In this document: one piece after another, positions 1 through 64,000 of the stretch
How the letters are laid out: each line of letters opens with the position of its first letter
How positions within the stretch are numbered: the stretch's first letter is position 1
Assembly: GCF_030684315.1 (NCBI RefSeq)
Contig: NC_081388.1
Coordinates: forward strand, 8,602,093-8,666,092
Length of the DNA stretch: 64,000 nt
Direction: 5' to 3'
DNA from: Stegostoma tigrinum
Taxonomy: Eukaryota
The notes under the pieces: generated by a model
The model's input: the letters and a program-made list of their open reading frames with translations, nothing else
What the model was told of the DNA's origin: nothing
The model's database searches: none
Position numbers and translations under genes: made by a program

Positions 1-480
1 TATGCATGCATATCTTATCCCTCAGAATCTTCTCAAGTAACTTGCCTATCACACATGTTACGCTTACAAGTGTATTATTCCCAGGTTTCTCTTCTCAGCA
101 CTTCCAATACTTCCAACACCTCCTCCACTGTGACATGGACTGTCACCAAGATATCACCACTAACTTCCCAAAGTTGCCATGTCTTCATGTCATTATTCAC
201 AGTTCACAAAGAGGCAAACTATTCATTGAGAACCTCATTCATCTCCTGCAGTTGCACACATGCATGTCCACTCTGGCCTTTCAGAGTTCCATTTCTCTCT
301 CCAGTTATTTTTATGGCTTTAACATACGGAAAGAATCTATTTGGATTCGCCCTGACATTTTCAGTCAAAGCTGACTCATGCCCCTCTTGAGACATCCTGA
401 TTTCCTTCTTCAGTTAAATCCTGTAACCCCTCTCTCCCTCCATGGCTTCCCTTGATCCCAGTTGCCTGTACCTGATCAAT
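1..480 (-). mobile_element. CR1-like LINE ORF2 fragment (part of the element at the end of each unit)
   Basis: Continuous with the RT-bearing fragment seen at 17850-18960; degenerate. Confidence 0.6.
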
Positions 481-799
481 CCCACCTTCTTTGTTCTGGT
501 AACAGCCTTTTTCATCCAGGGTTCCCTACTCCTGCTTCCATGCTGTATAACTCCATGACTCTGTGAGTCTGTGAAAGAGCAAAGTCAATAGCAATTTTTC
601 AGTTAAAAACTGACAGAGCCACAGATGCAGTGAATCAGAAACAAAAACGGAAATTTCTGGAAAAGTTCACCAGAGCTGGCAGCATCTGTGGAGAGAAATC
701 ATAGTTACTGTTTCGGGTAGAGAGACCCTTCCTCTGAACAATTCTTCAATAGTGGCCAAGGATATGAACATATTGTGTTCATCAATAGGACAAACATTG

Positions 800-1620
800 A
801 GGGCAAATTACGATGTTCAGAACAAGCTACTAGTAAACATAGAGAGCGAACTTACTTCAGTACAGATGTATCGGGGTTGGGGGAGTGGGTAAGTGTGAAG
901 ATTAGTTCACACTGATTGAAAGTGACCTGCACATGTTTCCATAGGAACCGCAACTAAATAAAGATGAAGGCACAGAACATGATTGTGAAGAGATTACCTG
1001 GTCCAAAAACCCAGAATCCTACACATTGTAAAAGAAAATAGCGGCTTCACCAGAGGAGTCCATGATGAAAATTCCACGAGATGAACGCTCCTGAGATGAT
1101 GTTATGGGGCAACTACCTTAGTTATCAGGAAAGAGTTCAGCTGCAAAAGAAATTCAGGAGATGAAGAGTTCTCCAGCTAAGGTGATAGAGTAACGCCCCT
1201 GGGGTAGCACGAGTTTCAACCTCAGCTCAAAACACCAGCATTTCCAGCAGTCTGCTGATGTAGAGCTTTAGAATAGGATCGAGGCCAATAGCCCTCAAGT
1301 CAAAGACCCACCAATCTGCCAAGTCTGAAGAGAATGAATTCAGGGAGAATTACAAAACCTCCAGGATGCCATGAAGTTGTAAAATCGGAGACTTGGGGGA
1401 ATGTGGGGTCACGGTTAATTTAATGGTCCATTCAAAATAGGGTAAGGTTTGATGGAGATGCTGTATGAAGTAATAATTTTGAACGGTTTAACTCTAGGAA
1501 GAGTTTTATCCAATCATGTCTTGAGGATCTTGGAACCCAAAGAGGTTAGAGATCTTAACCTAGATTTCCTCATCATTGTGGGAGCAACTTGGTAAATTAG
1601 GTGGTTTGTGATCACTGTCA
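800..1620 (+). mobile_element. Possible decayed LTR-retrotransposon integrase remnant, one per unit
   Basis: Purine-rich, stop-riddled region with an FNGPFKI reading at ~1418-1440 that resembles a GPY/F motif. Weak evidence. Confidence 0.3.
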
Positions 1621-2309
1621 CTCACTAAATGAGACCTTGTTTTTTCGAAAAAAATGGCCTCTTCTGGTTGAGACTCATTGGTCACTTTACTTGCCCACCA
1701 GCCGGGTTGGTCACGACGAGAGGCTCGTAGCAATGAAGTGCCCTGACCACAATCTGAGGGTGGTAGGCAGGGCAATGTATACAACATGTACCATTCGGCC
1801 CTGTTTACTTTCAGATTGGTGCAGTCGCAGGATCGCAGTAAAAACAGATTTGAAAGCGTCAAACTTTGAAAGAGTCATTGGAAGCAGCAAGGCAAAAGGA
1901 ATCAGGTGAGATATCCACATGCATAAGGCAATGCCAGGGTCCGTGCCAATAGATGAGATGAGCTGACGCACTGAGTGCCAACCCTGCTCTCAATCCCAAG
2001 TCCTCAGTGGCTGGTTACTGGTGCCATCTGATTCCATGAAAAGACATTGCTTTCTGTCTACATTCTTCCTGAAGCTTCCTCGTCTACCCAGAACAACAGC
2101 TGCCCGGCCAATGTCAAGCCAACAATGTAACAAAGAGCCAAGCTTACTGTGAGCCTTTCAGGGGTGGTGAAGGACTGGTTACTGTCCAAACCACCTTAAA
2201 GTAAATGCATTCTGATCGTGTCTCTTTTCAAGTTAAGAACGTGCTGAAAGCGATTCGCAGACACTGGGGTGAAAAGTTTGAGGAGATTGGTAGTTGGGGT
2301 TGTGAATGA

Positions 2310-2679
2310 GGTTGTAGACATGCTGGCCGAGCCGTTGGCTTTGGGTGCAAACATTTCATCGCCCTGGTAGATAACATCATCAGTGTGCCTCTTGGGAAGC
2401 GATGGTGTTCTGTCCCACTTGTTATTTATATGTCTCTGTTTGCTGGAATGGCTGGTATAGCTTCCAGTTCTGTTCCTCAGTGATTGAACTGTCCCAATGT
2501 ACAAACCACTGAGAAACAGAACCGGAGGGAATCCCAACCATTCCAGCAAGCTGAGACACAGAATTAACTAGTAGGACAGAACACCATCGCTTCCCCAGAG
2601 GTGCACTGACGACGTTACCGAGCAGGGTGATGAAACGTTTGCATCCAAACCTGTTCGCTCAGTGAGCACATCTCCAACC
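2310..2679. repeat. Imperfect inverted repeat (~170 bp arms, 24 bp loop), Penelope-type terminal repeat; also at ~11427-11796, 20901-21270, 29971-30340, 39080-39449
   Basis: gttctgttcctcagtg pairs with cactgagaaacagaac; gggaagcgatggtgttctgtcc pairs with ggacagaacaccatcgcttccc; tgcaaacatttcatcgccctg pairs with cagggtgatgaaacgtttgca. Confidence 0.85.
2601..2644 (+). ncRNA. Minimal type I hammerhead ribozyme-like motif, one per unit, with a second copy on the minus strand at 2345-2388
   Basis: GUGCA-CUGACGA-cGUUACC-gagcag-GGUGAU-GAAAC-GUU-UGCAU: the core boxes, stem II and stem I can all form. Activity is unknown. Confidence 0.6.
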
Positions 2680-3169
2680 TGAATGGGGTGAAATTTGAAG
2701 TGTGGCATCTGTGGTAATGTAGGGAGAAGCAGCAGGAATGCTGGGCACAGCAAGATCCCACAGAGGTGCTCACTGAGGGAAAATGAGTGATCAGAATGCC
2801 AGCCAACATTCACCTGTGCTTCTTTGAACACAGTGCCTGGAGTATATTTAATTTACAAGCAAATATGTGAGCGGAATGGTGATGAATTTAACTTTTTACC
2901 CAACATAACGTAGCTCCAACAGTGCTTGCCCACAAAGAGGGACTGAAGCATGGTGCGAGATCATAGAAAGTTAGCCCCAGTGGCTTCTCAGAGAAAGGAT
3001 GAACACAGTAATACTTCCACACACCCAAAACGAAGTGCTCAGAAGCACAGAACACCCTTTCGTTTTCCTCCAGACTGAAATGATTGAATAACACTGTCAG
3101 AGGACAAGCTCCAAGCTCAACAATATTGTTCTTTCTCTGCCTGTGATTGAATGCCGTGGGTAATTACGA

Positions 3170-3460
3170 TGGCCTTGTGGTATTATAGTTAAACCAGAGA
3201 CACAACAGGTGATTTTCTGAGGAGCTGGAGTCAAATCCCACCACAGCAGATGCTGGAATGCAAATTCATTGAAAATATCAGTGATTAGCCTGTCCAATAA
3301 TGACAGAGTCTGTTACCAATTGTTGGGAAGAAAACCCATCTCGTTCACCAACATCCTTTACAGAAGGAAACTGCCATCCTTGCCTGGACTACAGCTGCCC
3401 TCTGGACAATAAACACGCACCTAGCCTGTGCCACCCTCATCCATGAGGAAATTATTTTAA
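3170..3460 (+). mobile_element. Degenerate tRNA-derived SINE with an L2-like tail, one per unit
   Basis: ggccttgtggtatta (A box-like), ggagtcaaatccc (B box-like), aaaacccatct...gaaggaaactgccatcct and a caataaa tail. Confidence 0.5.
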
Positions 3461-4741
3461 AAATTGTTTGACAATGGTCGGTGCCCAGCTTGATGTAAAT
3501 CAAAACAGGATTACTGAAACGCTCCAGGGCACTGAACATCTTAGAACATTTGTGTGAAGATATTACAGGAGGAGAACACATTATAGAGAAACACACCACC
3601 ACAGTAATGGAGTTTTTAAACAGCTAAAGCTTACAAAGGTGCTTGGGCAGTAACTCTCAAATGTGTGTTGTGGCCATCTTTATAATTAGGTCATCAGCAA
3701 CTGGGTATAGTTTTTGGAGCAGAAGGGATGACACTTGATTATTGTTCACCTTCAGGCCCCAGTTGTTAACGAGGGCCTGAAGGCATCTTCAGGCCTCTAC
3801 TTTCCAAAACAGGGCCCCCATCCTGCACTCACATTCAGATGCGATTTGCAGAGTAGATGCTTGAGTCAGGACTATCTGATATCAGACCAAAACTCCCAGG
3901 AGAAAGCCCAGCAGAGAGAAAAAAACAAGCATTTAGAAGAGAAGGCGGATATTGAACTGCGATTTTTTTTTTAATATTAACAAGATAGAGCCAGAGCAAT
4001 GTGTGTCATGCACCAGTTTGATTTACCCCTTAGAATTCTCACCAGTATGTAAGCAGCCCAATTGTCCCCTTTAGTCCACACTGCTACCCCAAACATTCCA
4101 AAGAACAGCCCAACACCCTTTAACCCTACGTCCCACGCCGTCTCTGACCCAGAGTGCATATACATCCCTGTACTCTGGTACACTTTCCCCACGGAAAATT
4201 CACCAGGACTGGCGCACCTTTGGGCTGGAGGAAAACACCTGAGCACTAAACCCAGTCACAGGGTGAGTGTGCAACCACCCCACAGCAATTTGAACTCTGG
4301 TTCCTAGTGTGGCATTGCTGCCATGTAAACCACTAAGCCTCCATGCCACCCATGCCCAGCAGCCAGGTAAAGAGGCACAGATAGAGCATGGAGGGTCAGT
4401 CTGGTCCATGTTTCTTACTCTGAACACCCAGGCATCCTTATTCACAAAGGACCAGATGTAATGGGAGCAAACCCAGGACAGTTCACACCAGTGTTCCTAT
4501 TATAGAGGGAAATGGTCTGAACAGCGATCTCAGGCGTGGAAGTCCCATTTTGTGTTGCCAACAAGACCCTGTGGTCACTGCAAGCAGTGAAGCCTAAACA
4601 GTACATTCAATAAAAATAGATTCAGAAGGTTTTCTGGGGGTTCATAGCATAACCCCAGGGGTAGCGACTCATGATGATGCAGAGACAAACTAGACACAAG
4701 AAACAAGAGACAAGGAGTCACTGCTTTATTGGACTATTCCA

Positions 4742-7577
4742 TCAATAGTTGATTAGAGTTCGCTGGTGCTTCCTGTACAGGAACAAGGCCATCAACGAAG
4801 CAGAGATCAGGGAGACAGCTGTCACAGTCAGGGACAGCATCACAACCAGCTCAGACTGCACACCTACACAGCAAGGAGAAACCAATGGTTACTGAGGGAA
4901 ACTGGGACAAAGAGGCAAACTAGCAGTCAGACAACTCACCGCCTGGAGACATCTCCTGCATCCTTTGCTCAACCTCAGTCAGGGGCTCAGTCGCCAGGCT
5001 GGTCAGCTCAGGATCCAGAATGAGCAGGGGGCCAAGCGAGGCCTCACCCTCCCACTTCAATCCACCTTCACTCTCTGCAGGAGAGAACAGTAGTCAGGTT
5101 CAGGGAAAGCGTGAAAAGCCCCAGAGTCTCATGAGTCAGTGACCTACCAGCTTCAGCTCCAAGGTCTCTCCTTCCTCTGGAGGAGAAGATGATCTCCCCT
5201 GTGCTATCACAGTTCCCCACATGACAACAGGCACAAATGTCACTGGTCGATTCCTCCAGTGGGGTCCAGCTAAACAACAGAAACAGCCCATCAACCACAT
5301 GGAGCATCACCTCTCCCAACAACATCACGAAGGGACTGAGGTGGGGGAAGGGGAGGAAGAAAAAAACATGCTCACATCTGGTGCAGCTTCTGGAAAGTAC
5401 AAGCTTTGTTCCTGGAATTTGCCTGATCTACTGCAGCAACTTTCAGGTGACAAGTGATGAAAATCTGAGGGACACATTCAGCACAAGTCAGTCAGTGTTT
5501 AGTCACTCCCACCCAGTGGGGAGAAGCTAAGTCAGCAGTTTCCTCTTACCAAGGAGAGTTCATCTCCATAGAAGCGGAAGGCATCCAGGTCAAACCTGAG
5601 CTTGTCCGGCTCCCGCTGGTCTCTCAGCAACACAAAGGTTGAAAAGGAGTCCTCAGCTTTGCTGTCCATGAGGCAACTGCAGGTGAACAAAGGACCATGA
5701 AGTGAATGGAGTGAAGCCATTAAGATGGGAGCAGCTGGAGAAAGCAGAGATCTGCTTACCCATTGTAGTCAATGATGCTGTATCCGGGGCTGGAGTCCTT
5801 GTCTGGGCTCAGTGTAGCTACACAACGGTCAATGTACAGCTTCAGGGGCATGTGGTTGTCCATTGAAACAGATGCCTCAATGTGAATGAGGTCTCCCAGG
5901 GAGTAGACAGTGGAAGTGCGCTCTGTAAGCCAGTCACCTGAAGTACAAGAGGACAAGGGTTACAGATAGTAGGTGCAGCTCCCAGTGAGTGACACCAGGA
6001 GATCCCTCTCCAGCCAGCCCTCACATACCATTCATTAGACGCAGGGAGAATGACAGATGCCCTTCTCCAGACCTGGTGGAGCTGAATGGGATCCAGGTGG
6101 GCTTGATGGGGTCACTGCTCACATTGCCCGTCCTGGGGAGAGACAGTGCAGCCATTTTAGGCTAGTGTCAGGTGACAGCTGCAAATAATGTTTATAATCC
6201 AGTAAAGATTCTCACCTCAAATAACGACACACAATGGGAATGACAGCTCCATTGGTTCTCACAATGACAGACCCAGGATAGTTTGGTATGTGGGTCAGGT
6301 GGGTGGCGTAGATCAGGAAGTCTCCAGTCATCTGAAAGACAGCAGATGAAGGAATGGGGAACCAATTTGAAATGAAGGTTCTATGCAACATAACATCCTA
6401 TTTCCACAATTCCTCAGGGAGCTTGGCAGGCTCAGTGCCAGCCTCCTGTTGGCTCACAGAAAGAGTGAGACCAGTTTATTGGCAATACATCATGCTCAGG
6501 GGTTAATCATTTTGGACCAATTTGACAAGCTAGTGCATCAATAGATCAGACAGAACACTTACACTGGAAATACACTTTTGTTGAAACAGATGGATGGGTT
6601 TTGTAGAAAAAGACAGTAGAATCACTGAAGGAACAGGAACATAATCCTGATTCTCAGGCACTGCAGGCACATTTTGGTTTCCTCAGTCATCAATCCTCCA
6701 ATATTTGAGTATATCAGGAATACAAGACAAAACCAAAGTGACCTCAATAAAATTAGTTTCAGAAAACAGAACAGGAAATAATCTAATAGAGAAATAGAAC
6801 ACTTATCTCAAGCCCAGTTATTCCAAAGGCAAGGAAAGTGGGAATTTGGAGTCTTTCAAGAGCAAGGCAACTCTGAAAACTCTTGTTTAGGAGGAGTGAC
6901 ACCCCCACAGGACAGGGATCAGAGGAGCTGACTAAGGAGAAACAAGCCTCAAAACAGAGCTGGTCAAGTTCAGGAGAACCAGAAATAGTCTACAGGCCAT
7001 GGGGACAACAGAGGGGCTTGGGACTTAGAACCCCTTCAGCCACAGACTAATCCAGAAGAGACAATCTCAGTTTGAGAACAAGAGAAAGTAGACCCCGATA
7101 AACACAGAATTGGAGTCAGCATTACAGTAAGGATCACTTTAGACCAAGCTTCCAGCAAGTATGAAGGACTCCCATTACCTGCAATCTGCTGCCACACTCA
7201 TGCAGGCCATAGTCAAAGAGGACAGTGTGGTTCTCAGGGTAGACCCTGGTTGGCTGACAGCCTGCTGTCCCCAGGGTCAGGTCAGCAGCATTAATTAGGT
7301 GCCTGGTTCCAAATAAATCCAACTGGGCCCTGACCTGCAGCTTCTGCTCTCCACACTGCACCATCACAGTCTGCAGTGGGGACACACTCCCACCCTCAGA
7401 CATTCTGAAACTGGAACCAATGGGACCCCCATGAGGAGGGACTCTCTCAGGTACAGGGGTGGCTCTCACTCTTCTCCATGGATACCTCGGGCTCAGAAAC
7501 GGCTGCCAGGTTTCAGAGCAACAAACAGCTCCAAATAACAACACAGAGAACAAACCCATCACTACAAAATCCCCCAT
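4742..7577 (-). CDS. zp3: ZP3-like zona pellucida glycoprotein, copy 1 (type A), 9 coding exons, 463 aa, open frame
   Basis: Exons read by hand with GT-AG boundaries and consistent phases: 7577-7179, 6331-6216, 6132-6029, 5937-5760, 5676-5550, 5464-5376, 5269-5148, 5074-4940, 4863-4742 (1392 nt). The protein has a signal peptide ([20 protein letters not shown]), ZP-N ([10 protein letters not shown]...[11 protein letters not shown]), ZP-C ([11 protein letters not shown]...DRCVAT...IIDYNGCL...IFITCHLK...NKACTF), the ZP3 Cys cluster [10 protein letters not shown], furin site RGRR, an EHP-like LGPLLIL, a TM helix and an RK tail. AATAAA lies at 4730-4725. Confidence 0.95.
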
Positions 7578-7599
7578 GATCACAAACACCACAACCATC

Positions 7600-7810
7600 C
7601 CCTCCAGCCCCCACCCAGCTCCTTTTATACACACAACCTGCACTCACCTGACACCAATCAGACCAGAAGCAGCAACAATGAACCAATGATCCAGCCCCAA
7701 TCTCAGCAAATTCCACCAAAGTCTAAATCCATTGGCTTCTTACCAGAAGGGCCCATTTCATTTGGACCAATAGGAATGGCTGAGAGTTGCCATGCTGTCA
7801 CCTGACTGCA
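7600..7810 (-). promoter_or_regulatory. ZP3 copy 1 proximal promoter (TATA, CCAAT boxes, E-boxes)
   Basis: TATAAAA at 7629-7623, several CCAAT/ATTGG boxes between 7654 and 7771, and CAGGTG E-boxes at ~7645-7650 and 7799-7804. The block is conserved in all copies. Oocyte ZP promoters are known to use FIGLA-bound E-boxes; FIGLA binding here is inference. Confidence 0.7.
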
Positions 7811-7849
7811 TTCAGCTCCACAAGTTCTTCTGGTGATGGCGCCCTGAGT

Positions 7850-8285
7850 ACAGTAGAGTCAGAGAGTGTTCAGGCACAGAGAGATGTTCTTTGGCCCAGA
7901 ACAGTGCATGCTGATCAAAATGTCCATTGTGCTAATTTCATTTCCTCGCACCTTGCCCCTATCCTTCTAAACCTTTCCCATCCATGTATTTGTCCCAAGG
8001 CCTATTAAATGTTGTTAATGTAGCCCCTCAAGCACTTCTGTTGGCCCCTTACTACGTGTGCGCACCACCCTCAGGGTGACCAGGTTGCCATGTCTTTTCA
8101 AGACTCTCATGAGCTTATACACTTCGAGGATATCCCCTCTCAGTCTCCTATGCTGTAAAGAAATTAGCCTGAGCTTGTCCAACCTCTACCTCTATCTCAG
8201 GGTAACAGTTTCACCTTTTCCAATTTAATCGGATTGCTCCTGTAACAAGGTGAACAAAACTGAACACAATACTCCAAGCAGAGAT
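7850..8285 (-). mobile_element. Degenerate CR1-like 3' fragment upstream of the ZP3 promoter, present in every unit
   Basis: Similar to 47190-47735 (ctaaacctttcc...atccatgtatttgtcc). Confidence 0.55.
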
Positions 8286-8710
8286 ACAGAGCCTGTTTTG
8301 CAAAACATCTGCACTTGACTTGCAACAAACAACTTCCAACAAACTGGAGGAGAAGCACCTCATGTCCTGCCTCAGGAGCTGACGCCCAATGGCCTAAAGG
8401 TGGATTTTACCAGTTTTCAAAGCTTCCCTCCCGGTCCTCATCTCATCTCAGGCCTCCTTGGCCTGATACATCCTGTCCTAAGTTCTCTCCCATTTATCTG
8501 CGCCTCCCACCGCACTGACTAATCCCCATCAGCCCTCCCTGCACTCACCTACCACCATCCCACCTATCTTCCCCAGCACCACCCCTCCTCTGTATTAACT
8601 TCTGACCTCCCTTTCCCCTCTCCCATTTCTGAAGTTGGGTCCCAACCTGAAACGTCAACTTTCCAGCTCCTCTGAAGCTGCCTGGCCTGCTGTGTTCATC
8701 CACACTTTGC
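8285..8710 (+). mobile_element. Penelope-like 3' fragment; also at ~17385-17830, 26830-27250, 35945-36370, 41845-42290 and mirrored at ~59620-60060
   Basis: Homologous to the spacer element (aaactggaggagaagcacctcat...cccaatggcctaaa...gattttaccagttt), with the C-rich UTR and a hammerhead-like terminal motif. Confidence 0.7.
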
Positions 8711-8719
8711 CATGCTGAC

Positions 8720-9600
8720 ACTCCAAATAGGTCCTGCATATCTGCAACACAACTTCCCACCTAAGATGCTCATTGCCCTCATTGGCGAATCCCAGCGTGC
8801 CAAACGCCATCTTCACTGCCCTGTCTACCCGTCACTCTGCATTCAGAGAATTGTGCATCTGAACTCCAATATCCCTCTGTTCCACTACATTCCTTACAGC
8901 CCTACTGTTCATCCTGAAATTCCCACCTTGATCTCACTTTCCAAAATGCATCATGGAAACTTATCAAAGGCCTTACTGAAATCCATATGGAAAATGACTC
9001 CTGCCCTCCCATCAAACTTCCTGAACACTTCATCAAAGAACTCTGACAAATTTGTGAGGCATCATCTCTAATGCACGAAGACATGCTGACAACTCCTAAT
9101 CAAAACCTGTCTTTTCATATGCATGCATATCTTATCCCTCAGAATCTTCTCAAGTAACATGCCTATCACACATGTTACGCTTACAAGTGTATTATTCCCA
9201 TGTTTCTCTTCTCAGCACTTCCAATACTTCCAACACCTCCTCCACTGTGACATGGACTGTCACCAAGATATCACCACTAACTTCCCAAAGTTGCCATGTC
9301 TTCATGTCATTATTCACAGTTCACAAAGAGGCAAACTATTCATTGAGAACCTCATTCATCTCCTGCAGTTGCACACATGCATGTCCACTCTGGCCTTTCA
9401 GAGTTCCATTTCTCTCTCCAGTTATTTTTATGGCTTTAACATACGGAAAGAATCTATTTGGATTCGCCCTGACATTTTCAGTCAAAGCTGACTCATGCCC
9501 CTCTTGAGACATCCTGATTTCCTTCTTCAGTTAAATCCTGTAACCCCTCTCTCCCTCCATGGCTTCCCTTGATCCCAGTTGCCTGTACCTGATCAATCCC
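8720..9600 (-). mobile_element. CR1-like LINE ORF2 fragment with an internal ~350 bp deletion; also at ~27265-28140 and ~36380-37250
   Basis: Aligns to 17850-18960 but jumps from the aatgca at ~18068 to catggaaac at ~18426. Confidence 0.7.
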
Positions 9601-12600
9601 ACCTTCTTTGTTCTGGTAACAGCCTTTTTCATCCAGGGTTCCCTACTCCTGCTTCCATGCTGTATAACTCCATGACTCTGTGAGTCTGTGAAAGAGCAAA
9701 GTCAATAGCAATTTTTCAGTTAAAAACTGACAGAGCCACAGATGCAGTGAATCAGAAAAAAAAACGGAAATTTCTGGAAAAGTTCACCAGAGCTGGCAGC
9801 ATCTGTGGAGAGAAATCATAGTTACTGTTTCGGGTAGAGAGACCCTTCCTCTGAACAATTCTTCAATAGTGGCCAAGGATATGAACATATTGTGTTCATC
9901 AATAGGACAAACATTGAGGGCAAATTACGATGTTCAGAACAAGCTACTAGTAAACATAGAGAGCGAACTTACTTCAGTACAGATGTATCGGGGTTGGGGG
10001 AGTGGGTAAGTGTGAAGATTAGTTCACACTGATTGAAAGTGACCTGCACATGTTTCCATAGGAACCGCAACTAAATAAAGATGAAGGCACAGAACATGAT
10101 TGTGAAGAGATTACCTGGTCCAAAAACCCAGAATCCTACACATTGTAAAAGAAAATAGCGGCTTCACCAGAGGAGTCCATGATGAAAATTCCACGAGATG
10201 AACGCTCCTGAGATGATGTTATGGGGCAACTACCTTAGTTATCAGGAAAGAGTTCAGCTGCAAAAGAAATTCAGGAGATGAAGAGTTCTCCAGCTAAGGT
10301 GATAGAGTAACGCCCCTGGGGTAGCACGAGTTTCAACCTCAGCTCAAAACACCAGCATTCCCAGCAGTCTGCTGATGTAGAGCTTTAGAATAGGATCGAG
10401 GCCAATAGCCCTCAAGTCAAAGACCCACCAATCTGCCAAGTCTGAAGAGAATGAATTCAGGGAGAATTACAAAACCTCCAGGATGCCATGAAGTTGTAAA
10501 ATCGGAGACTTGGGGGAATGTGGGGTCACGGTTAATTTCACGGTCCATTCAAAATAGGGTAAGGTTTGATGGAGATGTTGTATGAAGTAATAACTTTGAA
10601 CGGTTTAACTCTAGGAAGAGTTTTATCCAATCATGTCTTGAGGATCTTGGAACCCAAAGAGGTTAGAGATCTTAACCTAGATTTCCTCATCATTGTGGGA
10701 GCAACTTGGTAAATTAGGTGGTTTGTGATCACTGTCACTCACTAAATGAGACCTTGTTTTTTCGAAAAAAATGGCCTCTTCTGGTTGAGACTCATTGGTC
10801 ACTTTACTTGCCCACCAGCCGGGTTGGTCACGACGAGAGGCTCGTAGCAATGATGTGCCCTGACCACAATCTGAGGGTGGTAGGCAGGGCAATGTATACA
10901 ACATGTACCATTCGGCCCTGTTTACTTTCAGATTGGTGCAGTCGCAGGATCGCAGTAAAAACAGATTTGAAAGCGTCAAACTTTGAAAGAGTCATTGGAA
11001 GCAGCAAGGCAAAAGGAATCAGGTGAGATATCCACATGCATAAGGCAATGCCAGGGTCCGTGCCAATAGATGAGATGAGCTGACGCACTGAGTGCCAACC
11101 CTGCTCTCAATCCCAAGTCCTCAGTGGCTGGTTACTGGTGCCATCTGATTCCATGAAAAGACATTGCTTTCTGTCGACATTCTTCCTGCTGCTTCCTCAT
11201 CTGCCCAGAACAACAGCTGCCCGGCCAATGTCAAGCCAACAATGGAACAAAGAGCCAAGCTTACTGTGAGCCTTTAAGGGGTGGTGAAGGGCTGGTTACT
11301 GTCCAAACCACCTTAAAGTAAATGCATTCTGATCTTGTCTCTTTTCAAGTTAAGAACGTGCTGAAAGCGATTCGCAGACACTGGGGTGAAAAGTTTGAGG
11401 AGATTGGTAGTTGGGGTTGTGAATGAGGTTGTAGACATGCTGGCCGAGCCGTTGGCTTTGGGTGCAAACATTTCATCGCCCTGGTAGATAATATCATCAG
11501 TGTGCCTCTTGGGAAGCGATGGTGTTCTGTCCCACTTGTTATTTATATGTCTCTGTTTGCTTGAATGGCTGGTATAGCTTCCAGTTCTGTTCCTCAGTGA
11601 TTGAACTGTCCCAATGTACAAACCACTGAGAAACAGAACCGGAGGGAATCCCAACCATTCCAGCAAGCTGAGACACAGAATTAACTAGTAGGACAGAACA
11701 CCATCGCTTCCCCAGAGGTGCACTGACGACGTTACCGAGCAGGGTGATGAAACGTTTGCATCCAAACCTGTTAGCTCAGTGAGCACATCTCCAACCTGAA
11801 TGGGGTGAAATTTGAAGTGTGGCATCTGTGGTAATGTAGGGAAAAGCAGCAGGAAAGATCCCACAGTGGTGCTCACTGAGGGAAAATGAGTGATCAGAAT
11901 GCCAGCAAACATTCACCTGTGCTTCTTTGAACACAGTGCCTGGAGTATATTTAATTTACACGCAAATATGTGAGCGGAATGGTGATGAATTTAACTTTTT
12001 ACCCAACATAATGTAGCTCCAACAGTGCTCGCCCACAAAGAGGTACTGAAGCATGGTGCGAGGTCATAGAAAGTTAGCCCCAGTGGCTTCTCAGAGAAAG
12101 GACGAACACAGTCATACTTCCACACACCCAAAACTAAGAACACCTTTTCCTTTTCCTCCAGACTGAAATGATTGAATAACACGGTCAGAGGACAAGCCCC
12201 ATGCTCAACAGTATTGTTCTTTCTCTGCCTGTGATTGAATGCCGTGGGTAATTACGATGGCCTTGTGGTATTATAGTTGGGCAGTTTAACCAGAGACACA
12301 GGTGATGTTCCGGGGAGCTGGAATTCAAATTCAATGAAAATATCCGGGATTAAACAGTCCAATAACGACAGAGACTGTTACCAATTGTTGGGAGAAAACC
12401 CATCTAGTTCGCCAACATCCTTTACAGAATGAAACTGCCATCCTTGCCTGGACTACAGCTGCCCTCTGGACAATAAACACGCACCTAGCCTGTGCCACCC
12501 TCATCCATGAGGAAATTATTTTAAATATTGTTTGACAATGATTGGTGCACTGCTTGATGTAAATCAAAACAGGATTACTGAAACTCTCCAAGGCACTGAA

Positions 12601-13831
12601 CATCCCAGAACATTTGTGTGAAGGTATTACAGGAGGAGAACACATTATAGAGAAACACACCACCCATCGTAATGAAGTGTTTAAACAGCTAAAGCTTACA
12701 AAGGTGCTTGGGCAGTAACTCTCAGATGTGTGTTGTGGCCATCTTTATAATTAGGTCATCAGCAACTGGGTATTGTTTTTGGAGCAGAAGGGATGACACT
12801 TGATTATTGTTCACCTTCAGGCCCCAGTTGTTAATGAGGGCCTGAAGTGTGGAGGAGTCTTAAGGCCTGTACATTCCAAAACAGGGCCCCCAACCTGCAT
12901 TCACATTCAGCTGCAATTTGTACAGTAGATGCTTGACTCAGTTGAGTCAGGACTATCTGACCTCAGACCAAAACCCCAGGGAAGAAAGCCCAGTGGAGAA
13001 AAAGACAAAACTAACATTTCGAAGAGAAGGTGGACATTGGACTGAGATTCTTTCTGAAGAATTCAATACGAGACAGAGCAATGTGTCTCAGGCACCAGTT
13101 TGATTTACCCCATAGAATTCTCACATTATGGAAGCAGTGCAATTGCCCCATTGAGTCCACACAGCTGCCCCAACCCCTCTGAAGAGGGGCCTGACCAGGC
13201 CCATGCCCTTTAACCCTACATCCCCCATATCTAACCCACAGGGCCTACATATCCCTGTACTCTGGTGCACTTTCCCCATGGCCAATTCACTGTGACTGGC
13301 ACCCCTTTGGGCTGTGAGGAAAAGATACCTGAGCACTCCCAGTCACAGCAATAATGTGCAACAACCAGCAGGCAGAATGTACTCAGGCTCCTGGTGTTGC
13401 GTTGCAACAGTGTAAGCCACTAAGCCTCGATGCCACCCCTGCCTAGCATCTAAGTAAAGAGGCAGGGATACAGCATGGAAGGCCAGTCTGATCAATGTTT
13501 CTTACGCTGAACACCCAGGTGTCCTTATTCGCAAAGGACCAGATGTAATTGGAGCAAACTCAGGACAGTTCACACCAGTGTTCCTATTATAGAGGGAATG
13601 GTGTGAATAGTGATCTCAGATGTGGAAGTCCCATTTTGTGTTGCCAACAAGACCCTGTAGTCACTGTACTGTTTAGGCATCACTGCTTGCATTCAGTAAA
13701 AATAGCAGCCAGAAAAGCTTTCTGGGGGTTCATAGCATAACCCCAGGGATAACAACTCACGTGAGGATGCAAAAACAAACTAGGTGCAAGAAACAAGAGA
13801 CAAGGAGTCACTCTTTTATTGGACTATTCCA

Positions 13832-16687
13832 TCAATAGCTGAGTGGAGTTCGCTGGTGCTTCCTGTACAGGAACAAGGCCATCAACAAAGCAGAGATCAG
13901 GGAGACAGCTGTCACTGTCAGGGACAGCATCACAACCAGCTCAGACTGCACACCTACACAACAAGGAAATACCAATGGTTACTGAGGGAAACTGGGACAA
14001 AGAGGCAAACTAGCAGTCAGGCAACTCACCGCCTGGAGACATCTCCTGATTCCTTTGCTCAACCTCAGTCAGGGGCTCAGTCGCCAGGCTGGTCAGCTCA
14101 GGATCCAGAATGAGCAGGGGGCCAACTGAGGACTCACCCTCCCACTTCAATCCAGCTTCACTCTCTGCAGGAGAGAGAGCAGTACGGTTAGGTTCAGGAA
14201 GGGGTGTATAGCCCGAACATCTCGTGGGTCAGTGACTTACCAGCTTCAGCTCCAAGGTCTCTCCTTCCTCTGAAGGGAAGGATGATGTCCCGTGTGCTAC
14301 CACAGTTCCCCACATGGCAACAGGCACAAATGTCACTGCTTGATTCCTCTAGTGGGGTCCAGCTAAACAGGAAAAAAAGCTCATGAACCACGTGGGGCAT
14401 CACCTCACCAACAACATCACTAAGGGACAGTGAGTGGGGTCAGAGGGTAGGTCAGAAACCACTCACATCTTGTGCAGCTTCTGGAAAGTACAAGCTTTGT
14501 TCCTGGAATCTCCCTGATCTACTGCAGCAACTTTCAGGTGACAAGTGATGAAAATCTGAGGGACACATTCAGCACAAGTCAGTTTGTCTTCTCCCCAATG
14601 GGTGGGAGTGACTAATCAGCAGCTTCCTCTTACCAAGGATTGTTCATCTCCATAGAAGCGGAAAGCATCCAGGTCAAACCTGAGCTTGTCCGGCTCCCGC
14701 TGGTCTCTCGGCAACACAAAGGTTGAAAAGGAGTCCTCAGCTTTGCTGTCTACGAGGCAACTGCAGGTGAACAAAGGGCAATGAAGTGAACGGAGTGAAG
14801 CCATTGAGATGGAAGCAGCTGGAGAAAGCAGAGACATCCTCACCCATTGTAGTCAATGATGCTGTATCTGGGGCTGGAGTCCTTGCCTGGGCTCAGTGTA
14901 GCTACACAGCGGTCAATGTACAGCTTCAGGGGCAAGTGGTTGTCCATTGAAACAGATGCCTCAATGTGAATGAGGTCTCCCAGGGAGGAGACAGTGGAAG
15001 TGCGCTCTGTAAGCCAGTCACCTGAAGTACAAGAGGACAAGGGTTACAGATAGTAGGTGCAGCTCCCAGTGAGTGACACCAGGAGATCCCTCCCCAGCCA
15101 GCCCTCACATACCATTCATTAGATGCAGGGAGAATGACAGATGCCCTTCTCCAGACCTGGTGGAGCTGAATGGGATCCAGGTGGGCTTGATGGGGTCACT
15201 GCTCACGTTGCCCGTCCTGGGGAGAGACAGTGCAGCCATTTTAGTCTAGTGTCAGGTGACAGCTACAGATGATGTTGACAATCTAGCAAAGGCTCACCTC
15301 AAATAACGACACACAATGGGAATGACAGCTCGATTGGTTCTCACAATGACAGACCCAGGATAGTTTGGGATGTGGGTCAGGTGGGTGGTGTAGATCAGGA
15401 AGTCTCCAGTCATCTGAAAGACAGCAGATGAAGGAATGGGGAACCAATTTGAAATGAAGGTTCTATGCAACATAAGGACATCATCCCATTCCCACAATTA
15501 CTTAGGGAGTTGACAGGCTCAGTGCCAGCCTCTTGTTTGCTCACAAGCAGTGACACCAGTTTTACAGGCAATACATCATAGCTCAGAGGTTCATCATTTT
15601 GGACCAATTTGACAAGGGAGTGCATCAAACAATTGATCAGCAATGATCAGATAGGGAATGCATTTACAGTGGAAATACAGAGTTGTTGAAACAGATGGAT
15701 GGTTTTTGTAGAAACTAGCAATAGAAATCACTGAGGGAACAGTAACGTGACCCCGATTCTCTCAGACATTTTGGTTTCCTCAGTCATCAGCAAACCTAAC
15801 ATTTGAGCATATTGAGGACAAGGCTAAACTATTCAGCAAAGTGATTCAATAAAGTCAGTTTCAGTAAACAGACCAGGGGATAATCTAATAATGCAGAAAC
15901 AGAGCATATATCCCACAAGCCCAGTTGTTCCAAAGGAAAGGAAAGTGGGAATTTGGAGCCCTTCAAGAACAAGGCAGCTCAATGGTAATGTTGTTTTTAG
16001 CAGTGTCACCCTCAAGGGATGAGAATGACAGTAGAGCTAACTAAGGAGAAACACGACTCAAACATTGAAAGCTAATCATATCCATGAGAATCAGAAATAA
16101 TCTCAATGCCATAGGGACAACAGAGGGGTTTGGGGCCCACAGAACCACTGCAGCCACAGTCAAATCTAGAAGAGACTGTCTCAGTTTGAGAACAAGAGAA
16201 AGTAGACACCAATAACCACAGCATCGGAGCCAGCATTACAGCAAGGAACACTGTATAGACCAAGCTTCCCGCAACTATGGAGGACTCCCATTACCTGCAA
16301 TCTGCTGCCACACTCATGCAGGCCATAGTCAAAGAGGACAGTGTGGTTCTCAGGGTAGACCCTGGTTGGCTGACAGCCTGCTGTCCCCAGGGTCAGGTCA
16401 GCAGCATTAATTAGGTGCCTGGTTCCAAATAAATCCAACTGGGCCCTGACCTGCAGCTTCTGCTCTCCACACTGCACCATCACAGTCTGCAGTGGGGACA
16501 CACTCCCACCCTCAGACATTCTGAAACTGGAACCAATGGGACCCCCATGAGGAGGGACTCCCTCAGGTACAGGGGTGGCTCTCACTCTTCTCCATGGAAT
16601 CCTCAGGTTCAGTTGCTGAGTTTCCAAGCAACAAACAGCTCCAAATAACAACACAGGGAATAAACCCCTCACTACAAAATCCCCCAT
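13832..16687 (-). CDS. zp3: ZP3-like, copy 2 (type B), about 461 aa, open frame
   Basis: Same 9-exon layout as copy 1: exon 1 16687-16295, exon 2 15413-15298, stop TGA 13834-13832. Intron 1 and the N-terminus diverge from copy 1. No stop or frameshift seen by eye. Confidence 0.9.
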
Positions 16688-16709
16688 GATCACAAACACT
16701 TCAACCATC

Positions 16710-16915
16710 CCCTACCCAGCTCCTTTTATACACACAACCTGCACTCACCTGACACCAATCAGACCAGAAGCAGCAACAATGAACCAATGATCCAGCCCCA
16801 ATCTCTGCAAATTCCACCAATGTCTACATCCATTGGCTTCTTACCAGAAGGGCCCATTTCATTTGGACCAATAGGAATGGCTGGGAGTTGCCATGCTGTC
16901 ACCTGACTGCATTCA
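16710..16915 (-). promoter_or_regulatory. ZP3 copy 2 proximal promoter
   Basis: TATAAAA at 16730-16724 followed by the same CCAAT/E-box block as copy 1. Confidence 0.65.
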
Positions 16916-17849
16916 GCTCCACAAGTTCTCATGGAGATGACACCCTGAGTACAATAGAGTCACAGAGTCTTCTGGCTTCGAGACAGGTCCTTTGGCCCGG
17001 AATGACGCACGCTGACCAAAATGCCTATCCGTGCTAAAATCATTTCCTTGCACCAGGACCCTGTCCTTCTAAACCTTTCCCATCCATGTATTTGTCCCAA
17101 GGCCAATTAAATGTTGTTAATGTAGCTCCTCAAGCACTTCTGTTGGCCCCTTACTCCATGTGTGTACCACTCTCAGGGTGACCAGGTTTCCATGTATTTA
17201 CAAGACTCTCATGAGCTTATACACTTCGAGGAGATCTCCTCTCAGTCTCCTACACTCTAAAGAAATTAGCCTGAGCTTGTCCAACCTCTACCTCTATCTC
17301 AGGGCAACTGTTTCATCTTTTCCAATTTAATAGGATTGTTCCTGTAACAAGGTGACCAAATCTGAACACAATACTGCAAGAGGAGATACAGAGCCTGTTT
17401 TGTGGAGGATCTGCACTTGACTTGCAACAAACTACTTGCCACAAACTGGACGAGAAGCACCTCATGTCCTGCCTCAGGAGCTGACAGCCCAATGGCCTAA
17501 ACGTGGATTTTACCAGTTTTAAAATCTCCCCTTGCCCGGCCTCATCTCGTGATCAACCCTACCTCTCATCCCTACCTCCTTGACCTGATACAACCTGTCC
17601 ACCTTCTCTCCCACCTATCTGCACCTCCCACCTCACTGACTAATCCCCACCACCCCTACCTGCACTCACCTGTCACCATCCCATCTACCTTCCCCAGTTC
17701 AACCCCTCGTCTTTCTATTAACTTCTGAGCTTCCTTCCCCTTCTCCAATTTCTGAAGAAGAGTCCCGACCTGAAACATCAACTTTCCTGCTCCCCACATG
17801 CTGCCTGGCCTGCTGTGTTCATCCACACTTTGTTAGGCTGATACGCAAA

Positions 17850-19070
17850 ATGTGTCGTCCTCATCTGCAACACAACTTCCCACCTTCGATACTCAATGCA
17901 CACATAGACGAAAGCCAGTTTGTCAAACGCCATCTTCACTGCCCTGTCTAGCCGTCACTCAGCTGTCAGAGAATTGTGCGCCTGAACTCCAATGTCCCTC
18001 TGTTCCACTACACTCCTTACAGCCGTACCGTTCACCCTGAAATTCCCACCTTGATTTCGCTTTCCACAATGCAACACCTCACACTTATCTAGAATCAAAT
18101 CCATTTGCCATTTATCGGCCCACTTCCACAGCTGATCAACATCATGTTGCAAATTCTGAAAACTTTCCTCACTATCCACAATACTATCTATTTCAGTGTC
18201 ATCTGCCAACTGACTAATCATGCCTTGTACACCCTCATCTACAGCATTGATATAGATAACAAACAGCAATAGGCCCAGCACTGACCCCTGAGGCACACCA
18301 CGAGTCACAGGCCTCCACTCCGACAAGCATCCTTTCACTATTACTCTCTGCTTCCACCCATCAAGCCAATTATGTATCTCGTTTACTGGATTCTATTCAA
18401 GCTAACCTTCCAGAGCTGCCTAAAACATGGAAACTTATCAAAGGCCTCACTGAAATCCATACGGACGACGCCTCCTGTGCTGCCATCACACTTCCTGAAC
18501 ATTTCATCAAAGAACTCTGACAACTTTGTTTGGCATCATCTCTAATGCACAAAGCCACACTGACTACTCCTAATCAAACCCTGTCTTTTCATATGCATGC
18601 ATATCTTATCCCTCAGAATCTTCTCAAGTAACATGCCTATCACACACGTTATGCTTACAAGTCTATAATTCCCAGATTTCTCTTCTCAGCACTTCCAATA
18701 CTTCCAACACCTCCTCCACTGTGACATGGACTGTCACCAAGATATCACCACTGACTTCCCAAAGTTGCCATGTCTTCATGTCATTATCCACAGTTCACAA
18801 AGAGGCAAACTATTCATTGAGAACCTCATTCATCTCCTGCAGTTCCACACATGCATGTCCACTCTGGCCATTCAGAGTTCCTATTCTCTCTCCAGTTATT
18901 TTTATGGCTTTAACATACGGAAAGAATCTATTTGGATTCGCCCTGACATTTTCAGTCAAAGCTGACTCATGCCCCTCTTGAGACATCCTGATTTCCTTCT
19001 TCAGTTAAATCCTGTAACCCCTCTCTACCTCCATGCCTTCCCTTGATCCCAGTTGCCTGTACCTGATCAA
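17850..19070 (-). mobile_element. CR1-like LINE reverse transcriptase fragment
   Basis: ORF 17955-18338 contains WRPVTRGVPQGSVLG...FVIYIN...LADDT...WADKWQM...DKCEVLH, typical CR1 RT motifs; flanks are disrupted. Confidence 0.9.
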
Positions 19071-22000
19071 TCCCACCTTCTTTGTTCTGGTAACAGCCTT
19101 TTTCATCCAGGGTTCCCTACTCCTGCTTCCATGCTGTATAACTCCATGACTCTGACAGTCTGTGAAAGAGCAAAGTCAATAACAATTTTTCAGTTAAAAA
19201 CTGACAGAGCCACAGGTGCAGTGAATCAGAAACAAAAACAGAAATTTCTGGAAAAGCTCACCAGAGCTGGCAGCATCTGTGGGGAGAAATCACAGTTACT
19301 GTTTCGGGTAGAGAGACCCTTCCTCTGAACAATTCTTCAACAGTGACCAAGGATATGAACATATTGTGTTCATCAATAGGACAAACATTGAGGGCAAATT
19401 AAGATGTTCAGAACAAGCTATTAGTTAACATAGAGAGCGGACTTGCTTCAGTACAGATGTATCGGGGTTGGGGGAGTGGGTAAGTGTAAAGATTAGTTCA
19501 CACTGATTGAAAGTGACCTGCACATGTTTCCATAGGAACCGCAACTAAATAAAGATGAAGACACAGAACATGATTGTGAAGAGATTACCTGGTCCATAAA
19601 CCCAGAATCCTAGACATTGTAAAAGAAAATAGAGGCTTCACCAGAGGAGTCCATGATGAAAATTCCACGAGATGAACGTTCCTGAGATGATGTTACGGGG
19701 CAACTACCTTAGTTATCAGGAAAGAGTTCAGCTGCAAAAGAAATTCAGGAGATGAAGAGTTCTCCAGCTAAGGTGATAGAGTAACGCCCCTGGGGTAGCA
19801 CGAGTTTCAACCTCAGCTCAAAACACCAGCATTTCAAGCAGTCTGCTGATGTAGAGCTTTAGAATAGGATCGAGGCCAATAGCCCTCAAGTCAAAGACCC
19901 ACCAATCTGCCAAGTCTGAAGAGAATGAATTCAGGGAGAATTACAAAACCTCCAGGATGCCATGAAGTTGTAAAATCGGAGACTTGGGGGAATGTGGGGT
20001 CACGGTTAATTTAATGGTCCGTGCAAAATAGGGTAAGGTTTGATGGAGATGCTGTATGAAGTAATAATTTTGAACGGTTTAACTCTAGGAAGAGTTTTAT
20101 CCAATCATGTCTTGAGGATCTTGGAACCCAAAGAGGTTAGAGATCTTAACCTAGATTTCCTCATCATTGTGGGAGCAACTTGGTAAATTAGGTGGTTTGC
20201 GATCACTGTCACTCACTAAATGAGACCTTGTTTTTTCGAAAAAAATGGCCTCTTCTGGTTGAGACTCATTGGTCACTTTACTTGCCCACCAGCCGGGTTG
20301 GTCACGACGAGAGGCTCGTAGCAATGAAGTGCCCTGACCACAATCTGAGGGTGGTAGGCAGGGCAATGTATACAACATGTACCATTCGGCCCTGTTTACT
20401 TTCAGATTGGTGCAGTCGCAGGATCGCAGTAAAAACAGATTTGAAAGCGTCAAACTTTGAAAGAGTCATTGGAAGCAGCAAGGCAAAAGGAATCAGGTGA
20501 GATATCCACATGCATAAGGCAATGCCAGGGTCCGTGCCAATAGATGAGATGAGCTGACGCACTGAGTGCCAACCCTGCTCTCAATCCCAAGTCCTCAGTG
20601 GCTGGTTACTGGTGCCATCTGATTCCATGAAAAGACATTGCTTTCTGTCTACATTCTTCCTGAAGCTTCCTCATCTACCCAGAACAACAGCTGCCCGGAC
20701 AATGTCAAGCCAACAATGTAACAAAGAGCCAAGCTTACTGTGAGCCTTTAAGGGGTGGTGAAGGACTGGTTACTGTCCAAACTACCTTAAAGTAAATGCA
20801 TTCTGATCGTGTCTCTTTTCAAGTTAGGAACGTGCTGAAAGCGATTCGCAGACACTGGGGTGAAAAGTTTGAGGAGATTGGTAGTTGGGGTTGTGAATGA
20901 GGTAGTAGACATGCTGGCCGAGCCGTTGGCTTTGGGTGCAAACATTTCATCGCCCTGGTAGATAACATCATCAGTGTGCCTCTGGGGAAGCGATGGTGTT
21001 CTGTCCCACTTGTTATTTATATGTCTCTGTTTGCTTGAATGGCTGGTATAGCTTCCAGTTCTGTTCCTCAGTGATTGAACTGTCCCAATATACAAACCAC
21101 TGAGAAACAGAACCGGAGGGAATCCCAACCATTCCAGCAAGCTGAGACACAGAATTAACTAGTAGGGCAGAACACCATCGCTTCCCCAGAGGTGCACTGA
21201 CGACGTTACCGAGCAGGGTGATGAAACGTTTGCATCCAAACCTGTTCGCTCAGTGAGCACATCTCCAACCTGAATGGGGTGAAATTTGAAGTGTGGCATC
21301 TGTGGTAATGTAGGGAGAAGCAGCAGGAAAGCTGGGCACAGCAAGATCCCACAGGGGTGCTCACTGAGGGAAAATGACTGATCAGAATGCCAGCAAACAT
21401 TCACCTGTGCTTCTTTGAACACAGTGCCTGGAGTATATTTAATTTACAAGCAAATATGTGAGTGGAATGGTGATGAATTTAACTTTTTACCCAACATAAC
21501 GTAGCTCCAACAGTGCTTGCCCACAAAGAGGTACTGAAGCATGGTGCGAGATCATAGAAAGTTAGCCCCAGTGGCTTCTCAGAGAAAGGATGAACACAGT
21601 AATACTTCCACACACCCAAAACTAAGTGCTCAGATGCACAGAACACCCTTTCGTTTTCCTCCAGACTGAAATGATTGAATAACACTGTCAGAGGACAAGC
21701 TCCAAGCTCAACAATATTGTTCTTTCTCTGCCTGTGATTGAATGCCGTGGGTAATTACGATGGCCTTGTGGTATTATAGTTAAACGAGAGACACAACAGG
21801 TGATTTTCTGAGGAGCTGGAGTCAAATCCCACCACAGCAGATGCTGGAATGCAAATTCATTGAAAATATCAGTGATTAACCTGTCCAATAATGACAGAGT
21901 CTGTAACCAATTGTTGGGAGAAAACCCAACTAGTTCACCAACATCCTTTACTGAAGGAAACTGCCATCCTTGCCTGGACTACAGCTGCCCTCTGGACAAT

Positions 22001-23313
22001 AAACACGCACCTAGCCTGTGCCACCCTCATCCATGAGGAAATTATTTTAAAAATTGTTTGACAATGGATGGTGCCCAGCTTGATGTAAATCAAAACAGGA
22101 TTACTGAAACGCTCCAGGGCACTAAACATCTTAGAACATTTGTGTGAAGATATTACAGGAGGAGAACACATTATAGAGAAACACACCACCACAGTAATGG
22201 AGTTTTTAAACAGCTAAAGCTCACAAAGGTGCTTGGGCAGTAACTGTCAAATGTGTGTTGTGGCTATCTTTGTAATTAGGTCATCAGCAACTGGGTGTAG
22301 TTTTTGGAGCAGAAGGGATGACACTTGATTATTGTTCACCTTCAGGCCCCAGTTGTTAACGAGGGCCTGAAGGCATCTCCAGGCCTCTACTTTCCAAAAC
22401 AGGGCCCCCATCCTGCACTCACATGCAGATGCGATTTTCAGAGTAGATGCTTGAGTCAGGACTATCTGATATCAGACCAAAACTCCCAGGAGAAAGCCCA
22501 GCGGAGAGAAAAAAACAAGCATTTAGAAGAGAAGGCGGATATTGAACTGAGATTTTTTTTGAATATTAACAAGATAGAGCCAGAGCAATGTGTGGCATGC
22601 ACCAGTGGGATTTACCCCTTAGAATTCTCACCAGTATGTAAGCAGCCCAATTGTCCCCTTTAGTCCACACTGCTACCCCAAACATTCCGAAGAACAGCCC
22701 AACACCCTTTAACCCTACGTCCCCCCATCTCTGACCCAGAGTGCATATACATCCCTGTACTCTGGTACACTTTCCCCACGGCAAATTCACCAGGACTGGC
22801 GCAAAACACCTGAGCACTAAACCCAGTCACAGGGTGAGTGTGCAACCACCAGCAGGCAGATTGAACTCCGGTTCCTGGTGTGGCATTGCAGCAGTGTAAA
22901 CCACTAAGCCTCCATGCCACCCATGCCCAGTAGCCAGGTAAAGAGGCACAGATACAGCATGGAGGGTGAGTCTGATCCATGTTTCTTACTCTGAAGACCC
23001 AGGCATCCTTATTCACAAAGGACCAGATGTAATGGGAGCAAACCCAGGACAGTTCACACCAGTGTTCCTATTATAGAGGGAAATGGTCTGAACAGTGCTC
23101 TCAGGCGTGGAAGTCCCATTTGGTGTTGCCAACAAGACCCTGTGGTCACTGCAAGCAGTGAAGCCTAAGCAGTACATTCAATAAAAATGGATTTAGAAGG
23201 TTTTCTGGGGGGTTCATAGCATAACCCCAGGGGTATCGACTCATGATGATGCAGAGACAAACTAGACACAAGAAACAAGAGACAAGGAGTCACTGCTTTA
23301 TTGGACTATTCCA

Positions 23314-26121
23314 TCAATAGTTGAGTAGAGTTTGCTGGTGCTTCCTGTACAGGAACAAGGCCATCAACGAAGCAGAGATCAGGGAGACAGCTGTCACTGT
23401 CAGGGACAGCATCACAACCAGCTCAGACTGCACACCTACACAGCAAGGAGAAACCAATGGTTACTGAGGGAAACTGGGACAAAGAGGCAAACTAGCAGTC
23501 AGGCAACTCACCGCCTGGAGACATCTCCTGCATCCTTTGCTCATCCTCAGTCAGGGGCTCAGTTGCCAGGCTGGTCAGCTCAGGATCCAGAATGAGCAGG
23601 GGGCCAAGCGAGGCCTCACCCTCCCACTTCAATCCACCTTCACTCTCTGCAGGAAGAACAGTACGGTCATGGTCAGGGAAAGCGTGAAAAGCCCCAGAGT
23701 CTCATGAGTCAGTGACTTACCAGCTTCAGGTCCAAGGTCTCTCCTTCCTCTGGAGGAGAAGATGATCTCCCTTGTGCTACCACAGTTCCCCACATGGCAA
23801 CAGGCACAAATGTCACTGGTTGATTCCTCCAGTGGGCTCCAGCTAAACAAGACAAAAAGCCCATCAACCACATGGAGCATCACCTCTCCCCAACAACATC
23901 ACTAAGGGGCAGCAAGTGGGAAAAACACTCACATCTTGTGCAGCTTCTGGAAAGTACAAGCTTTGTTCCTGGAATCTCCCTGATCCACCGCAACAACTTT
24001 CAGGTGACAGGTGATGAACATCTGAGGGACACATTCAGCACAAGTCAGTCAGTGTTTAGTCACTCCCACCCAGTGGGGAGAAGCCACTCAGCAGCTTCCT
24101 CTTACCAAGGATTGTTCATCTCCATAGAAGCAGAAGGCATCCAGGTCAAACCTGAGCTTGTCCGGCTCCCGCTGGTCTCTCGGCAACACAAAGGTTGAAA
24201 AGGAGTCCTCAGCTTTGCTGTCCACGAGGCAACTACAGGTGAACAAAGGGCCATGAAGTGAATGGAGTGAAGTCATTGAGATGGGAGCAGCTGGAGAAAG
24301 CAGAGAGCTCCTTACCCATTGTAGTCAATGATGCTGTATCTGGGGCTGGAGTCCTTGTCTGGGCTCAGTGTAGCTACACAGCGGTCAATGTACAGCTTCA
24401 GGGGCATGTGGTTGTCCATTGAAACAGATGCCTCAATGTGAATGAGGTCTCCCAGGGAGTAGACAGTGGAAGTGCGCTCTGTAAGCCAGTCACCTGACAT
24501 GCAAGAGGACAAGGGTTAGTGTGAGTTGCACCTACTGAGTGACACCAGGAGATCCCTCCCCAGCCAGCCCTCACATACCATTCATTAGACGCAGGGAGAA
24601 TGACAGATGCCCTTCTCCAGACCTGGTGGAGCTGAATGGGATCCAGGTGGGCTTGATGGGGTCACTGCTCACATTGCCCGTCCTGGGGAGAGACAGTGCA
24701 GCCATTTTAGTCTAGTGTCAGGTGACAGCTACAGATGATGTTGACAATCTAGCAAAGGCTCACCTCAAATAACGACACACAATGGGAAAGACAGCTCCAT
24801 TGGTTCTCACAATGACAGACCCAGGATAGTTTGGGATGTGGGTCAGATGGGTGGTATAGATCAGGAAGTCTCCAGTCATCTGAAAGACAGCAGATTAAAG
24901 AATGGAAACAATTGGAATTGAAGGTGCTATGCAACTTAAGGAATTGTGGGAATGGGATGATGTCCTTCAGGAGCTTGGCAGGTGCCAGCTGCTTGTTTGC
25001 ACACAAGCAGTGAGACCAGTTTTAGGGGCAATAAATCATAGCTCAGGGGTTAGTCATTTTGGACCAATTTGACTAGGTCGTGCATCTTGTAATAGATCAG
25101 CAATGATCAGATAGGGAATGCATTTACATTGGAAATACACATTTGTTGAAGCAGATAGATGGGTTTTGTGGGGGAAAAGAAACATTGAAGGAACTAGAAC
25201 ATGGTTGTGATTCTCTCAGACACATTCTGGTTTCCTCAGATATCAGCAAAGCTCCAATATTTGAGTCTATCACAAGGATAAGACCAAACTAATCAGCAAC
25301 GTACTCAAAACAGAACAGGGGATAATCTAATAATAGAGAAACAGAACACTTATCCCAGGAGCCAAGTTATTCCAAAGGCAATGAAAGTGGGAATTTGGAG
25401 ACATTCAAGAGCAAGGCCCCTCTTAACCTTTTGTTAAAGAGTATGATCCACACAGGATGGGGTTTAGAGGAGTGACTAAAGAGAAAACAAGCCTCAAAAC
25501 ATAGAGCTGATGAAGTTCAGGAGAACCAGAAATAACTTACAGGCCATGAGGACACAGGTTTAAATGGTTCTGTGGTTCCCAAACCTGTCTTAATCTAAGA
25601 GAGAGAATCTCAGTTTGAGACCAAGAGAAATTAGACCCTATACCAACAGCACTGCAGCTAGCATCACAGCAAGAAACACCACAGTTAAAGCTTCCAGCAA
25701 CTATGAAGGACTCCCATTACCTGCAATCTGCTGCCACACTCATGCAGGCCATAGTCAAAGAGGACAGTGTGGTTCTCAGGGTAGACCCTGGTTGGCTGAC
25801 AGCCTGCTGTCCCCAGGGTCAGGTCAGCAGCATTAATAGGTGCCTGGTTCCAAATAAATCCAACTGGGCCCTGACCTGCAGCTTCTGCTCTCCACACTGC
25901 ACCATCACAGTCTGCAGTGGGGACACACTCCCACCCTCAGACATTCTGAAACTGGAACCAATGGAACCCCCGTGAGGAGAAACTCTCTCAGGTACAGGGG
26001 TGGCTCTCACTCTTCTCCATGGAATCCTCTGGCTCAGAAACTGTTGCCAAGTTTCAGAGCAACAAACAGCTCCAACTAACACCAGCACAGGAAACAAACC
26101 CTTCACTACAAAATCCCCCAT
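23314..26121 (-). pseudogene. zp3: ZP3-like, copy 3 (type C), frameshifted in exon 1
   Basis: The plus strand reads cattaatagg at 25831-25840 versus cattaattagg in the other copies. This 1-nt deletion gives GTRHLLMLLT* with a stop at 25821-25819. The remaining exons are recognisable. A single-base sequencing error cannot be excluded. Confidence 0.8.
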
Positions 26122-26144
26122 GATGCCAAACAACTCAACCACCA

Positions 26145-26355
26145 CTTCCAGCCCCCACCCAGCTCCTTTTATACACACAACCTGCACTCACCTGACACCA
26201 ATCAGACCAGAAGCAGCAACAATGAACCAATGATCCAGCCCCAATCTCTGCAAATTCCACCAAAGTCTAAATCCATTGGCTTCTTACCAGAAGGGCCCAT
26301 TTCATTTGGACCAATAGGAATGGCTGGGAGTTGCCATGCTGTCACCTGACTGCAT
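26145..26355 (-). promoter_or_regulatory. ZP3 copy 3 proximal promoter
   Basis: TATAAAA at 26173-26167 and the same CCAAT/E-box block. Confidence 0.6.
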
Positions 26356-27172
26356 TCTGCTGCACAAGTCCTCATGGTGATGGCCCCCTGAGCACAATCG
26401 AGTCATAGAGTGTTCAGGCACAGAGAGATGTTCTTTGGCCCAGAATGGTGCATTCTGATCAAAATGTCCATTGTGCTAATTTCATTTCCTCGCACCTTGC
26501 CCCTATCCTTCTAAACCTTTCCCATCCATGTATTTGTCCCAATGCCTATTAAATGTTGTTAATGTAGCCCCTCAAGCACTTCTGTTGGCCCCTTACTATG
26601 TGTGCACACCACCCTCAGGGTGACCAGGTTGCCATGTCTTTTCAAGACTCTCATGAGCTTATACACTTCGAGGATATCCCCTCTCAGTCTCCTATGCTGT
26701 AAAGAAATTCGCCTGAGCTTGTCCAACCTCTCCCTCTATCTCAGGGCAACAGTTTCACCTTTTCCAATTTAATCGGATTGCTCCTGTAACAAGGTGAACA
26801 AAACTGAACACAATACTCCAAGCAGAGATACAGAGCCTGTTTTGCAAAACATCTGCACTTGACTTGCAACAAACAACTTCCCACAAACTGGAGGAGAAGC
26901 ACCTCATGTCCTGCCTCAGGAGCTGATGCCCAATGGCCTAAAGGTGGATTTTACCAGTTTTCAAAGCTTCCCTCCCGGTCCTCATCTCATCTCAGGCCTC
27001 CTTGGCCTGATACATCCTGTCCTAAGTTCTCTCCCATTTATCTGCGCCTCCCACCGCACTGACTAATCCCTATCAGCCCTCCCTGCACTCACCTACCACC
27101 ATCCCACCTATCTTCCCCAGCACCACCCCTCCTCTGTATTAACTTCTGACCTCCCTTTCCCCTCTCCCATTT

Positions 27173-27200
27173 CTGAAGAAGGGTCCCAACCTGAAACGTC
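27173..27200 (+). ncRNA. Second-family minimal hammerhead-like motif; also at 36289-36316 and degenerate at ~8629, 17752 and 42212
   Basis: CUGAAGA-aGGGU-ccca-ACCU-GAAAC-GUC at the end of the Penelope-like fragment. Confidence 0.55.
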
Positions 27201-30200
27201 AACTTTCCAGCTCCTCTGAAGCTGCCTGGCCTGCTGTGTTCATCCACACTTTGCCATGCTGACACTCCAAATAGGTCCTGCATATCTGCAACACAACTTC
27301 CCACCTTAGATGCTCATTGCCCTCATTGGCGAATCCCAGCGTGCCAAACGCCATCTTCACTGCCCTGTCTACCCGTCACTCTGCATTCAGAGAATTGTGC
27401 ATCTGAACTCCAATATCCCTCTGTTCCACTACATTCCTTACAGCCCTACTGTTCATCCTGAAATTCCCACCTTGATCTCACTTTCCAAAATGCATCATGG
27501 AAGCTTATCAAAGGCCTTACTGAAATCCATATGGAAAATGACTTCTGCCCTCCCATCAAACTTCCTGAACACTTCATCAAAGAACTCTGACAAATTTGTG
27601 AGGCATCATCTCTAATGCACGAAGACATGCTGACTACTCCTAATCAAACCCTGTCTTTTCATATGCATGCATATCTTATCCCTCAGAATCTTCTCAAGTA
27701 ACTTGCCTATCACACATGTTACGCTTACAAGTGTATTATTCCCAGGTTTCTCTTCTCAGCACTTCCAATACTTCCAACACCTCCTCCACTGTGACATGGA
27801 CTGTCACCAAGATATCACCACTAACTTCCCAAAGTTGCCATGTCTTCATGTCATTATTCACAGTTCACAAAGAGGCAAACTATTCATTGAGAACCTCATT
27901 CATCTCCTGCAGTTGCACACATGCATGTCCACTCTGGCCTTTCAGAGTTCCATTTCTCTCTCCAGTTATTTTTATGGCTTTAACATACGGAAAGAATCTA
28001 TTTGGATTCGCCCTGACATTTTCAGTCAAAGCTGACTCATGCCCCTCTTGAGACATCCTGATTTCCTTCTTCAGTTAAATCCTGTAACCCCTCTCTCCCT
28101 CCATGGCTTCCCTTGATCCCAGTTGCCTGTACCTGATCAATCCCACCTTCTTTGTTCTGGTAACAGCCTTTTTCATCCAGGGTTCCCTACTCCTGCTTCC
28201 ATGCTGTATAACTCCATGACTCTGTGAGTCTGTGAAAGAGCAAAGTCAATAGCAATTTTTCAGTTAAAAACTGACAGAGCCACAGATGCAGTGAATCAGA
28301 AACAAAAACGGAAATTTCTGGAAAAGTTCACCAGAGCTGGCAGCATCTGTGGAGAGAAATCATAGTTACTGTTTCAGGTAGAGAGACCCTTCCTCTGAAC
28401 AATTCTTCAATAGTGGCCAAGGATATGAACATATTGTGTTCATCAATAGGACAAACATTGAGGGCAAATTACGATGTTCAGAACAAGCTACTAGTAAACA
28501 TAGAGTGCGAACTTACTTCAGTACAGATGTATCGGGGTTGGGGGAGTGGGTAAGTGTGAAGATTAGTTCACACTGATTGAAAGTGACCTGCACATGTTTC
28601 CATAGGAACCGCAACTAAATAAAGATGAAGGCACAGAACATGATTGTGAAGAGATTACCTGGTCCAAAAACCCAGAATCCTACACATTGTAAAAGAAAAT
28701 AGCGGCTTCACCAGAGGAGTCCATGATGAAAATTCCACGAGATGAACGCTCCTGAGATGATGTTATGGGGCAACTACCTTAGTTATCAGGAAAGAGTTCA
28801 GCTGCAAAAGAAATTCAGGAGATGAAGAGTTCTCCAGCTAAGGTGATAGAGTAACGCCCCTGGGGTAGCACGAGTTTCAACCTCAGCTCAAAACACCAGC
28901 ATTTCCAGCAGTCTGCTGATGTAGAGCTTTAGAATAGGATCGAGGCCAATAGCCCTCAAGTCAAAGACCCACCAATCTGCCAAGTCTGAAGAGAATGAAT
29001 TCAGGGAGAATTACAAAACCTCCAGGATGCCATGAAGTTGTAAAATCGGAGACTTGGGGGAATGTGGGGTCACGGTTAATTTAATGGTCCATGCAAAATA
29101 GGGTAAGGTTTGATGGAGATGTTGTATGAAGTAATAACTTTGAACGGTTTAACTCTAGGAAGAGTTTTATCCAATCATGTCTTGAGGATCTTGGAACCCA
29201 AAGAGGTTAGAGATCTTAACCTAGATTTCCTCATCATTGTGGGAGCAACTTGGTAAATTAGGTGGTTTGTGATCACTGTCACTCACTAAATGAGACCTCG
29301 TTTTTTCGAAAAAAATGGCCTCTTCTGGTTGAGACTCATTGGTCACTTTACTTGCCCACCAGCCGGGTTGGTCACGACGAGAGGCTCGTAGCAATGAAGT
29401 GCCCTGACCACAATCTGAGGGTGGTAGGCAGGGCAATGTATACAACATGTACCATTCGGCCCTGTTTACTTTCAGATTGGTGCAGTCGCAGGATCGCAGT
29501 AAAAACAGATTTGAAAGCGTCAAACTTTGAAAGAGTCATTGGAAGCAGCAAGGCAAAAGGAATCAGGTGAGATATCCACATGCATAAGGCAATGCCAGGG
29601 TCCGTGCCAATAGATGAGATGAGCTGACGCACTGAGTGCCAACCCTGCTCTCAATCCCAAGTCCTCAGTGTCTGGTTACTGGTGCCATCTGATTCCATGA
29701 AAAGACATTGCTTTCTGTCTACATTCTTCCTGAAGCTTCCTCGTCTACCCAGAACAACAGCTGCCCGGCCAATGTCAAGCCAACAATGTAACAAAGAGCC
29801 AAGCTTACTGTGAGCCTTTCAGGGGTGGTGAAGGGCTGGTTACTGTCCAAACCACCTTAAAGTAAATGCATTCTGATCTTGTCTCTTTTCAAGTTAAGAA
29901 CGTGCTGAAAGCGATTCGCAGACACTGGGGTGAAAAGTTTGAGGAGATTGGTAGTTGGGGTTGTGAATGAGGTTGTAGACATGCTGGCCGAGCCGTTGGC
30001 TTTGGGTGCAAACATTTCATCGCCCTGGTAGATAATATCATCAGTGTGCCTCTTGGGAAGCGATGGTGTTCTGTCCCACTTGTTATTTATATGTCTCTGT
30101 TTGCTTGAATGGCTGGTATAGCTTCCAGTTCTGTTCCTCAGTGATTGAACTGTCCCAATGTACAAACCACTGAGAAACAGAACCGGAGGGAATCCCAACC

Positions 30201-32401
30201 ATTCCAGCAAGCTGAGACACAGAATTAACTAGTAGGACAGAACACCATCGCTTCCCCAGAGGTGCACTGACGACGTTACCGAGCAGGGTGATGAAACGTT
30301 TGCATCCAAACCTGTTCGCTCAGTGAGCACATCTCCAACCTGAATGGGGTGAAATTTGAAGTGTGGCATCTGTGGTAATGTAGGGAGAAGCAGCAGGAAT
30401 GCTGGGCACAGCAAGATCCCACAGAGGTGCTCACTGAGGGAAAATGAGTGATCAGAATGACAGCCAACATTCACCTGTGCTTCTTTGAACACAGTGCCTG
30501 GAGTATATTTAATTTACAAGCAAATATGTGAGCGGAATGGTGATGAATTTAACTTTTTACCCAACATAACGTAGCTCCAACAGTGCTTGCCCACAAAGAG
30601 GGACTGAAGCATGGTGCGAGATCATAGAAAGTTAGCCCCAGTGGCTTCTCAGAGAAAGGATGAACACAGTAATACTTCCACACACCCAAAACGAAGTGCT
30701 CAGAAGCACAGAACACCCTTTCGTTTTCCTCCAGACTGAAATGATTGAATAACACTGTCAGAGGACAAGCTCCAAGCTCAACAATATTGTTCTTTCTCTG
30801 CCTGTGATTGAATGCCGTGGGTAATTACGATGGCCTTGTGGTATTATAGTTAAACCAGAGACACAACAGGTGATTTTCTGAGGAGCTGGAGTCAAATCCC
30901 ACCACAGCAGATGCTGGAATGCAAATTCATTGAAAATATCAGTGATTAGCCTGTCCAATAATGACAGAGTCTGTTACCAATTGTTGGGAAGAAAATCCAT
31001 CTCGTTCACCAACATCCTTTACAGAAGGAAACTGCCATCCTTGCCTGGACTACAGCTGCCCTCTGGACAATAAACACGCACCTAGCCTGTGCCACCCTCA
31101 TCCATGAGGAAATTATTTTAAAAATTGTTTGACAATGGTCGGTGCCCTGCTTGATGTAAATCAAAACAGGATTACTGAAACGCTCCAGGGCACTGAACAT
31201 CTTAGAACATTTGTGTGAAGATATTACAGGAGGAGAACACATTATAGAGAAACACACCACCACAGTAATGGAGTTTTTAAACAGCTAAAGCTCACAAAGG
31301 TGCTTGGGCAGTAACTGTCAAATGTGTGTTGTGGCCCTCTTTATAATTAGGTCATCTGCAACTGGGTGTAGTTTTTGGAGCAGAAGGGATGACACTTGAT
31401 TATTGTTCACCTTCAGGCCCCAGTTGTTAACGAGGGCCTGAAGGCATCTTCAGGCCTCTACTTTCCAAAACAGGGCCCCCATCCTGCTCTCACATTCAGA
31501 TGCGATTTGCAGAGTAGATGCTTGAGTCAGGACTATCTGATATCAGACCAAAACTCCCAGGAGAAAGCCCAGTGGAGAAAAAAAACAAGCATTTAGAAGA
31601 GAAGGCGGATATTGAACTGCGATTTTTTTTTTTAATATTAACAAGATAGAGCCAGAGCAATGTGTGTCATGCACCAGTTTGATTTACCCCTTAGAATTCT
31701 CACCAGTATGTAAGCAGCCCAATTGTCCCCTTTAGTCCACACTGCTACCCCAAACATTCCAAAGAACAGCCCAAAACGCTTTAACCCTACGTCCCCCCCG
31801 TCTCTGACCCAGAGTGCCTATACATCCCTGTACTCTGGTACACTTTCCCCACGGAAAATTCACCAGGACTGGCGCACCTTTGGGCTGGGAGAAAGCACCT
31901 GAGCACTAAACCCAGTCACAGGGTGAGTGTGCAACCACCAGCAGGCAGATTGAACTCTGGTTCCTGGTGTGGCATTGCAGCAGTGTAAACCACTAAGCCT
32001 CCATGCCACCCATGCCCAGCAGCCAGGTAAAGAGGCACAGATACAGCATGGAGGGTGAGTCGGATCCATGTTTCTTACTCTGAAGACCCAGGCATCCTTA
32101 TTCACAAAGGACCAGATGTAATGGGAGCAAACCCAGGACAGTTCACACCAGTGTTCCTATTATAGAGGGAAATGGTCTGAACAGCGATCTCAGGCGTGGA
32201 AGTCCCATTTTGTGTTGCCAACAAGACCCTGTGGTCACTGCAATCAGTGAAGCCTAAACAGTACATTCAATAAAAATAGATTCAGAAGGTTTTCTGGGGG
32301 TTCATAGCATAACCCCAGGGGTATCGACTCATGATGATGCAGAGACAAACTAGACACAAGAAACAAGAGACAAGGAGTCACTGCTTTATTGGACTATTCC
32401 A

Positions 32402-35237
32402 TCAATAGTTGAGTAGAGTTTGCTGGTGCTTCCTGTACAGGAACAAGGCCATCAACGAAGCAGAGATCAGGGAGACAGCTGTCACTGTCAGGGACAGCAT
32501 CACAACCAGCTCAGACTGCACACCTACACAGCAAGGAGAAACCAATGGTTACTGATGGAAACTGGGACAAAGAGGCAAACTAGCAGTCAGACAACTCACC
32601 GCCTGGAGACATCTCCTGCATCCTTTGCTCAACCTCAGTCAGGGGCTCAGTCGCCAGGCTGGTCAGCTCAGGATCCAGAATGAGCAGGGGGCCAAGCGAG
32701 GCCTCACCCTCCCACTTCAATCCACCTTCACTCTCTGCAGGAGAGAACAGTAGTCAGGTTCAGGGAAAGCGTGAAAAGCCCCAGAGTCTCATGAGTCAGT
32801 GACCTACCAGCTTCAGCTCCAAGGTCTCTCCTTCCTCTGGAGGAGAAGATGATCTCCCCTGTGCTATCACAGTTCCCCACATGACAACAGGCACAAATGT
32901 CACTGGTCGATTCCTCCAGTGGGGTCCAGCTAAACAACAGAAACAGCCCATCAACCACATGGAGCATCACCTCTCCCAACAACATCACGAAGGGACTGAG
33001 GTGGGGGAAGGGGAGGAAGAAAAAAACATGCTCACATCTGGTGCAGCTTCTGGAAAGTACAAGCTTTGTTCCTGGAATTTGCCTGATCTACTGCAGCAAC
33101 TTTCAGGTGACAAGTGATGAAAATCTGAGGGACACATTCAGCACAAGTCAGTCAGTGTTTAGTCACTCCCACCCAGTGGGGAGAAGCTAAGTCAGCAGTT
33201 TCCTCTTACCAAGGAGAGTTCATCTCCATAGAAGCGGAAGGCATCCAGGTCAAACCTGAGCTTGTCCGGCTCCCGCTGGTCTCTCAGCAACACAAAGGTT
33301 GAAAAGGAGTCCTCAGCTTTGCTGTCCATGAGGCAACTGCAGGTGAACAAAGGACCATGAAGTGAATGGAGTGAAGCCATTAAGATGGGAGCAGCTGGAG
33401 AAAGCAGAGTTCTCCTTACCCATTGTAGTCAATGATGCTGTATCTGGGGCTGGAGTCCTTGTCTGGGCTCAGTGTAGCGACACAGCGGTCAATGTACAGC
33501 TTCCGGGGCATGTGGTTGTCCATTGAAACAGATGCCTCAATGTGAATGAGGTCTCCCAGGGAGTAGACAGTGGAAGTGCGCTCTGTAAGCCAGTCACCTA
33601 AAGTACAAGAGGACAAGGGTTACAGATAGTAGATGCAGCTCCCAGTGAGTGACACCAGGAGATCCCTCTCCAGCCAGCCCTCACATACCATTCATTAGAC
33701 GCAGGGAGAATGACAGATGCCCTTCTCCAGACCTGGTGGAGCTGAATGGGATCCAGGTGGGCTTGATGGGGTCACTGCTCACATTGCCCGTCCTGGGGAG
33801 AGACAGTGCAGCCATTTTAGGCTAGTGTCAGGTGACAGCTGCAAATAATGTTTATCATCCAGTAAAGATTCTCACCTCAAATAACGACACACAATGGGAA
33901 TGACAGCTCCATTGGTTCTCACAATGACAGACCCAGGATAGTTTGGGATGTGGGTCAGGTGGGTGGCGTAGATCAGGAAGTCTCCAGTCATCTGAAAGAC
34001 AGCAGATGAAGGAATGGGGAACCAATTTGAAATGAATGTTCTATGCAACATAACATCCTATTTCCACAATTCCTCAGGGAGCTTGGCAGGCTCAGTGCCA
34101 GCCTCCTGTTGGCTCACAGAAAGAGTGAGACCAGTTTATTGGCAATACATCATGCTCAGGGGTTAATCATTTTGGACCAATTTGACAAGCTAGTGCATCA
34201 ATAGATCAGACAGAACACTTACACTGGAAATACACTTTTGTTGAAACAGATGGATGGGTTTTGTAGAAAAAGACAGTAGAATCACTGAAGGAACAGGAAC
34301 ATAATCCTGATTCTCAGGCACTGCAGGCACATTTTGGTTTCCTCAGTCATCAATCCTCCAATATTTGAGTATATCAGGAATACAAGACAAAACCAAAGTG
34401 ACCTCAATAAAATTAGTTTCAGAAAACAGAACAGGAAATAATCTAATAGAGAAATAGAACACTTATCTCAAGCCCAGTTATTCCAAAGGCAAGGAAAGTG
34501 GGAATTTGGAGTCTTTCAAGAGCAAGGCAACTCTGAAAACTCTTGTTTAGGAGTGACACCGCCACAGGACAGGGATCAGAGGAGCTGACTAAGGAGAAAC
34601 AAGCCTCAAAACAGAGCTGGTCAAGTTCAGGAGAACCAGAAATAGTCTACAGGCCATGGGGACAACAGAGGGGCTTGGGACTTAGAACCCCTTCAGCCAC
34701 AGACTAATCCAGAAGAGACAATCTCAGTTTGAGAACAAGAGAAAGTAGACCCCGATAACCACAGAATTGGAGTCAGCAGTACAGTAAGAATCACTTTAGA
34801 CCAAGCTTCCAGCAACTATGAAGGACACCCATTACCTGCAATCTGCTGCCACACTCATGCAGGCCATAGTCAAAGAGGACAGTGTGGTTCTCAGGGTAGA
34901 CCCTGGTTGGCTGACAGCCTGCTGTCCCCAGGGTCAGGTCAGCAGCATTAATTAGGTGCCTGGTTCCAAATAAATCCAACTGGGCCCTGACCTGCAGCTT
35001 CTGCTCTCCACACTGCACCATCACAGTCTGCAGTGGAGACACACTCCCACCCTCGGACATTCTGAAACTGGAACCAATGGGACCCCCATGAGGAGGGACT
35101 CTCTCAGGTACAGGGGTGGCTCTCACTCTTCTCCATGGATACCTCTGGCTCAGAAACGGCTGCCAGGTTTCAGAGCAACAAACAGCTCCAACTAACACCA
35201 GCACAGGGAACAAACCCTTCACTACAAAATCCCCCAT
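32402..35237 (-). CDS. zp3: ZP3-like, copy 4 (type A), about 464 aa, open frame, variant TATA
   Basis: Exons 2-9 sit at +27660 relative to copy 1 with near-identical introns; exon 1 is 35237-34836. It carries an L-to-R change in exon 4 (MPRKLY, position 33504). Confidence 0.9.
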
Positions 35238-35259
35238 GATGCCAAACAACTCAACCATC

Positions 35260-35470
35260 ACTTCCAGCCCCCACCCAGCTCCTTTGATACACACAACCTG
35301 CACTCACCTGACACCAATCAGACCAGAAGCAGCAACAATGAACCAATGATCCAGCCCCAATCTCTGCAAATTCCACCAAAGTCTAAATCCATTGGCTTCT
35401 TACCAGAAGGGCCCATTTCATTTGGACCAATAGGAATGGCTGGGAGTTGCCATGCTGTCACCTGACTGCA
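35260..35470 (-). promoter_or_regulatory. ZP3 copy 4 proximal promoter with variant TATA (TATCAAA)
   Basis: The plus strand reads cctttgatac at 35281-35290 versus ccttttatac in the other copies; the rest of the block is conserved. Confidence 0.6.
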
Positions 35471-38400
35471 TTCAGCTCCACAAGTTCTCATGGAGATGAC
35501 CCCCTGAGTACAATAGAGTCACAGGGTGTTCAGGCACAGAGAGATGTTCTTTGGCTCAGAATGGTGCATGCTGATCAAAATGTCCATTGTGCTAATTTCA
35601 TTTCCTCGCACCTTGCCTCTATCCTTCTAAACCTTTCCCATCCATGTATTTGTCCCAATGTCTATTAAATGTTGTTAATGTAGCCCCTCAAGCACTTCTG
35701 TTGGCCCCTTACTACGTGTGCGCACCACCCTCAGGGTGACCAGGTTGCCATGTCTTTTCAAGACTCTCATGAGCTTATACACTTCGAGGATATCCCCTCT
35801 CAATCTCCTATGCTGTAAAGAAATTAGCCTGAGCTTGTCCAACCTCTCCCTCTATCTCAGGGTAACAGATTCACCTTTTCCAATTTAATCGGATTGCTCC
35901 TGTAACAAGGTGAACAAAACTGAACACAATACTCCAAGCAGAGATACAGAGCCTGTTTCGCAAAACATCTGCACTTGACTTGCAACAAACAACTTCCCAC
36001 AAACTGGAGGAGAAGCACCTCATGTCCTGCCTCAGGAGCTGACGCCCAATGGCCTAAAGGTGGATTTTACCAGTTTTCAAAGCTTCCCTCCCGGTCCTCA
36101 TCTCATCTCAGGCCTCCTTGGCCTGATACATCCTGTCCTAAGTTCTCTCCCACTTATCTGCGCCTCCCACCGCACTGACTAATCCCCATCAGCCCTCCCT
36201 GCACTCACCTACCACCATCCCACCTATCTTCCCCAGCACCACCCCTCCTCTGTATTAACTTCTGACCTCCCTTTCCCCTCTAACATTTCTGAAGAAGGGT
36301 CCCAACCTGAAACGTCAACTTTCCAGCTCCTCTGAAGCTGCCTGGCCTGCTGTGTTCATCCACACTTTGCCATGCTGACACTCCAAATAGGTCCTGCATA
36401 TCTGCAACACAACTTCCCACCTTAGATGCTCATTGCCCTCATTGGCGAATCCCAGCGTGCCAAACGCCATCTTCACTGCCCTGTCTACCCGTCACTCTGC
36501 ATTCAGAGAATTGTGCATCTGAACTCCAATATCCCTCTGTTCCACTACATTCCTTACAGCCCTACTGTTCATCCTGAAATTCCCACCTTGATCTCACTTT
36601 CCAAAATGCATCATGGAAACTTATCAAAGGCCTTACTGAAATCCATATGGAAAATGACTCCTGCCCTCCCATCAAACTTCCTGAACACTTCATCAAAGAA
36701 CTCTGACAAATTTGTGAGGCATCATCTCTAATGCACGAAGACATGCTGACTACTCCTAATCAAAACCTGTCTTTTGATATTCATGCATATCTTATCCCTC
36801 AGAATCTTCTCAAGAATCTTCTCAATAATACGCTTACAAGTGTATTATTCCCATGTTTCTCTTCTCAGCACTTCCAATACTTCCAACACCTCCTCCACTG
36901 TGACATGGACTGTCACCAAGATATCACCACTAACTTCCCAAAGTTGCCATGTCTTCATGTCATTATTCACAGTTCACAAAGAGGCAAACTATTCATTGAG
37001 AACCTCATTCATCTCCTGCAGTTCCACACATGCATGCCCACTCTGGCCATTCAGAGTTCCATTTCTCTCTCCAGTTATTTTTATGGCTTTAACATACGGA
37101 AAGAATCTATTTGGATTCGCCCTGACATTTTCAGTCAAAGCTGACTCATGCCCCTCTTGAGACATCCTGATTTCCTTCTTCAGTTAAATCCTGTAACCCC
37201 TCTCTACCTCCATGCCTTCCCTTGATCCCAGTTGCCTGTACCTGATCAATCCCACCTTCTTTGTTCTGGTAACAGCCTTTTTCATCCAGGGTTCCCTACT
37301 CCTGCTTCCATGCTGTATAACTCCATGACTCTGACAGTCTGTGAAAGAGCAAAGTCAATAACAATTTTTCAGTTAAAAACTGACAGAGACACAGATGCAG
37401 TGAATCAGAAACAAAAACAGAAATTTCTGGAAAAGTTCACCAGAGCTGGCAGCATCTGTGGAGAGAAATCATAGTTACTGTTTCGGGTAGAGAGACCCTT
37501 CCTCTGAACAATTCTTCAATAGTGGCCAAGGATATGAACATATTGTGTTCATCAATAGGACAAACATTGAGGGCAAATTACGATGTTCAGAACAAGCTAC
37601 TAGTAAACATAGAGAGCGAACTTACTTCAGTACAGATGTATCGGGGTTGGGGGAGTGGGTAAGTGTGAAGATTAGTTCACACTGATTGAAAGTGACCTGC
37701 ACATGTTTCCATAGGAACCGCAACTAAATAAAGATGAAGGCACAGAACATGATTGTGAAGAGATTACCTGGTCCAAAAACCCAGAATCCTACACATTGTA
37801 AAAGAACATATCAGCTTCACCAGTGGAATCCGTGATGAAAATTCCACGAGATGAACGCTGCTGAGATGATGTTATAGGGCAACTCCCTTAGTTATCAGGA
37901 AAGAGTTCGGCTGCAAAAGAAATTCAGGAGATGAAGAGTCCTCCAGCTAAGGTGATAGAGTAACGCCCCTGGGGTAGCACGAGTTTCAACCTCAGCTCAA
38001 AACACCAGCATTTCCAGCAGTCTGCTGATGTAGAGCTTTAGAATAGGATCGAGGCCAATAGCCCTCAAGTCAAAGACCCACCAATCTGCCAAGTCTGAAG
38101 AGAATGAATTCAGGGAGAATTACAAAACCTCCAGGATGCCATGAAGTTGTAAAATCAGAGACTTGGGGGAATGTGGGGTCACGGTTAATTTAATGGTCCA
38201 TGCAAAATAGGGTAAGGTTTGATGGAGATGCTGTATGAAGTAATAATTTTGAACGGTTTAACTCTAGGAAGAGTTTTATCCAATCATGTCTTGAAGATCT
38301 TGGAACCCAAAGAGGTTAGAGATCTTAACCTAGATTTCCTCATCATTGTGGGAGCAACTTGGTAAATTAGGTGGTTTGTGATCACTGTCACTCACTAAAT

Positions 38401-40328
38401 GAGACCTTGTTTTTTCGAAAAAAATGGCCTCTTCTGGTTGAGACTCATTGGTCACTTTACTTGCCCACCAGCCGGGTTGGTCACGACGAGAGGCTCGTAG
38501 CAATGAAGTGCCCTGACCACAATCTGAGGGTGGTAGGCAGGGCAATGTATACAACATGTACCATTCGGCCCTGTTTACTTTCAGATTGGTGCAGTCGCAG
38601 GATCGCAGTAAAAACAGATTTGAAAGCGTCAAACTTTGAAAGAGTCATTGGAAGCAGCAAGGCAAAAGGAATCAGGTGAGATATCCACATGCATAAGGCA
38701 ATGCCAGGGTCCGTGCCAATAGATGAGATGAGCTGACGCACTGAGTGCCAACCCTGCTCTCAATCCCAAGTCCTCAGTGGCTGGTTACTGGTGCCATCTG
38801 ATTCCATGAAAAGACATTGCTTTCTGTCTACATTCTTCCTGAAGCTTCCTCGTCTACCCAGAACAACAGCTGCCCGGCCAATGTCAAGCCAACAATGTAA
38901 CAAAGAGCCAAGCTTACTGTGAGCCTTTAAGGGGTGGTGAAGGACTGGTTACTGTCCAAACCACCTTAAAGTAAATGCATTCTGATCGTGTCTCTTTTCA
39001 AGTTAGGAACGTGCTGAAAGCGATTCGCAGACACTGGGGTGAAAAGTTTGAGGAGATTGGTAGTTGGGGTTGTGAATGAGGTTGTAGACATGCTGGCCGA
39101 GCCGTTGGCTTTGGGTGCAAACATTTCATCGCCCTGGTAGATAATATCATCAGTGTGCCTCTTGGTGAGCGATGGTGTTCTGTCCCACTTGTTATTTATA
39201 TGTCTCTGTTTGCTGGAATGGCTGGTATAGCTTCCAGTTCTGTTCCTCAGTGATTGAACTGTCCCAATGTACAAACCACTGAGAAACAGAACCGGAAGGA
39301 ATCCCAACCATTCCAGCAAGCTGAGACACAGAATTAACTAGTGGGACTGAACACCATCGCTTCCCCAGAGGTGCACTGACGACGTTACCGAGCAGGGTGA
39401 TGAAACGTTTGCATCCAAACCTGTTCGCTCAGTGAGCACATCTGCAACCTGAATGGGGTGAAATTTGAAGTGTGGCATCTGTGGTAATGTAGGGAAAAGC
39501 AGCAGGAAAGATCCCACAGAGGTGCTTACTGAGGGAAAATGTGTGATCAGAATGCCAGCAAACATTCACCTGTGCTTCTTTGAACACAGTACCTGGAGTA
39601 TATTTAATTTACAAGCAAATGTGTGAGCGGAATTGTGATGAATTTAACTTTTTACCCAACATAACGTAGCTCCAACAGTGCTTGCCCACAAAGAGGGACT
39701 GAAGCATGGTGTGAGGTCATAGAAAGTTAGCCCCAGTGGCTTCTCAGAGAAAGGACGAACACAGTAATACTTCCACACACCCAAAACTACGAACACCTTT
39801 TCCTTTTCCTCCAGACTGAAATGATTGAATAACACTGTCAGAGGACAAGCCCCAAGCTCAACAGTATTGTTCTTTCTCTGCCTGTGATTGAATGCCATGG
39901 GTAATTACGATGGCCTTGTGGTATTATAGTTGGGCAGTTTAACCAGAGACACAGGTGATGTTCCGGGGAGCTGGAATTCAAATTCAATAAAAATATCCGG
40001 GATTAAACAGTCCAATAATGACAGAGTCTGTTACCAATTGTTGGGAGAAAACCCATCTAGTTCGCCACCATCCTTCACAGAAGGAAACTGCCATCCTTGC
40101 CTGGACTACAGCTGCCCTCTGGACAATAAACACGCACCTAGCCTGTGCCACCCTCATCCGTGAGGAAATTATATTAAAAATTGTTTGACAATGATTGGTG
40201 CACTGCTTGATGTAAATCAAAACAGGATTACTGAAATTCTCCAAGGCACTGAACATCCCAGAACATTTGTGTGAAGGTATTACAGGAGGAGAACACATTA
40301 TAGAGAAACACACCACCCATAGTAATGA

Positions 40329-40489
40329 GAGAGATAATAAAATCTGAGGCTGGATGAACACAGCAGGCCAAGCAGCATCTCAGGAGCACAAAATCCTCTC
40401 TGGTGAAGGGTCTAGGCCCGAAACGTCAGCTTTTGTACTCCTGAGATGCTGCTTGGCCTGCTGCGTTCATCCAGCCTCACATTTTATTA
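40329..40489. mobile_element. 161 bp Penelope-derived hairpin insertion with a 13 bp target-site duplication
   Basis: 59 bp inverted arms at 40335-40393 and 40431-40489. TSD cccatagtaatga (40316-40328) and cccatcgtaatga (40490-40502). The empty site is in unit 2 at ~12663-12675. Confidence 0.85.
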
Positions 40490-41240
40490 CCCATCGTAAT
40501 GAAGTGTTTAAACAGCTAAAGCTTACAAAGGCGCTTGGGCAGTAACTCTCAGATGTGTGTTGTGGCCATCTTTATAATTAGGTCATCAGCAACTGGGTAT
40601 AGTTTTTGGAGAGAAGGGATGACACTTGATTATTGTTCACCTTCAGGCCCCAGTTGTTAATGAGGGCCTGAAGTGTGGAGGAGTCTTAAGGCCTGTACAT
40701 TCCAAAACAGGGCCCCCAGCCTGCATTCACATTCAGCTGCAATTTGTACAGTAGATGCTTGACTCAGTTGAGTCAGGACTATCTGACCTCAGACCAAAAC
40801 CCCAGGGAAGAAAGCCCAGTGGAGAAAAAAAACAACTAATATTTACAAGACAAGGTGGACATTGGACTGAGATTCTTTCTGAAGAATACAGCAGAAGACA
40901 GAGCAATGTGTCTCAGGCACCAGTTTGATTCACCCCATAGAATTCTCACATTATGGAAGCAGTGCAATTGCCCCATTGAGTCCACACAGCTACCCCAACC
41001 CCTCTGAAGAGGGTCCTGGCCATGCCCTTTAACCCTACATCCCCCATATATAACCCACAGGGCCTACATATCCCTGTACTCTGGTGCACTTTCCCCATGG
41101 CCAATTCATGGTGACTGGCACCCCTTTGGGTGGAGGGGAAAAGATACCTGAGCACTCCCAGTCACAGCGATAACATGCAACCACCAGCAGGTGGAATGAA
41201 CTCAGTCTCCTGGTGTTGCGTTGCAACAGTCTAAGCCACT

Positions 41241-41400
41241 GAACCAATGATCCAGCCCCAATCTCTGCAAATTCCACCAATGTCTACATCCATTGGCTTC
41301 TTACCAGGAGGGCCCATTTCATTTGGACCAATAGGAATGGCGGGGAGTTGCCATGCTGTCACCTGACTGCATTCAGTTCCACAGGTTCTCATGGTGATGG
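41241..41400 (-). promoter_or_regulatory. Orphan upstream half of a ZP3 promoter (TATA and gene deleted)
   Basis: Matches 16781-16940 (CCAAT boxes and distal E-box) but is joined directly to 3' flank sequence at 41240. Confidence 0.7.
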
Positions 41401-42309
41401 CCCCCTGAGTACAATAGAGTCACAGAGTCTTCTGGCTGAGAGACAGGTCCTTTGGCCCGGAATGATGCACGCTGACCAAAATTTCTATCCGTGCTAAAAT
41501 CATTTCCTTGCACCAGGACCCTGTCCTTCTAAACCTTTCCCATCCGTGTATTTGTCCCAATGCCTATTAAATGTTGTTAATGTAGCCCCTCAAGCACTTC
41601 TGTTGGCCCCTTACTCCATGTGTGTACCACTCTCAGGGTGACCAGGTTTCCATGTATTTACAAGACTCTCATGAGCTTATACACTTCGAGGAGATCCCCT
41701 CTCAGTCTCCTACACTCTAAAGAAATTAGCCTGAGCTTGTCCAACCTCTACCTCTATCTCAGGGCAACTGTTTCATCTTTTCCAATTTAATAGAATTGTT
41801 CCTGTAACAAGGTGACCAAATCTGAACACAATACTGCAAGAGGAGATACAGAGCCTGTTTTGTGGAGGATCTGCACTTGACTTGCAACAAACTACTTGCC
41901 ACAAACTGGACGAGAAGCACCTCATGTCCTGCCTCAGGAGCTGACAGCCCAATGGCCTAAACGTGGATTTTACCAGTTTTAAAATCTCCCCTTGCCCGGC
42001 CTCATCTCATGATCAACCCTACCTCTCATCCCTACCTCCTTGACCTGATACAACCTGTCCACCTTCTCTCCCACCTATCTGCGCCTCCCACCTCACTGAC
42101 TAATCCCCACCACCCCTACCTGCACTCACCTGTCACCATCCCATCTACCTTCCCCAGTTCAACCCCTCCTCTTTCTATTAACTTCTGAGCTTCCTTCCCC
42201 TTCTCCAATTTCTAAAGAAGAGTCCCGACCTGAAACATCAACTTTCCTGCTCCCCACATGCTGCCTGGACTGCTGTGTTCATCCACACTTTGTTAGGCTG
42301 ATACGCCAA

Positions 42310-43530
42310 ATGTGTCGTCCTCATCTGCAACACAAATTCCCACCTTCGATACTCAATGCACACATAGACGAAAGCCAGTTTGTCAAACGCCATCTTCACT
42401 GCCCTGTCTAGCCGTCACTCAGCTGTCAGAGAATTGTGCGCCTGAACTCCAATGTCCCTCTGTTCCACTACACTCCTTACAGCCGTACCGTTCACCCTGA
42501 AATTCCCACCTTGATTTCGCTTTCCACAATGCAACACCTCACACTTATCTAGAATCAAATCCATTTGCCATTTATCGGCCCACTTCCACAGCTGATCAAC
42601 ATCATGTTGCAATTTCTGAAAACTTTCCTCACTATCCACAATACTATCTATTTTAGTGTCATCTGCCAACTGACTAATCATGCCTTGTACACCCTCATCT
42701 ACAGCATTGATATAGATAACAAACAGCAATAGGCCCAGCACTGACCCCTGAGGCACACCACGAGTCACAGACCTCCACTCCGACAAGCATCCTTTCACTA
42801 TTACTCTCTGCTTCCACCCATCAAGCCAATTATGTATCTCGTTTACTGGATACTATTCGAGCTAACTTTCCAGAGCTGCCTAAAACATGGAAACTTATCA
42901 AAGGCCTTACTGAAATCCATCGGGACTACGCCTCTTGCGCTGCCATCACACTTCCTGAACATTTCATCAAAGAACTCTGACAACTTTGTTTGGCATCATC
43001 TCTAATGCACAAAGCCGCACTGACTACTCCTAATCAAACCCTGTCTTTTCATATGCATGCATATCTTATCCCTCAGAATCTTCTCAAGTAACATGCCTAT
43101 CACACATGCTATGCTTACAAGCCTATAATTCCCAGATTTCTCTTCTCAGCACTTCCAATACTTCCAACACCTCCTCCACTGTGACATGGACTGTCACCAA
43201 GATATCACCACTGACTTCCCAAAGTCGCCATGTCTTCATGTCATTATCCACAGCTCACAAAGAGGCAAACTATTCATTGAGAACCTCATTCATCTCCGGC
43301 AGTTCCACACATGCATGTCCACTCTGGCCATTCAGAGTTCCTATTCTCTCTCCAGTTATTTTTATGGCTTTAATATACGGAAAGAATCTATTTGGATTCG
43401 CCCTGACATTTTCAGTCAAAGCTGACTCATGCCCCTCTTGAGACATCCTGATTTCCTTCTTCAGTTAAATCCTGTAACCCCTCTCTACCTCCATGGCTTC
43501 CCTTGATCCCAGTTGCCTGTACCTGATCAA
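42310..43530 (-). mobile_element. CR1-like LINE RT fragment, left palindrome arm
   Basis: ORF 42415-42798 with GVPQGSVLG and ADDTK motifs. Confidence 0.9.
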
Positions 43531-45657
43531 TCCCACCTTCTTTGTTCTGGTAACAGCCTTTTTCATCCAGGGTTCCCTACTCCTGCTTCCATGCTGTATA
43601 ACTCCATGACTCTGACAGTCTGTGAAAGAGCAAAGTCAATAACAATTTTTCAGTTAAAAACTGACAGAGCCACTGATGCAGTGAATCAGAATCAAAAACA
43701 GAAATTTCTGGAAAAGCTCACCAGAGCTGGCAGCATCTGTGGAGAGAAATCACAGTTACTGTTTCGGGTAGAGAGACCCTTCCTCTGAACAATTCTTCAA
43801 CAGTGACCAAGGATATGAACATATTGTGTTCATCAATAGGACAAACATTGAGGGCAAATTAAGATGTTCAGAACAAGCTACTAGTTAACATAGAGAGCGG
43901 ACTTACTTCAGTACAGATGTGTCGGGGTTGGGGGAGTGGGTAAGTGTAAAGATTAGTTCACACTGATTGAAAGTGACCTGCACATGTTTCCATAGGAACC
44001 GCAACTAAATAAAGATGAAGGCACAGAACATGATTGTGAAGAGATTACCTGGTCCAAAAACCCAGAATCCTACACATTGTAAGAGAAAATATCGGCTTCA
44101 CCAGAGGAGTCCATGATGAAAATTCCACGAGATGAACGTTCCTGAGATGATGTTATGGGGCAACTACCTTAGTTATCAGGAAAGAGTTCAGCTGCAAAAG
44201 AAATTCAGGAGATGAAGAGTTCTCCAGCTAACGTGATAGAGTAGCGCCCCTGGGGTAGCACGAGTTTCAACCTCAGCTCAAAACACCAGCATTTCAAGCA
44301 GTCTGCTGATGTTGAGCTTTAGAATAGGATCAAGGCCAATAGCCCTCAAGTCAAAGACCCACCAATCTGCCAATTCTGAAGAGAATGAATTCAGGGAGAA
44401 TTACAAAACCTCCAGGATGCCATGAAGTTGTAAAATCGGAGACTTGAGGAGATCTGGGTTTGTGGCATGTAAAGCTTGGTGGAGCTCATATGTAGTTTGC
44501 TGAGTGGTTTGTATATTGTGTACAGTTCACTCACTGAGAAACAGAACTGGAACTAACCCCAACCGCCCCAGCAAACCGAGGCATGTAAATAACAAATGGG
44601 ACAGAACACTGACCCTTCACCAGAGGCGCACTGACAATGTTACTTCACAGGGTGACTAAACGTTTGCGACCAAGCCCATCGGCTCAACGAGCATGTCTGC
44701 GTCTTCAGTGAGGTGAACTTTGAAGTGTGTCGCCTGTGGTAATGTTGGGAGAAGCAGCAGGAAATTTGAGCACAGCAAACTCCCACAAGTTGCTCACCTT
44801 TGGCGATTCTCACCGAGGGGAAAATGAGTGATCAGAATGCCAGCAATGATTTGACATGCAGTGCCTGGCGTATACTTAATTTACAAACAATTATGTGAGT
44901 GCAATGGTGGTGGATTTAACTTTGTATGCAACAAAACTGAGAGGTCCAACAGTGCTTTTCCAGCAGATTCCTCAAAAAAAACTGGAGAGGCACTTCAGCA
45001 TGGAGTCCGCTCGAAGAAAATCATACCCATTGGCCTGAGTTTTCAGGGAAATGATAAACACATTAATATTTCCACATTCCCAAAACCAAGTGCTCACAGA
45101 GATGTACAGAACACGTCTCTTTTTCCTCCAGACTTAAATTATTGAATAACATTGTCAGAAGAAGACAAGCTCAATTGTTTTGTTGTTTTCCTATTTGTGA
45201 TTGAATGCAGCAGGTATTTCTGATGGCCTCGTGGTATTGTAGCTGGACTGTTAATCCAGAGACCCAGGTAATGTTCTGGGCACCCAGGTTTGAATACCAC
45301 CATGGCAGATGGTGGAATTTGAATTCAATAAAAATATTTTTGCTGAGGCATGGAAGGCATAGGAACCCTTCATTGTCCCATCTTCAACAAACCTCAGTGT
45401 TAGTGAGGGACTGAAGGCTGAATGAGTCTTAATGTCAACACATTCCAAAACAGAGCCCCCAGCCTGTGTTCACGTTCAGATGGGACTCGTACAGTAGATG
45501 CTTGAGTCAGGACTATCTGCCTCATGACTGGTTCAAAACTCCCAGAAGGAGAAAGCCGGTTAAAAAACAAACTGCAATATTTAGAAGTGAGGGTGGGCAT
45601 TTGTATTGGAGATTCTTTCTGAAGTATACAAGACTAGTCAGAGAAGTGTGTCTCATT

Positions 45658-45978
45658 TAGATTAGATTAGATTCCCTACAGAGTGGAAACAGGCCCTTCG
45701 GCCCAACAAGTCCACACCGCCCCTTGAAGCACCTCACCCAGACCCATCCCCCTATAACCCACACATCCCTGAACACTACGGGCAATTTAGCATGGCCAAT
45801 CCACCTAGCCTGCACATCTTTGGACTGTAGGAGGAAACCGGAGCACCCGGAGAAAACCCAAGCAGACACAGGGAGAATGTACAAACTCCACACAGACAGT
45901 TAGCCGAGGCTGGGATCGAACCCGGGTCCCTGGTGCTGTGAGGCTGCAGTGCTAACCACTGAGCCATTGTGCCGCCCC
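45658..45978 (-). mobile_element. tRNA-derived SINE (HE1/V-SINE-like), mirror copy in the left arm
   Basis: Reverse complement of 55930-56250. Confidence 0.85.
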
Positions 45979-45999
45979 ATTTACCAGTTTGACTTATCC

Positions 46000-46330
46000 C
46001 ATAGAATTCCCACAGTGCAGAAGTTTCCCAATTGGCCCATCGAGCCCACACGGCTGTCCCAAACCCTCTGAAGAGCAGTCCACCCAGACCCATCCCCGCA
46101 CCCTCTCCCTGTAACCCTAGATCCCCCATGGGTAACCCACCTTGTCTGCACATCTCTGCACACTGTGGGGCAATTTCCCATGGCCAATTCACCCTGACCG
46201 GCACACCTTTTGGCTGTGGGAGGAAGCCGGAGCACCCGGAGGAAACCCACGCAGACACAGGGATAATGTGCAAATTCCGCACGGACAGCCGCCCGAGGCT
46301 GGAATCAAATCCGTGTGCTCGGTGCAGCAA
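46000..46330 (-). mobile_element. Older V-SINE-like copy; mirrored at ~55578-55908, with decayed equivalents at ~4030-4350 in each unit
   Basis: Contains the V-domain-like ggaagccggagcacccggaggaaacccacgcagacacagg. Confidence 0.7.
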
Positions 46331-46849
46331 GGCAGCAGTGTTTGTTTTTTGGTTTCAGACCTATCTCCTAATCCAGGGCTGCCTGATGACTGATAATTTA
46401 GGCCTGCAACTGACTTTCAGTTATTCAGGCTTACTTGCCCCCACACTTAGGCCCAGAATGTTTGTTTGTGGGCAATAAATGTTGGTCCAACCAGCAATGC
46501 CCACATCCCACCAAGGAGTGACAAATCAGGCCCACATAGAGCCGATGCCTAACCTCTAATCTCTGATTCAGGCCCAGGCCACAGCTTCTGATTTAGACTG
46601 AACTCTACTTAGAACTCACACTGACTCGAGGCTAAAAACTGACTCCTGACCAATTCAAGCCAGGATGAATTTCACAGATTGAGCTGCTGTCACTGAATTT
46701 TTGTCCAAGTGTGGATGGATATGTATGTCAAGTCCTTGGCATTGTATGTATACTGCTGTTAGAATATAAATATAAATACAAATCTGTTCTTTTATCTGAG
46801 GAAAAATCTAAAGCTGGCTTCAAGATTATAATTTAAGATTATGAAGGGC

Positions 46850-47106
46850 ACACGGTGGGAACATCACCTCCTGAAAGCTTCCCTCTGACCGTCCTGACTT
46901 AGAATTATATCACTGTTATTTCATTGTCACTGGGTCAAAATGCTGGAATTTCCTCTCTAACAGTATTGTGGGCCAACACACTGCACATTGACTGCAGCAG
47001 TTCAAGAGGGCAGTTCACTGCCAATTTCCTGAAACCAACTCAGGGTGGGCAATAAATGTTGGTCCAACCAGCAATGCCCACATCCCACCAAGGAGTGACA
47101 AATCAG
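46850..47106 (+). mobile_element. L2-like LINE/SINE 3' end; mirrored at ~54802-55058
   Basis: gggtcaaaatgctggaat...gcagcagttcaagagggcag...gggcaataaatgttgg...gcccacatccc. Confidence 0.5.
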
Positions 47107-47189
47107 AACATATGTTAGTCATTTCTTCAGAGCAGATCCATAATCCTCCCAATCAAATCATTTCTGGAGTGCTTCCATTATTTTATCTT

Positions 47190-47735
47190 ATGGAGTCATA
47201 GTCATCCAGCACAGAAACAGACCCTACAGCCCAACCAGTTCATGCCGACTATCATCCCAAACTAAGCCAGTCCCACCAGCCTGCTCCTGGCCCATATCCC
47301 TCTAAACCTTTCCCTATTCATGTACTTATCCAAATGTCTTTTAAATGTTATAATTGTGCCACATCCACACCTTCCTCTGGAAGTTCATCCCACACGAGAA
47401 TCTATTTAAAAGATTTGCACCTCATGTCATTTTTAAATGAGTCTCTTCTCACCTTAACAATGTATTCCCTAGTTTTAAAATCCCCCATATGATCTTCCAT
47501 TAACCCCATCTATGGCCCTCGTGATTTTATAAACCTCTATAAGGTCAACTTTCAACTTCCTATGCTCCAGCGAGAAAATGTCCCTGAGTCTATCCAGCCT
47601 CCCCTTATAGCTCGAAACTTTCATTCCTGGCAACATCCTGGTAAATCTCTTCTGAATCCTCTCCAGTTTAATAATATCTTTCCTGTGACAAAGAGACCAG
47701 GACTGGACAGAGTATTCCAGAAGAGGCCTCTCTTC
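47190..47735 (-). mobile_element. CR1-like LINE 3' end (ORF2 C-terminus and 3' UTR); mirrored at ~54175-54718
   Basis: RPLLEYSVQSWS...KLERIQKRFTRMLPG...DLIEVYKI motif, ending in a short tatgactc-type tail. Confidence 0.85.
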
Positions 47736-48647
47736 AGAGAAATCTTTTAGTGTTAAGAGGAAATTTTGAATTGTATTACTGGTTTTAAAAAGAGCTCCTT
47801 TCTTCAAGGATAACACAGTGTGGATGTTGGGGGATTCTGGGGAAACGTCAGCTTTCCTGCTCCTCTGATGCTGCCTGGCCTGTTGTGTTCTTCCAGCTCT
47901 ACACTGTGTTATCTCTGGCTCTACCATCGGCAGTCCTTACTATCTCCTTTCTTGGAAGCTTTTCTTTCACTGATCAGGACATTTTGAAAGAATACCAGTG
48001 TAATGTGAATATAGTCTTCCTGTATAATATGGAAAGAGAGTGCAGATTGTTTGATAAATGGACACTATTTGGTAGGTGTGGTTGCACGTTCCAGTTAGAA
48101 GACACTTGGCAGTTCAGTGCCATGGGTTGTTAACATGTTATACCAAGCAGGTTGGCATTGATTGGTGTTGTTTGAGAAATGGCTATCATCTATTCTGTAG
48201 AGTTGAAGTAGGATGTGCTGCACCAAAGGTTGTCTCCTGTAAGGTTCTATGATTCGCTATGAATACCTGTTCTTTTTGATCAGGTCCCTGAGTATTAATA
48301 TGCAGAGGCTCTAGTCTATGCAGGTGAGCCACACTATGACAATATTAAATTGGTTGTCAGCATAATTCTTACCATACTCAGGATTGTTTAACAAATGCTG
48401 CCAATTCAAGGAATCACACCTAGAGTTGGGCATTGAATTTTGAGATTTGTAGGCAACAGGCAGTCCCTTGTCTGTCTAGCTCATGTTAGCCAAAAAAAAA
48501 TGTTTGAGCAACAGTTGAATGTAGGTGGTTTATGCAGTAAGAAAGCAACAGTAATATAATACAAGTATTGTTTGTCATTAACAAGGTGTGACTGTCAAGC
48601 TTGAGTTGAGTATGTGATATATGAATTTCAGTGCCAGTGTGATGCCA

Positions 48648-48790
48648 CAAAAACTGACGTTGCTGGAAAGCTCAGCAAGCCTGGCAGCATCTGTGAAGGA
48701 AAAGAAACGCAGTTAACATTTAGGGTCTAGTGGCTGAGGATGGATGCTGCCAGACCTGCTGAGCTTTTCCAGAGACTTTGCTTTTGCTCC
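48648..48790. repeat. Older Penelope-type hairpin remnant; mirrored at ~53120-53260
   Basis: ctggaaagctcagcaagcctggcagcatc pairs with gatgctgccagacctgctgagcttttccag. Related to the sequence at 640-740. Confidence 0.6.
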
Positions 48791-50139
48791 TGATTCACAG
48801 CACCCGCAGTTCTCTCAGTTTTTACTCGGTGTGATGCCAGTTATGGGAGCCCTATAGTCCAAAGACTGGCAGGTCATGCCAAATGGCATGTCTCTTTTCT
48901 GGCTGTTGGCAGTAAGGAAGGTGCTTTCTGCCCTCATCCCACTTCTCCTGTCTGCCTCTCACCCTTTCCTGATTCTCCATCTCCTCAAATCCTTTCTTTA
49001 ATACCCAGACGTGTTGTCACATGCAACTGAGTGACTTCCCCAGCGCCAAAAGCATGGTGGCTTTTTGCTGTTGTAACCTGCCAGTGTGGCCAGTCCAAGC
49101 TCAGCCCATTATGGCTAATGCAATCCATTGAAAGTGAGGGGGAGGTAGGGAGAGAGGGAAGGGGCTCAATCGAAATGGAGTTGGAGGGGGAAATAAAGCA
49201 TTGTATGCCCCATGGTGCCCACCTCTCTCGAAAGAGATTGAAAGCATTGAGGGTCACTGTATTCATCTTCTCTAAGGGCTGCTAAGCATGAATGTAACCA
49301 CGGAAGATGGGCAGGCAGTTGGCAGACTTGACCCCGTCCACAGTTCGCAGTTTATAGCCAGCTTGCAGACCCATGAGGAAATCCCTCTGCTCTGCCCACA
49401 CTCCTCCACACCAGGTGCCCAAACGTCAGTAGCGCAGGGCTGAAAAAAATCCTTTTATTTTCATCTTGCCCTTTAATACAGTGAAGTCGCCCTACACGTT
49501 GAGATATTGACCCAGAGTATCTCTGGCCGGGACGTCTGTGTGCACACAGCCCCTGAAGCTGATTGCTTCTTATTGCTCAGTAAGGGTCTACAACTCCTCA
49601 TGGATAGTAACACACTTTATTTATCTGCAAACAGTGAGTAATTTCTCTTATACAGCCCTCTAGTTCAGTGTCTGAGACCTTTCACTTCACACCTTAGTTT
49701 TAGACCAGTGTTTTCTCTCTTACTGAGTCCCATGATCAGGTACAACGTAGTTTACAGCATTACAGATGTGATATGGTGTTAAAGGAGCCCAGCAGAGTGC
49801 ACAACCATAAGAACCAGGAGCAGGAGTGGGCCATCTGGCCCCTCGAGCCTGCTCAGCCATTCAATAAGATCATGGCTGATCTTTTCACGGACTCAGCTCC
49901 ACTTACCCTCCCGCTCACCATGACGCTTAATTCCTTTACTGTTCAAAAATCTACCTACCTTCTCCTTAAAAATATTCAATGAGGAAGCCTCAACTGCTTC
50001 ACTAGGCAAGAAATTCCACAGATTCACACAAGCCTTTGGGTGAAGAAGAAACCAGCAGTTATACAGATTGAGGGGCATAAGCACTCAAGAAGGAGATCTC
50101 AATGATGTACTGAAACAAGTATGGAGATCGGACCGGCCC

Positions 50140-50790
50140 CATACAGCTACTGGCCTGCTGGTAGGAGACAGAGGGTGGGGTTGGTAGATGTTAGATTTTT
50201 GGCCTGGAGGCTTGTGGCCAGTATTGTTCGACAGGCAACAGTGCTGGGTCCACTGTTCTTTGTCATTTATGTAAATGATTTAGGTAAGTGTACAGAAAGC
50301 TTGGTTAGTAAATTAACAGATGACACCAAAATTGGTAGTGTAGAGGGCAATGAGGAAGGTTATCTAAGATTGCAAAGAGATCTTGATCAATTGGTTCAAT
50401 GGACTGAGGAGCTGCAGATGCTGTTTAATTTGGATAAATATACGGTATTGCATTTTGGTTAAACAAACAAGGCTTATACAATTAATGGTAGGGCTTTAGT
50501 TACTGTTGTAGAACAGAGCGACCCAGGGTTCAGGGACATAATTCTTTGAAATTTGCATCACATATAGATAGGGTAGTTAAGAAGGTGTTTGGCACGCTCG
50601 CCTTCATTGCTCAGCTCTTTGAGTATAGGATTTGGGGCGTTGTGTTGAGGTTGTACAGAGCGTTGGTGAAGTCTCTTCTGGAGTACTGTGTGCAGTTCTA
50701 GATGCCCTGCTATAAGAAGGAACTTAACTAAATTACACAGGGTCCAGAAAATGTTTACTAGGATGCTTCTGGGAGTGGAGGGTTTGAGAT
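50140..50790 (+). mobile_element. CR1-like LINE RT fragment spanning the inner palindrome junction; partial mirror at 51310-51770
   Basis: VLGPLFFVIYVNDL...TDDTKIG...LQRDLDQL motifs, continuing into the spacer through ctggagtactgtgtgcagttc (LEYCVQF). Confidence 0.85.
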
Positions 50791-50819
50791 ATTTATTATA
50801 GGCTTGGAAATTTAAGATT

Positions 50820-51309
50820 ACAAAGTGTAGAGCTGGAGGAACGTAACAGATCAGGCAGCATCAGGGGAACAGGAAAGTCAGGACCCTTCTTCAGAAATGG
50901 GGAGGGTAAGGGAGCTGGGAAATAAACAGAGAGAGGACGGATGGGGCTGCCGAAGGGAGGTGGGATGGTGGCAGATGAGTGCAGGTAGGCCCTGGTGGGG
51001 ATTGGTCAGTGAGGTGGTGGAGCATTTAGAAGGGAGAGAAGATGGACAGGTTGTGCCAGGTCAATGAGGCGGGGATGAGACAGTGGGTTGGCCATGAGGT
51101 GAGGCTGGTGGTGGGGAGATTTCAAAACTGGTAAATTCTATGTTCAGGTCATCGGGCTGAAGGCTCTCGAGGTGGAATATGAGGTGCTGCTCCTCCAGTT
51201 TTCGGGTGGTGTCACTGTGAGACTGGAGGAGGCCCAGGATGGACATGTCACCTAGGGAGTGGGAGGGGGAGTAGAAATGGTTTGCGACTGGTGGGTGTTG
51301 CTGTTTGTT
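50820..51309 (-). mobile_element. Penelope-like element 3' fragment (C-terminus of the GIY-YIG endonuclease region and terminal repeat) in the palindrome spacer
   Basis: ORF 51061-51318 reads PVANHFYSPSHS...ILGLL...RKLEEQHLIFHLESLQPDDLNIEF, which resembles Penelope/Poseidon ORF C-termini. It is followed by a C-rich UTR and a partial ctgaagaagggtc motif. Confidence 0.75.
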
Positions 51310-54300
51310 GCGTGCCAAACACCTTCTTAACTACCCTATCTATATGTGATGCAAATTTCAAAGAATTATGTCCCTGAACCCTGGGTCGCTCTGTTCTACA
51401 ACAGTAACTAAAGCCCTACCATTAATTGTATAAGCCTTGTTTGTTTAACCAAAATGCAATACCGTATATTTATCCAAATTAAACAGCATCTGCAGCTCCT
51501 CAGTCCATTGAACCAATTGATCAAGATCTCTTTGCAATCTTAGATAACCTTCCTCATTGCCCTCTACACTACCAATTTTGGTGTCATCTGTTAATTTACT
51601 AACCAAGCTTTCTGTACACTTACCTAAATCATTTACATAAATGACAAAGAACAGTGGACCCAGCACTGTTGCCTGTCGAACAATACTGGCCACAAGCCTC
51701 CAGGCCAAAAATCTAACATCTACCAACCCCACCCTCTGTCTCCTACCAGCAGGCCAGTAGCTGTATGGGGCCGGTCCGATCTCCATACTTGTTTCAGTAC
51801 ATCATTGAGATCTCCTTCTTGAGTGCTTATGCCCCTCAATCTGTATAACTGCTGGTTTCTTCTTCACCCAAAGGCTTGTGTGAATCTGTGGAATTTCTTG
51901 CCTAGTGAAGCAGTTGAGGCTTCCTCATTGAATATTTTTAAGGAGAAGGTAGGTAGATTTTTGAACAGTAAAGGAATTAAGCGTCATGGTGAGCGGGAGG
52001 GTAAGTGGAGCTGAGTCCGTGAAAAGATCAGCCATGATCTTATTGAATGGCTGAGCAGGCTCGAGGGGCCAGATGGCCCACTCCTGCTCCTGGTTCTTAT
52101 GGTTGTGCACTCTGCTGGGCTCCTTTAACACCATATCACATCTGTAATGCTGTAAACTACGTTGTACCTGATCATGGGACTCAGTAAGAGAGAAAACACT
52201 GGTCTAAAACTAAGGTGTGAAGTGAAAGGTCTCAGACACTGAACTAGAGGGCTGTATAAGAGAAATTACTCACTGTTTGCAGATAAATAAAGTGTGTTAC
52301 TATCCATGAGGAGTTGTAGACCCTTACTGAGCAATAAGAAGCAATCAGCTTCAGGGGCTGTGTGCACACAGACGTCCCGGCCAGAGATACTCTGGGTCAA
52401 TATCTCAACGTGTAGGGCGACTTCACTGTATTAAAGGGCAAGATGAAAATAAAAGGATTTTTTTCAGCCCTGCGCTACTGACGTTTGGGCACCTGGTGTG
52501 GAGGAGTGTGGGCAGAGCAGAGGGATTTCCTCATGGGTCTGCAAGCTGGCTATAAACTGCGAACTGTGGACGGGGTCAAGTCTGCCAACTGCCTGCCCAT
52601 CTTCCGTGGTTACATTCATGCTTAGCAGCCCTTAGAGAAGATGAATACAGTGACCCTCAATGCTTTCAATCTCTTTCGAGAGAGGTGGGCACCATGGGGC
52701 ATACAATGCTTTATTTCCCCCTCCAACTCCATTTCGATTGAGCCCCTTCCCTCTCTCCCTACCTCCCCCTCACTTTCAATGGATTGCATTAGCCATAATG
52801 GGCTGAGCTTGGACTGGCCACACTGGCAGGTTACAACAGCAAAAAGCCACCATGCTTTTGGCGCTGGGGAAGTCACTCAGTTGCATGTGACAACACGTCT
52901 GGGTATTAAAGAAAGGATTTGAGGAGATGGAGAATCAGGAAAGGGTGAGAGGCAGACAGGAGAAGTGGGATGAGGGCAGAAAGCACCTTCCTTACTGCCA
53001 ACAGCCAGAAAAGAGACATGCCATTTGGCATGACCTGCCAGTCTTTGGACTATAGGGCTCCCATAACTGGCATCACACCGAGTAAAAACTGAGAGAACTG
53101 CGGGTGCTGTGAATCAGGAGCAAAAGCAAAGTCTCTGGAAAAGCTCAGCAGGTCTGGCAGCATCCATCCTCAGCCACTAGACCCTAAATGTTAACTGCGT
53201 TTCTTTTCCTTCACAGATGCTGCCAGGCTTGCTGAGCTTTCCAGCAACGTCAGTTTTTGTGGCATCACACTGGCACTGAAATTCATATATCACATACTCA
53301 ACTCAAGCTTGACAGTCACACCTTGTTAATGACAAACAATACTTGTATTATATTACTGTTGCTTTCTTACTGCATAAACCACCTACATTCAACTTGTTGC
53401 TCAAACATTTTTTTTTGGCTAACATGAGCTAGACAGACAAGGGACTGCCTGTTGCCTACAAATCTCAAAATTCAATGCCCAACTCTAGGTGTGATTCCTT
53501 GAATTGGCAGCATTTGTTAAACAATCCTGAGTATGGTAAGAATTATGCTGACAACCAATTTAATATTGTCATAGTGTGGCTCACCTGCATAGACTAGAGC
53601 CTCTGCATATTAATACTCAGGGACCTGATCAAAAAGAACAGGTATTCATAGCGAATCATAGAACCTTACAGGAGACAACCTTTGGTGCAGCACATCCTAC
53701 TTCAACTCTACAGAATAGATGATAGCCATTTCTCAAACAACACCAATCAATGCCAACCTGCTTGGTATAACATGTTAACAACCCATGGCACTGAACTGCC
53801 AAGTGTCTTCTAACTGGAACGTGCAACCACACCTACCAAATAGTGTCCATTTATCAAACAATCTGCACTCTCTTTCCATATTATACAGGAAGACTATATT
53901 CACATTACACTGGTATTCTTTCAAAATGTCCTGATCAGTGAAAGAAAAGCTTCCAAGAAAGGAGATAGTAAGGACTGCCGATGGTAGAGCCAGAGATAAC
54001 ACAGTGTAGAGCTGGAAGAACACAACAGGCCAGGCAGCATCAGAGGAGCAGGAAAGCTGACGTTTCCCCAGAATCCCCCAACATCCACACTGTGTTATCC
54101 TTGAAGAAAGGAGCTCTTTTTAAAACCAGTAATACAATTCAAAATTTCCTCTTAACACTAAAAGATTTCTCTGAAGAGAGGCCTCTTCTGGAATACTCTG
54201 TCCAGTCCTGGTCTCTTTGTCACAGGAAAGATATTATTAAACTGGAGAGGATTCAGAAGAGATTTACCAGGATGTTGCCAGGAATGAAAGTTTCGAGCTA

Positions 54301-55929
54301 TAAGGGGAGGCTGGATAGACTCAGGGACATTTTCTCGCTGGAGCATAGGAAGTTGAAAGTTGACCTTATAGAGGTTTATAAAATCACGAGGGCCATAGAT
54401 GGGGTTAATGGAAGATCATATGGGGGATTTTAAAACTAGGGAATACATTGTTAAGGTGAGAAGAGACTCATTTAAAAATGACATGAGGTGCAAATCTTTT
54501 AAATAGATTCTCGTGTGGGATGAACTTCCAGAGGAAGGTGTGGATGTGGCACAATTATAACATTTAAAAGACATTTGGATAAGTACATGAATAGGGAAAG
54601 GTTTAGAGGGATATGGGCCAGGAGCAGGCTGGTGGGACTGGCTTAGTTTGGGATGATAGTCGGCATGAACTGGTTGGGCTGTAGGGTCTGTTTCTGTGCT
54701 GGATGACTATGACTCCATAAGATAAAATAATGGAAGCACTCCAGAAATGATTTGATTGGGAGGATTATGGATCTGCTCTGAAGAAATGACTAACATATGT
54801 TCTGATTTGTCACTCCTTGGTGGGATGTGGGCATTGCTGGTTGGACCAACATTTATTGCCCACCCTGAGTTGGTTTCAGGAAATTGGCAGTGAACTGCCC
54901 TCTTGAACTGCTGCAGTCAATGTGCAGTGTGTTGGCCCACAATACTGTTAGAGAGGAAATTCCAGCAGTTTGACCCAGTGACAATGAAATAACAGTGATA
55001 TAATTCTAAGTCAGGACGGTCAGAGGGAAGCTTTCAGGAGGTGATGTTCCCACCGTGTGCCCTTCATAATCTTAAATTATAATCTTGAAGCCAGCTTTAG
55101 ATTTTTCCTCAGATAAAAGAACAGATTTGTATTTATATTTATATTCTAACAGCAGTATACATACAATGCCAAGGACTTGACATACATATCCATCCACACT
55201 TGGACAAAAATTCAGTGACAGCAGCTCAATCTGTGAAATTCATCCTGGCTTGAATTGGTCAGGAGTCAGTTTTTAGCCTCGAGTCAGTGTGAGTTCTAAG
55301 TAGAGTTCAGTCTAAATCAGAAGCTGTGGCCTGGGCCTGAATCAGAGATTAGAGGTTAGGCATCGGCTCTATGTGGGCCTGATTTGTCACTCCTTGGTGG
55401 GATGTGGGCATTGCTGGTTGGACCAACATTTATTGCCCACAAACAAACATTCTGGGCCTAAGTGTGGGGGCAAGTAAGCCTGAATAACTGAAAGTCAGTT
55501 GCAGGCCTAAATTATCAGTCATCAGGCAGCCCTGGATTAGGAGATAGGTCTGAAACCAAAAAACAAACACTGCTGCCTTGCTGCACCGAGCACACGGATT
55601 TGATTCCAGCCTCGGGCGGCTGTCCGTGCGGAATTTGCACATTATCCCTGTGTCTGCGTGGGTTTCCTCCGGGTGCTCCGGCTTCCTCCCACAGCCAAAA
55701 GGTGTGCCGGTCAGGGTGAATTGGCCATGGGAAATTGCCCCACAGTGTGCAGAGATGTGCAGACAAGGTGGGTTACCCATGGGGGATCTAGGGTTACAGG
55801 GAGAGGGTGCGGGGATGGGTCTGGGTGGACTGCTCTTCAGAGGGTTTGGGACAGCCGTGTGGGCTCGATGGGCCAATTGGGAAACTTCTGCACTGTGGGA
55901 ATTCTATGGGATAAGTCAAACTGGTAAAT

Positions 55930-56250
55930 GGGGCGGCACAATGGCTCAGTGGTTAGCACTGCAGCCTCACAGCACCAGGGACCCGGGTTCGATCCCAGCC
56001 TCGGCTAACTGTCTGTGTGGAGTTTGTACATTCTCCCTGTGTCTGCTTGGGTTTTCTCCGGGTGCTCCGGTTTCCTCCTACAGTCCAAAGATGTGCAGGC
56101 TAGGTGGATTGGCCATGCTAAATTGCCCGTAGTGTTCAGGGATGTGTGGGTTATAGGGGGATGGGTCTGGGTGAGGTGCTTCAAGGGGCGGTGTGGACTT
56201 GTTGGGCCGAAGGGCCTGTTTCCACTCTGTAGGGAATCTAATCTAATCTA
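55930..56250 (+). mobile_element. tRNA-derived SINE (HE1/V-SINE-like), full length
   Basis: A box TGGCTCAGTGG, B box GGTTCGATCCC, V-domain-like gtgtggagtttgtacattctccctgtgtctgc...ggtttcctcc, (ATCTA)n tail and probable TSD taaatg. Confidence 0.85.
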
Positions 56251-58379
56251 AATGAGACACACTTCTCTGACTAGTCTTGTATACTTCAGAAAGAATCTCC
56301 AATACAAATGCCCACCCTCACTTCTAAATATTGCAGTTTGTTTTTTAACCGGCTTTCTCCTTCTGGGAGTTTTGAACCAGTCATGAGGCAGATAGTCCTG
56401 ACTCAAGCATCTACTGTACGAGTCCCATCTGAACGTGAACACAGGCTGGGGGCTCTGTTTTGGAATGTGTTGACATTAAGACTCATTCAGCCTTCAGTCC
56501 CTCACTAACACTGAGGTTTGTTGAAGATGGGACAATGAAGGGTTCCTATGCCTTCCATGCCTCAGCAAAAATATTTTTATTGAATTCAAATTCCACCATC
56601 TGCCATGGTGGTATTCAAACCTGGGTGCCCAGAACATTACCTGGGTCTCTGGATTAACAGTCCAGCTACAATACCACGAGGCCATCAGAAATACCTGCTG
56701 CATTCAATCACAAATAGGAAAACAACAAAACAATTGAGCTTGTCTTCTTCTGACAATGTTATTCAATAATTTAAGTCTGGAGGAAAAAGAGACGTGTTCT
56801 GTACATCTCTGTGAGCACTTGGTTTTGGGAATGTGGAAATATTAATGTGTTTATCATTTCCCTGAAAACTCAGGCCAATGGGTATGATTTTCTTCGAGCG
56901 GACTCCATGCTGAAGTGCCTCTCCAGTTTTTTTTGAGGAATCTGCTGGAAAAGCACTGTTGGACCTCTCAGTTTTGTTGCATACAAAGTTAAATCCACCA
57001 CCATTGCACTCACATAATTGTTTGTAAATTAAGTATACGCCAGGCACTGCATGTCAAATCATTGCTGGCATTCTGATCACTCATTTTCCCCTCGGTGAGA
57101 ATCGCCAAAGGTGAGCAACTTGTGGGAGTTTGCTGTGCTCAAATTTCCTGCTGCTTCTCCCAACATTACCACAGGCGACACACTTCAAAGTTCACCTCAC
57201 TGAAGACGCAGACATGCTCGTTGAGCCGATGGGCTTGGTCGCAAACGTTTAGTCACCCTGTGAAGTAACATTGTCAGTGCGCCTCTGGTGAAGGGTCAGT
57301 GTTCTGTCCCATTTGTTATTTACATGCCTCGGTTTGCTGGGGCGGTTGGGGTTAGTTCCAGTTCTGTTTCTCAGTGAGTGAACTGTACACAATATACAAA
57401 CCACTCAGCAAACTACATATGAGCTCCACCAAGCTTTACATGCCACAAACCCAGATCTCCTCAAGTCTCCGATTTTACAACTTCATGGCATCCTGGAGGT
57501 TTTGTAATTCTCCCTGAATTCATTCTCTTCAGAATTGGCAGATTGGTGGGTCTTTGACTTGAGGGCTATTGGCCTTGATCCTATTCTAAAGCTCAACATC
57601 AGCAGACTGCTTGAAATGCTGGTGTTTTGAGCTGAGGTTGAAACTCGTGCTACCCCAGGGGCGCTACTCTATCACGTTAGCTGGAGAACTCTTCATCTCC
57701 TGAATTTCTTTTGCAGCTGAACTCTTTCCTGATAACTAAGGTAGTTGCCCCATAACATCATCTCAGGAGCGTTCATCTCGTGGAATTTTCATCATGGACT
57801 CCTCTGGTGAAGCCGATATTTTCTCTTACAATGTGTAGGATTCTGGGTTTTTGGACCAGGTAATCTCTTCACAATCATGTTCTGTGCCTTCATCTTTATT
57901 TAGTTGCGGTTCCTATGGAAACATGTGCAGGTCACTTTCAATCAGTGTGAACTAATCTTTACACTTACCCACTCCCCCAACCCCGACACATCTGTACTGA
58001 AGTAAGTCCGCTCTCTATGTTAACTAGTAGCTTGTTCTGAACATCTTAATTTGCCCTCAATGTTTGTCCTATTGATGAACACAATATGTTCATATCCTTG
58101 GTCACTGTTGAAGAATTGTTCAGAGGAAGGGTCTCTCTACCCGAAACAGTAACTGTGATTTCTCTCCACAGATGCTGCCAGCTCTGGTGAGCTTTTCCAG
58201 AAATTTCTGTTTTTGATTCTGATTCACTGCATCAGTGGCTCTGTCAGTTTTTAACTGAAAAATTGTTATTGACTTTGCTCTTTCACAGACTGTCAGAGTC
58301 ATGGAGTTATACAGCATGGAAGCAGGAGTAGGGAACCCTGGATGAAAAAGGCTGTTACCAGAACAAAGAAGGTGGGATT

Positions 58380-59600
58380 GATCAGGTACAGGCAACTGGG
58401 ATCAAGGGAAGCCATGGAGGTAGAGAGGGGTTACAGGATTTAACTGAAGAAGGAAATCAGGATGTCTCAAGAGGGGCATGAGTCAGCTTTGACTGAAAAT
58501 GTCAGGGCGAATCCAAATAGATTCTTTCCGTATATTAAAGCCATAAAAATAACTGGAGAGAGAATAGGAACTCTGAATGGCCAGAGTGGACATGCATGTG
58601 TGGAACTGCCGGAGATGAATGAGGTTCTCAATGAATAGTTTGCCTCTTTGTGAGCTGTGGATAATGACATGAAGACATGGCGACTTTGGGAAGTCAGTGG
58701 TGATATCTTGGTGACAGTCCATGTCACAGTGGAGGAGGTGTTGGAAGTATTGGAAGTGCTGAGAAGAGAAATCTGGGAATTATAGGCTTGTAAGCATAGC
58801 ATGTGTGATAGGCATGTTACTTGAGAAGATTCTGAGGGATAAGATATGCATGCATATGAAAAGACAGGGTTTGATTAGGAGTAGTCAGTGCGGCTTTGTG
58901 CATTAGAGATGATGCCAAACAAAGTTGTCAGAGTTCTTTGATGAAATGTTCAGGAAGTGTGATGGCAGCACAGGAGGCGTCGTCCGTATGGATTTCAGTG
59001 AGGCCTTTGATAAGTTTCCATGTTTTAGGCAGCTCTGGAAGGTTAGTTCGAATAGAATCTAGTAAACGAGATACATAATTGGCTTGATGGGTGGAAGCAG
59101 AGAGTAATAGTGAAAGGATGCTTGTCGGAGTGGAGGTCTGTGACTCGTGGTGTGCCTCAGGGGTCAGTGCTGGGCCTATTGCTGTTTGTTATCTATATCA
59201 ATGCTGTAGATGAGGGTGTACAAGGCATGATTAGTCAGTTGGCAGATGACACTAAAATAGATAGTATTGTGGATAGTGAGGAAAGTTTTCAGAAATTGCA
59301 ACATGATGTTGATCAGCTGTGGAAGTGGGCCGATAAATGGCAAATGGATTTGATTCTAGATAAGTGTGAGGTGTTGCATTGTGGAAAGCGAAATCAAGGT
59401 GGGAATTTCAGGGTGAACGGTACGGCTGTAAGGAGTGTAGCGGAACAGAGGGACATTGGAGTTCAGGTGCACAATTCTCTGACAGCTGAGTGACGGCTAG
59501 ACAGGGCAGTGAAGGTGGGGTTTGACAAACTGGCTTTCGTCTATGTGTGCATTGAGTATCGAAGGTGGGAAGTTGTGTTGCAGATGAGGACGACACATTT
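58380..59600 (+). mobile_element. CR1-like LINE RT fragment, right palindrome arm
   Basis: ORF 59110-59493, mirror of 42415-42798. Confidence 0.9.
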
Positions 59601-60534
59601 GGCGTATCAGCCTAACAAAGTGTGGATGAACACAGCAGGCCAGGCAGCATGTGGGGAGCAGGAAAGTTGATGTTTCAGGTCGGGACTCTTCTTCAGAAAT
59701 TGGAGAAGGGGAAGGAAGCTCAGAAGTTAATAGAAAGACGAGGGGTTGAACTGGGGAAGGTAGATGGGATGGTGACAGGTGAGTGCAGGTAGGGGTGGTG
59801 GGGATTAGTCAGTGAGGTGGGAGGTGCAGATAGGTGGGAGAGAAGGTGGACAGGTTGTATCAGGTCAAGGAGGTAGGGATGAGAGGTAGGGTTGATCATG
59901 AGATGAGGCCGGGCAAGGGGAGATTTTAAAACTGGTAAAATCCACGTTTAGGCCATTGGGCTGTCAGCTCCTGAGGCAGGACATGAGGTGCTTCTCGTCC
60001 AGTTTGTGGCAAGTAGTTTGTTGCAAGTCAAGTGCAGATCCTCCACAAAACAGGCTCTGTATCTTCTCTTGCAGTATTGTGTTCAGATTTGGTCACCTTG
60101 TTACAGGAACAATTCTATTAAATTGGAAAAGATGAAACAGTTGCCCTGAGATAGAGGTAGAGGTTGGACAAGCTCAGGCTAATTTCTTTAGAGTGTAGGA
60201 GACTGAGAGGGGATCTCCTCGAAGTGTATAAGCTCATGAGAGTCTTGTAAATACATGGAAACCTGGTCACCCTGAGAGTGGTACACACATGGAGTAAGGG
60301 GCCAACAGAAGTGCTTGAGGGGCTACATTAACAACATTTAATAGGCATTGGGACAAATACACGGATGGGAAAGGTTTAGAAGGACAGGGTCCTGGTGCAA
60401 GGAAATGATTTTAGCACGGATAGAAATTTTGGTCAGCGTGCATCATTCCGGGCCAAAGGACCTGTCTCTCAGCCAGAAGACTCTGTGACTCTATTGTACT
60501 CAGGGGGCCATCACCATGAGAACCTGTGGAACTG

Positions 60535-60750
60535 AATGCAGTCAGGTGACAGCATGGCAACTCCCCGCCATTCCTATTGGTCCAAATGAAATGGGCCCTC
60601 CTGGTAAGAAGCCAATGGATGTAGACATTGGTGGAATTTGCAGAGATTGGGGCTGGATCATTGGTTCATTGTTGCTGCTTCTGGTCTGATTGGTGTCAGG
60701 TGAGTGCAGGTTGTGTGTATAAAAGGAGCTGGGTGGGGGCTGGAGGGGAT
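60535..60750 (+). promoter_or_regulatory. Promoter of the inverted ZP3 pseudogene
   Basis: CAGGTG at 60543-60548, ATTGG boxes, and TATAAAA at 60718-60724. Confidence 0.6.
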
Positions 60751-60769
60751 GGTTGAAGTGTTTGTGATC

Positions 60770-63630
60770 ATGGGGGATTTTGTAGTGAGGGGTTTGTTCC
60801 CTGTGTTGTTAGTTAGTTAGTTGGTTGGTGCTGTTTGTTTCTTGGAAACTCAGCAACTGAACCTGAGGTATCCATGGAGAAGAGTGAGAGCCACCCCTGT
60901 ACCTGAGTGAGTTTCTCCTCATGGGGGTCCCATTGGTTCCAGTTTCAGAATGTCTGAGGGTGGGAGTGTGTCCCCACTGCAGACTGTGATGGTGCAGTGT
61001 GGAGAGCAGAAGCTGCTGGTCAGGGCCCAGTTGGATTTATTTGGAACCAGGCACCTAATTAATGCTGCTGACCTGACCCTGGGAACAGTAGGCTGTCAGC
61101 CAACCAGGGTCTACCCTGAGAACCACACTGTCCTCTTTGACTATGGCCTGCATGAGTGTGGCAGCAGATTGCAGGTAATGGGAGTCCTCCATAGTTGCGG
61201 GAAGCTTGGTCTATACAGTGTTCCTTGCTGTAATGCTGGCTCCAATGCTGTGGTTATTGGGGTGTACTTTCTCTTGTTCTCAAGCTGAGATTGTCTCTTC
61301 TAGATTTGACTGTGGCTGAAGTGGTTCTGTGGGCCCCCAAACCCCTCTGTTGTCCCTATGGCATTGAGATTATTTCTAGTTCTCCTGGATATGATTAGCT
61401 TTCAATGTTTGAGTCTTGTTTCTCCTTAGTCAGCTCTACTGTCATTCTCATCCCTTGAGGGTGACACTGCTAAAAACATTACCATTGAGCTGCCTTGTTC
61501 TTGAAGGGCTCCAATTTCCCACTTTCCTTGCCTTTGGAACAACTGGGCTTGTGGGATATGTGCTCTGTTTCTGTATTATTAGATTATCCCCTGGTCTGTT
61601 TACTGAAACTGACTTTATTGAATCACTTTGCTGAATAGTTTAGCCTTGTCCTCGATAACCTCAAACATTAGGTTTGCTGATGACTGAGGAAACCAAAATG
61701 TCTGAGAGAATCGGGGTCACGTTACTGTTCCCTCAGTGATTTCTATTGCTAGTTTCTACAAAAACCATCCATCTGTTTCAACAACTGTGTATTTCCACTG
61801 TAAATGCATTCCCTATCTGATCATTGCTGATCAATTGATTGATGCCCTACCTTGTCAAATTCATCCAAAATGATGAACCTCTGAGCTATGATGTATTGCC
61901 TGTAAAACTGGTGTCACTGCTTGTGAGCAAACAAGAGGCTGGCACTGAGCCTGTCAACTCCCTACGTAACTGTGGGAATGGGATGATGTCCTTGTGTTGC
62001 ATAGAACCTTCATTTCAAATTGGTTCCCCATTCCTTCATCTGTTGTCTTTCAGATGACTGGAGACTTCTTGATCTACACCACCCACCTGACCCACATCCC
62101 AAACTATCCTGGGTCTGTCATTGTGAGAACCAATGGAGCTGTCATTCCCATTGTGTCGTTATTTGAGGTGAGCCTTTGCTAGATTGTCAACATCATCTGT
62201 AGCTGTCACCTGACACTAGCTTAAAATGGCTGCACTGTCTCTCCCCAGGACAGGCAATGTGAGCAGTGACCCCATCAATCCCACAGGATCCCATTCAGCT
62301 CCACCAGGTCTAGAGAAGGGCACTTGTCATTCTCCCTGCGTCTAATGAATGGTATGTGAGGGCTGGCTAGGGAGGGATCGCCTGGTGTCACTCACTGGGA
62401 GCTGCACCTACTATCTGTAACCCTTGTCCTCTTGTACTTCAGGTGACTGGCTTAAAGAGCACACTTCCACTGTCTACTCCCTGGGAGACCTCATTCACAT
62501 TGAGGCGTCTGTTTCAATGGACAACCACTTGCCCCTGAAGCTGTACATTGACCGCTGTGTAGCTACACTGAGCCCAGGCAAGGACTCCAGCCCCAGATAC
62601 AGCATCATTGACTACAATGGGTAAGGAGCTCTCTGCTTTCTCCAGCTGCTTCCATCTCAATGGCTTCACTCCGTTCACTTCATGGCCCTTTGTTCACCTG
62701 CAGTTGCCTCGTAGACAGCAAAGCTGAGGACTCCTTTTCAACCTTTGTGTTGCCGAGAGACCAGCGGGAGCCAGACAAGCTCAGGTTTGACCTGGATGCC
62801 TTCCGCTTCTATGGAGATGAACAATCCTTGGTAAGAGGAAGCTGCTGATTAGTCACTCCCACCCAGTGGGGAGAAGCCAAACTGACTTGTGCTGCATGTG
62901 TCCCTCAGATATTCATCACCTGTCACCTGAAAGTTGCTGCAGTAGATCAGGGAGATTCCAGGAACAAAGCTTGTACTTTCCAGAAGCTGCACAAGATGTG
63001 AATGGTTTCTGACCTACCCTCTGCCCCCACTCACCGTCCCTTAGTGATGTTGTTGGTGAGGTGATGCCCCACGTGGTTCATGAGCTTTTTCTCCTGTTTA
63101 GCTGGACCCCACTAGAGGAATCAAGCAGTGACATTTGTGCCTGTTGCCATGTGGGGAACTGTGGTAGCACACGGGACATCATCCTTCCCTTCAGAGGAAG
63201 GAGAGACCTTGGAGCTGAAGCTGGTAAGTCACTGAACCACGAGATGTTCGGGCTATACACCCCTTCCTGAACCTAACCGTACTGCTCTCTCTCCTGCAGA
63301 GTGAAGCTGGATTGAAGTGGGAGGGTGAGTCCTCAGTTGGCCCCCTGCTCATTCTGGATCCTGAGCTGACCAGCCTGGCGACTGAGCCCCTGACTGAGGA
63401 TGAGCAAAGGATGCAGGAGATGTCTCCAGGCGGTGAGTTGCCTGACTGCTAGTTTGCCTCTTTGTCCCAGTTTCCATCAGTAACCATTGGTTTCTCCTTG
63501 CTGTGTAGGTGTGCAGTCTGAGCTGGTTGTGATGCTGTCCCTGACAGTGACAGCTGTCTCCCTGATCTCTGCTTCGTTGATGGCCTTGATCCTGTACAGG
63601 AAGCACCAGCGAACTCCACTCAACTATTGA
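60770..63630 (+). pseudogene. zp3: ZP3-like pseudogene, type B, inverted orientation
   Basis: ATG at 60770; in-frame TAG at 60818-60820 inside a TTAG/TTGG expansion; in-frame TGA at 60908-60910; 2-nt deletion in exon 2 (~62155); 1-nt deletion in exon 3 (~62285); 2-nt deletion at the start of exon 8 (~63300); terminal TGA 63628-63630; AATAAA 63642-63647. Confidence 0.92.
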
Positions 63631-64000
63631 TGGAATAGTCCAATAAAGCAGTGACTCCTTGTCTCTTGTTTCTTGCACCTAGTTTGTTTCTGCATCCTCA
63701 TGCGAGTTGATATCCCTGGGGTTATGCTATGAACCCCCAGAAACCTTTTCTGGCTGTTATTTTTACTGAATGCAAGCAGTGATGCCTAAACAGTACAGTG
63801 ACTACAGGGTCTTGTTGGCAACACAAAATGGGACTTCCACATCTGAGATCAATATTCACACCATTCCCTCTATAATAGGAACACTGGTGTGAACTGTCCT
63901 GAGTTTGCTCCAATTACATCGGTCCTTTGCGAATCAGGACACCTGGGTGTTCAGAGTAAGAAACGTTGATCAGACTGGCCCTCCATGCTGTATCCCTGCC

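Follow-up and report, generated by a model that had tools for sequence, protein, structure and literature searches.

The zebra shark locus analysed here raises the question of how a cluster of egg-coat genes comes to run head-to-tail and then turn back on itself, and whether the inverted repeat at the turning point protects the genes. The window, by which we mean the whole stretch of 64,000 nt under analysis (Stegostoma tigrinum, assembly GCF_030684315.1, NC_081388.1, forward-strand positions 8,602,093–8,666,092), holds five ZP3-like genes with nine exons each and one deleted position. These six positions lie on ~9.1-kb units; A, B and D are open, C and F are broken and E is deleted (Table 1). 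Exon mapping and self-comparison bear out the arrangement proposed in an earlier note on this DNA, six ZP3 positions running head-to-tail and then inverted around ~50950 (the centre lies at 50954). They also bear out its higher-order tandem structure, as 27662–40328 matches 1–12675 at 98.35% identity, offset by three units. As a control, the longest self-match in five shuffled windows was 44 bp; Tandem Repeats Finder returned a single trivial 12-bp unit from the window, and an Rfam scan gave 0 matches. Open, broken and deleted copies stand side by side, in support of birth-and-death turnover. The window belongs to a large ZP3 egg-coat gene cluster, probably an autosomal one, and we consider it fairly likely that this cluster was shaped by tandem duplication, exon conversion, duplication of a trimer, an older fold-back and later conversion between arms. 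A giant palindrome that is sex-linked and protects its genes is probably not the right picture.

Table 1 Features of the 64,000-nt window, in order of position
Feature	Position	Strand	Basis or remark
Head-to-tail array, ~9.1-kb units, three-unit higher-order repeat C-A-B	1..40328		self-comparison
ZP3-like gene A, type A, 9 exons, open, 463 aa	4742..7577	-	463/463 identical to XP_059495973.1
ZP3-like gene B, type B, 9 exons, open, 461 aa	13832..16687	-	exon mapping
Promoter of B, representative of all copies	16729..16905	-	motif scan
ZP3-like gene C, type C, 1-nt exon-1 frameshift near 25837	23314..26121	-	corresponds to XP_059495974.1
ZP3-like gene D, type A, open, 464 aa	32402..35237	-	464/464 identical to XP_059495975.1
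Position E, remnant of a promoter with distal E-box and 5 CCAAT boxes	41237..41365	-	self-comparison and motif scan
Left palindrome arm, 9,361 bp	41237..50597		B-type upstream region as far as 44458, followed by ~6.1 kb repeat-rich non-array DNA
Arm-difference patch, 19 mismatches in 856 bp, 2.2%	42083..42938		arm alignment
Inner tract, almost identical between the arms: 2 mismatches, 1 indel over 7,659 bp	42939..50597		arm alignment
Decayed LINE reverse-transcriptase fragment	50106..50792	+	Pfam RVT_1 E=3e-4, below curated cut-off
Spacer, 712 bp	50598..51309		CR1-type LINE continuation and piece of another interspersed repeat abutting right arm
Right palindrome arm	51310..60671		self-comparison
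Inverted B-type unit: upstream region and gene F	57450..64000	+	97.0% identical to 13461-19998; continues past window end
ZP3-like gene F, type B, inverted pseudogene	60770..63630	+	exon mapping, lesion inspection

The ZP-N and ZP-C domains (Pfam PF23344 and PF00100, above cut-off in the RefSeq protein models that correspond to A, C and D) are the sole folded region, and the best solved match is 3nk3 'Zona pellucida 3' (E=1.6e-97), with ZP3 in three of three PDB matches. The cysteines of A (residues 75, 107, 128, 168, 245, 267, 313, 330, 350, 352, 353 and 358) comprise the eight of the ZP module and a C-x-C-C...C four-cysteine cluster, which we take to be ZP3-specific. All three open copies, whose splice junctions are GT-AG, carry the furin site RGRR at 367–370 and hydropathy peaks at the N-terminus and at ~residue 429, from which signal peptide and transmembrane helix were judged. 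Domains, structure match, cysteine pattern and RefSeq matches together confirm the ZP3 identity, and the identity of A and D to Stegostoma tigrinum proteins pins the cartilaginous fish suspected earlier to the zebra shark. The intact copies are thus predicted to encode a membrane-anchored ZP3 precursor with signal peptide, ZP-N, ZP-C, furin site and transmembrane helix. In established ZP biology, such precursors are secreted and cleaved and then polymerise to form the vitelline envelope.

Clusters of 5–6 CCAAT boxes occur at all six ZP3 positions and nowhere else in the window. In the promoter of B, an E-box CAGGTG at about -220 is accompanied by 5–6 CCAAT boxes, a second E-box and TATAAAA, and the CCAAT layout is presumably linked to the CCAAT promoter of zebrafish zp3, on which our literature search turned up no publication; in D, the TATA box is altered to TATCAAA. 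The E-box/CCAAT/TATA promoter and the retained anchor suggest that the intact copies would be expressed in the oocyte, and the cluster may have a dosage role for very large eggs. The dosage step is weakened because teleost ZP copy number is not significantly correlated with chorion thickness (rho 0.286, p 0.49; PMC13704971).

Gene B is matched exactly by none of the 21 Stegostoma proteins in our comparison, a set that lacks 4 of the 19 main-cluster members. RefSeq treats C as protein-coding, with another N-terminus that skirts the 1-nt deletion, and C shows 0 differences from XP_059495974.1 over 235 compared columns; on our own reading of the sequence, and against this annotation, C is a probable pseudogene. 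Position E has lost the TATA box, every exon and the polyA site in a ~3.35-kb deletion (B-equivalent 13422–16776), which fused the promoter to the downstream flank at 41237–41240 with an exact microhomology of about 1 bp. In F, we found in-frame stops at 60818 and 60908, a 2-nt deletion in exon 2, a 1-nt deletion in exon 3 and an exon-8 acceptor short of 2 nt. The earlier tally of three open, two pseudogenised and one deleted position therefore stands for A, B, D, E and F and is qualified for C, frameshifted yet coding in RefSeq.

We compared exon and intron divergence within and between unit types. In five of five between-type pairs, synonymous exon sites, possibly somewhat constrained, differ by 4.4–5.7% and introns by 15.5–19.4% (Fisher p 5e-7 to 6e-11); the difference is absent in both within-type pairs. 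Small introns yield conflicting groupings of the copies, and site patterns are clustered in three of three runs tests (0 of 10,000 permutations as low), which leave clustered mutation out of the model. Because exon synonymous divergence is 4–6% and that of introns 15–19%, the comparison suggests exon-centred concerted evolution between unit types. Zebra shark and whale shark differ by a genome-wide dS of 6–11%; set against introns 15–19% apart, the unit types may be older than the split between these species.

The array extends well beyond the window. At least 29 zp3-like RefSeq accessions lie on the same 25,358,296-bp zebra shark sequence, along which unit types A, B and C recur. Such clusters are not confined to this locus, as multiple zp3-like models are also present in 11 other sharks; the earlier note pointed out neither these nor the exon-intron contrast. 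The models mostly group by species: a tree of 114 rows shows 21 species-label changes compared with a shuffled mean of 83.5 (0 of 200 shuffles as low). This tree comes from a quick search; 56 of its 104 branches have weak support, isoforms are included, and its rows derive from 90%-identity clusters that favour near-copies, with 4 of 117 proteins dropped for short coverage. The shark copies stand in RefSeq as anonymous 'ZP3-like' models. Tentatively, as a possibility short of a probability, sharks would carry a large old ZP3 array in which exons are homogenised per species, a few protein types keep to a set higher-order arrangement, and conversion is driven locally by inverted blocks.

The two arms of the inverted repeat are 99.74% identical, and the near-perfect palindrome occupies 19.4 kb, or 30% of the window. 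LINE homology, which we take to be of CR1 type, runs unbroken past the end of the left arm at 50597 and on into the spacer, and past 60671 the right side resembles unit B at just 97.0%. Exon mapping detected no ZP3 exons between 41237 and 60671, and no coding sequence is paired across the arms; two core ORFs were scanned, one with a weak LINE match and the other without a match. The genes flanking this core are deleted (E) or dead (F). To call the structure a giant palindrome was an overstatement, as the 99.7% arms span 9.4 kb and a fold-back of the whole array is invisible within the window.

The arm differences are strongly uneven. The patch contains 19 of the 22 mismatches, whereas the minimum span in 100,000 uniform simulations was 2915 bp; outside it, 41240–42082 holds 1 difference in 843 bp. 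To one side of the patch, 19 differences from B are common to E and F and 1 is private; to the other, the figures are 32 and 1, whereas inside it 5 are shared and 19 private. This patchy divergence shows non-allelic exchange, and because of it conversion probably acted on an older inversion. An older inversion is also indicated because putative mirror partners further out differ at 2–8 of 235 residues and F carries five lesions. The RefSeq models after F follow in reversed order of unit types, which indirectly supports a multi-gene inverted block; order and strand beyond the window are taken from RefSeq accession order alone, where strands are not visible. The left arm cannot be proved to be the original copy, since an arm crossover flipping the spacer would swap the junctions. 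The notion of a conversion-maintained amplicon thus keeps one half, probable arm-to-arm exchange, and loses the other, gene protection, as the core lacks ZP3 coding sequence. We propose that the palindrome is a by-product of array turnover and not a gene-protecting device.

The history that we favour begins with old tandem duplications, which produced the three unit types and left their mark in the present intron divergence. Non-allelic conversion and unequal crossing-over would have kept exons and some intergenic blocks alike, as the mosaic patterns suggest. The C-A-B trimer was duplicated, as the 98% identity three units apart shows. A fold-back duplication would then have copied part of the array in inverted orientation from a break in the LINE ~6 kb past the last unit; the junction is seen in the window, the extent is extrapolated. 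Arm-to-arm conversion may later have rewritten the inner 7.7 kb, and the deletion of E and decay of F would have left the core gene-free.

Much of this could also follow from a recent fold-back, a few hundred thousand years old at shark rates, with arms alike by descent and no sustained conversion between them. The 856-bp patch would be a single tract from a third B-type unit, and the outer arms would have been reshuffled by unequal exchange. One tract then suffices rather than two, given how alike the arms are on its outer side; the inner junction is clean, with the LINE continuous on one side only, and the changes shared by E and F (13 AT-to-GC vs 8 GC-to-AT) show no significant GC bias. Such an event must nevertheless fit the deletion of E into the short time after the duplication, and the putative outer mirror genes are not near-identical; we judge it rather unlikely. 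The 3 differences across the inner 7.66 kb could instead reflect HiFi error correction, and identical RefSeq proteins that alternate elsewhere on the chromosome might be over-expansion. Against an assembly artefact in the core or in part of the copy number stand ~20-kb HiFi inserts, hifiasm, Bionano and manual curation (inferred to describe this assembly), copies that differ by 1.5–10% with their own lesions, insertions and junctions, and the recurrence of multiple copies across independent shark assemblies, and we hold it to be very unlikely.

Conversion between arms that preserves germline genes on a sex chromosome, as on the mammalian X and Y, would agree with arm length and identity (9.4 kb and 99.74%, compared with human X criteria of >8 kb and >95%; PMC8327919) and with the 25.36-Mb sequence, which falls within the 16.4–28.8 Mb reported for non-stingray X chromosomes. 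Yet the arms pair no ZP3 coding sequence, the genes next to them have been lost (E) or inactivated (F), and published sizes of the zebra shark X are ~17 Mb and ~20 Mb; the length of this X in the present assembly was not found in the supplements of PMC13047888 (2 picture files excluded), PMC13100897 and PMC12318234. Shark X chromosomes share gene content, yet the sequences that bear related zp3-like models measure 38.7 Mb in C. plagiosum, 43.1 Mb in H. ocellatum, 226 Mb in S. canicula and 29.8 Mb in H. perlo. Because these four exceed the reported X range, sex linkage is unlikely on sequence-length comparisons across sharks. The whale shark model sits on 20.9 Mb, whereas the X of that species has an assembled length of ~12 Mb (the assembly being deduced from its accession series); the 19.5-Mb horn shark sequence is uninformative, and no amplicons were detected on the bamboo shark Y. 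As a whole, the sex-linked ampliconic reading is very unlikely. Compatible with our structural history is diversifying selection, on egg-coat properties or sperm interaction, as the force that keeps the three types instead of dosage; the fixed C-A-B order would keep the variant mix. A and B differ at 20 of 235 residues, dN/dS is 0.81–0.86 overall (0.86 for A vs B) and 1.17 in ZP-C, and all three types recur along the cluster. The ZP-C ratio rests on 3 synonymous changes, the ratios are not clearly different from 1 and do not indicate strong purifying selection, conversion depresses dS and inflates the ratio, and the C copy of the window is broken; we rate this explanation as unlikely. As a test of positive selection, dN/dS is too noisy to decide.

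The analysis extends ZP3 amplification, described so far in teleosts, to sharks, where it is apparently widespread. In genomes that are otherwise slow to change, the copies preserve conversion tracts, the higher-order repeat and the inversion down to single bases. This makes the cluster suitable for studying why egg-coat genes multiply; a new mechanism is not demonstrated. The zebra shark fertilises internally, and a clade-wide array would, if true, be an undescribed case of exon-centred concerted evolution affecting the main egg-coat gene of vertebrates with internal fertilisation, with dosage and sperm–egg coevolution testable across egg-laying and live-bearing sharks.

Like vertebrate ZP3 of solved structure (3nk3 and 8bqu, which we take to be chicken and fish ZP3), the shark copies combine ZP-N, ZP-C, cysteines, furin site and transmembrane helix; they are distinguished by nine exons, a proline-rich N-terminal stretch and multiple copies. 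Our literature search found no ZP3 clusters or concerted ZP evolution described in sharks; the supplement of PMC6262864, which possibly holds chondrichthyan counts, lies outside its coverage. Zebrafish has tandem ZP genes, and ZP3 is divided into subfamilies ZP3.1, 3.2 and 3.3 (PMC6262864). Channel and blue catfish have 20–22 ZP3 copies (12–44 across tabulated teleosts; PMC13704971), which are oocyte-specific and lie on both strands as tandem and segmental duplications, interspersed with pseudogenes; they are a precedent for amplified ZP3 with ovary-specific expression. The shark cluster resembles these in its many tandem copies on one chromosome, mixed orientation and pseudogenes, and differs in its host. 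In the passages of PMC13704971 covered here, the catfish descriptions include no higher-order repeat, near-perfect inverted core or exon-versus-intron conversion signal, and 'palindrom' and 'invert' have 0 occurrences in the paper. With mammalian X and Y palindromes (PMC8327919), the inverted repeat shares arms >8 kb, >99% identity, a short spacer and a deletion near the centre. Unlike these, 21 of 26 of which on the human X hold an intact gene in their arms, the shark arms and spacer hold none; the arms are at the small end of the 8–140 kb range, and the locus is probably autosomal and of an egg-coat rather than a testis family. A near-perfect inverted repeat over the intergenic DNA of a divergent gene pair is also described for Caenorhabditis, where, in the part of PMC1803023 available, such repeats are thought to be actively maintained and their cross-species conservation is demonstrated; in the shark, one partner gene is deleted. 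Mosaic divergence, paralogues that group by species and interspersed pseudogenes place the shark copies alongside tandem families under concerted and birth-and-death evolution, as far as the partial sources on these describe them.

The window holds a real, well-resolved ZP3 tandem array of the zebra shark. By self-comparison, units of ~9.1 kb run head-to-tail from position 1 to ~44458, and a higher-order repeat, 1-12675 against 27662-40328, recurs three units apart with a 98.35% match; the longest self-hit in five shuffled windows was 44 bp. A nine-exon model derived from the copy at 16687 mapped to five positions across the whole window, and CCAAT clusters coincide with all six ZP3 positions (A to F) and with exactly those. 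The earlier note had counted six positions, three open, two broken (C, F) and one deleted (E), and this count holds. Gene structures, lesions and junctions were observed directly, as were the higher-order repeat and the mosaicism described below.

ZP3-like gene positions in the window and their coding state
Feature	Position	Strand	State
ZP3-like gene A	7577-4742	-	open
ZP3-like gene B	16687-13832	-	open
ZP3-like gene C	26121-23314	-	exon 1 with 1-nt deletion
ZP3-like gene D	35237-32402	-	open
Position E	junction 41237-41240	-	downstream flank fused to promoter; ~3.35 kb lost
ZP3-like gene F	60770-63630	+	two stops, two small deletions, damaged acceptor

In open copy D the TATA box (~35286) reads TATCAAA instead of TATAAAA and may be weaker. 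Unit E alone carries a MITE-like hairpin element of ~150 bp (40328-40488); its terminal inverted repeats measure 59 nt (95%), and it shows a target duplication of ~13 bp. At 17955-18392, 42415-42852 and 59056-59493 lies a piece of LINE reverse transcriptase (RVT_1 in Pfam, E=9e-11); it is listed as a 145-codon ORF in B-type units only and is shorter in the A and C types.

Searched against longer proteins, exon 1 of A gave 70 matches, 61 of them elasmobranch ZP3-like (table counted by eye), together with seven bird proteins (six named ZP3 or ZP3-like, one unnamed) and one match bearing a Salmonella label. Pfam found ZP-N and ZP-C, 3/3 PDB matches are ZP3, and the cysteines, the RGRR site and the hydrophobic ends are present in all three open copies (A, B, D). 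Along their full length A and D equal XP_059495973.1 and XP_059495975.1 of Stegostoma tigrinum, for which RefSeq sets the start seven codons upstream of the ATG chosen here, near the TATA box, and C matches XP_059495974.1 in 235/235 compared columns. At least 29 zp3-like accessions lie on a single sequence of 25,358,296 bp, with 4 of the 19 main-cluster members unlisted. Beyond the window on this sequence, XP_059495879/81/83/85 are mutually identical, likewise 880/82/84/86, and the two sets alternate: either a separate zp3-like subgroup forms another higher-order repeat with two units, or the assembly is over-expanded here. Two full-length shark-like ZP3 proteins on contigs of 1,415 bp that carry the label Salmonella enterica, MBS2599508.1 (P0008) and MCY5961867.1 (P0184), show 85-88% identity to horn shark and catshark copies and are probably contaminating spliced cDNA.

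The inverted repeat pairs 41237-50597 with 51310-60671 at 99.74% identity across a 712-bp spacer (self-comparison), which confirms the inversion centre proposed in the earlier note and gives a palindrome extent of 19.4 kb. Mapping of the nine-exon model across the window found no ZP3 exon within the palindrome; its partners are the promoter relic of E and the promoter of the dead F, and the near-perfect core of the inversion carries no gene. At the inner junction, a LINE is uninterrupted where the left arm meets the spacer; on the right it is truncated, as expected of a fold-back. Each arm also contains an exact 62-bp direct repeat, 577 bp apart (46468-46529 and 47045-47106; mirror 55379-55440 and 54802-54863).

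A patch at 42083-42938 holds 19 of the 22 within-arm mismatches, while in 100,000 simulations of uniform placement the tightest span holding 19/22 was 2915 bp; the inner 7,659 bp of the arms hold 2 mismatches and 1 indel. On the two flanks of the patch, the differences from B common to E and F number 19 and 32, with one private per flank, as against 5 shared and 19 private inside it, a contrast from which we conclude that non-allelic exchange occurred. This exchange would have been either arm-to-arm on an old inversion or a single incoming tract on a young one. On a scale of whale-zebra shark dS of 0.061-0.111 per ~50 My, rough ages come to 0.2-0.3 My (core), 10-18 My (patch), 7-13 My (A-D split) and 80-150 My (split of introns between unit types), the last probably an overestimate if the region mutates fast.

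Past F, the RefSeq models run C, (gap), A, C, B, A, C, with order and strand taken from accession numbers alone. The last five reverse the cycle of the left array (C-A-B), consistent with an inverted block of several genes. Mirror partners show 4, 2, 7, 4 and 8 differences per 235 residues, and over the compared residues 978 equals 981 and 979 equals 972 (XP_059495 series).

The unit types comprise A/D (1.6% apart), C, and B/E/F (2.5%), and divergence along the unit is strongly mosaic. Between types, synonymous sites differ by 4.4-5.7% and introns by 15.5-19.4% in 5/5 tested pairs (Fisher p 5e-7 to 6e-11), whereas within types this exon-intron gap is absent in both tested pairs (p 0.08, 0.51). 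Intron 1 is plainly homologous, and the ~60 bp adjoining exon 2 are identical between A and B. Groupings of the small introns conflict: B and C pair in intron 2, A and B in intron 3, and A and C in introns 5 and 7. Site patterns are clustered in 3/3 runs tests (0/10,000 permutations as low). Values of dN/dS between copies (0.35-0.86) are too noisy to show selection. The block 10525-12000 and its equivalents in each unit diverge by 0.4-3.3% over all types, compared with up to 20% in nearby flanks, and may be an exchange hotspot. This block contains a 370-bp imperfect hairpin. It also contains an ORF of 104 aa, included by RefSeq through splicing in XP_059495971 and 978, models that are probably annotation artefacts.

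A quick-search protein tree with weakly supported inner branches was built from 113 of the 117 proteins fetched together with B (114 rows). Paralogues cluster in it mostly by species, with 21 label changes against a shuffled mean of 83.5; isoforms among the rows, and the drawing of rows from clusters at 90% identity, bias this result towards species grouping. Multiple models occur in 11 other sharks: R. typus, C. plagiosum, C. punctatum, H. ocellatum, H. francisci, S. canicula, S. torazame, M. asterias, C. maximus, H. perlo and P. japonicus. In Mustelus asterias, identical zp3-like proteins on several unplaced scaffolds suggest another large, poorly assembled higher-order array. In our view the most valuable lead is not the palindrome but what appears to be concerted evolution of ZP3, centred on exons, throughout the sharks.

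The earlier note raised possible sex linkage of the cluster. Its 25.36-Mb sequence falls inside the non-stingray X range of 16.4-28.8 Mb given in a 14-genome study, while the zebra shark X is reported at ~17 Mb and elsewhere at ~20 Mb. Shark X chromosomes are described as homologous. In four species of that study, related though not necessarily syntenic models lie on sequences of 29.8, 38.7, 43.1 and 226 Mb, longer than the X range; the horn shark sequence (19.5 Mb) is uninformative. On these length comparisons we consider X-linkage very improbable.

ZP3 precursors are cleaved at a furin site and then polymerise into the egg coat, and FIGLA acts on ZP genes via E-boxes. The copies would presumably be expressed in oocytes and may be beneficial through gene dosage; how events in the array history were ordered is likewise a proposal. 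Against the dosage step, the authors of the catfish study report that chorion thickness is not significantly associated with copy number (PMC13704971). Searches that covered few subscription journals and part of the supplementary material found no published description of a shark ZP3 cluster, and 'zona' had 0 matches in the main text of the shark genome, sex-chromosome and methylation papers examined. Papers drawn on were PMC13704971, PMC6262864, 10.1101/2025.02.26.637739, 10.1101/2022.10.17.512540, PMC8455134, PMC1845163, PMC11406177, PMC8227731, PMC8327919, PMC13047888, PMC13100897, PMC12318234 and PMC1803023.

Compared with human X palindromes as characterised in PMC8327919, the zebra shark core has the defining length and identity but lacks the gene content. 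Teleosts carry up to 44 ZP3 copies, and the shark array may be set beside that of catfish, where 20-22 ZP3 copies lie mostly in tandem, on both strands and with pseudogenes among them (PMC13704971).

Follow-up and report, generated by a model that had tools for sequence, protein, structure and literature searches.

The ZP3-like gene array and its turning point

The 64-kb window, the whole stretch of zebra shark DNA that was analysed, carries a tandem array of ZP3-like genes and a large palindrome that forms the turning point of the array, the genes in the window being arranged head-to-head and directed away from the palindrome centre. The gene copies and units are as follows.

1-40328, no strand: tandem array of nine-exon ZP3-like genes, unit of ~9.1 kb
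4742-7577, minus strand: copy A, intact nine-exon ZP3-like gene, 463 aa; matches XP_059495973.1 at 469/470 residues
13832-16687, minus strand: copy B, intact ZP3-like gene, 461 aa; ZP-N and ZP-C Pfam matches, best PDB match 3NK3 'Zona pellucida 3'
23314-26121, minus strand: copy C, 1-nt loss in exon 1; the XP_059495974.1 model uses the same shifted frame
32402-35237, minus strand: copy A2, intact ZP3-like gene, 464 aa; matches XP_059495975.1 at 470/471 residues
36612-44458, minus strand: unit B', the last left-hand unit before the centre; its gene body is deleted, and homology to the array stops at 44458
60718-63630, plus strand: copy R, ZP3-like pseudogene; TATA at 60718, ATG at 60770

Three of the copies (A, C and A2) thus match zebra shark RefSeq proteins, and in many shark species a single record carries several ZP3-like RefSeq models. 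Matches to PF23344 and PF00100 were above the cut-off in both exons scanned, all three PDB matches are ZP3, and 70 of 71 protein matches are named ZP3-like. Inspection of the copy B translation by eye found a hydrophobic N-terminus, the motif RGRR and a C-terminal hydrophobic stretch, and the first two are presumably a signal peptide and a basic cleavage site, marks of the ZP3 family. Because the gene is spliced, the listing of open reading frames was uninformative. The array includes a three-unit higher-order repeat (1-12675 versus 27662-40328, 98.35%). Rfam and tRNA scans of the window found no matches, and Tandem Repeats Finder returned a single trivial 12-bp row.

On neither side has the innermost gene survived: it is deleted on the left and a pseudogene on the right. 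Copy R has two in-frame stops in exon 1, a 2-nt loss in exon 2, a 1-nt loss in exon 3 and a further loss of 2 nt at the exon 8 acceptor, and differs from unit B by 100 substitutions in 3,308 bp. It falls outside the symmetric part, and the near-identical arms are without an intact gene. The palindrome is composed of the following features.

41240-50597, plus strand: left arm, 9,358 bp, from self-comparison and base-level alignment
51310-60668, minus strand: right arm, reverse complement of the left arm, 9,359 bp
50598-51309, no strand: spacer between the arms, 712 bp
41240-44458, plus strand: array-derived part of the left arm, promoter-side and intergenic DNA of a ZP3-like unit
44459-50597, plus strand: non-array flank in the left arm, composed of old repeats
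41240/41241, no strand: join of the left-arm deletion; 3,359 bp present in unit B are missing, among them the TATA box and the nine exons

BLAST of the window against itself gave one inverted match (99.74% over 9,362 columns), and a 9.4 kb match at such identity is far above chance expectation. In the base-level alignment, the arms are 99.76% identical, with 22 substitutions and one 1-nt indel; the raw alignment has 23 substitutions, of which the one at 41239 lies beyond the arm boundary and was excluded. A sequence-only reading of the window had described a 19.4 kb palindrome at 41240-60668 with ~9.36 kb arms and a 712 bp spacer, and self-comparison, base-level alignment and read-out of the junctions found these coordinates exact to the base. 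The orientation of the arms and the junction at 51309/51310 are known from the assembly alone. As that reading also proposed, the symmetry halts at 41240/60668 because the left arm carries a deletion, which spans 13422-16780 of unit B and has 1 bp common to both sides of the join. The uninterrupted arm is therefore 9.36 kb, and extension is expected past 64040, beyond the window; base 64000 aligns to B coordinate 13461, which agrees with the predicted return of symmetry ~40 nt past the window end.

The further proposal that the whole array may be mirrored to the right is supported for order and orientation, as judged from RefSeq accessions. XP_059495973, 974 and 975 follow the window order A, C, A2, and models ...976 and ...978 to ...982 are of types C, A, C, B, A and C, which reverses the A, B, C order in the window. 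This places the genes by accession order only (...977 was not among the models typed), and the annotation may rest on the same assembly. A near-identical mirror is not supported, as the genes apparently to the right of the window carry their own alleles and ~2% of residues differ between left and right genes. Over a 283-residue core, the two right-side A-types show no difference from each other but differ from left A and A2 by 6 residues, versus 2 between A and A2. None of the left-side A-types listed, which are 6 and 9 residues away, carries the alleles that these two share.

Identity and divergence along the arms

The differences between the arms are unevenly placed, and three segments are distinguished.

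42939-50597 (mirror 51310-58969), plus strand: near-identical inner arm, 2 substitutions and 1 indel in 7,659 bp (99.96% identical)
41843-42938 (mirror 58970-60065), plus strand: divergent patch, 20 substitutions, 10 of them in 42848-42938
44497-46225, no strand: patches near the array edge, 69-78% like the intergenic DNA of the array

The inner-arm differences are substitutions at 44139/57769 and 46940/54968 and an indel (A versus AA) at 48512/48513 versus 53395, exactly the three that had been named earlier; the 20 substitutions in 41843-42938 were absent from that account. One of four inner-arm frames scanned with Pfam matches RVT_1 below the cut-off, a weak reverse-transcriptase remnant, and the other three gave no Pfam match. 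The description of the inner arms as decayed transposon DNA is therefore upheld, as they are non-coding and consist of old repeats. The patches in 44497-46225 are either an old unhomogenised remnant of the array or shared old repeats.

Array-derived DNA of the arm holds 21 substitutions in 3,219 bp, versus 1 in 6,139 bp of the non-array part (P = 2.6e-9). The outer arm is a patchwork in which identical runs of ~600 and ~380 bp lie next to 10 substitutions in 91 bp (0 of 20,000 shuffles), and both arms share 56 sites against unit B/C. The right allele is that of unit B/C at 13 of the 21 arm sites and the left allele at the remaining 8. Within the divergent patch the match to unit B switches between the left and the right allele, and in 41843-42467 the left arm, right arm and unit B are roughly equidistant.

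'Very recent or actively homogenised', the pair of options offered by the sequence-only reading, was aptly chosen, and because the array-derived outer arms differ, the evidence favours an older structure that was homogenised recently. On balance we think it likely, if only just, that an older inverted duplication has had its centre lately made near-identical by arm-to-arm copying. The duplication would have placed a second ZP3-like array head-to-head with the first, a layout that is observed in the window and would continue beyond it. Each array would since have been homogenised along its own length, leaving left and right genes ~2% of residues apart, and the gene-free centre would have been homogenised much more recently. 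This copying may have been repeated gene conversion, or one long event that started near 42939/58969 in array DNA common to both sides, continued across the left flank and stopped where a switch at microhomology (51309/51310) left a spacer of 712 bp.

It is unlikely that a single young fold-back (template-switch) duplication formed the entire right side in one step, with the inner arms giving its age and the outer arms and arrays owing their later divergence only to the 3.4 kb deletion and to exchange involving other tandem units. The near confinement of differences to array-derived DNA is in keeping with such an event, and the 13 to 8 division of B/C-like alleles is what paralogue imports predict; the form of the junction and the read depth (below) also favour it. 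However, the alleles of the right A-types, unmatched among the left A-types listed, would require an unseen source of replacement for the right array while the centre gained 2 substitutions, and the near-equal distances among the arms and unit B in 41843-42467 also count against it. Selection for a regulatory or pairing role of the centre, for example as a bidirectional control region of both ZP3 arrays, is highly improbable. The arms do lie upstream of both head-to-head arrays, but the closest gene on each side is dead, the inner arms consist of old repeats, the window has no Rfam match, and enhancer constraint does not need base-perfect identity over 7.7 kb.

The spacer junction and read depth

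The spacer carries on the CR1-like LINE of the left arm, followed by a second repeat that is cut at 51309. Across 50597/50598, the segment 50205-50647 can be aligned to a paralogous LINE (66%) at 17868-18317, and no near-identical copy of the spacer was found within the window. The new junction at 51309/51310 (feature 51309-51312) appears to have 2-3 bp of inverted microhomology, GC or GCG by paralogue consensus, the pre-junction sequence being taken from paralogues (loose-end consensus of copies at 51291); microhomology of at least 2 bp arose in 134 of 1,000 simulated junctions. A spacer continuous with the left arm and a new right-hand junction with microhomology would together represent the signature of a fold-back.

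A fold-back chimera also yields a spacer that continues one arm and a new junction opposite. The form of the spacer and junction thus matches an assembly artefact as well, in which two haplotypes of one array end were joined head-to-head via a chimeric fold-back read, so that the arms are alleles and the deletion is heterozygous; we consider this rather unlikely. The earlier note proposed half coverage over the arms as a sign of artefact. Contigs of four runs were aligned to 40330-51360 at 90% likeness, the rows used being the best supported of hundreds of thousands of repeat contigs. Mean depth of the arm contigs was 11.3 (X11), 40.9 (X12) and 9.8 (X14), and the median per-contig depth at unrelated loci was 6.8, 23.6 and 5.2, respectively. 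The corresponding ratios are 1.67, 1.73 and 1.88 (pooled 1.49, 1.74 and 1.63), all below 2, from a rough control that used 8 of 15 joint rows and could be lowered by error or heterozygous contigs. Arm depth is therefore not halved but 1.5-1.9x that of unrelated loci in 3/3 zebra shark runs (two samples, one study), which supports two copies of the arm in living animals and argues against a join of haplotypes.

Other observations bear on the artefact in both directions. At 43226 and 43374, where the alleles are common to both arms, depth in X12 is ~20, not 40, and a second contig over 48291 has a depth of 37.4 (X12) and 7.0 (X11), near arm depth; if that contig is one unrelated locus, single-copy depth would equal the arm level. 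Both fit the artefact, as does the divergence between the inner arms (3 differences in 7,659 bp), which does not exceed the divergence of X12 from the window (two letters differ over the 3,683 bp of arm contigs listed). Neither the spacer nor the junction 51309/51310 is among the contigs or reads listed, which, for best-supported rows, is evidence neither way. On the other side, the contigs listed for X11 and X14 number, in most control rows, about one-third of those for X12, and these two runs have 1,809 and 1,696 million distinct words, respectively (X12, at least 2,111 million), counts that would suit a single-copy depth of ~5 rather than the 10-11 of the arm. Allelic arrays would also need a ~2% residue difference, and A>G at 48291 is carried by 3/3 runs, the G being in neither arm and assignable to neither one nor both. 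Taken with these data, the palindrome is probably real and not an assembly error. Run X1 (organism A, share 0.09) contributed a single long piece over 49371-49725, which differed at 32 letters, and nothing that bears on the ancestral junction. The array-to-arm depth ratio was dropped as a test of a mirror versus a haplotype join, because both scale alike.

Relationship to known palindromes and ZP3 expansions

In the cited portions of studies on primate and mouse X and Y chromosomes, large palindromes experience gene conversion between their arms (PMC8327919, PMC8600007, PMC3723533, 10.1101/800185) and are defined by arms of ~10 kb or more with >99% identity (10.1101/800185); rearrangements cluster at the centre and small spacers are the least stable (PMC8327919). 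As far as these accounts go, the zebra shark palindrome resembles them in its many-kb arms of >99% identity, a spacer that is single-copy (here within the window) and a gamete-related gene family in the arms. It differs in that its genes are, by family name, egg-coat rather than testis genes and have diverged, the near-identical part is without an intact gene, conversion is deduced from one sequence rather than across individuals, and the location is probably autosomal. The zebra shark record is 25.36 Mb and the X chromosome measures about 17 Mb in one assembly and ranges from 16.4 to 28.8 Mb among species; homologues in the epaulette shark are on records of 43.1 and 33.3 Mb, sizes that suggest an autosome for the zebra shark locus.

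Human fold-back inverted duplications, in the part of the report cited, have an unduplicated spacer between the direct and inverted copies (766-70,466 bp) and microhomology of 2-8 bp in 13 junctions (PMC3907307). The 2-3 bp of inverted microhomology deduced here from paralogues would be similar, and the 712 bp spacer is slightly below the smallest sequenced. However, those cases are de novo patient rearrangements beside terminal deletions, translocations or rings, whereas the zebra shark palindrome appears interstitial, is in two samples and has its second junction outside the window. SD12A1 on mouse chromosome 12, as described in the cited text (PMC13688818), likewise has direct repeats inside each arm that are inverted between arms, and is autosomal, as the zebra shark locus probably is, but it spans megabases, and its arms are 93% identical across a gap of 530 kb and give no indication of conversion between them, versus a 712 bp gap and a 99.96% identical centre here.

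A literature search found no report of a shark ZP3 array or of the present palindrome, and zona or palindrome is not mentioned in two zebra shark genome papers; a search for papers on fold-back artefacts likewise found none. The recently homogenised older duplication that we favour could, though this is doubtful, be a long-lived palindrome on a shark autosome with a spacer of <1 kb, in which arm-to-arm copying resets the gene-free centre, the egg-coat genes of each arm diverge under a tandem homogenisation of their own and those closest to the centre are lost; this would invert the mammalian X/Y pattern, in a lineage that mutates slowly. If so, inverted and tandem homogenisation could be measured side by side at one locus. 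A real palindrome would add a cartilaginous-fish, probably autosomal, egg-gene case to a class studied mainly on mammalian sex chromosomes, and 42939/58969 would be a sharp border between near-perfect and patchy arm identity, usable for studies of conversion tracts and spacer flipping. Should it instead be a join made in assembly, some of the ZP3-like genes annotated in this species would be falsely duplicated, with consequences for work on shark egg-coat copy number. Neither reading implies a new mechanism.

Most likely, the palindrome is a side effect of array turnover that increases the number of ZP3 copies. Catfish have at least 20 ZP3-like copies that arose by tandem duplication (PMC13704971), and tandem copies, pseudogenes and genes on both strands are common to both expansions; the catfish account, in its cited part, mentions neither palindrome nor inversion, whereas the zebra shark array has a three-unit higher-order repeat. 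If real, the arrangement described here shows a possible route to the doubling of a ZP3 cluster of at least 12 copies.

Arm identity and the shape of the palindrome

Self-comparison of the window gave one long inverted match of 9,362 columns at 99.74% identity, located at the place where an array of ZP3-like genes reverses direction. Base-by-base alignment confirmed the palindrome described in the sequence-only reading and resolved it as follows.

41240-50597, left arm
50598-51309, spacer of 712 bp
51310-60668, right arm, reverse complement of the left arm

The alignment shows a 1-nt indel (48512/48513 vs 53395) and 23 substitutions, one of which (41239) is just beyond the arm edge. The inner 7,659 bp contain only three differences, exactly those previously recorded by eye; the remaining 20 substitutions are all within 41843-42938, and identity steps at 42939. 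When the arm is split at 44458, the edge of array homology and a point chosen by homology rather than by the positions of the differences, the array-derived part carries 21 substitutions in 3,219 bp vs 1 in 6,139 bp beyond it (Fisher P = 2.6e-9). The outer arm is a patchwork, with 56 sites common to both arms against unit B/C of the array, and its identical runs of ~600 and ~380 bp together with 10 substitutions in 91 bp were reached in none of 20,000 shuffles. As read from the sequence, both arms also contain an exact direct repeat of ~60 bp (~46468-46529 and ~47045-47106), the copies being ~577 bp apart.

The ZP3-like array and its probable mirror

A tandem array of ~9.1 kb units fills positions 1-44458 and has a higher-order repeat of three units (1-12675 vs 27662-40328, 98.35% identity). 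Counted per 2 kb, the higher-order copies 1-12000 and 27662-39661 show 6 differences at the left end, rising to 33-44 farther along, and homogenisation is uneven along the array. Every unit includes a nine-exon gene on the minus strand. In copy B, two exons match Pfam ZP-N and ZP-C above the cut-off, all three PDB matches are ZP3, and 70 of 71 homologues, all 70 from sharks and rays, are named ZP3-like. Copies A, B and A2 are intact; in copy C, exon 1 lacks 1 nt. Among the zebra shark RefSeq proteins of a 25.36 Mb record, one agrees with A in 469 of 470 residues and another with A2 in 470 of 471; the model lying between these two follows the shifted frame of copy C without interruption. Where exon 1 is disrupted or left out (e.g. 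copy C, 23314-26121), RefSeq models of the array often start with odd N-termini made from intergenic DNA, so annotated gene counts exceed the true number of intact copies.

The left-arm deletion proposed earlier is real: the innermost left unit, B', has lost 3,359 bp including the TATA box and all exons. Unit B' alone also carries an insertion of ~160 bp (40329-40489) that has long inverted termini and is flanked by a near-perfect ~14 bp target duplication; contig depths in this interval add up to millions, which marks a very high-copy element. Just past the homogenised edge at 44458, patches in 44497-46225 are 69-78% like array intergenic DNA and are possibly an old terminal unit. The innermost copy on the right is degenerate.

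60770-63630, plus strand, copy R, B-type pseudogene

Copy R has two stops and three small deletions and is 3% from B. Base 64000 aligns to B coordinate 13461, so symmetry is expected to resume near 64040.

RefSeq accessions XP_059495973, 974 and 975 (A, C and A2) run in window order. Of the accessions listed after these, 976 is a C-type and 978-982 are of types A, C, B, A and C in turn; 977 is absent from the listing. Read rightwards, the window has B after A and before C, whereas 976-982 have B after C and before A. This reversal would be expected of an inverted array, assuming that accession order tracks position, and the annotation may share the same assembly. Over a core of 283 residues, no difference separates the two A-types on the right; both are 6 residues away from A and A2, themselves 2 apart. 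The right B-type is 7 residues from B, and the first C-type on the right differs from C by 4 residues and from the C-type left of the window by 2. The arrays thus look homogenised per side and apart between sides. The mirrored array suggested previously is supported for gene order, going by accessions, but the right genes are not copies of the left.

Read depth, the junction and origin of the centre

Four zebra shark runs (two samples, one study) held 76-81% of sampled words of 46400-51600. Contigs of zebra shark runs X11, X12 and X14 and of one organism A run (X1) were aligned to 40330-51360, with output dominated by repeats. Length-weighted depth of the arm contigs used (6, 7 and 6 of the 8 listed pieces, array-derived pieces left out) was 11.3 (X11), 40.9 (X12) and 9.8 (X14). 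Median depth per contig was 6.8, 23.6 and 5.2 in a rough control: of the 15 joint rows listed, the 8 that pool several contigs of unrelated loci bearing repeats were kept, and six rows of obviously high-copy contigs and one with X1 only were excluded. Arm/control ratios are 1.67, 1.73 and 1.88 (pooled 1.49, 1.74 and 1.63). The shallower X11 and X14 have fewer contigs in control rows and fewer distinct words overall, which would suit a single-copy depth near 5. Against this, at 43226 and 43374 the alleles common to both arms reach ~20 in X12 instead of the expected 40, and at 48291 there is a second contig, of depth 37.4 (X12) and 7.0 (X11). Contigs of all three runs have G at 48291 and both window arms have A. 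This G may sit on one arm or on both; G on both arms of one chromosome would mean arm-to-arm conversion.

Half coverage over the arms, or no reads across the junction, had been put forward as the mark of a fold-back read artefact. Arm depth is not halved, at ratios of 1.5-1.9 in all three runs, but among the contigs listed for 40330-51360 in the three zebra shark runs and one organism A run, none covers the spacer or junction. A joining of two haplotypes by the assembler would fit this absence and the low inner-arm divergence but is at odds with the depth ratio, and we consider it unlikely. The duplication is likely real and the palindrome probably so, while arm orientation and the junction at 51309/51310 rest on the assembly.

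This new junction is on one side only: the left arm passes unbroken into the spacer, 50205-50647, which spans 50597/50598, aligning to a LINE copy elsewhere in the window, and a frame at 50106-50459 has a weak reverse-transcriptase match. Beyond the cut at 51309, paralogues of the repeat read GCG in the X11 consensus and GC in the X14 consensus; GCG is also what the inverted arm starts with. Human fold-back duplications take this form of spacer plus inverted microhomology, and it can also arise from a chimeric long read. For the human cases, PMC3907307 gives spacers of 766-70,466 bp and microhomology of 2-8 bp, with at least 2 bp also in 134 of 1,000 simulated junctions, so microhomology is weak evidence on its own.

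We lean, cautiously, towards an older inverted duplication that would have set up the two opposed arrays, tandem homogenisation then acting inside each, and recent copying of the centre from arm to arm, either in repeated events or as one long tract ending at microhomology. The earlier interpretation of the palindrome, as very recent or actively homogenised, is supported in part. A young fold-back with fast array turnover would account for differences being confined to array DNA but requires an unseen donor of right-side alleles, and seems rather doubtful; a regulatory role of the centre is highly improbable. One of the two inner-arm substitutions matches a paralogue. Two substitutions in 7,659 bp give a loose date of ~6,000-13,000 generations at 1-2e-8 per generation, and the inner arms would be far older at the lower pedigree rate known for sharks. 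The former rate is the one that PMC9826928 applies to bamboo and whale shark.

Related systems

The shark structure probably belongs to the known class of large palindromes. In primate X and Y palindromes, as described in PMC8327919, rearrangements cluster centrally and stability is lowest with small spacers. The shark palindrome would work in a similar way, but they hold intact genes in the near-identical part and it does not. Unlike them it probably lies on an autosome: X chromosome sizes in these sharks are given as 16.4-28.8 Mb (10.1101/2025.02.26.637739) and ~17 Mb (PMC10620051), and epaulette shark homologues are on larger records of 43.1 and 33.3 Mb, which makes an autosome likelier, although the zebra shark's own 25.36 Mb record falls inside the X range. 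Mouse SD12A1 has the same layout, direct within and inverted between, but is far larger and shows no sign of conversion, according to PMC13688818. The literature searched, whose coverage leaves out most subscription papers, yielded no description of this palindrome or of a ZP3 array in sharks; PMC8455134 speaks of the ZP domain in general terms, and tandem ZP3 expansions are described for catfish (PMC13704971). A second ZP3-like cluster on the 25.36 Mb record (XP_059495874-891) encodes two proteins that alternate, are often identical and stand farther from the genes in the window. A record labelled Salmonella enterica, on a 1.4 kb contig, shares 70% identity with shark ZP3-like exon 1 across 98% of the exon and is likely a mislabelled or contaminating sequence.
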